Assembly (NCBI GenBank): GCA_034722055.1
Contig: JAYENL010000182.1
Location: forward strand, 1-31,812
Length of the DNA stretch: 31,812 nt
From: Armatimonadota bacterium
GTDB lineage: Bacteria > Armatimonadota > Zipacnadia > Zipacnadales > UBA5352
Direction of reading: 5' to 3'
Shown here: piece after piece, positions 1 to 31,812 of the stretch
How positions within the stretch are numbered: position 1 is the first letter of the stretch
Layout: each line of letters starts with the position of its first letter
Program-made: the position numbers and the translations under genes
Notes under the pieces: model-generated
The model's database searches: none
The model's input: the letters and a program-made list of their open reading frames with translations, nothing else
What the model was told of the DNA's origin: nothing

Positions 1-1283
1 GCGACGCCCAGCACGGCGTCGCCGCGGAGGAGCTGGCACCTCACCGGAGTTACGCCGTCGCCGAGGCCGGTCAGGTCCACCGGCAGCCGCATCTGGTGAG
101 CGCTTACCGGCTGGCGCACCGCCGCCACGCCCGGCAGATCGACGATCACTGAAAGCTCCTCGGACTCCAGGTCATCCGCCAGCCTCACGATGATCTCGCC
201 CCGCTGCTCGTGTGTATACAGCGACAGCCGCGGCATGGCCCGGATGTAGGGATCGGACTCAACGTCGAGCGGTGCGAGGCGAAGCAGCTCCTCGCCGCTC
301 TCCGCGTCCGAGATCACCACCTGGTAGGTGCGCCTGCCCCGTCCCGCCACCGGGGCCGAGCACTGCACCGTCCTGGGCGCGTCGGTCAGTGCGGCCTCGA
401 TGACGCGGCCTGCCCTGCCGCCGCCCTCCGCCGGCCTGGCCTGCAGGGCGATGCGCCAGGGTCCGTCGGGCTTCCGAGCGATGCCCACGCGGAAGCTGGC
501 GCGACCGCTCCTGACCCGCCGCGACCACTCCAGGCCGGTGAGCACCAGTCCCGTCTCCGCGGCCGGGCCCGGCTGGATCCGAACGTCGATGACGGTCCGG
601 TATGTCTCGCCGCGGCTCAGCGCCTGCGCCCACCAGAGGGCGCCACCGCCTGGCCGGCACAGCAGGTTCAGCCCCCGGTCGGAGCTGATGCTGAGGGTGC
701 CATACTCGGTGACGAAGGTCTGCTCGGTGGCGTTGGACCAGGGGTCCGTGCGGCCCGTCTCAGGCACCGAGAGCTCCCCCTGCTTCTTTCTGCCGCCGGC
801 CACCAGCCGGTACTGCGACTGGTGCAGCCACGGCCTGCCGACGCCGAACAGCACCTGCAGCTCGGCCTCAGCGGGGTCCAGCAGCTCGTACTCATACTCC
901 AGGCGCAGCGTGCCGTCAGGCCGCACGAGGATGCGCTTCTGGAAGCGGAAGTGCTCGGACCGATCGCGCACCGTCAGGACCTTCCCGGGGGCAGCGTCGG
1001 TGAGCCTGCCGCGTTGCTCGCTCTCGTTGCTGCGGTAGTAGACGTCCTCCCAGGCGCGGTGCACGATGAACTCGGAGGGGTTGGCGGTGAACAGCGGGAC
1101 GCCCCGGTAGGCGATCGTGGCGCCCTCGCCGGAGCGCCAGATGACGAGGAAGTCGCCGGCCAGGAAGCTGCTGGTGTGCAGGTCACCGGCCCCCGCGGCC
1201 GATGCCGCGGGCGCGCCAGCTCCGATGGTCGCGAGCAGCAACGACAGGACGACAAGCGCCAGTGCGGTATGCCTCAATCGCAT
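1..1283 (-). CDS. Secreted hypothetical protein, partial (runs off the left edge; possibly carbohydrate-active)
   Basis: Missing from the ORF track because it has no stop in the window. ATG at 1283 follows GGGAGA. N-terminus MRLRHTALALVVLSLLLATIGAGAPAASAA is a signal peptide. The frame reads open with GC3-rich codons in the segments I translated, ending ...MPRLSLYTHEQRGEIIVRL...GDAVLGV at base 3. Confidence 0.8.
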   Translation of the reverse strand, partial: MRLRHTALALVVLSLLLATIGAGAPAASAAGAGDLHTSSFLAGDFLVIWRSGEGATIAYRGVPLFTANPSEFIVHRAWEDVYYRSNESEQRGRLTDAAPGKVLTVRDRSEHFRFQKRILVRPDGTLRLEYEYELLDPAEAELQVLFGVGRPWLHQSQYRLVAGGRKKQGELSVPETGRTDPWSNATEQTFVTEYGTLSISSDRGLNLLCRPGGGALWWAQALSRGETYRTVIDVRIQPGPAAETGLVLTGLEWSRRVRSGRASFRVGIARKPDGPWRIALQARPAEGGGRAGRVIEAALTDAPRTVQCSAPVAGRGRRTYQVVISDAESGEELLRLAPLDVESDPYIRAMPRLSLYTHEQRGEIIVRLADDLESEELSVIVDLPGVAAVRQPVSAHQMRLPVDLTGLGDGVTPVRCQLLRGDAVLGV

Positions 1284-1526
1284 GGTCTCTCCCACTCCGG
1301 CTGCATGGTTCGCGGCAGGCCCACGCCGGGTGTCTTCGCACAATGGGCGGCGAACGCCTCCTGGCGCGCCGCGCGATTGGGGATGGCGCGCTGCTGCGAG
1401 GGATGGCCTGTAGCCTTGCCGGTATCGCACATCGTCCGCCCGAGAGCACGGATGCACGGCAAACCGCGCTTCGGCCAGCCTGCTGGCGACGCCCTGGCGG
1501 TGACCGAGGTCCCCTGCCCGCGTCGT

Positions 1527-2630
1527 TTACTCGACGAACTCCTCCTCATTCACAACGATGCGGGTCGGCCCACCGCCGGTGGTAATCCATAGCTCTCCGG
1601 GGCGGCGCTCGAAGATGTAGGGATAGGACAGGTTGCCGCCCTTCTTGCGCGCCACGACCACCGGCTCCGTCCAGGTCCTGCCATCATCCTCTGAGAATGC
1701 GATCGACAGCTCGTCGCGGTGCCAGCTTGCGTTCGGCTCCGAGCGGCGATCCCCGCCCCGTCGCGGGTATTCGGCTTTCTCCTCGTCGCTCAGCCCCTCC
1801 GGATAGAGGCGGTTCCAGGCCAGGACGATGCGGCCGCTGTCAAGCCGCAGCAGGAAGCCCGGGGAGCTGCTGGCGTCGATGTCGCTGGGACCGAGCCGCC
1901 GCCAGTAAAGGCCGTCCGTCTCCGACGTCGCCTCCCAGAAGCGGTCCAGGTTCGTGCGGATCAGCATCCAGATCGTCGCGTCGGTGCGCTCGACGACCGT
2001 GGCCTCAAAGCCGCCGTCGTGGTCGCCCCGGCCGCCGAGGTCGATCAGATTGCCATGCCGCCAGGTCTGGCCGTCATCGTCGGATACGAAGCAGTACTGC
2101 CCGTGGCGCACCGGATCGGTGATTGCGTCCTGCACGGGGACGACGATGCGGCCGCTGCTGGTCTGGATCATGTTCTGCAGCGAGCCGCAGTAGCCGTCGA
2201 GGATCCTCTGCCGGTCCACCCATGTGTGCCCCTCATCGAGGCTGCGGATCGCCCACACGTCGAGGTCGGCGTTCAGCTCGCCGGTGGCGGGATCCCAGTC
2301 GAACACGTAGTCCTCAAGATCCATGTACACCAGCACGAGCGTGCCGTCAGCGGTGCGTATCATCGGCCCGCTGCGTGGAATGCCCGAGCCCTCGCCCTCG
2401 TACATCGTCGCGCGCTTCTCCCACGTCTCCCCGTCGTCGCTGCTCACGAGGGCCTCGTTCGCCCCGATGGTGAGCAGGCTGCCGTCGTTGAGCACCACGA
2501 ACGGCCCCCGCCTGTCAGTGGGCATGGGACTGCAGTCGGGATGGACCCACAGGTCCTGCGCTTCGGCCATCGCTGTCACTCCCAACACTGTCACAAGGCT
2601 GCCAGCCAGTAGCATTACAGCTCTTCGCAC
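1527..2630 (-). CDS. Secreted BNR/Asp-box sialidase-family protein
   Basis: GTG start after GAGGAGGG. Signal peptide. Asp boxes SSDDGETW, SLDEGHTW, SDDDGQTW and SEDDGRTW, plus C-terminal LSYP. Confidence 0.9.
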   Translation of the reverse strand: MRRAVMLLAGSLVTVLGVTAMAEAQDLWVHPDCSPMPTDRRGPFVVLNDGSLLTIGANEALVSSDDGETWEKRATMYEGEGSGIPRSGPMIRTADGTLVLVYMDLEDYVFDWDPATGELNADLDVWAIRSLDEGHTWVDRQRILDGYCGSLQNMIQTSSGRIVVPVQDAITDPVRHGQYCFVSDDDGQTWRHGNLIDLGGRGDHDGGFEATVVERTDATIWMLIRTNLDRFWEATSETDGLYWRRLGPSDIDASSSPGFLLRLDSGRIVLAWNRLYPEGLSDEEKAEYPRRGGDRRSEPNASWHRDELSIAFSEDDGRTWTEPVVVARKKGGNLSYPYIFERRPGELWITTGGGPTRIVVNEEEFVE

Positions 2631-2678
2631 GTCAGATCCCTCCTCGGTTGTGTACGCCGCGCTACGCGCGCATCCACG

Positions 2679-2806
2679 TCACGTCTGGGCGATTGGCGCG
2701 AAGCTCAGCGACCACGCCCGGGGCTCGTCGCCGAACTCCAGCCGGCCGCGAATGATCAGCGTCTCGTCGTGCGCATCCTTGCGGTTGGCATGGTGAGCTC
2801 CTCCTC
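2679..2806 (-). pseudogene. Probable internally deleted gene remnant, or an 11-aa uORF
   Basis: GAGGAGGAG-N6-ATG (2791) opens only MPTARMRTTRR*. An overlapping different frame gives GC3-rich HDETLIIRGRLEFGDEPRAWSLSFAPIAQT*. Confidence 0.4.
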
Positions 2807-3031
2807 TGAGTTGCGCGAGGCACGGGTCATGTTCGAGCAGGCCGTGCCGACCTCCTTCGTGGAGGGCCGGGCCATCGCACTCTCGGTGATCGGACATGCT
2901 CGCTCGTCCCCCCGGTGAGCGCGGGCCCGGCGATCACCCGCAAAGGTGCCCTCCGTCAGCCGACGAATAGCAGACTGCAATCGCTGAGAGGACAACGCTG
3001 CGAGCTACGCCCGCCGGGGAGAGAGGCCGAG

Positions 3032-3922
3032 ATGAAGGCTGGAGTATGCCAGTGGGTGTTCAATGCCCTGCTGACCGCTGACGAGATCGACACCTTCGAC
3101 TGCATCGAGCTCGTGGGCACCGCCACCGAGGCGGAGCGCTTCGAGCCGCTCAGCCGCTACTGGTACGATGACGATCCCACGTTGGATCAGGCGGAGCGGG
3201 CCCGGGAGATGCTGGACGAGGTGGGGCTGGAGGTCTCATGCTACACCCTCGACAGCGACTTCGCAGTCTACGATGAGGAGACGTTCGACGAGACCGTGGC
3301 GGACTGCATCCTGGCGCTGGATGTGGCCGAGGTGCTGGGCACGGACACCATCCGGCTGGACCCGAGGACCTCGCTGCCGGAGGAGCACGCGCAGGATCCC
3401 GACCTGGACTACCTGCTCGAGCGCGTCTGCGAGGGGATGCAGGAGGTGACCGACGCCGCCGCCGATCGCGGCATCACGGTCGGCGTGGAGAACCACGGCC
3501 GGCTGCTGGGCCGCAGCCAACAGGTGGCGCGGATGGTGGAGCTGGTGGACCGGCCGAACTTCGGCGTGAATATCGACTTCACGAACTTCCGGCACGTCTA
3601 CGGTGAGGATCACATCGAGGCCACGCGCATGCTGGCCCCGCACGTCGTCCACGCCCACGCCAAGGACTTCCGCATCCGCACCACCGAGCCGCCTCCGGAT
3701 GAGAGGGACGAGTGGACCGAGACCCTCGCTGACGAGTGGATCCAGCGGACCGTCGGCGGCGAGGGCGACATGCAGTGGCCGACGCTCTTCGGCATTCTGC
3801 GAGATGTGGGCTACGACGGGACAATCTCGCTGGAGATCTCGCTGCCGGACGACATCTACGGCTCCGTGAAGCAGGGCGTGGCGAACCTGAGGCGCATCAT
3901 CGCCCACGTGGAGGCCCAGTAG
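3032..3922 (+). CDS. Sugar phosphate isomerase/epimerase (xylose-isomerase-like TIM barrel)
   Basis: ATG 3032 after GAGAGG. Metal motifs GVENH, NIDFTN, HAHAKD, GEGD and ISLE. Confidence 0.9.
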   Translation: MKAGVCQWVFNALLTADEIDTFDCIELVGTATEAERFEPLSRYWYDDDPTLDQAERAREMLDEVGLEVSCYTLDSDFAVYDEETFDETVADCILALDVAEVLGTDTIRLDPRTSLPEEHAQDPDLDYLLERVCEGMQEVTDAAADRGITVGVENHGRLLGRSQQVARMVELVDRPNFGVNIDFTNFRHVYGEDHIEATRMLAPHVVHAHAKDFRIRTTEPPPDERDEWTETLADEWIQRTVGGEGDMQWPTLFGILRDVGYDGTISLEISLPDDIYGSVKQGVANLRRIIAHVEAQ

Positions 3923-3933
3923 GAGGATCCGCA

Positions 3934-5211
3934 ATGCCAGAGCCCAGAGGTCCGGCCATGCCGGACGACCTCGATCGGGAGCTGCAGCGCTCCGAGCCGG
4001 ACTACGTGGTCTACGTCCCGACCGGCGACCACGACACCGGCAACGAGCACTTCCTGGTCAGGGACGCACCCGACGGCGCGCTCATGGCCGTCTGGACGCA
4101 GTCCAGCTACGAGGGCGCGGGCGACCACCGCGTCATGTTCGCGCGCTCGGAGGATGACGGGCGCACGTGGTCGGAGCCGACGCGCATCGTGGGGCCCGCC
4201 GGCCCCGATGACGAGCACCTGATGTCGAGCTGGGGCTTCCCCATCACCTCGGCATCCGGCCGCATCTACGTGATCTGGAACCAGTACCAGGGCATCGATG
4301 ACGTGGTCCACCAGCACACCGGCACCATGGACTGCTGCTACTCCGATGACCTGGGAGCGACCTGGTCTCAGCCGCAGACCGTGCCCATGCCGCGGTCGGC
4401 CTACGACCATCCCGACCCGGCGGTGCCCTCCAACTGGATCGTGTGGCAGCTTCCCATCCGCGACCTGCAGGGGCGCTGGTTCACCGGCTTCTCGCGCTGG
4501 GTGTCGAAGGCCGTGCGCACTGAGCCGCACAACAGCTCCTGGACCTCCATGGAGACCGTGGTGCAGTTCATGCGCTTCACGAACGTGGACGATGACCCCC
4601 AGCCGCGGGACCTGGAGATCGCCTACTCGCCCGATGATGAGGCCCTGCGGGTACCCCACTACGACAACCCGCCCCTCTCGGTGGCCCAGGAGCCCAGCCT
4701 GCTGCGGCTGGCGGATGACCGACTCTTCTGCACCATGCGCACGATGAGCGGCTATATCTGGTACAGCCTGTCCGGCGATGATGGCGAGAGCTGGTGCAGT
4801 CCCCGGCCGCTGCTGCGGCGCGACTACGGCCTGCCGATCGAGGAGCCGCTGTGCTGCTGTCCGATCTACCAGCTTGCCGACGGCCGCTACGTGCTGCTGC
4901 ACCATAACAACGACGGGCACTTCGAGGGCTGCGCGCGCGAGGAGACTGGAAAGAACCGACGGCCGGCGTTCATCGCGCTCGGCGAGTTCCGAGCTGACGC
5001 AGAGCAGCCGATCTGGTTCTCGGCCAGCAAGCAGCTCATGGACAACCAGGGCGTGGGGATCGGGCCGCTGAACCGCATCGACATCGGCGTCTACCCCAGC
5101 CTCACCACGCGCAGGGGCGAGAACGTGCTCTGGCACCCGGACCGCAAATTCTTCCTGGTCGGGAAGCGCATCACCGATGAGTTCCTGACGGAGCTCGCGG
5201 TGCCGGAGTGA
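3934..5211 (+). CDS. BNR/sialidase-family protein without a signal peptide
   Basis: AGGAGG RBS, ATG 3934. Asp boxes SEDDGRTW, SDDLGATW and SGDDGESW, plus QEPS and GVYPS. Probably co-transcribed with the isomerase. Confidence 0.85.
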   Translation: MPEPRGPAMPDDLDRELQRSEPDYVVYVPTGDHDTGNEHFLVRDAPDGALMAVWTQSSYEGAGDHRVMFARSEDDGRTWSEPTRIVGPAGPDDEHLMSSWGFPITSASGRIYVIWNQYQGIDDVVHQHTGTMDCCYSDDLGATWSQPQTVPMPRSAYDHPDPAVPSNWIVWQLPIRDLQGRWFTGFSRWVSKAVRTEPHNSSWTSMETVVQFMRFTNVDDDPQPRDLEIAYSPDDEALRVPHYDNPPLSVAQEPSLLRLADDRLFCTMRTMSGYIWYSLSGDDGESWCSPRPLLRRDYGLPIEEPLCCCPIYQLADGRYVLLHHNNDGHFEGCAREETGKNRRPAFIALGEFRADAEQPIWFSASKQLMDNQGVGIGPLNRIDIGVYPSLTTRRGENVLWHPDRKFFLVGKRITDEFLTELAVPE

Positions 5212-5250
5212 GGGGTGAGGTGCGGGCTGCGAGCTACGAGCTTACGACTA

Positions 5251-5711
5251 ACGGCGTCAACGGCGGGCGGCGTAGGCACACCGCCCTCCGTACGGCAAAG
5301 GCACGGCCACCGGCCCTGTTGCAGGACGCCAACCTGTGCCGCGGCTGCCGTTGCCGTCTGTCGTCCGTGGCACGGGCACTCCTGCCCGTGCGCCGTCGTT
5401 GTCGTATGTCGCTGCCGTCACGCCGTACGGAGCGGCGGGCTGCCCAGCCCGCCGTCGTTGCCGTGTGCCGTTGCAGCCCTGCCCCCGAGACGACGGGTCG
5501 GGCCTTGCGTCCGCGTCGCGGAGGAACGGCGGGCCGGACAGTGGTCCGGCCCCTCCACACGACGAGGCAAAGACCACGGCCAACGGCGTCAACGGCGGGG
5601 GGCGTAGGCACACCGCCCTCCGTACGGCAATGGCACGGCACGCAGCGGTGATGGCAAGGCGTCGGCCTGGAAGCGGCCCAACGCCGTGCGGGCGAGGGCG
5701 CCCGCACCCCA
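5251..5711. repeat. BIME-like mosaic of at least 6 REP-like palindromes with an internal ~57-bp direct repeat
   Basis: Palindromes at ~5266-5291(-), 5367-5390(+), 5428-5454(+), 5531-5558(-), 5598-5623(-) and 5688-5711(-). 5251-5307 is nearly identical to 5583-5639. Confidence 0.85.
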
Positions 5712-5778
5712 GGGGGTGGACGTGTCGTGGCCTGGACCTCGCGAGCTGGGAGGCCACACAGCGGGAGTGAGTGCATCG

Positions 5779-7161
5779 ATGCCACAGCCAAACATCATCT
5801 TCATCCTGATCGACGACCTGGGGTGGCGTGACCTGGGATGCTACGGCAGCGAGTTCTACGAGACCCCCAACCTGGATCGCCTGGCCGCCGAGGGGATGCG
5901 CTTTACCAACGCCTACGCCTCCTGCCCGGTCTGCTCGCCGACGCGGGCCAGCGTCCAGACCGGCCGCTACCCCGCGCGAGTGGGCGTGACCAACTACATC
6001 CCCGGCGAGGCGCGCGGGCGGCTCCTGGAGGCGCCCTACATCCGCCGCCTGCCACATAGCGAGTACACCATCGCGCAGGCTCTCGGCGCCGCCGGCTACA
6101 GCACCTGGCATGTCGGCAAGTGGCACCTGGGCGAGGAGGGCTACTGGCCCGACCGGCACGGGTACGACGTCAACGTTGCCGGCTGCCACATGGGCATGCC
6201 GCACAGGGGCTACTTCAGCCCCTGGGACATCCCGAACCTGGAGAACGGGCCCGAAGGCCAGTACCTCACAGACCGCCTCACCGACGAGGCCATCCGGCTC
6301 ATCCGCGGAAACGACGGTGCCCCGTTCTTCCTGCACATGGCCTACTACACCGTGCACGTGCCCATCCAGGCCAAGACCGAGCACACCGAGCGCTTCGCGG
6401 AGAAGGCCGCTCAGATGGGCCTCGATGACGTGAAGACCTTCGAGGAGGGCGAGCACTTCCCGTGCCAGCATAAGCGCGACCGGCGCGTGGTGCGGCGACT
6501 GGTGCAGTCCGACCCGGACTACGCGGGCATGGTCTGGAGCATGGACGAGAACATCGGGCGGCTGCTGGACGCGGTGGAGGAGACGGGACAGTGGGAGAAT
6601 ACTATCGTGTTCTTCACCTCCGACAACGGGGGGCTGGCGACCGCAGAGGGCTCGCCGACCTGCAACCTGCCACTGAGCGAGGGGAAGGGCTGGATGTACG
6701 AGGGCGGGACGCGCGAGCCGCTGCTGATCAGATGGCCGGGCCTCACGGAGGCCGGCAGCACCTGCGCGGAGCCGGTGACGACGCCGGACTTCTACCCCAC
6801 GATGCTGGAGATGGCGGGGGCGGACCCCATACCGGAGCAGCACTGCGACGGCCTGAGCCTGACACCGCTGCTGCGCGGCGAGGAGGCGCTGGACCGCGAG
6901 GCCGTCTACTGGCACTACCCGCATTACGGCAACCAGGGCGGCACGCCGGGCTGCTCGGTGCGCGCGGGTGACTACAAGCTCATCGAGCTCTTCGAGGACG
7001 GGCGGCTGGAGCTGTACAACCTCCGTGAGGACATCGGCGAGGAGCACGACCTGGCACAGGAGGAGCCGGATCGCGCCGAGCACCTGCACGGGATGCTGCG
7101 CCGGTGGCGACAGGATGTCTGTGCGCGCCTGCCGCGGCCGAATCCGGACTGGGAGGGCTGA
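5779..7161 (+). CDS. Cys-type (formylglycine-dependent) S1 sulfatase
   Basis: PNIIFILIDDLG, CSPTRASVQTG, GKWHLG, FTSDNGG and YEGGTREP. No signal peptide. Confidence 0.95.
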   Translation: MPQPNIIFILIDDLGWRDLGCYGSEFYETPNLDRLAAEGMRFTNAYASCPVCSPTRASVQTGRYPARVGVTNYIPGEARGRLLEAPYIRRLPHSEYTIAQALGAAGYSTWHVGKWHLGEEGYWPDRHGYDVNVAGCHMGMPHRGYFSPWDIPNLENGPEGQYLTDRLTDEAIRLIRGNDGAPFFLHMAYYTVHVPIQAKTEHTERFAEKAAQMGLDDVKTFEEGEHFPCQHKRDRRVVRRLVQSDPDYAGMVWSMDENIGRLLDAVEETGQWENTIVFFTSDNGGLATAEGSPTCNLPLSEGKGWMYEGGTREPLLIRWPGLTEAGSTCAEPVTTPDFYPTMLEMAGADPIPEQHCDGLSLTPLLRGEEALDREAVYWHYPHYGNQGGTPGCSVRAGDYKLIELFEDGRLELYNLREDIGEEHDLAQEEPDRAEHLHGMLRRWRQDVCARLPRPNPDWEG

Positions 7162-7284
7162 GCGCCCCGCTGAGCTGCGACCGCCGACCTCGCGTCGGTC
7201 CTTGGGACCGCCGCTCGTGCGGCCTCTCCAACGGCAGAGCACTTCGGCGCGCGGCCGGGAGAGGTCTCCTCTGCTCAGGGGCTG

Positions 7285-7321
7285 CAAAGCAAAGCGCAAG
7301 GCCCCGGCTCTCGCCGGGGCC
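7285..7321 (-). terminator. Candidate intrinsic terminator of the PPGH-repeat gene
   Basis: Minus strand reads GGCCCCGGC-GAGA-GCCGGGGCC followed by TTGCGCTTTGCTTT. It lies between convergent genes, but the U-tract is interrupted. Confidence 0.45.
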
Positions 7322-7331
7322 GGGCGCTCGG

Positions 7332-7421
7332 CCTCAGTCTGCGGATGCTTTGCCGGTCGCCACTCTGAGTGTGGGAGGCGGGCGCCCTCGCCCGCCCGGT
7401 CGTCCTCAGTCTGCAGATGCT
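7332..7421 (+). repeat. REP-like palindrome flanked by an 18-bp direct repeat
   Basis: CCTCAGTCTGC(G/A)GATGCT at 7332-7349 and 7404-7421 flanks GTGGGA-GGCGGGCG-CCCT-CGCCCGCC (7371-7396). Confidence 0.75.
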
Positions 7422-7796
7422 CTACCAGTCCCGATTACGATAGCGGATGTCGATCGTAGTGCCCTGCGGTCCCTTGCGGATGATGAGGCCGTAATCCTCA
7501 CCGCCCTGGCGATAGCGCCAGTCCCCGTACCGGCGCTCGGGAGAGTACCTGTAGCCGTGGGGCGCGCCGTACATGTGCTTGAGGTGACCCGGCGGAATCC
7601 AGTGCTTGCGGTGCCCCGGCGGGATCCACTTCTTGTGGTGACCGGGCTGATGGCCGGGCGGTACGTGATAGGCGGGGCCAGGTCGGTAGAAGTGGCCTGG
7701 ACCGGAGTGGTCCGCCGCGGCGGGCGACTGCGGGATGATCGTGAGCAACACACCGATGGCGAGCCCGATGAGCACATACTGCAGGAGGCGTTTCAT
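7422..7796 (-). CDS. Small secreted His/Pro/Gly-rich protein with (W)IPPGH repeats (124 aa)
   Basis: MKRLLQYVLIGLAIGVLLTIIPQSPAAA signal peptide. Repeats GPGH, VPPGH, QPGHHKK, WIPPGHRKH and WIPPGHLKH. Confidence 0.8.
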   Translation of the reverse strand: MKRLLQYVLIGLAIGVLLTIIPQSPAAADHSGPGHFYRPGPAYHVPPGHQPGHHKKWIPPGHRKHWIPPGHLKHMYGAPHGYRYSPERRYGDWRYRQGGEDYGLIIRKGPQGTTIDIRYRNRDW

Positions 7797-7928
7797 GGCT
7801 GCTTCGACCCTTTCTCGCTGCGACTTCTCCCTGCGCCCAGACAGCGGGCACGGCGCGCAATTACTATGCACCGTAGTAGATACCCGCCGTGCCGCCTCCT
7901 CAAACACCTTCTGCGATCATCGGGCCCT

Positions 7929-8063
7929 TTACCACCGGCCCAGCAGCGTATTGCGGTAGAGGCGGTAGTCGTCGTAGAGTGCGGCGGAGCGCTCTCGGCC
8001 GTTGGTGGGGCTGAGGTAGTTCGGGTAGCCGAAGGTCACGATGTGGTCGGCGTGCCTGCCCAC
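7929..8063 (-). pseudogene. Orphan C-terminal gene fragment (DUF4434-like tail)
   Basis: GC3-rich frame VGRHADHIVTFGYPNYLSPTNGRERSAALYDDYRLYRNTLLGRW*. No RBS, and an in-frame stop lies just upstream inside the creatininase gene. Confidence 0.55.
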
Positions 8064-8082
8064 GCAGGAGGGGAGAGCATTC

Positions 8083-8868
8083 TCAGGCCTCGCTCATCCA
8101 TTCTCGCAGCTCCTCGGCCAGCCGGTCGCAGACCTCGTCGAAGATGCGCTGCGCGGCCTCGGGCGTGACCTTCTCCGCCAGCTCCGGGTCCCACTCGTAG
8201 TGCTCGCGGGCCATAAAGCGGAAGACGGCCTCGCGGGACTCGGGCGTCAGCCCGCGCGAGTAGAGCCAGGGGTCACAGGCCGCGCCGCCAGCCGAGTCGT
8301 ACTTGGGCAGCAGCGTGTCCTCGGGGTCGTAGCGGTCCAGGTGCACCGTGGCGGGATCGGCGGCCATCAGCTCCGCGGCCTCGTTCGGGCCGGCGTGGCC
8401 GCCGCCGATCGACGAGTCCAGTGGCCCGTCGGGGCCGGCCTTGACGAGGATGCGGACGCTGGTCCCCGTGCGGGAGTACTCGTTCGCGCCGCCCTCCCAG
8501 GACTCGCGCTGCATGGCGCCGGCGTGCGCGAGGTTGACGAAGATCCAGCGGAAGCCGCACTTCTCCAGCTCCCGATACAGCTCCAGCGCCACCTGCCTGA
8601 CCAGCGCCGGCGTGAAGCTGATCGTCCCCCGCCAGTTGCAGAAGCCCGGCGCCGCCACCCAGGTGGCGGGGAGCACCACGCCGCCGCCCAGCCGCTCGGC
8701 GACCGCCGTGCAGATGGCGTTGCCGCGCAACAGGTCCGACCCGGTGCTCATGTGCGGCCCGTGCCACTCCAGCGAGCCGGCCGGGACGATGGCCAGTGGC
8801 AGATGCTCGATGGCCTCGTCCAGCTCCTCGGGCGTCATCATCTCCCAGCGCACGATGCGGTCGGCCAT
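8083..8868 (-). CDS. Creatininase-family amidohydrolase
   Basis: AGGAGGAG RBS. Motifs GSLEWHGPHMSTGSD, GTIS, AHAG and HAGPNE. Confidence 0.9.
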   Translation of the reverse strand: MADRIVRWEMMTPEELDEAIEHLPLAIVPAGSLEWHGPHMSTGSDLLRGNAICTAVAERLGGGVVLPATWVAAPGFCNWRGTISFTPALVRQVALELYRELEKCGFRWIFVNLAHAGAMQRESWEGGANEYSRTGTSVRILVKAGPDGPLDSSIGGGHAGPNEAAELMAADPATVHLDRYDPEDTLLPKYDSAGGAACDPWLYSRGLTPESREAVFRFMAREHYEWDPELAEKVTPEAAQRIFDEVCDRLAEELREWMSEA

Positions 8869-8970
8869 GCTACTCCTCCTTCTGGACCTTCGCGGCCCCT
8901 GCGTTACGCGTCCCCCAGCGCTGCCTGGGCCTGGCTGGTGACGAGAGGGACGGTCGTCGCCTGTCGTCCA

Positions 8971-9174
8971 TGGGGGGGCCGCTCCGCGCGTTCAACGCGC
9001 AGCGTTGACGCGAGGAGTGAGGCGCTGCGTGCAGCGCCGAAGGTTCCACCCCGGCCCGGCACGTAGCTCTACCCATGACTAAACGGCGCGCAGGCGGGGG
9101 CGCCTGCGCTACTTAACGGGTGGGCCGGGGTGGAACCTCCGAGGTGGCTCCATTCGCTCGCGGCGGCCCCTCCA
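8971..9174. repeat. Inverted pair of branched REP-like elements (A 8971-9057 +, B 9122-9174 -) with a GTAG REP between them (9088-9112 -)
   Basis: Shared ends TGG(A/G)GGGGCCG and GGTTCCACCCCGGCCC. The middle element is GTA-GCGCAGGCG-CCCC-CGCCTGCGC. Confidence 0.9.
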
Positions 9175-9248
9175 CACAACAGCACCCATCGAACCAGTTG
9201 GCGTTCGTCACCGCCTCCAGTATCTGGGCAAATCATATCTGTGAGCCA

Positions 9249-11315
9249 TCAGCGCTCGCGCTGCGCGATGTTGTCCTCGATGTACCAGTCAATCTCGCTC
9301 CACTCCCGGCTGCCGTCGGCGACCTCACGAAGCTGCGCGGCCAGCAGGCCGAGATACTCGTGCAGCACCGACATGTCGCGCATGTAGGAGGGCACCAGGT
9401 AGTGCGGCTTGTTGCCCTCGATGGTGGCCATGGCAGCGGCGACGGATTCCAGCGCCTCATCGACCTCCTCAGCCAGCGTCAGTGCATCCACGTGGCCCTC
9501 AGCGCGGCCGTGGGCGGCCTCGAAGGCCCTGGACATGACGCGGAAGGCGTAGCCGTGGCAGGCCAGGCGCTCGGCCTCGACCGCCATGTTCACACACAGC
9601 GCGTCCGAGCGGCCGTCGAGCAGCAGGCGCGCGCGATTGCCGGCCTCCTCCAGGAAGCGGAGGTCATCGGCCCTGTCGCCAAGCTCCTGCAGCGGCTCCA
9701 GGGGGTACTCGCGCGGCCAGGGCTTGTTGGGGCGCTCGTAGGTGTAGGTGTAGTACCACAGGAGCCCGAAGGCGGACGTCTCTGCGGCGCGGTCGAGCCA
9801 GCGCCGGGCCTCCAGGACATCGCCATCGCCCCTCACCTCCGCCCACTTTTGCTCGAAGAGGTGGATGGGGCCCGCGCCGCGCTGGTTCCACGAGTACTCC
9901 GCGAGGGCGTCGAACTCCAGGCCCCAGGCCTCATCGAAGACCGAGTAGGAGGCTGCGCCCTCCGCCCGGTCGGCCTGCGCCCGCTGCAGCATCTTGTCAA
10001 CGTTGCGCTTGCGCGGATCCCAGCGCGACCAGTTGTAGTAGCAGGTCATGGGCTTGACCCAACTGCGCACGCCGAAGCCCATCTTGGGATCGGCCTGGGG
10101 GTTGATGCTCTCGGTGCTGTACCACCACCAGTCGATGATGACGTGGTCGATGAGGCCCTCCTCGCGCAGGCGGTCCACGAAGGCCTCATCCCAGGCCTCC
10201 ATGTGGCGGGTGAACTGGTCGTTGTACATGATCACGTTCTCCACGCCTGCGGAGACGAGATGCTTCGCGAGTGTGATGGCCCAGTCCTGGAACATCTCCT
10301 CCATCGGCCTCTGACTGCACTGTGGGCAGCGGCAGAACTTCGTCCCCACCTCGTCGAGCTGGATGTGGAAGCTGTGCACGTCATGGGGCCTGAGGTAGGT
10401 CTCGTAGATGTGCTGATACCATCCGGTCACGAACTCGACGACGTCGGGGTTGCTGAGGCAGTAGCCGTAGCCCTGCGGCTGGCCATTCTCGTCCTTCGCC
10501 GCGAACTCCGGGATGATGCGAGGGATCAGCGTGTTGTGGCCCAGGCTGTTGACGTAAGGGATGACCTCCACGCCGCGCTGCTGTCCGTAGGCAACGATGT
10601 CCCCGAGGAAGTCCTGCTCGAAGATCCGGGGCAGGTAAGTGATCTGTTTCTCCTCACCATCGGTGGGTGAGTACCAGCGGATCGTCCACTCCCGTTTCAG
10701 CTCCGGATGATCCGGGACCGGGACATTGATCCACTCGGTGATCCGGCCGTCATACTGCACGCACCAGCAGCCATAGAGGCCGATGCCCAGCTTGTTGAGC
10801 TTCCGCTCGGCGAGGTAGTCGATGACGTGCTGCCAGTCCCCGAGCTCCATGAGATCCGGGCCCCACTTGTCCTCGACGAAGACCCCGCGCGTCCGCAGCA
10901 TCGGCCAGTCCACGATCAGCGCCGCGGGGACGCTGCCATGGGCCGGAATGCGGTTGAGGACCTCGTTGAGCGTTCTCAGGCCCCACCGGGCGCCGCGCTC
11001 GCTTCGCGCCACCAGCTCGGCGCCGTCGGGGAGGATGCGCAGCTCGTAGGCCTCATCCAGGGCGTGCTCCGGGATCTCGGGGCGCGCGAAGTCGGGCTCA
11101 ACTGCTACGCTCACCTCGTAGTCGATGGCGCCAAGCTCGGCGGCGATCAGATCGGCATGGCTGCCCTCGCCCGGCTCGCTGCCCCTGGGCACCTCGAGCT
11201 GCGCAGGCCTCTGCACCGCCTGGCTATGCAGCTCGACATGCTGGGGCTCAGGGATGATCTGGGGGAAACGCTGTGCTGCATCCGCGCTCGCCGCTCTCAG
11301 CTCTTCACGAGACAT
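9249..11315 (-). CDS. GH20-like beta-N-acetylhexosaminidase, cytoplasmic
   Basis: ATG 11315 after GGAGAGAGGG. IIPEPQ/EAYELRI GH20b domain, IVDWPMLRTRG, EVIPYVNSLGH and catalytic HIQLDE. Confidence 0.85.
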   Translation of the reverse strand: MSREELRAASADAAQRFPQIIPEPQHVELHSQAVQRPAQLEVPRGSEPGEGSHADLIAAELGAIDYEVSVAVEPDFARPEIPEHALDEAYELRILPDGAELVARSERGARWGLRTLNEVLNRIPAHGSVPAALIVDWPMLRTRGVFVEDKWGPDLMELGDWQHVIDYLAERKLNKLGIGLYGCWCVQYDGRITEWINVPVPDHPELKREWTIRWYSPTDGEEKQITYLPRIFEQDFLGDIVAYGQQRGVEVIPYVNSLGHNTLIPRIIPEFAAKDENGQPQGYGYCLSNPDVVEFVTGWYQHIYETYLRPHDVHSFHIQLDEVGTKFCRCPQCSQRPMEEMFQDWAITLAKHLVSAGVENVIMYNDQFTRHMEAWDEAFVDRLREEGLIDHVIIDWWWYSTESINPQADPKMGFGVRSWVKPMTCYYNWSRWDPRKRNVDKMLQRAQADRAEGAASYSVFDEAWGLEFDALAEYSWNQRGAGPIHLFEQKWAEVRGDGDVLEARRWLDRAAETSAFGLLWYYTYTYERPNKPWPREYPLEPLQELGDRADDLRFLEEAGNRARLLLDGRSDALCVNMAVEAERLACHGYAFRVMSRAFEAAHGRAEGHVDALTLAEEVDEALESVAAAMATIEGNKPHYLVPSYMRDMSVLHEYLGLLAAQLREVADGSREWSEIDWYIEDNIAQRER

Positions 11316-11511
11316 GTCAGTACCCTCTCTCCATCGGTGCATCCGCGCCGCACCCGGCGGCCGGGTGACCGCCCGCCGGTGCGCGATGCTCATCTGTGAT
11401 CTGCGTCAGGCATTCGCCTCGCCAGCGCCATTCCAGCGAGGAGTCGCTCCCACCCCGGTTCGTCAGACGCGCGCCGTCACCTGCCGCGAGCGCGTATCAA
11501 TTGACTGGCCC

Positions 11512-11565
11512 AGGGATTCAGTGGCGCTTCGCGCCACAAGCCGGCGAGGGCGCCGGCTTCCCAGG
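11512..11565 (-). repeat. Two-hairpin REP-like element, copy 1
   Basis: Minus strand TGGG-AAGCCGGCG-CCCT-CGCCGGCTT-GTGGCGC-GAA-GCGCCAC. 53/54 identical to 27552-27605. Confidence 0.9.
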
Positions 11566-11685
11566 ATGGGATGTAGGCCAGGGGCACAAGTTTCCCAGAG
11601 CGAGATAGGTGCGAGAAGGTCCCGTGAGCGTGACCAACGCAATGGCCTGCAACGCGCCGCCACATCGTCATCGGGAGGGGCGGAA

Positions 11686-13143
11686 ATGCCAGCAGCCGAC
11701 GCCGGGAAGCCGCAGTACGAGCACATCGTGCACCCCACGATGGAGGAGATGGAGGACGGGCTGCGGGAGTGGGCGGCGCAGCGCCCCAATGCCCTGAGAG
11801 TCGAGGTGGCGGGGCGGTCGCCGGAGGGCCTGCCGGTGCTGCTGTGCAGGATCACGGACGCCGGCGTCCCTGATGAGGACAAGCAGGTGGCGCTGATCAC
11901 GACCTGCCACGCCGGCCGCGAGCTCAATACCGCTACGGGCGCGCTGCGCCTCATCAAGTGGCTGATCTCGGATGATCCTGCGGCCGCTGAGATTCGCCGG
12001 CGGCAGATCGTCCTGGTCATGCCGGTCTGCGACCCGGAGGGCTTCGAGAGGCATCAGATCGGCAACAGCCTCGGTCACAGCCCCTACGGCGCCTGGACGC
12101 TCGATGGGGTGCGCGAGCCCGAGAAGAGCCCCGAGGCGGTTGCCATCAAGGGCGTCATCGACGAGCACATGCCGGAGGTCCACTGTGACATGCACGGGGT
12201 CTGGTATGGCGAGCAGACCATGTGGGAGAGCACGGGCATCTCCTGGGCCAGCGGCCTGTGCCGGCCTTACGTGCAGGAGTTCACGCGGCTGATCGACCGC
12301 CGGGCCGAGGAGGAGGGCTTTCTGATCACGCGCGGGGAACAGGACGCCGGCCAGGTGCGGGCCACGGCCCCGGTCGAGGGCGGCGAGCATCACTTCTACC
12401 TGCAGAAGGCCGGCGTGAACGACTGCGTCTACAGCTACCGGCAGTATCACGCCCTGGCCTTCACGCTGGAGGCGGGCTTCGAGGAGAGCATCATCGCACG
12501 CATCCGGGCGATGCTGGAGCTGGGGCACCACAGGTGGCGGGGCGAGCCCCACCACGGCTATCCGGTCAACCAGGTGGGCTGCTGGACCTCCACGGCGATC
12601 GCCGCCTGGGGCACGACGGCGATCGAACGGCGGCGCAGCCGCGTGGAGCTGTGGCGGAAGCTGGAGCAGCTCCGCTTCGGCTGCGGCCACCCGGAGCCGC
12701 GTGGCACGGTTATGGCCTTCTGTGCGACGAACGCGCGAGGGGCATCATATCTGGAGCCCGAGGAGATTGGCGACATCCTCCACGGGCTGGAGGACGTCGG
12801 GGGCTTCGACCTGTCCGCCCTCCGGGAGTTCAACCAGCGCACGCCGACGGAGAGGGTCCTGCCTGCAGGCGCCGGCAATGCCGGCGAGCCCATCCAGCAT
12901 GGCCTCGCCATCCGGCTGCTGATCCCGCACCGGGAGTCCCGGATTCGGCACCTGGCGCTGGATGGACGCCCTCTGGCGCTCTCACGCACGAGGGGCTATC
13001 AGCTCTGGCGGCATCCGGGGACGATCGTGCAGGTGAACATCCCGCCGGGCGAGGTCGGCGACCTGCACATCGTTACCTGTGCCTATGAGGAGCACAGCGG
13101 CCGGCGCTCCGGCTTCCGTGCCGAGGATTGGCGGCTGGCGTGA
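11686..13143 (+). CDS. M14-family zinc carboxypeptidase-like protein
   Basis: GGGAGG RBS. GRSPEGLP, HAGRE, VCDPEG (NPDG-equivalent), DMHG and FTLE. Confidence 0.8.
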   Translation: MPAADAGKPQYEHIVHPTMEEMEDGLREWAAQRPNALRVEVAGRSPEGLPVLLCRITDAGVPDEDKQVALITTCHAGRELNTATGALRLIKWLISDDPAAAEIRRRQIVLVMPVCDPEGFERHQIGNSLGHSPYGAWTLDGVREPEKSPEAVAIKGVIDEHMPEVHCDMHGVWYGEQTMWESTGISWASGLCRPYVQEFTRLIDRRAEEEGFLITRGEQDAGQVRATAPVEGGEHHFYLQKAGVNDCVYSYRQYHALAFTLEAGFEESIIARIRAMLELGHHRWRGEPHHGYPVNQVGCWTSTAIAAWGTTAIERRRSRVELWRKLEQLRFGCGHPEPRGTVMAFCATNARGASYLEPEEIGDILHGLEDVGGFDLSALREFNQRTPTERVLPAGAGNAGEPIQHGLAIRLLIPHRESRIRHLALDGRPLALSRTRGYQLWRHPGTIVQVNIPPGEVGDLHIVTCAYEEHSGRRSGFRAEDWRLA

Positions 13144-13152
13144 GGGAACAGC

Positions 13153-13375
13153 AGGCCGGACGCTGGTCCGGCCTCTCCACGCCACCATGCGGTGGCGTAT
13201 AAAGACAGCAGGCCCGCCAGGACAGACCCTCCCCGCGCGATGGCTGTCGCGCAGGTGGACCTCGGCCATCCTCCGCCTCAGCGGCACGGGACGGGGCGCA
13301 GCCTGGTGTTTTCGGCTGGGGCGAGGGCGCTGGCAGCGCACACACGCATCTGGCGCGCGGGCGCCCTCGCCCGCG
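13153..13375. repeat. REP-like cluster between convergent genes
   Basis: GTGGAG-AGGCCGGAC-CAGC-GTCCGGCCT (13153-13180 -), GCGGGCG-CCCT-CGCCCGC (~13357-13374 +) and a degenerate inverted partner at ~13318-13345. Confidence 0.75.
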
Positions 13376-13387
13376 CTTTGCACGGCA

Positions 13388-14260
13388 TCATGTCCCCGCG
13401 AACTGCTCATACAGCTCCAGCGGGCGCTGCATGGCGTCATCGAGCTCGGTGAGCGCCAGGCGGACGTGGGCGGTGCGCTCGTCGCCGGGCAGCAGGTCAT
13501 CGCCAAACAGCGACAGATACAGCGGGTTCTGGACCGCGAAGGGATCATCCGGGTTGTCGCTGGCGTAGCCGCTGACCACGGCGAAGCACTCCTCCGGCCG
13601 GCTCATCAGCACCGCCGCCACGCTGGTCTCGGGATCGACCTGCATGCAGATGGGCAGCTCGTAGAAGCGCTGCGGATTCCACTGGTACATGGCCCACAGG
13701 CCCGTCCAGCGGCCGTCAACGGGGCGTTTGGAGCAGTGCCAGTCGCGGGGGAAGACCAGCCCCGTTCCTACGTAGACGTCGTTGACCTCCGTGGCGACCC
13801 ACTGCGGCTGGTCGGGCGGATCGGCGTAGGGCGAGCCCTGCAGGTAGACGTGCGGGTTCATGGGCGGGTCGAAGTAGTTGGAGAGGAATAGCTCGTAGGC
13901 CTCGTAGGCCCACTCTGACTGCACGGTAACGGTGAGGTCGATGACCGCGCCACCGACGATCTCGTAGACCGCGGTCACCGCAGCGCGGTGATCGTCGTTG
14001 GCGGGCCAGTGCACCGTGAGGCTCTCGCCCTGGGCCTGCACCTCCCGCTCGTACTCGCGCACCGTCCCCATGCACTGGTTGGTCGAGAACAGCAGGAACA
14101 GGTTCAGCACATCGTAGTCGGGATGCACCACATCCACGCCGGTGGCCTTGTGCGTGAGGGTCTTGATGCCGTGACGGCCGCCCTCCGGCTCCAGCATGCC
14201 CTCCAGCTCATCGGTCTCGAAGCTCCACCATCCAGTCTCCGCGTCATGCTCGAACGGCAT
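13388..14260 (-). CDS. Hypothetical protein (beta-rich, possibly galactose-mutarotase-like)
   Basis: GGAGGGAGG RBS before ATG 14260. Strong coding bias. Directly follows the oxidoreductase. Confidence 0.8.
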   Translation of the reverse strand: MPFEHDAETGWWSFETDELEGMLEPEGGRHGIKTLTHKATGVDVVHPDYDVLNLFLLFSTNQCMGTVREYEREVQAQGESLTVHWPANDDHRAAVTAVYEIVGGAVIDLTVTVQSEWAYEAYELFLSNYFDPPMNPHVYLQGSPYADPPDQPQWVATEVNDVYVGTGLVFPRDWHCSKRPVDGRWTGLWAMYQWNPQRFYELPICMQVDPETSVAAVLMSRPEECFAVVSGYASDNPDDPFAVQNPLYLSLFGDDLLPGDERTAHVRLALTELDDAMQRPLELYEQFAGT

Positions 14261-14280
14261 TGTGCGCCCTCCCTCCAATG

Positions 14281-15471
14281 TCAGTCCCACATACCCAGCT
14301 CGAAACGAACGCCGCCCTGCGGGAACGGCACATCGACCAGGGACTCGGGGTCCTCCCAGTCGCCGTAGGTCCGGCGATAGGCCTCCTCGATGTCACGCTC
14401 CAGATCGGTCGGCTCCCCCAGCGGCAGGTCCAGCCATCCGCCGCCCCGACGGTGGCTCTCGCGGATGGCGAAGAGCACTTCGATGTCCCGGCGGGCGTTG
14501 CCAGGGCCGTAGGCCGGGTCGCTGCCGTCGGTAATGGCAGCGTGGAAGCCGTTCAGCAGGTCCATGCGCGCCACCTCATCACTGCTGTCGGCGCGCCACT
14601 CGCGGTGGGGATTCTCCAGGACCACCGGCGGATCAGTGTCCACGCGCACGTGATCGAAGACTCTCTCGCCCTCGACCTCGATGCTCTCGGAGACGAAGTC
14701 GAACTCCAGGAAGTCCGAGGTGCTGCCGATGAACAGGCTCTCACCGAAGAGCTGGCCGCGCGTGCCCTCCACATCCCACCGCCGGGACATGCGCGCCCGG
14801 GGCGGGCTCTCGAAGATGCACATCACGTCGGAGTCGAACTCGAAGACGCCCAGGTCCCAGCGATCGCGGCTGAGGGTGCGGCCGGTGAAGTGCTCGAACC
14901 TGGGCACCCGGACCTCGCCGGTGACGCCCAGCACACGCTGGACCTCGCCCGGCACCAGCATGCGGATGCCATTGATCCCGTGGTAGTCGGCCTTGTTGGT
15001 GTAGTAGAGCCGGGCGTGCTGCGGCTGGCCGATGCAGCGCTCGTCGATGAGGAGCCGCTTGAGCTGTTCCTCGGCCCACAGCCACACCTGCTCGGCGACC
15101 TCCAGCACGATGCCGGCCTCGCGTGCGGTCCGGACCATCCAGTCGGCGATGGTGGTGATGGGCGCGATGGGGATCTCGGTGATGACGTGCACGCCGCGCG
15201 CCGCGCAGACGCCCAGCGTCATGGGGTTGGCGTCAGGCGGTGCAGCACCCAGCACCGCATCCGGCTCCGCGCCGTCCAGCAGCTCCAGCAGCGTGCGGTA
15301 CCCCTCCACTCCCCAGCGCCTCTGCGACGCGAGGCGCTTCTCCTCATTCACCTCGCAGAACCCGCAGAACTCGTAGAGCTCGCTGTGTCGGGTGAGCTTA
15401 TGCAGCGTCTGCATCCACGACTGCCCTCGGCCGGTACCTGCTCCGACCATTCCGATGCGCAGTCGGCTCAT
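14281..15471 (-). CDS. Gfo/Idh/MocA-family oxidoreductase
   Basis: GGGAGG RBS. LRIGMVGAG Rossmann start, HVITEIPIA (EKP-equivalent), VAEQ and YHG. Confidence 0.9.
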   Translation of the reverse strand: MSRLRIGMVGAGTGRGQSWMQTLHKLTRHSELYEFCGFCEVNEEKRLASQRRWGVEGYRTLLELLDGAEPDAVLGAAPPDANPMTLGVCAARGVHVITEIPIAPITTIADWMVRTAREAGIVLEVAEQVWLWAEEQLKRLLIDERCIGQPQHARLYYTNKADYHGINGIRMLVPGEVQRVLGVTGEVRVPRFEHFTGRTLSRDRWDLGVFEFDSDVMCIFESPPRARMSRRWDVEGTRGQLFGESLFIGSTSDFLEFDFVSESIEVEGERVFDHVRVDTDPPVVLENPHREWRADSSDEVARMDLLNGFHAAITDGSDPAYGPGNARRDIEVLFAIRESHRRGGGWLDLPLGEPTDLERDIEEAYRRTYGDWEDPESLVDVPFPQGGVRFELGMWD

Positions 15472-15599
15472 TGTCGCTTCCTCCCTGTCGGTGAGTCGGG
15501 CCACCCGTGCTATGGGCGGCACCGGCTCTCATCGATCTAACGCTGACTGGCAGAAGCTCGCGTCCTCTGCAGCGTCACGGTGCTGCGTCTGCTCCAACA

Positions 15600-15851
15600 T
15601 GGAGGGGCCGCCGCGAGCGAAGCGAGCGGTGTGAGGTCGCGAGCAGAGCGAGGGACCTCACAGGTTCCACCCCGGCCCGCTGACCGAGCCTTCGGCCCGG
15701 ACACACGCTACCACTCGAGCGCCTCTTCCCACGGCCACAGCCCGACCCGCCTCCCAGTCTATTGCTCAGTGCTTGGGCCGGGGTGGAACCCTCGGCCTGT
15801 GCGCCCTGCTCACAGGCCTCACCGGGCGCTACGCGCCCGGCGGCCCCTCCA
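15600..15851. repeat. Inverted pair of branched REP-like elements (C 15600-15678 +, D 15775-15851 -)
   Basis: Same fixed ends as A/B, with two different internal hairpin arms in each copy. Confidence 0.9.
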
Positions 15852-15953
15852 CCTGAAGGCTGGCCCTCACCAGGACACCCAAGCCTGCTGACTGCACTGG
15901 TTCGCGACATCCCAAGACTCCCGCAAGCAAGGACTGGACGATGCCCTGCCGCG

Positions 15954-16790
15954 CTACTCAAGCGGCAGCCCGAAAAGCTGCTTCGCGTTGCGGTACAGGA
16001 TGTTGCGACGGTCCTCGTCGGTCATGTAGGCTGAGAGGATGCAGCCGATCCCGTAGTGGGGGTCGAACCAGGGGCTGTCGGTGCCGAACAGGATCTTGCG
16101 GCTGCCGGCGTGCTCCACCATGATCTCCAGCGCCCCGCGCACTGAGTAGGCGGCGGTCAGCTCCAGGTAGACATGCTCGTGGTCACGCGCCACCTTCGCG
16201 GACTCCTCCCAGTCCCCATAGCCGGCGTGGCCCATCAGCAGCGGGATGTCGGGGAACTGTTCGGCAACCGTGGCGACCTCCCGGTAGCTGGACATGCCCT
16301 CGCCCTGCCAGGTGTGCGTGAGGATGGGCACGGAGCGCTCGTTTGCGTACTCGAAGGCGGGGCGGTAGCGATCATCGGTGAGCGGGACGTCGTGCCCGTT
16401 GGGATGCAGCTTGAAGCCCACGAAGGCCGGCACGCCCGGGACCTGCCCCGTGGCCTGCTGATTGCTCTCGAAGTCGTCCAGCTCCGCCTGCAGGCGCTCG
16501 GGGTAGTTGGGATTGAGCGCCCACCAGCCGCGGAAGCGGCCGGGGTGCTGGGCCACCAGGTCCGCCATCTCGCGGTTGCCCCGGGTGGTGTCCACCAGGG
16601 CGGCGTGGGCCGACATCAGCAGCCAGCGCACGCCGCAGCGGTCCATCGTCTCCAGCACGTCGTCGGGGCGCCATCGGGGGAAGTAGATGGCCTGGTAGGG
16701 GCCGAAGTGCCCGTGCGTGTCGATGACAGGGCAGTCCCCCACCCGCCCGTGCTCCACGAACTCCCGCGTAAGCCTGCCCTCGCCGATCAC
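15954..16790 (-). CDS. Amidohydrolase_2-family TIM-barrel protein, metal ligands intact
   Basis: IDTHGH, GFKLHP, LTHT, MGHAG and LFGTDSP. GTG start overlaps the upstream stop (GTGA). Confidence 0.9.
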   Translation of the reverse strand: MIGEGRLTREFVEHGRVGDCPVIDTHGHFGPYQAIYFPRWRPDDVLETMDRCGVRWLLMSAHAALVDTTRGNREMADLVAQHPGRFRGWWALNPNYPERLQAELDDFESNQQATGQVPGVPAFVGFKLHPNGHDVPLTDDRYRPAFEYANERSVPILTHTWQGEGMSSYREVATVAEQFPDIPLLMGHAGYGDWEESAKVARDHEHVYLELTAAYSVRGALEIMVEHAGSRKILFGTDSPWFDPHYGIGCILSAYMTDEDRRNILYRNAKQLFGLPLE

Positions 16791-17548
16791 AGGCGCACCT
16801 CCTCCAGCATCCTGCGCAGGTTGCCCCCCGCGATCAGCTCCCGGTCCTCATCCGAGATGCGGGCGCGCAGGAGGGTCAGGATCGGCCCGCCCATGGGCGT
16901 CTCCGGGAAGTTGGTGCCGAACAGCAGCCGCCGGGAGCCGTAGCTGCGGCAGAGGTCCTCGATCCCGCCATCCAGCTCGTAGCGTGAGGTGTCCACCATG
17001 AAGTTGGGGTAGCGTTGCATCAGCGGCCGGAAAAGGCGGTCCTCGCCCCAGCTTCCATGGGCCACGATGACCAGATGAAGCTGGGGGAAGTCGGCCAGCA
17101 CCTGGTGGGCGAGGCGGTAGGTGTCGAGGTTGCCGGGCATCTCGCGCCGATGCACAAAGAGCGGGATGCCGCGGCTCTGCATCTCCTCCAGCAGCTCGCC
17201 CATGACGCTGGCGTTGAGCAGGTAGCGATGCTTCTCCGGGTAGGCCCACAATGCCCGGACTCCCTCCTGGCGCATTGCCTCCAGGAAGTCATCGACATCG
17301 CCGACCTCCCGCGTCTGCGGAGGCAGCATCCCCCACGCCGGCTCCAGCCGGGGATCGCCGCGCGCGCCCTCCGCGGTCAGCCGATTGCCCACCTCGGGGC
17401 TCTCCTCGAAGATGGCCGCGCTGCGCACCAGCGCGCGGGCGATCCCGGCGCGCTCCATCTCGCCCAGCAGCGCCTCGGGCGTCTCCGCGCCAGCCGTCGG
17501 CGGGGACTTGGGCACACCGTACCAGCAGTTGCAGTCAAACAGCTCCAT
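16787..17548 (-). CDS. Amidohydrolase_2-family protein with degenerate metal site
   Basis: ATG 17548 after GGAG. FDCNC in place of DxHxH, LLFGTNFP in place of FGTD, and C-terminal IAGGNLRRML. Confidence 0.85.
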   Translation of the reverse strand: MELFDCNCWYGVPKSPPTAGAETPEALLGEMERAGIARALVRSAAIFEESPEVGNRLTAEGARGDPRLEPAWGMLPPQTREVGDVDDFLEAMRQEGVRALWAYPEKHRYLLNASVMGELLEEMQSRGIPLFVHRREMPGNLDTYRLAHQVLADFPQLHLVIVAHGSWGEDRLFRPLMQRYPNFMVDTSRYELDGGIEDLCRSYGSRRLLFGTNFPETPMGGPILTLLRARISDEDRELIAGGNLRRMLEEVRL

Positions 17549-17737
17549 GACCCGAACTCCATGCGGCGTCATCTCATGCGTGGCTGCAGTTTCCCCGCGA
17601 GCGGTCTCCGTCCTCCCGACTGAGGGGACATTCAAGGCGTGCGCCGATTGTGGGCCGTGCCGTACGGAGGTCGGGCCTTCCCACGCCCGAGGCAGACCGA
17701 AAGGCCCGCATTCCTTGTCGTTGCTCGCTCCCAGGAG

Positions 17738-17782
17738 GTGGCGCTTGCGCGCCACAAGCCGGCGAGGGCGCCAGCTTGCCAG
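17738..17782 (-). repeat. Two-hairpin REP-like element, diverged copy 3 (further GGAG palindromes at ~17665-17690 and ~17814-17860)
   Basis: GTGGCGCTTGCGCGCCACAAGCCGGCGAGGGCGCCAGCTTGCCAG aligns with 11521-11564 with one insertion and two substitutions. Confidence 0.8.
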
Positions 17783-18009
17783 ACATGGAAGGGGCTGGCG
17801 AAGGCGAAGGACTCGGAGGGACGAAGTGCGCCGCCGAGGGCGCCTTGCGCGCCCCGCCCGGATGCGATAGACTCTCGCGACATGCGAAATGCGGGAGGAC
17901 TGTTCGCGCGAGTGTGGAAGTCGTACGCAGCAGCACAGGGACGGTCCCGCCATCGACTATCGGCGCCCACACGGGCGCGAAGAGCCCGTGAGACATCGGG
18001 CTGGCGATC

Positions 18010-20670
18010 ATGATGATGTGCAGACGGCGCCTGCGGATGCTCGGACGTTCGCTCCTGAGCACTCTCATCCCCCTCATCGCGCTGGCGGCGCTTGCCGCCG
18101 CTGAGCCGACCGGTGATGAGGCCGCGGAGAAAGAGCAACCGGCGCAGCGGCCGGTCCGCGATACGATCCTGCCCGCGGCGGCCGAGATAGAGCACCACGA
18201 GAGCCCTGCGGAGATCCTGGGGCGACTGCCGCGCTTCGGCGCAGACCTCTTCCTCCGGGCGGTGCGGGTGATGGACAGGCCGGACGAGGAGGAGCCGGCG
18301 GCCTCGTCCGCACCCGTGCCGGCCAGCTACGTCCTGGGGCCGGGCGATGCCCTGAGTCTGCAGGTCTTCGCCGGCGAGTGGGAGCAGCTCACGCAGGAGA
18401 TGACGGTCACGCCCGAGGGCTTCATCTTCCCCGAGCAGCTCGGCCGGGTGACCGCCGCTGGACAGACCATCGAGCAGCTCCGCGAGAGCCTGCGGCGATC
18501 CTACGCCAGACTCTTCGCGGAGCCCACCGTGACGCTCACCATCTCCTCCCAGCGCAGCATCGAGGTCTACGCCACCGGAGACGTGGTGCGCCCCGGCCGC
18601 TACCTGCTCTCGGGCATGGCGACGGTGCTGGACGCGCTCTACGCGGCCGGCGGGCCCTCAGAGATCGGGTCATACCGCCGCATCCGCCTCAGCCGGGTCG
18701 GCGCCCAGCCGCGGGAGATCGACCTCTACGACTACCTGCTGACCGGGGAGCGGCAGAGCGATGTGCTGCTCAACCCCGGCGACACCATCTTCGTGCCGCC
18801 CATGGGCCCGGAGGTGGGGCTGGCCGGGGAGGTGCGGCGCCCGGCACGCTATGAGCTGACCGCTGACGCCACGGTGGCCGACGCCATCCAGATGGCCGGG
18901 GGACTGACGCCTCAAGCCCACCGCATCCTGCACCTGTGGCGCACCGATGAGCGCCAGCAGTGGCGGATGCTCACCTGCGACTGCTCCGGCGAGGGCGGCG
19001 GCCTGCAGATGGCGCTGGAGGACGGGGACGTGCTGGTGGCGCGCAGGATCAGGGACTCGGCCGCCAACACGGTCCGGATCCTGGGCGCGGTGAAGCGCCC
19101 CGGCTACTACCCGGTGGACCGCTATCCGACTGTGAGCGCGCTGATCGAGGCCGCCGAGGGGCTGTCGGTGGATGCGCACGTGGGCAGGGGCGTGATCAGC
19201 CGCCTGGACAGCCAGCGCCACTTCGAGATCATCACCTTCGAGGTCGCGAAGGCCCTGGAGGGCGACCCCGAGCACGACCTTGTCCTGCAGGCCAAGGATT
19301 ACGTCACCATCTACGAGCAGGAGGAGGTCGAGCCGCCGGCGGTGGTCGAGATCTCCGGAGCGGTGCAGCATCCGGGCGTCTACCGGTGGGCGGCCAACCT
19401 GCGCGTGAGCCAGCTCGTGATGCGGGCGGGCGGCCTGACCCCGGAGGCTTACACCGGCCGCGCGGACCTGCTGCGCGTGGGGGAGGATCAGAGCTGGCAG
19501 GTCATCCCGGTGAATCTCGCGGCGGCGCTGAAGGGCGATGAGGAGGAGGACATCGTCCTCCAGCGCGGAGATCGGCTGCAGGTGAAGACCCGGGAGGAGG
19601 TCGGCCAGGCCGGCACCGTCCACATCGAGGGGCTGGTGCACAGCCCCGGCGACTATCCCCGCCACGGGGGCATGCGGGTGAGCGATCTCATCTTCGCCGC
19701 CGGCGGCCTCACGCCGGGCGCCGGCCCGCACGTCGAGCTGATCCCCGGGCACTTCGAGGGCGACCCTCAGCCGGTGCGGCTGATGCTCACCGGCGAGGGC
19801 GATGAGTACCAGGTCGAGCCCGACCCCGTCCTCTCAGACGATGACAGCGTGACCGTCACCGGGCGCGGGGAGTTCAAGGCCCAGGCGGACGTGGTCTTCC
19901 TGAAGGGCCGCGTGGAGCAGCCGGGGGCCTACCCCATCGACTCGGAGGCAGGGGAGGAGGAGTACACCGTCTGGGACCTGCTGCAGGACGGCGGCTCGAT
20001 CCTGGCCGACGCCAATGTGCACGGCATCGTGGTCTACCGCCGCCGGGGAGCGGCGCTGGGCGAGGCCCAGGAGGAGGACCTGAACCGCGTGCTGCAGTCC
20101 GTCAACCGCGAGGCCAGGCAGCAGGAGGCCATGCAGGTTGACACCGCCGAGCAGGCGCGGTCCATGCAGCAGGCGGTCGGCTACCGCCTCCAGCAGGTCA
20201 TGACCACGCCCGGCGGCGTGAGCATCGTGCTGCCCCCGCGGCCGGTGCAGGAGGAGGACTGGGTGGCGGCCATTCCCATCGACGGCGAGGCGCTGCTTGA
20301 AAGCCAGGGGCGTGAGGAGAACCTGGCGCTGGAGCCGGGGGACACCATCATGGTGCCGAAGAAGGTCAACACCGTGATGGTGCTGGGCGCGGTGCCCCGC
20401 TCGGGCGCCATCCCCTACGTCGAGGGCGAGCGCCTGGAGTACTACCTCAACGAGTCCGGGAGCCTGCGCGAGGACGCGGCGGGGAGTCGAATGGTGGTGG
20501 TGCACGCCAACGGGGCCGTGGAGCCGATCCGGCGGGCCACGGTGCTGCGGCCCGGCGACGTGGTGGTCGTGCCCACCCGTCACATCGTGCGCAGCGTCCA
20601 GACCGAGAGCGACCTGGACCTGTGGCTGCGCACCATCGTGCCGCTGGCGACCGCCGCACTGGTATTCTGA
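18010..20670 (+). CDS. Polysaccharide export (OPX; Wza/KpsD-like) protein with 7 SLBB repeats
   Basis: Poly_export motif YVLGPGDALSL...VTPEGFIF...GRVTAAGQTIEQL. Seven V-x-x-x-G-x-V-x-x-P-G-like SLBB starts. True start may be 18010-18037. Confidence 0.9.
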   Translation: MMMCRRRLRMLGRSLLSTLIPLIALAALAAAEPTGDEAAEKEQPAQRPVRDTILPAAAEIEHHESPAEILGRLPRFGADLFLRAVRVMDRPDEEEPAASSAPVPASYVLGPGDALSLQVFAGEWEQLTQEMTVTPEGFIFPEQLGRVTAAGQTIEQLRESLRRSYARLFAEPTVTLTISSQRSIEVYATGDVVRPGRYLLSGMATVLDALYAAGGPSEIGSYRRIRLSRVGAQPREIDLYDYLLTGERQSDVLLNPGDTIFVPPMGPEVGLAGEVRRPARYELTADATVADAIQMAGGLTPQAHRILHLWRTDERQQWRMLTCDCSGEGGGLQMALEDGDVLVARRIRDSAANTVRILGAVKRPGYYPVDRYPTVSALIEAAEGLSVDAHVGRGVISRLDSQRHFEIITFEVAKALEGDPEHDLVLQAKDYVTIYEQEEVEPPAVVEISGAVQHPGVYRWAANLRVSQLVMRAGGLTPEAYTGRADLLRVGEDQSWQVIPVNLAAALKGDEEEDIVLQRGDRLQVKTREEVGQAGTVHIEGLVHSPGDYPRHGGMRVSDLIFAAGGLTPGAGPHVELIPGHFEGDPQPVRLMLTGEGDEYQVEPDPVLSDDDSVTVTGRGEFKAQADVVFLKGRVEQPGAYPIDSEAGEEEYTVWDLLQDGGSILADANVHGIVVYRRRGAALGEAQEEDLNRVLQSVNREARQQEAMQVDTAEQARSMQQAVGYRLQQVMTTPGGVSIVLPPRPVQEEDWVAAIPIDGEALLESQGREENLALEPGDTIMVPKKVNTVMVLGAVPRSGAIPYVEGERLEYYLNESGSLREDAAGSRMVVVHANGAVEPIRRATVLRPGDVVVVPTRHIVRSVQTESDLDLWLRTIVPLATAALVF

Positions 20671-20709
20671 CGACCGCTCCGTGTCCGCTGCGGAGGATGC
20701 GACGCGCTC

Positions 20710-22071
20710 ATGAGACTGCTTGAGAGATTCACCTGGTTGCACGTGCTGATCATCAGCCTGATCGGCTCGGCGCTGGTCGGGGCCATCGTGCACTTCACCC
20801 GCCCTGCCGCCTTCACAGCCAGGAGCTCTGTGCTGCTGAATGACCGCCCGGACATCGTGGCCGGTATCGTGGGCGACGCGTCCACACCCGGCTCCGGGCC
20901 CTCACTGGCGCGGCTTCAGGCCATCCTGGTCAGCCGCGCCCTGAGGGAGCGGGTGGCTGAGAAGGTGAAGCTGGCCGAGACCCTCAACGCTCGGAGGGTC
21001 GATGCTGTCGAGATGCTGCTTCACAACACCACGGTGAAGGCCATCGGCGAGGACGGCCTGACGGTGACCGTGACGACCTACGGCTACGCCCGCCCGCGCC
21101 TGGCGGTGCTGGGCACTCCGGTGGGCTTCGAGCGAGCCCGGCAGCTCAGCGCCGAGATCGCCAACACCTACGTCAGCGAGCTGCGGGAGTATCTGCGCGA
21201 CGTCACTCTGCAGCGGGCCACGGGCACCACGCGCTTCCTCCGGACGCGCCTGGACGATCTGCAGCACGAGGTGAGCGAGACCGAGGACCGCCTGCAGACG
21301 CTCCGAGCGCAGTACGAGCTGCTGGATCCAGACAGCGAGGCCAGCAGGCTCGGGGAGCGCATCCGCGCGCTGGAGCAGGCGCGCGCGGACGCGGCGGCGG
21401 AGGCGGACGCCTCCGCCAGCTCCATGGAGGAGGCCCAGAGCCAGCTCGCAGAGGCCGATGCGCGTCGCGTCGCCTCCGCCGTGGAGGCGCGGAACCCGGT
21501 GATCTCCAGGCTGGAGGAGGAGCTGACGCAGCATCGCATCGACCTGGCCGCCGAGCTGGCCCGCGGCAAGACCTGCCAGAACCGCGACGTGGTGCAGATT
21601 CAGAGCGCCATGGACAGCATCGAGGCCCAGCTTGCGAGCCTGGAGGACACCGTGGTGCAGCAGCTCAGCGAGCAGCCCAACCCGCTGCACGACGATGCCG
21701 CGAAGCGGGTGGTGGACCTGCGGGTTCAGCTCGCCGGAGCGCGAGCGAGGAAGGCCGAGACCGAGGCGCTTCTGGAGGCGGCGCGGAGCCAGATGGCGGA
21801 GCTGCCCGCGGTGGCCCGCGAGTACATGCAGATCCAGCGGCAGCGCCAGGTGCAGTCCCAGGAGCTCACATCGGTGGAGCAGGCCCTGTGGAGGGCGGAG
21901 ATGGAGGAGGAGCGGGCGAGGACCGCCGAGCGGTTCTCCGTTCTCGACGAGGCCGTGCCGCCCACCGAACGCGCCGGACCGGCCACCGCCATGAGTACCG
22001 GCATCGCCTTCGTGGCGCTGATGCTGCTACAGGGCCTGTTCATCATCGATCGCCGCTGGTTCGGCGGGTAG
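20710..22071 (+). CDS. Polysaccharide co-polymerase (GumC/Wzz-like), no kinase domain
   Basis: N- and C-terminal TM helices, long coiled coil, AEIANTYV, NPV and FSVLDEAVPP. Adjacent to the OPX gene. Confidence 0.85.
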   Translation: MRLLERFTWLHVLIISLIGSALVGAIVHFTRPAAFTARSSVLLNDRPDIVAGIVGDASTPGSGPSLARLQAILVSRALRERVAEKVKLAETLNARRVDAVEMLLHNTTVKAIGEDGLTVTVTTYGYARPRLAVLGTPVGFERARQLSAEIANTYVSELREYLRDVTLQRATGTTRFLRTRLDDLQHEVSETEDRLQTLRAQYELLDPDSEASRLGERIRALEQARADAAAEADASASSMEEAQSQLAEADARRVASAVEARNPVISRLEEELTQHRIDLAAELARGKTCQNRDVVQIQSAMDSIEAQLASLEDTVVQQLSEQPNPLHDDAAKRVVDLRVQLAGARARKAETEALLEAARSQMAELPAVAREYMQIQRQRQVQSQELTSVEQALWRAEMEEERARTAERFSVLDEAVPPTERAGPATAMSTGIAFVALMLLQGLFIIDRRWFGG

Positions 22072-22131
22072 TCCCCCGTAGTAGAAGTCCGCGCAAGACC
22101 CCATGCCGCAGTAAGACGCTTGCGCCCAGCA

Positions 22132-22210
22132 TGGAGGGGCCGCCGCGAGCGCAGCGAGCGGTGTGAGGTCGCAAGCGGAGCGAGTGACCTCACAGGTTCC
22201 ACCCCGGCCC
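22132..22210 (+). repeat. Branched REP-like element E
   Basis: 79 nt, differing from copy C at 4 positions. A degenerate inverted foot lies at ~22247-22258. Confidence 0.9.
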
Positions 22211-22469
22211 AGGACAGGGAACATCACTGAGCTGGCGTGCAACCGTCGGCCCCTCCACCAGAATGCTCCACACCACAACCATGCCCGACTGGCCTTCTCA
22301 TCAACTCCCGAGGACCTCTGCAAGTAAGCACTGACAACCGGAGGCGGCGCGGGGAGGCCCCCGCTCCGGACGGCGGCAAAGGCTCACGGACCGGCGGAAT
22401 CGCACGTTGCTACCCCACGCACGCGTCTGTGTTATCCCCTCAGCCGTCGGCGCACCCCGTCAGCTCCGC

Positions 22470-22847
22470 CTACCCGCTCTTGATGTCGATGACGGGCGAG
22501 CCATCAAAGGCGTCCAGACCCTCCACGGTGAGGCGCAGACCCTCGCGCGAGATCAGCCGTACGCGCGTCATGCCGATGGGGTTGGGGCGCATCGGAGAGT
22601 GCGCCGCGAAGACCCCGTGCAGCGGGATGTCGCGATTCCCCCTCGGATGCACCTGCACGATCTCGCGATCCTCCGGCTTGAGCCCGTGCATCCAGTACAG
22701 CACCCAGAGGTGCTGCTTCGTCTCAACGCGAAGCAGGCACTCCTCGTGCTCGGGACGGACCTCAATGACCTGAGGGAGCGGATTGCCCTCCGCATCCTGC
22801 GGCGGTCCCCTCACGATTCCGACGGGCTCGATCTCAAGCGGCAACAT
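22470..22847 (-). CDS. trmO: TrmO/TsaA-like SAM-binding protein, short single-domain form
   Basis: IEPVGIV, LWVLYWMH, GVFAAHSPMRPNPIG and GLDAFDGSPVIDIK. Confidence 0.85.
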   Translation of the reverse strand: MLPLEIEPVGIVRGPPQDAEGNPLPQVIEVRPEHEECLLRVETKQHLWVLYWMHGLKPEDREIVQVHPRGNRDIPLHGVFAAHSPMRPNPIGMTRVRLISREGLRLTVEGLDAFDGSPVIDIKSG

Positions 22848-22908
22848 GCTATGCCGTCCTGTGCGAACGACGGATTAAACCTAGCGCGCGACTCCCCCAC
22901 CGAGGCTG

Positions 22909-23158
22909 GTAGCTCGTAGCCCGCACTCGTTGCCCCCATGGGGCGCCCGCCTCCCATGGTACGCACAACGGCAGGCCGGACGGTGGTCCGGCCCCTCCAT
23001 ACGGCACACGGCAACGGCGGATACGCGGTGCGCGCCCCGGCATCTGTGCCGTCCGGAGCGGCGGCGTGCCTACGCCGCCGGCTATTGCCATTCGCCCCCC
23101 GCGCCGGCCACGCTCCCACCAACGACAGCGCGGGCTCGGCAGCCCGCCGCCCGTCCGG
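22909..23158. repeat. BIME-like REP mosaic
   Basis: TGGAG-GGGCCGGAC-CACC-GTCCGGCCT (22973-22999 -), CGGAG-CGGCGGCGT-GCCT-ACGCCGCCG (23054-23080 +), GCGGGCT-GCCG-AGCCC(GC) (~23129-23150 -) and TGGGAG feet. Same types as at 5.25-5.71 kb. Confidence 0.8.
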
Positions 23159-23173
23159 TCGCCCCGCCGCCGC

Positions 23174-24451
23174 TCAGTCGTAAAGCTGCGGCCGGCGCTC
23201 GGCCCAGGTCGAGTCCCGGAAGGTGGAGCCGCGGAAGGTGCGCAGCTCCTCCGAGATGTCGCACTCGGCCACAATCACGCGCTGGCGACCGTCGTTGTAG
23301 GCCAGGATGTCGCCGCTGGGCGAGATGATCGCCGACCCCTCCGCGCGGTTGCGGGCGATGACCATCCAGATGTGATTCTCGATGGCCCGGGCGCGCATGA
23401 TGACCTTCCAGCGATCCGGCGAGAAGCTCCCCGGAGCCCACTGCCACTGCACCGCGCGGTGATCGCCCATGATCGACAGCAGCATGACCTCAACGCCGCG
23501 AAGCGCCGGCACGCGCGTGGAGTCCAGCAGCGAGGAGTCCTTGCAGATGGTGCAGCCGACCCTCCCGATGGGCGTCTCGATGACCGGCAGCTCGTCGCCG
23601 GGGGTGACCCCGTCCCAGCCCTCGGTGATGGCCAGGTGGGTCTTGCGATAGGTCCCGATGATGTCGCCCTCAGGCCCGAAGATCACCATGGTGTTGAACA
23701 GCAGGTCGCCGTCGGCCTCCAGCATCGAGAAGGCGATCATCATACGATGCTCGTCGGCGATCTCGGCGAAGGCGTCCGTTTCCGGCCCCGGGATCTTTCG
23801 GGCCTTCTCAGCCTGCTCCCCGGGGACGCCCCAGGAGAGGATGACCTCGGGCATCAGCAGCAGGTCGGGCCTGAGTTCCGCGGCCTCTCGCGCCAGGTCG
23901 GTGAACAGCGCCACGTTGTCCTCCACGCTCTCCGGGTCCTGGGGCTGGGCGGAGGCCGCAGCGATGCGGTGGACGCGCCGGGCCGGGGCCTGGGCCGGCT
24001 CGACGGCGGGCGCCCAGAACTCCGCGCGGCCAGTGGCGGTCCAGCGCACGCCGAAGCGCAGCACGGCCCGCGTGGCATCATCGGGGCAGCGGAAGACGCG
24101 CTCGGCGCGGCCCTCCGGCGGCGGCTTGTGGATGAGCAGGTAGTCGTAGTCCACCCGCTCGTCCTCATCATCCACCCAGAACACGAAGATGGGCATGCCG
24201 TCCAGGACGCTGGCCATGCCCTCGGCACGGTAGCTGAGGCCCACGCGGTAGTGCTGACCGGCTTCGGCGGGAAAGACCACGTCCCAGCCCCCGAAGCAGC
24301 CGGGGCTGCCGGAGCTAGCGGCGACGAGCCGGTCCCCCTCGCGCGAGCACTCCGCCGCCAGGCCCTCCCGTGCGGCCCAGGTCCTCAGCGCCACCGGCTC
24401 CATGTCGCCGCCAGCCTCGATGTCCGCATCATACGTGTCAATGACGATCAT
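23174..24451 (-). CDS. Carbon-nitrogen hydrolase (nitrilase superfamily) with an extra N-terminal domain
   Basis: AGGAG RBS, ATG 24451. Triad LLMPE, YRKTHL and TICKD, plus RARAIEN. Confidence 0.9.
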   Translation of the reverse strand: MIVIDTYDADIEAGGDMEPVALRTWAAREGLAAECSREGDRLVAASSGSPGCFGGWDVVFPAEAGQHYRVGLSYRAEGMASVLDGMPIFVFWVDDEDERVDYDYLLIHKPPPEGRAERVFRCPDDATRAVLRFGVRWTATGRAEFWAPAVEPAQAPARRVHRIAAASAQPQDPESVEDNVALFTDLAREAAELRPDLLLMPEVILSWGVPGEQAEKARKIPGPETDAFAEIADEHRMMIAFSMLEADGDLLFNTMVIFGPEGDIIGTYRKTHLAITEGWDGVTPGDELPVIETPIGRVGCTICKDSSLLDSTRVPALRGVEVMLLSIMGDHRAVQWQWAPGSFSPDRWKVIMRARAIENHIWMVIARNRAEGSAIISPSGDILAYNDGRQRVIVAECDISEELRTFRGSTFRDSTWAERRPQLYD

Positions 24452-24693
24452 GGCGATCTCTCCTCTGCGATGTGAACAGCCGTCGCAGCCACTGCGCCAG
24501 AAGGGGGAGGTGCTCCAGGGAGCGCGGTGTGCGCGCGGCATCGGGCGTGGCGCTCACTCCTGGCGATGACGGTGGCGGCCTCGGTCGCAGGGCAGTGTTC
24601 CCTGCCCCGTCGCCCGGACCTCCGTGTCGGCAGGTTCGCGGCCGAGGTCGGCGAAGGTAGCGTCACACCCAGCTCTCGAGTCAGGAGATGCGC

Positions 24694-26196
24694 ATGGAGA
24701 GGACTGCCCGGCGGCGAAGGGTCCGCATCGAGCACCTGGTCTGGGCCGTGATGCTCTACTGCGGCGTGGTGGCGGCCATGTGGCCGAAGCGGACCTACGA
24801 CATCTGGTGGCACCTGGCCACGGGCAAGTACATCGTGCAGACCCGCACCATCCCCGACGAGGACCCCTTCACCTACACCCGCACCGGCAGGCCCTGGATC
24901 ACGCATGAGTGGGGCTGGGAGGTGCCCATGTACCTGCTGTATGCGCGCTGGGGCCACGCCGGGCTGATGGCGCTGCGGGCGATGGTGGCGCTGGTGGCGA
25001 GCGGGCTGCTGGCGTGGCTGCTGCTGCGGCGGGGTGCGGCTCCGCTGGCGGCGATGGCCGCGGGCGCGCTGGCCATCTTCGCCGCCAGGCCGCTGCTCAA
25101 TGACCGCCCGCAGATGGCGACCACAGCACTGTTCGTCGCCATGCTGTGCGTGATCGAGCACTCGCGGCAGGGCCGGCATCGCTGGCTGCTGGCGGCCCCG
25201 CTGCTGATGATCCCCTGGGTCAACCTGCACGGCGGGTTCATCTTCGGACCCGCCCTTCTGGTCCTCTACGCGCTCTGCACGCTGCCGCAGTGGTATCGCC
25301 AGAGGCGGGAAGGGCGGCCTCTGCAGCCCGCTCCCGCCCTGCTGATCGGCGTCATCGTGGCCTCCCTGCCGGCCTGCCTGGTGAACCCCCACGGCGTGGC
25401 CGGGGCCGCCTATCCGCTGCAGTACGTCATCGGCGGGCACGCCTGGCACAAGACCATCATCACCGAGTACGAGTCCCCGGACTTCTCGGAGCCGATCTTC
25501 CTCTTCCTGGGGCTGCTGATCGTGGCGGCGGCGGTGGCCTTCGCTGCCTCCCGGCGGCGGGCCGGGCTCTGGGACGTGGCGCTGGTTGGGGTCTTCCTGT
25601 TTCTGACCCTCAAGTGGCAGCGCAACACGGCGCTGTTCGCATTCGCAGTTGCGCCTGTCGTGGCCCTGCAGCTCTCCGAGCTGCTGGAGTGGCGGGGGCT
25701 GGCGGAGCTGGGCAGGGGCGAGAGCCAGCAGCCGCCGGCGGGGCTCTACGTTGCCATCATGGCGATTCTGTCGATTCTGGCGATTGCGGCCGCGCCCAAT
25801 GCGCTCAGCCGCGTGGAGAGGGCCTTCGCCGCGGACATGCCCGGGGAGTGCGTGGATCACATCCAGCGCACCGGCCTGCAGGGTCGCATGTTCAACACCT
25901 ACCGCTGGGGAGGCTACCTCATCTGGCGCCTGTGGCCGCAGCAGCGCGTGTTCGTGGACGGGCGCGCGGACGTCATGGGGCAGGAGCTGATTGAGGACTA
26001 CTGCACCGCGGTCAAGCTCCGGGAGGGCTGGCGGGACGTGGTGGAGGCCTACGATTTTGACTGGGCGCTGCTGGCAGCGGACTCGCCGCTGTGCCGGGGA
26101 CTGGAGCTGCTGCCGGAGTGGAGCCTGGAGTGTGAGAGCGAGACCTCCAGGCTCTATGTGAGGTCGAGCGCGCCAGAGACGCCCACTGAGCAGTGA
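24694..26196 (+). CDS. Polytopic membrane protein, putative GT-C-fold glycosyltransferase
   Basis: AGGAG-N6-ATG. DIWWHLATG, DPF, HEW, RPQ, WVNLHGGF, WGGYL and FVDGRAD, with about 11-12 hydrophobic segments. Confidence 0.7.
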   Translation: MERTARRRRVRIEHLVWAVMLYCGVVAAMWPKRTYDIWWHLATGKYIVQTRTIPDEDPFTYTRTGRPWITHEWGWEVPMYLLYARWGHAGLMALRAMVALVASGLLAWLLLRRGAAPLAAMAAGALAIFAARPLLNDRPQMATTALFVAMLCVIEHSRQGRHRWLLAAPLLMIPWVNLHGGFIFGPALLVLYALCTLPQWYRQRREGRPLQPAPALLIGVIVASLPACLVNPHGVAGAAYPLQYVIGGHAWHKTIITEYESPDFSEPIFLFLGLLIVAAAVAFAASRRRAGLWDVALVGVFLFLTLKWQRNTALFAFAVAPVVALQLSELLEWRGLAELGRGESQQPPAGLYVAIMAILSILAIAAAPNALSRVERAFAADMPGECVDHIQRTGLQGRMFNTYRWGGYLIWRLWPQQRVFVDGRADVMGQELIEDYCTAVKLREGWRDVVEAYDFDWALLAADSPLCRGLELLPEWSLECESETSRLYVRSSAPETPTEQ

Positions 26197-26223
26197 CCGG
26201 GCGCGCGGACTGGGGGATGCGGC

Positions 26224-27414
26224 GTGCTTCTTCCCATCCCGATAGGCACTGAGCGCCGTCTTCAGCGGAGGGCCTGGGTCACGTGGGGCCTCATCGCGAC
26301 GAACTGCTTCGTGTACTTCTTCCTGCAGGGCGGGCCGGAGGGGTCCAACTTCCCCCTCGTCTTCCAGCGCCTGCAGTGGTGGATGCCGGTCACGCACATG
26401 TTCGCCCACGGCGGTCTGCTGCACCTGCTGGGCAACATGCTGGTGCTGTGGGTCTTCGGCCCGCACGCCGAGGATGCGCTGGGGCGGGGGAAGTTCCTGG
26501 TGCTCTACTTCAGCGCGGGCTTCGCCTCGGCCGCACTTCACCTCCTGGCCTCCGCTGTGCTCTATCCGGAGAACCTGGCCATCGGCATGCTGGGCGCGTC
26601 CGGGGCCGTCATGGGCGTGGTGGCGCTGTTCGTGCTGCGCTTTCACGGGGTGCGGGTGCGCTTCTTCTTCTGGTGGATTCTCCCCTACATCTTCCACGTC
26701 CGGGCCCTGTGGATGGGCATCGCCTATCTGGCATGGGACCTGGGCTGGGCGCTGCTCGAGATCGGATCGGCGGGCGGGGCGGGAGTGGCGCACTGGGCGC
26801 ACGCGGGCGGCTTCCTGGCCGGCGCCGTCTGGGCCTGGGCTCTACGGCTGCCCGAGGAGGGCACCCACGAGATCAAGCATGACGAGGTGCGCGGGCACAT
26901 CGCCGCCGGCGCCTGGCGGGCGGCGGCGAAGCTGCTGGAGGAGCGCATCGAGGCCCGCCCCGGAGACGCCTCGCTGCACGCCGAGGCGGCCGCCTGCTAC
27001 GAGATGCTGCGCGACGAGCGGGACCAGGCGGCGGCGCACTGGAACCAGCACCTGAGGCTCCTGCTGCTACACGGGCACACCGAGGAGGCCCTGAAGCGCT
27101 TCCAGTTGCTGACGGAGAACTTCCGCCCGGGGGACTTCGACCCGGCGGTGCTCATGAGGCTGGGCGCGGCGGCGGAGGGCCTGGGCGAGGACGAGCCGGC
27201 GGTGGCGGCGTGGATGGCGGCGGCGCAGGCCCACCCCGACAGCCCTCAGGCGGCGCCGGCGGCCCTGCGCGCCGCCCGCGTCTTCGTCCGCCATGACAGC
27301 CCCAAGCGCGCCGCCGCCGTCCTGGAGCTGATACAGCGGCGCTGGCCCAGCAGCCAGGAGGCGCTCACCGCGACGAGTCTCCTCCGCGAGGTCTCGCACG
27401 GGCTGGAGCCCTGA
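26224..27414 (+). CDS. Rhomboid intramembrane serine protease with a C-terminal TPR-like domain
   Basis: HMFAHGGLLHLLGNM, GASG (catalytic Ser), AHWAHAGG (catalytic His) and a helical Ala-rich C-terminus. Confidence 0.92.
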   Translation: MLLPIPIGTERRLQRRAWVTWGLIATNCFVYFFLQGGPEGSNFPLVFQRLQWWMPVTHMFAHGGLLHLLGNMLVLWVFGPHAEDALGRGKFLVLYFSAGFASAALHLLASAVLYPENLAIGMLGASGAVMGVVALFVLRFHGVRVRFFFWWILPYIFHVRALWMGIAYLAWDLGWALLEIGSAGGAGVAHWAHAGGFLAGAVWAWALRLPEEGTHEIKHDEVRGHIAAGAWRAAAKLLEERIEARPGDASLHAEAAACYEMLRDERDQAAAHWNQHLRLLLLHGHTEEALKRFQLLTENFRPGDFDPAVLMRLGAAAEGLGEDEPAVAAWMAAAQAHPDSPQAAPAALRAARVFVRHDSPKRAAAVLELIQRRWPSSQEALTATSLLREVSHGLEP

Positions 27415-27441
27415 GCCCTCCAGAAACCGCGGCGTGCTGGA

Positions 27442-27533
27442 TGGAGGGGCCGCCGGGCGCGCAGCGCCCGGTGAGGGCCGTAAGCGCAGCGAACGGGCGG
27501 GACCGGAGGTCTCCTGAGGTTCCACCCCGGCCC
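27442..27533 (+). repeat. Branched REP-like element F (three arms)
   Basis: Fixed ends. Arms CCGGGCGC-GCA-GCGCCCGG, CCGT-AA-GC-GCA-GC-GA-ACGG and GACC-GGA-GGTC. Confidence 0.9.
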
Positions 27534-27551
27534 AACACCGTGAGGTGGTCA

Positions 27552-27605
27552 AGGGATCCAGTGGCGCTTCGCGCCACAAGCCGGCGAGGGCGCCGGCTTC
27601 CCAGG
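27552..27605 (-). repeat. Two-hairpin REP-like element, copy 2
   Basis: 53/54 identical to 11512-11565. Confidence 0.9.
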
Positions 27606-27665
27606 GCAGAGGGGAGTCGTTGCGCGCGCGGGCGGCACGCATTGGCAGCGAATCACGCGAAAGGG

Positions 27666-27695
27666 TTGGTCCCGGCACGCGCGGTGGTGTACAAT
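27666..27695 (+). promoter_or_regulatory. Candidate sigma70-type promoter
   Basis: TTGGTC-N18-TACAAT about 70 bp upstream of ATG 27765. TACAAT is uncommon in DNA this GC-rich. Confidence 0.45.
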
Positions 27696-27764
27696 GTCAG
27701 CAGTGGCGCCGGTGGCGGTTGGTGTGCCGGCGCAGAAGCCTGTCGCAGCCGAGGGGGGTCGCAG

Positions 27765-28253
27765 ATGTTCCCCACACGCCGTGCCGGGGCCGCCGCAGCG
27801 ACCGTCATCGTCATCGTGCTGATCCTCGCCGCCGCCGGTGCTGCCGCCTGGTACTTCCTGCTGCGCTCCACCCCCGACAAGACCGTGGCCCGACTGCTCC
27901 AGGCGCAGCGCGATGGCGACGAGGAGACCTTCGAGAGCCTGCTGACCGAGGACTCCCGGGGGCGGGCGAACCTCCTGAGGACGGTGACGTCGCACCTGGT
28001 CAAAGCCGGGGATGAGCCGCAGTACACCATCGGCGAGGCGGAGGTGGAGGGCGAGTCCGCCACGGTGCCGGTCACCTTCCCCCTCCCCGAGCAGATGGCC
28101 GATGTCATCGGGGTCACGGAGATAGGCGCCAGCTACGTGCTCGAGAGGGAGGAGGGCCTGTGGCGTGTCGCGGCGGGACGGACGCTTACACAGATGGGCA
28201 GGGACCTGATGAATGTGGCACGAGAAGTGATGAGAGGGGGCCAGTCAGAATGA
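27765..28253 (+). CDS. Small membrane-anchored protein (NTF2/DUF4878-like)
   Basis: GAGGGGG RBS. N-terminal TM, TPDKTVARLL...GDEETFESLL, AEVEGESATVPV and LEREEGLWRV. Confidence 0.75.
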   Translation: MFPTRRAGAAAATVIVIVLILAAAGAAAWYFLLRSTPDKTVARLLQAQRDGDEETFESLLTEDSRGRANLLRTVTSHLVKAGDEPQYTIGEAEVEGESATVPVTFPLPEQMADVIGVTEIGASYVLEREEGLWRVAAGRTLTQMGRDLMNVAREVMRGGQSE

Positions 28254-30055
28254 CCGAAGAGCGAGACGAGCAGATGCAGGACACCGAAGACTCACAGCGT
28301 CAAGCCGAGGAGGCCCAGGAGTCACGGCAGGCCGAAGCGCGGCCGGCGCCGACCAGGCGGAGGCGCTCGCCGCTGCGGATCATCATCCCGGTGATCGTGC
28401 TGGTGGCCATCGCCGCCATCGGCGGCTACTGGTGGCTGTTCCTCCGCAGGCCGCCGGCGGAGGAACTGCTGCGAGAGACTGTCGCGCGGTACTCAGAGGC
28501 CGACCATGTACGCGCCGAGAGCACGATGTCCATGGACATGAACATGGATGGGCAGGAGACATCGGTGCGCGTCCCGATGACCATGGCGTTCAGCCGCCCG
28601 AATCGCATGGTGTACGAGGTCGGCGAGGGGATGTCGCACACGAAGATGGTCAGTGACGGCGAGCACATGTTCATCGAGATCGGGATGCTCGCGGGAGCGG
28701 TCGCCAAGTTGCCGGCGCCCGAGAACCTGGCCGACTTCGCTCTCGAGGAGTGGGGAGGCGCATCTTCTCTGGGGGCCGGTATGGGCATGAGCGCCATCAA
28801 GCTACCCGACACCAAGTCCATGGTCACGGGCGAGTTCGACCCTGAGAAGATGCAGAGGGTCGAGTACGGCATCGATCCTGAGAATGAGTGGGTGCAGTCG
28901 CTGGAGAAGCCGGGTGGAGCCTGGCCCCTGACGGTGGCTCCATCGGAGGCCTTTGAGGTCGCGATGTGGATTGACCGCTCTCGGCGCGTCGTGCGCAAGT
29001 TGGCCGTTGCAGTTGATTACGGGGCTCTGATGGCGGCTGAAGAGGAGCTCCGGCAGCAGATGGATCGAGTCCCGGAGTTCATGCGGAGCATGCTTGAGAA
29101 CATGACGGTGAATATCGAGGTGGATGTGGAGAGCATTGCGGTCAACGAGCCAGCGCCCGAGGGAATTTTCCAGTACCAGCCGCCCGAAGGCGCGAAGGTC
29201 ATCGAGGCCGACAGTATGAGAGACGCCATGCAGAAGCTGATGGAGCAGTCCATGGGCGATATGGAGATTCCCGACATGCCGGAGGAGAAGGACCTGGCGG
29301 CCCAACCTCCTGCGGACTTCACGGCCCGGGATATGCAGGGCAACGACGTGCGCCTGAGCAACTTCAAGGGCAGCCCCCTGATCCTGGACATCTGGGCCAC
29401 ATGGTGTGCCCCGTGCGTCGAGGAGTTTCCGATCCTCGATGAGATCTACAACGAGTACAACGCGCAGGGCCTCAAGATGGTGGCGGCGTCTACGGATGGA
29501 GACATCGAGGCCGCGCTGGAGGGCGAGGGGTGGTGGCTGGGGGAGTATCGCATTGGCTTCATCCCGCAGACGAACCCGGACGGCATCCTCCTCGGTCACT
29601 GCAACACCAATGCCCGCGAGGAGCTGGCGGCGTTCGGGTTCGATGGCGCCATCGCCGGTCGGCCCTGCCCCCAGGAGGTGGAGGTGCTATGGAACTACCT
29701 TTCCTCGCGCCGGCCGGTGGTCTATGTGGACTTCCACTTCCTGCGGCTGCCGAACCACCCCTACACGAAGCCCTACTACATCGACCCGGCGATCTATGAT
29801 GACCCGGCCGTTGCGGAGGCGGCGGTGGCGCTGAAGGACCGCTACATGGAGATCTCGGGCGCCGAGCGACCCTTCGAGGTTGCGCTGGACAACGAGATGT
29901 GGCAGGGGCTGGCGGCCTATCAGGCCGCCGCGGAGCTTGACGCGGTGGCCTTCACCTACCAGTACACCGGCCCCACGACGTCGCATCTGAAGGCCCAGCG
30001 GACCGGCCCGGCGGTGATGATGGCGGCGCTGGAGGTCTGCCGGGAGCTGGCCTGA
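28250..30055 (+). CDS. Membrane-anchored LolA/DUF2092-like domain plus truncated TlpA redoxin, fused to the C-terminal half of an M14 peptidase-like protein (chimera)
   Basis: ATGA overlap with the upstream gene. FSRPNR/VSDG/MWID/FQYQPPEGAK (LolA-like), then DIWATWCAPC, then IPQTNPDG...VDFH. Confidence 0.75.
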   Translation: MTEERDEQMQDTEDSQRQAEEAQESRQAEARPAPTRRRRSPLRIIIPVIVLVAIAAIGGYWWLFLRRPPAEELLRETVARYSEADHVRAESTMSMDMNMDGQETSVRVPMTMAFSRPNRMVYEVGEGMSHTKMVSDGEHMFIEIGMLAGAVAKLPAPENLADFALEEWGGASSLGAGMGMSAIKLPDTKSMVTGEFDPEKMQRVEYGIDPENEWVQSLEKPGGAWPLTVAPSEAFEVAMWIDRSRRVVRKLAVAVDYGALMAAEEELRQQMDRVPEFMRSMLENMTVNIEVDVESIAVNEPAPEGIFQYQPPEGAKVIEADSMRDAMQKLMEQSMGDMEIPDMPEEKDLAAQPPADFTARDMQGNDVRLSNFKGSPLILDIWATWCAPCVEEFPILDEIYNEYNAQGLKMVAASTDGDIEAALEGEGWWLGEYRIGFIPQTNPDGILLGHCNTNAREELAAFGFDGAIAGRPCPQEVEVLWNYLSSRRPVVYVDFHFLRLPNHPYTKPYYIDPAIYDDPAVAEAAVALKDRYMEISGAERPFEVALDNEMWQGLAAYQAAAELDAVAFTYQYTGPTTSHLKAQRTGPAVMMAALEVCRELA

Positions 30056-30171
30056 GCGCGCTGTGCACTGATCTTTCGCGCCCCCAGGACGTCGAAGGCC
30101 CCGTTCAGGTGCGTCCTCAGATCCTCGGTTGCAGGCGGAGGCGGCGGCGTCTTCAGATTCGCCGGCCGTTT

Positions 30172-30307
30172 GTCGGGCTGGAAGCCCGACCTACGCGGTG
30201 GAGAAGCGGCGCGACCGGCGCTTGCCGTGCCGTTCGGAGGGGCCGGTCTCCGTCCCGGCCCGGTCGTTCGTCGTTCCGTTCGGAGGGGCACGACTACGCT
30301 CGCGCCC
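30172..30307. repeat. REP-like cluster
   Basis: GTAG-GTCGGGCT-TCC-AGCCCGAC (30172-30194 -), CGGAG-GGGCCGG-N8-CCGGCCC (30235-30261) and CGGAG-GGGCACGA-N6-TCGCGCCC (30281-30307). Confidence 0.8.
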
Positions 30308-30429
30308 GTGAGATCACCAATGCCGCGGACGGGCGTGATCGACCGGCCCGCAGGCAGGAACCTGAAGGCAAGCGAGGAAACAGCCTCCCGACGCACTGCA
30401 TCCCGTTCAGTGGTGAGGGAGGCTGTATC

Positions 30430-31671
30430 GTGCCTACGCTGGCGATAAACGGTGGTCCCAAGGCAATCGACCGGCAGCTCGGCAAGGAGTGGCCCATCTT
30501 CGGCGATGTGGAGCGCGAGAATCTACTGGAGGTGCTGGAGTCCGGACGCTGGTGGCGCGGAGGCGGTGACGCAGAGACCTCGAAGGTGGCGCAGTTCGAG
30601 GAGGCCTTCGCGACGTTCCAGGACGCCGACTACGGCGTGGCGCTGACCAATGGAACGCAGGCCATTGAGTGCGCGCTGAAGGCCATCGGCATTGAGCCTG
30701 GCGACGAGGTGATCGTGCCCGCTGCCACCTTCGTGGCCAGCGCCACGGCCTGCATTCTCGTCAACGCCGTCCCCATCGTCGTGGACATCGACCCGGGTAA
30801 CTACCAGATCGACCCCCATGCGGTGGAGGCCGCCATCGGCGAGCGCACCGTGGGGATCATCCCCGTGCACTACGGTGGCTACCCCTGCGACATGGCCCGG
30901 ATCCAGGAGATCGCGGACCGGCACGGGCTGTGGGTCATCGAGGACGCCGCGCACGCCCACGGATCGCTGTGGAACGACCAGGGCTGCGGCTCCATCGGCG
31001 ACATGGGCTGCTTCTCACTGCAGATGGGCAAGACCCTCACGGCCGGGGAGGGCGGCATCTGCATCACCAATGACGAGGACCTGGCGAAGATGCTGTTCAG
31101 CTACCACCACATCGGGCGCTTCGAGGGCCGGCCATTCTACGAGCATCACATCGTGGCCAGCAACCTGCGGATGACCGAGTGGCAGGCGGCGGTGCTGCTG
31201 GGCGGGCTCAGCCGGCTGGAGGAGCAGGCCAACATCCGCGACGAGAATGCCAAGTACCTGGAGGCGGGCCTCCGGGAGATCGAGGGGGTCTCCCCCATCG
31301 AGCGCGACGAGTGGGTGACGCGGTGGAACTTCTACTTCTACCACTTCAAGTTCCACTCCGAGCAGTTCGGCGGCATCACCAAGGACCGGTTCCTGGAGGC
31401 CCTGCAGGCTGAGGGGCTGCCGGCGGGCAGCGGCCACCTGCATCCCATCCAGAAGAACCCGCTGTTCACGGAGCGCAACTGGGGCCCGGCCTGCTTCGGC
31501 GACAACGAGCCGCCGGACTACTCCACGATGGAGACGCCCGAGTGCCAGCGCATCCTGGACACCGAGGGCATCGTGCTCACTCACCGGCTGTTCCTCGGCG
31601 ACACCAGCGACATGGACCTGATGCTGGAGGCCATCCAGAAGCTGCGCGACAACGTGGACGAGCTGCAGTAG
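30430..31671 (+). CDS. DegT/DnrJ/EryC1/StrS PLP aminotransferase (RifK/aminocyclitol-type)
   Basis: GGGAGG-GTG. LAINGG, NGT, PGDEVIVP, IEDAAHAHG, SLQMGKTLTAGEGG (PLP Lys) and NLRMTEWQAA. Confidence 0.93.
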   Translation: MPTLAINGGPKAIDRQLGKEWPIFGDVERENLLEVLESGRWWRGGGDAETSKVAQFEEAFATFQDADYGVALTNGTQAIECALKAIGIEPGDEVIVPAATFVASATACILVNAVPIVVDIDPGNYQIDPHAVEAAIGERTVGIIPVHYGGYPCDMARIQEIADRHGLWVIEDAAHAHGSLWNDQGCGSIGDMGCFSLQMGKTLTAGEGGICITNDEDLAKMLFSYHHIGRFEGRPFYEHHIVASNLRMTEWQAAVLLGGLSRLEEQANIRDENAKYLEAGLREIEGVSPIERDEWVTRWNFYFYHFKFHSEQFGGITKDRFLEALQAEGLPAGSGHLHPIQKNPLFTERNWGPACFGDNEPPDYSTMETPECQRILDTEGIVLTHRLFLGDTSDMDLMLEAIQKLRDNVDELQ

Positions 31672-31686
31672 GTGGGCGCTGCCGAG

Positions 31687-31803
31687 GCCGTTGCCCAGTC
31701 GTCTGGAGGGGCTGGTCTCTGTCCCAGCCCGCCCCTCGTGGCAGCCACCAGCAATCAGTCATCAGCAATCAGCGACGGCCAACGCCGTTGCCCAGTCGTC
31801 TGG
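31687..31803 (+). repeat. REP-like element, 20-bp direct repeat and heptamer tract
   Basis: GCCGTTGCCCAGTCGTCTGG at 31687 and 31784. TGGAG-GGGCTGG-N8-CCAGCCC at 31704-31730. Five CAGYVAY heptamers at 31742-31776. Confidence 0.75.
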
Positions 31804-31812
31804 CGGGACTAC

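Follow-up and report, generated by a model that had tools for sequence, protein, structure and literature searches.

The closest described systems to the elements reported here are REPs (or REPtrons) and their TnpA-REP transposases (RAYTs) of groups 2 and 3, that is, subclasses 2.2 and 2.5, as covered in the consulted sections of PMC8266576 and PMC6006769. In these accounts, a four-nucleotide foot precedes the G+C-rich stem of a REP on its 5' side. Copies number in the hundreds and are intergenic, each REP family has one RAYT gene that its copies flank, and several such RAYT/REP sets can share a genome. Both the recognition of REPs by RAYTs and the spread of REPs are open questions in the field (PMC8266576, consulted in part).

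The foot-and-stem arrangement, the copy number, and the pairing of families with flanked RAYT genes were all shared by a family of REP-like elements in the genome of an Armatimonadota bacterium (G000; assembly 93% complete). Six copies lie in the window, the whole stretch of 31,812 nt that was analysed.

A REP-like family with a fixed foot and tail

A foot-to-tail search of G000 returned 191 elements, of which 187, all intergenic, were kept after excluding those that were under 50 nt, over 130 nt, contained N, or spanned another element. The six window copies belong to this set, and their coordinates, strands, ends, and arms were all reproduced as the first-pass annotation had read them, with a GGGG foot in place of GGAG in copy A and a collapsed copy B (Table 1). 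Each element combines a GGAG foot, a basal stem of 6 bp, and a constant 10-nt tail with hairpin arms that vary and usually number two. The foot and the tail hardly change between copies, each foot position being conserved in more than 98% of them, partly through the definition of the search; the canonical GT[AG]G foot was absent. The exact 16-nt tail occurred 164 times in 6.14 Mb while its reversed-pattern control gave 0 matches, so its abundance is not due to chance. Viral contigs held five tail matches, which we regard as chance because none came with a foot. Among relatives, the family was found in 12 of 17 family genomes, although the kinship of copies and genomes means that this and the other counts overstate independence.

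None of the 187 copies overlapped a predicted gene. Gene 3' ends were favoured, with 47 of 147 copies lying between convergent genes compared with 234 of 2014 background regions, and single copies showed no sense bias relative to genes (23 sense, 18 antisense). A family neighbour was present within 300 nt for 96 of the 187; about half were unpaired, and 24 were near contig edges or gaps. We counted 45 tail-to-tail inverted pairs, all 45 of which combine two different arm types.

Table 1. Elements and terminal repeats in the window (positions of the whole stretch)
Feature	Positions	Strand	Remarks
Simple 26-nt GGAG REP, GACCAC tail type	5531..5556	-	Different family, one flanking RAYT L004
Branched REP A	8971..9057	+	GGGG foot variant; CTCC..GGAG arm 1, GGCGC..GCGCC arm 2; left member of tail-to-tail pair with B; site empty in congener G001; IS630-type end not detected
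Collapsed branched REP B	9122..9174	-	Partner of A, 64-nt spacer
Degenerate simple GGAG REP, GACCA type	13153..13178	-
Left IS630-type terminal repeat, C/D shell (399 bp)	15538..15565	+	Score 24.8; matches G001 empty-site edge; starts at presumed TA target duplication
Branched REP C	15600..15678	+	CCGC-GA-GC-GAA arm 1, GAGGTC..GACCTC arm 2; predicted four-way junction
Branched REP D	15775..15851	-	CCGGGCGC arm 1, GGCC..GGCC arm 2; heterodimer with C, 96-nt spacer
Right IS630-type terminal repeat, C/D shell	15909..15936	-	Score 14.8; matches G001 empty-site edge
Left IS630-type terminal repeat, E shell	22069..22096	+	G001 alignment breaks here; the upstream gene stops at its TAG
Branched REP E	22132..22210	+	Subfamily shared with C
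Decayed partner of E	22244..22257	-	Remnant foot and half stem
Right IS630-type terminal repeat, E shell (265-bp unit)	22306..22333	-	Score 22.2
Simple GGAG REP, GACCAC tail type	22973..22998	-
Branched REP F	27442..27533	+	Extra GAC..GTCTCC hairpin; single copy; element absent and other sequence present at the orthologous G001 site
Simple GGAG REP, GTCTCC tail type	30236..30261	+	Family flanking RAYT L005
Simple GGAG REP, GTCTC type	31705..31730	+	Compensatory stem variant

Fold, strand signature, and origin of the arms

The first-pass annotation had proposed 3- to 5-way junctions folded from one DNA strand, with swappable arms inserted at a fixed site of a simple REP. A multi-arm fold was borne out in the predictions, most often as a four-way junction, which was the MFE fold in 114 of 170 distinct G000 copies. 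Two or more arms were predicted in 163 of these 170 and in 69 of 73 distinct copies from relatives, and 132 of the 170 could be split into two arms without a linker, compared with 388 of 3400 shuffles. The family therefore departs from the single, short or bulged hairpin of 20–65 nt that defines REPs. Taken whole, the C–D pair folded best as one long end-to-end hairpin (-81.6 kcal/mol), not as two junctions. Covariation, the check suggested at the outset, was wide across the bases and stems of the arms, and a compensatory GG..CC to GC..GC change was found in the tail hairpin of L021 and L163. A pseudoknot between the foot and the tail loop (TGGA with TCCA) was not supported: no covariation links the base at -2 to the loop, and T at -1 is equally common in plain REPs.

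The one-strand folding signature also held. Inside the arms, GCGNAGC was found 174 times on the foot strand versus 6 times on the opposite strand, and of the 2x2 loops, 97 of 121 were GA/GA on the foot strand, compared with 1 of 108 on the other. The GNA count suggested for this comparison gave little bias when taken raw over whole elements (136 versus 117), since the opposite strand of the tail loop itself reads GGA, and it was the arms alone that carried the expected asymmetry. GNA loops, in which N is free, and tandem GA pairs track the foot strand, not transcription. Tandem GA pairs are stable in RNA too.

The arms were strongly linked, forming about seven subfamilies, and one arm swap was observed at an orthologous site. 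Swapping is therefore occasional, not free.

Five short elements in the window had been taken for arm-less versions of the same family. All five are present, the one at 13153 in degenerate form, but they are not members of it: the short 26-nt REPs differ in their 10-nt tails and in the RAYT genes that they flank, and a true arm-less form was matched nowhere in G000 and, with one mismatch, only twice across 18 family genomes. The proposed insertion of hairpins is instead directly visible in a sister family with the tail GTCGCCTGAC. Read by eye, this tail belonged to a plain 26-mer in 48 of 50 G012 matches, to a longer form with arms in 22 of 22 G013 and 23 of 23 G017 matches, and to both forms in G016. 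The sister family thus has a plain 26-nt REP and the same REP opened by arms at nt 10/11, which supports insertion at a fixed site. Its RAYTs, L027 and L142, are sisters in the tree (SH 98).

The flanking RAYT and the outer IS630-type repeats

The suspected link to HUH enzymes was found by a search for a flanked transposase, which showed four branched copies around a RAYT gene elsewhere in the genome (G000:C193, L002/L015). The 171-aa product scores 92.6 bits on NF047646, above the cut-off of 80, and has an HLH motif and Y135. Like RAYT subclass 2.5 as described in the consulted sections, it carries the DHLH and WQ motifs and has D at position E100. Its best match in both sequence and fold was 4ER8, the AlphaFold model being modest (pLDDT 60). 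The IS200-type model NF033573 gave 31.3 bits, below its cut-off of 55; the adjacent transposase is not of IS200 type, and the end of an IS200/IS605 element was rejected as an identity for the family on this ground. An IS630-type shell, described below, was absent from this locus.

In a tree of 118 rows built with FastTree only, after removal of duplicates and rows below 75 bits, the branched-family tail was found with 10 of 10 RAYTs of one clade (SH 99) and with 0 of 108 other rows. Tail label and sequence reading were used here; the automatic 'branched' label passed over L016 and was wrongly given to L001, L035, and L152. Neighbouring RAYTs go with GGAG or GTAG REPs, and in G000 the four remaining REP-flanked RAYTs go with other GGAG REP types. 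The RAYT flanked by branched REPs is likely their own copying enzyme.

IS630-type terminal repeats around the copies had been missed in the first reading. They were detected upstream of 106 of 184 copies, which sit 61–86 nt inside, with an abrupt onset of conservation at (C)TAG (C 68%, T 75%). The 28-nt outer motif closes 23 units of 315–427 bp and caps both flank types although their interiors differ. No shell was recognised for 55 of 187 copies, A, B, and F among them, and among relatives only 3 of 73 copies had an IS630-type end, all in G001. RUP, ERIC, and NEMIS are TA-flanked MITEs. The units have a TA-like dinucleotide at both ends, identical at both in only 9 of 23. Some (C106) have TA at both ends and a non-C neighbour, which fits TA duplication; IS630 is described as duplicating TA (PMC2170065, consulted in part). 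Since CTAG is palindromic, C|T cleavage by an HUH enzyme would fit the shell ends as well.

Empty orthologous sites, looked for at the suggestion of the first-pass annotation, were found in the congener G001. The C/D empty site ends at the IS630-type repeats, so that the gap matches the larger shell unit, and it retains one dinucleotide (counted by eye); either gain in G000 or loss in G001 would produce it. None of the 15 sequencing joints listed, with 32 more recorded (contigs only, four DNA runs of one study), skipped a whole site, which tells neither for nor against.

Shell ends match IS630 ends in five family genomes, the best matches being 26/30 nt with L325 and 24/30 nt with L324, and both ends of the IS630 in L288 and L324 score 10.7–27.6. 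In G000, two IS630 hits were obtained at E<1e-8; the ends of the complete one match the shell at just 15–18/30 nt, and a cognate transposase was for that reason not found in this assembly, which is 93% complete. The same outer ends enclose unrelated non-REP cargo in G005 and G002, and viral contigs held 0 matches to the motif. Other candidate sources were rejected: no IS5/ISL2 (PF13359) was found, the one IS701 (PF13546) has ends that do not match, and two candidates for an autonomous element between two G000 shell ends each merely spanned one long gene. With more than half of the copies enclosed by IS630-type terminal repeats, much of the spread of branched REPs in G000 is probably the work of a DDE transposase.

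The reading that we prefer, and hold to be quite probable, is that this is a REP family flanking a RAYT, whose predicted one-strand four-way junction is likely recognised by that RAYT, and which in this genus is present mostly as pairs in IS630-type repeats that likely move them as a unit. Two hairpins would have been inserted between nt 10 and 11 of a plain 26-nt REP. The self-complementary tail may stack on the basal stem and so rebuild the surface of foot, stem, and loop that the RAYT reads in a plain REP; under this proposal the arms project away from that surface and need only fold, which DNA-stable GNA loops and tandem GA pairs would serve. Like known RAYTs, the enzyme would take the foot as its guide and nick single-stranded DNA close to the element. 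Within this genus, the whole 265–430 bp shell would be copied into TA sites by an IS630 transposase acting in trans, which would help to raise REP copy number.

Alternatively, IS630-type MITEs might now be the sole means of spread, carrying the copies passively, with the RAYT link a thing of the past and the arms retained because they stabilise RNA at gene 3' ends. The frequency of upstream IS630-type ends, the unrelated cargo in G005 and G002, the enrichment between convergent genes, and the stability of tandem GA pairs in RNA would all suit this. We nevertheless consider it unlikely, given that the ends are rare in relatives, yet the family is widespread there; that the RAYT locus has no shell; that foot and tail are near invariant (partly by search definition); and that single copies have no sense bias and the free-N GNA loops follow the foot strand. 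Less probable again is movement of pair and flanks by the RAYT alone through C|T cutting, with the IS630 resemblance of the outer ends an old captured sequence. The empty-site length fits both models alike, and the start of conservation at C|TAG agrees with the C|T cutting reported for RAYTs (PMC8266576, consulted in part), but a single motif caps flanks that differ inside, matches IS630 element ends, and wraps non-REP cargo elsewhere, and units such as C106 fit TA duplication. A structured RNA family or terminators unrelated to any transposase, to which the intergenic, 3'-end placement and the covarying arm stems might point, is very improbable and largely refuted by the absence from the window of any Rfam match that reaches the gathering score (a match with discrete transcripts being what the first-pass annotation had named as counting against its own reading; the C/D region gave only a chance CRISPR-DR hit, E 1.9), the lack of strand bias relative to genes, the sites empty in the congener, and the tie of the tail to one RAYT clade.

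Beyond the preferred reading of a RAYT-flanked REP family, we tentatively suggest, at slightly less than even chances, that a RAYT substrate evolved from a plain hairpin to an obligatory four-way junction by repeated arm insertion at one site, that one clade propagates only the branched form, and that capture of REP pairs by IS630 ends in one genus made an HUH and DDE composite mobile element. The lineage offers a natural mutational series: REPs that share a foot, have no arm, one arm, or two, and each lie next to a RAYT of their own. One tail occurs both plain and branched beside sister enzymes; the series predicts which face of the DNA a RAYT reads. As the IS630 shell indicates, a second transposase can drive both the number of REP copies and the occurrence of empty sites, and studies that equate REP presence or absence with RAYT activity should allow for this. 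Junction-forming, cargo-tolerant single-stranded substrates may also serve HUH tagging tools.

Comparison with known systems

Compared with described REP/RAYT systems, the foot is GGAG where theirs is GT[AG]G, and the main texts of PMC8266576 and PMC6006769 gave 0 hits for a GGAG foot. Described REPs are single, bulged or double-foot hairpins of 20–65 nt in the consulted sections, whereas these elements are 63–125 nt with at least two arms and a separate tail hairpin. As in REPINs and BIMEs (PMC3116915, consulted in part), there are spaced inverted pairs, a RAYT enclosed by pairs, and presence or absence at orthologous sites; unlike in those, the partners always differ in arm type and about half of the copies are unpaired. 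The 'clover' fold of that paper is formed by two REPs, while here each single REP is predicted to be branched.

The GTAG repeat families in the consulted part of PMC3733652 likewise have self-complementary inserts in REP loops, enrichment at gene 3' ends, and REP dimers within long inverted repeats, there in A. variabilis and H. neapolitanus. Those inserts lengthen the hairpin at its loop, whereas here the arms enter the 5' strand of the stem and yield a junction, and the enclosing repeats are not tied to IS630 in that text (0 hits for IS630). As in IS630-family MITEs, in the sources as consulted, TIRs of 25–30 nt start at TA, often in CTAG, around 265–430 bp of non-coding sequence, and the shell TIRs match IS630 element ends in the same family. 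The cargo, unlike theirs, is a RAYT-type REP pair, and a close-matching transposase was found in relatives only, not in G000. No branched REP was found in the literature consulted, which included term look-ups in PMC6006769, PMC4690160, PMC12306157, and PMC3733652 and covered mainly the main text of openly available papers. Of the new modular class of HUH substrates that was first proposed, the RAYT link and the predicted branched form stand and the separate class does not: the branched elements are an unusual variant within REP/RAYT systems.

Architecture and strand signature of the branched REPs

All six branched copies that the first-pass annotation had placed in the window, contig C182 of a 6.14 Mb assembly (68% G+C), were found where it put them (see the table). 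Across this source genome, an exact 16-nt tail had 164 matches versus 0 for the reversed control, and a foot-to-tail search returned 191 elements. We kept 187 (170 distinct), after removing copies that were <50 nt or >130 nt, contained N, or ran through another element. None overlapped a gene called by our own codon-model script, and they were enriched where genes converge (47/147 placed copies versus 234/2014 background regions). The tail was present in 12/17 genomes of the family and 1/23 other genomes of the order. No match was found in Rfam, where the first-pass annotation had named a match to an RNA family with discrete transcripts as evidence against its reading. A GTAG-foot repeat was also observed among the most abundant 14-mers of this genome.

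The elements are laid out as GGAG, GGGCCG, an interior, GGTTCCACCC and CGGCCC. A two-arm interior was predicted in 141/170 own and 68/73 relatives' distinct copies; in an energy-model-independent test, two arms abutted without a linker in 132/170 and 57/73, versus 11% and 15% of shuffles. Arm bases vary widely with pairing kept, and at the base of arm 2 tandem GA alternates with its Watson-Crick equivalent. The 10-nt tail forms a mini-hairpin that shows a compensatory change at two loci (L021 and L163). Basal stem, both arms and tail would thus meet in a predicted four-way junction.

GNA loops are stable in DNA, and tandem GA pairs in both DNA and RNA. The copies are kin, so the strand counts are not independent tests: 2x2 internal loops were GA/GA in 97/121 cases on the foot strand versus 1/108 on the other, and GCGNAGC in arms, where N takes all four bases, occurred 174 versus 6 times in own copies and 38 versus 3 in relatives. 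The genome-wide strand bias anticipated earlier is thus borne out within arms; raw GNA triloops were nearly even (136 versus 117), since the opposite strand gains a GGA from the tail loop. Where single copies lay between co-oriented genes, 23 were sense and 18 antisense. The bias therefore tracks the foot rather than transcription, which is what selection on single-stranded DNA would produce.

Arm swapping does happen: the orthologous copies adjacent to the RAYT in the source genome and its congener G001 share arm 2 and have different arm 1. The arms, proposed as swappable, are nevertheless linked into ~7 subfamilies. Arms also expand: one subfamily has a 47-nt double hairpin within arm 1 in 10/17 copies, and another has an additional arm 2 hairpin in 12/61. 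The 47-nt module (C36, C45, C76, C88 and other contigs; also C145, C281) lies inside an unrelated repeat as well, making it a nested mobile module. Genome-wide, 70 GAGAC-hairpin-GTCTCC modules were found, located in arm loops, spacers and other repeats or forming extra arms.

The linked RAYT and the origin of the arms

Six PF01797 matches were found in the source genome. The RAYT on contig C193 (L002/L015) has two branched copies on either side, the flanking arrangement that had been proposed as a check. It passed NF047646 (92.6 bits, cut-off 80) and failed the IS200 model; its best sequence and fold match was E. coli TnpA-REP (4ER8), and its closest named relatives are Armatimonadota. Of the other five genes, four sit among GGAG REPs, a different type for each, and the sixth PF01797 gene had no GGAG REP nearby. 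The ~27-nt forms first taken for short versions of the branched family do exist as plain 26-mers, but belong to these different types beside other RAYTs. A RAYT-like gene, L006, scored below the NF047646 cut-off and had no GGAG REP near, with a different abundant repeat just downstream. In one-arm GGAG REP families (846 feet in all), tandem GA keeps a fixed spacing from the basal stem; these families border a RAYT clade of their own (L001, L003).

An arm-less form of the branched family was not found in the source genome, and 18 genomes gave just 2 matches to it, each with one mismatch. The transition from plain to branched can be seen in a sister family with tail GTCGCCTGAC. By eye, it is a plain 26-mer in 48/50 G012 matches; elsewhere the 26-mer is opened between nt 10 and 11 (22/22 in G013, 23/23 in G017, 3/3 in G007, 2/2 in G015), nearly always by two arms, and G016 holds both forms. 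Insertion of hairpins at a fixed site of a simple REP, as first suggested, is seen here. The RAYT next to the plain form (L027) and that next to the branched form (L142) are sisters (SH 98), and comparable openings occur with other tails (L028, L140, L155). Position 10/11 would tolerate insertion because stacking of the tail on the basal stem could recreate the plain-REP surface. This would fit the reading of foot, stem and loop by group 3 RAYTs in the available text of PMC8266576.

Empty sites and a probable IS630-type shell

G001, with an assembly 83% complete, has empty sites in place of A/B, C/D and E, and lacks F. The missing sequence spans 320–400 nt, far longer than the REPs. Copies share flanks for 60–87 nt upstream of the foot, where conservation starts abruptly at a 28-nt motif beginning (C)TAGTG, found in 106/184 copies at 61–63 or 82–86 nt according to arm type. 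Inverted at both ends, the motif bounds 23 units of 315–427 bp, and these ends match IS630 termini in five family genomes (up to 26/30 nt). REP pairs in this genus therefore likely ride in an IS630-type MITE. The same ends enclose unrelated cargo in G005 and G002, where shells of 237–256 bp carry other repeat families (L294, L304, L308, L310; L295).

Several counts argue against a general role of the shell: only 3/73 relatives' copies, all from G001, have a shell end, the RAYT locus has none, and 55/187 own copies lack both this end and a second motif. IS630 duplicates TA, per the available text of PMC2170065; end dinucleotides were identical in only 9/23 units, and the CTAG ends are also compatible with cleavage between C and T. 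CTAG is very rare in the source genome (596 versus 26994 CATG and 12491 GTAC), leaving few preferred IS630 targets. In 18/106 copies the TAG of the end doubles as the predicted stop codon of the gene upstream, an arrangement by which insertions at gene ends would do no harm.

The second motif, CTATGCATTACsCACATCT, lies 60–105 nt upstream of the CCCGAGC and CTCCGAGC subfamilies (23/187 copies, for example on C326; relatives' L223, L229, L234, L276, L277) and may be another MITE end. Two IS630 transposase genes each occupy two frames, broken at an A-rich run, which may reflect programmed frameshifting; the C226 copy is 300 nt from a shell. Bins of a third repeat family show high contig depth.

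Features of the window and related loci of the source genome
Feature	Position	Remark
Branched REP A	8971-9057	+
Branched REP B	9122-9174	-
Branched REP C	15600-15678	+
Branched REP D	15775-15851	-
Branched REP E	22132-22210	+
Branched REP F	27442-27533	+; GAGAC-hairpin-GTCTCC example
C/D shell	15538-15936	28-nt motif at both ends; coincides with G001 gap
TAG as stop codon	22069-22071	
Third repeat family (~60 nt, two hairpins)	11506-11565, 17724-17783, 27546-27605	partly absent at orthologous G001 sites
Further repeat types	22332-22374 and 23048-23090; 5244-5307 and 5576-5639	same intergenic regions
Second motif	C36:11001, C88:4031	
Split IS630 gene L288	C137:4413-5485	
Split IS630 gene L289	C226:5631-6250	
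RAYT-like gene L006	C324:43488-43712	

Pairing and comparison with REP/RAYT systems

The two members of each of the 45 tail-to-tail pairs carry different arm types, whereas 17% same-type pairs would be expected at random. Because a pair spreads as a unit, these are not 45 independent events. The predicted heterodimer end-to-end hairpin is much weaker than the homodimer control (-81.6 versus -135.3 kcal/mol), and we infer that heterodimer pairing may avoid long palindromes. For the C-D pair, however, the minimum-energy prediction remains the end-to-end fold.

Known REPs, in the literature text available, are short, bulged, double-foot or complex-loop, with REP dimers within longer palindromes. 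Neither a single REP with branches nor an IS630 shell around REPs turned up in the searches, which covered mainly the main text of openly accessible papers. In a FastTree of 118 RAYT-like proteins, a clade of 10 (SH 99) was flanked by tail-bearing branched elements in 10/10 cases, with 0 among the other rows. Confinement of the tail to one RAYT clade matches the one-RAYT-one-REP-family pattern in the available text of Quentin 2018 (section 12). Judged from its genomic features, the family appears to work like a REP/RAYT system save in two respects: its foot is not the canonical GT[AG]G, and its shape is not that of a single hairpin. As proposed, its branched shape departs from that of single-hairpin REPs; the family is best read as a variant inside REP/RAYT, not as a substrate class of its own.
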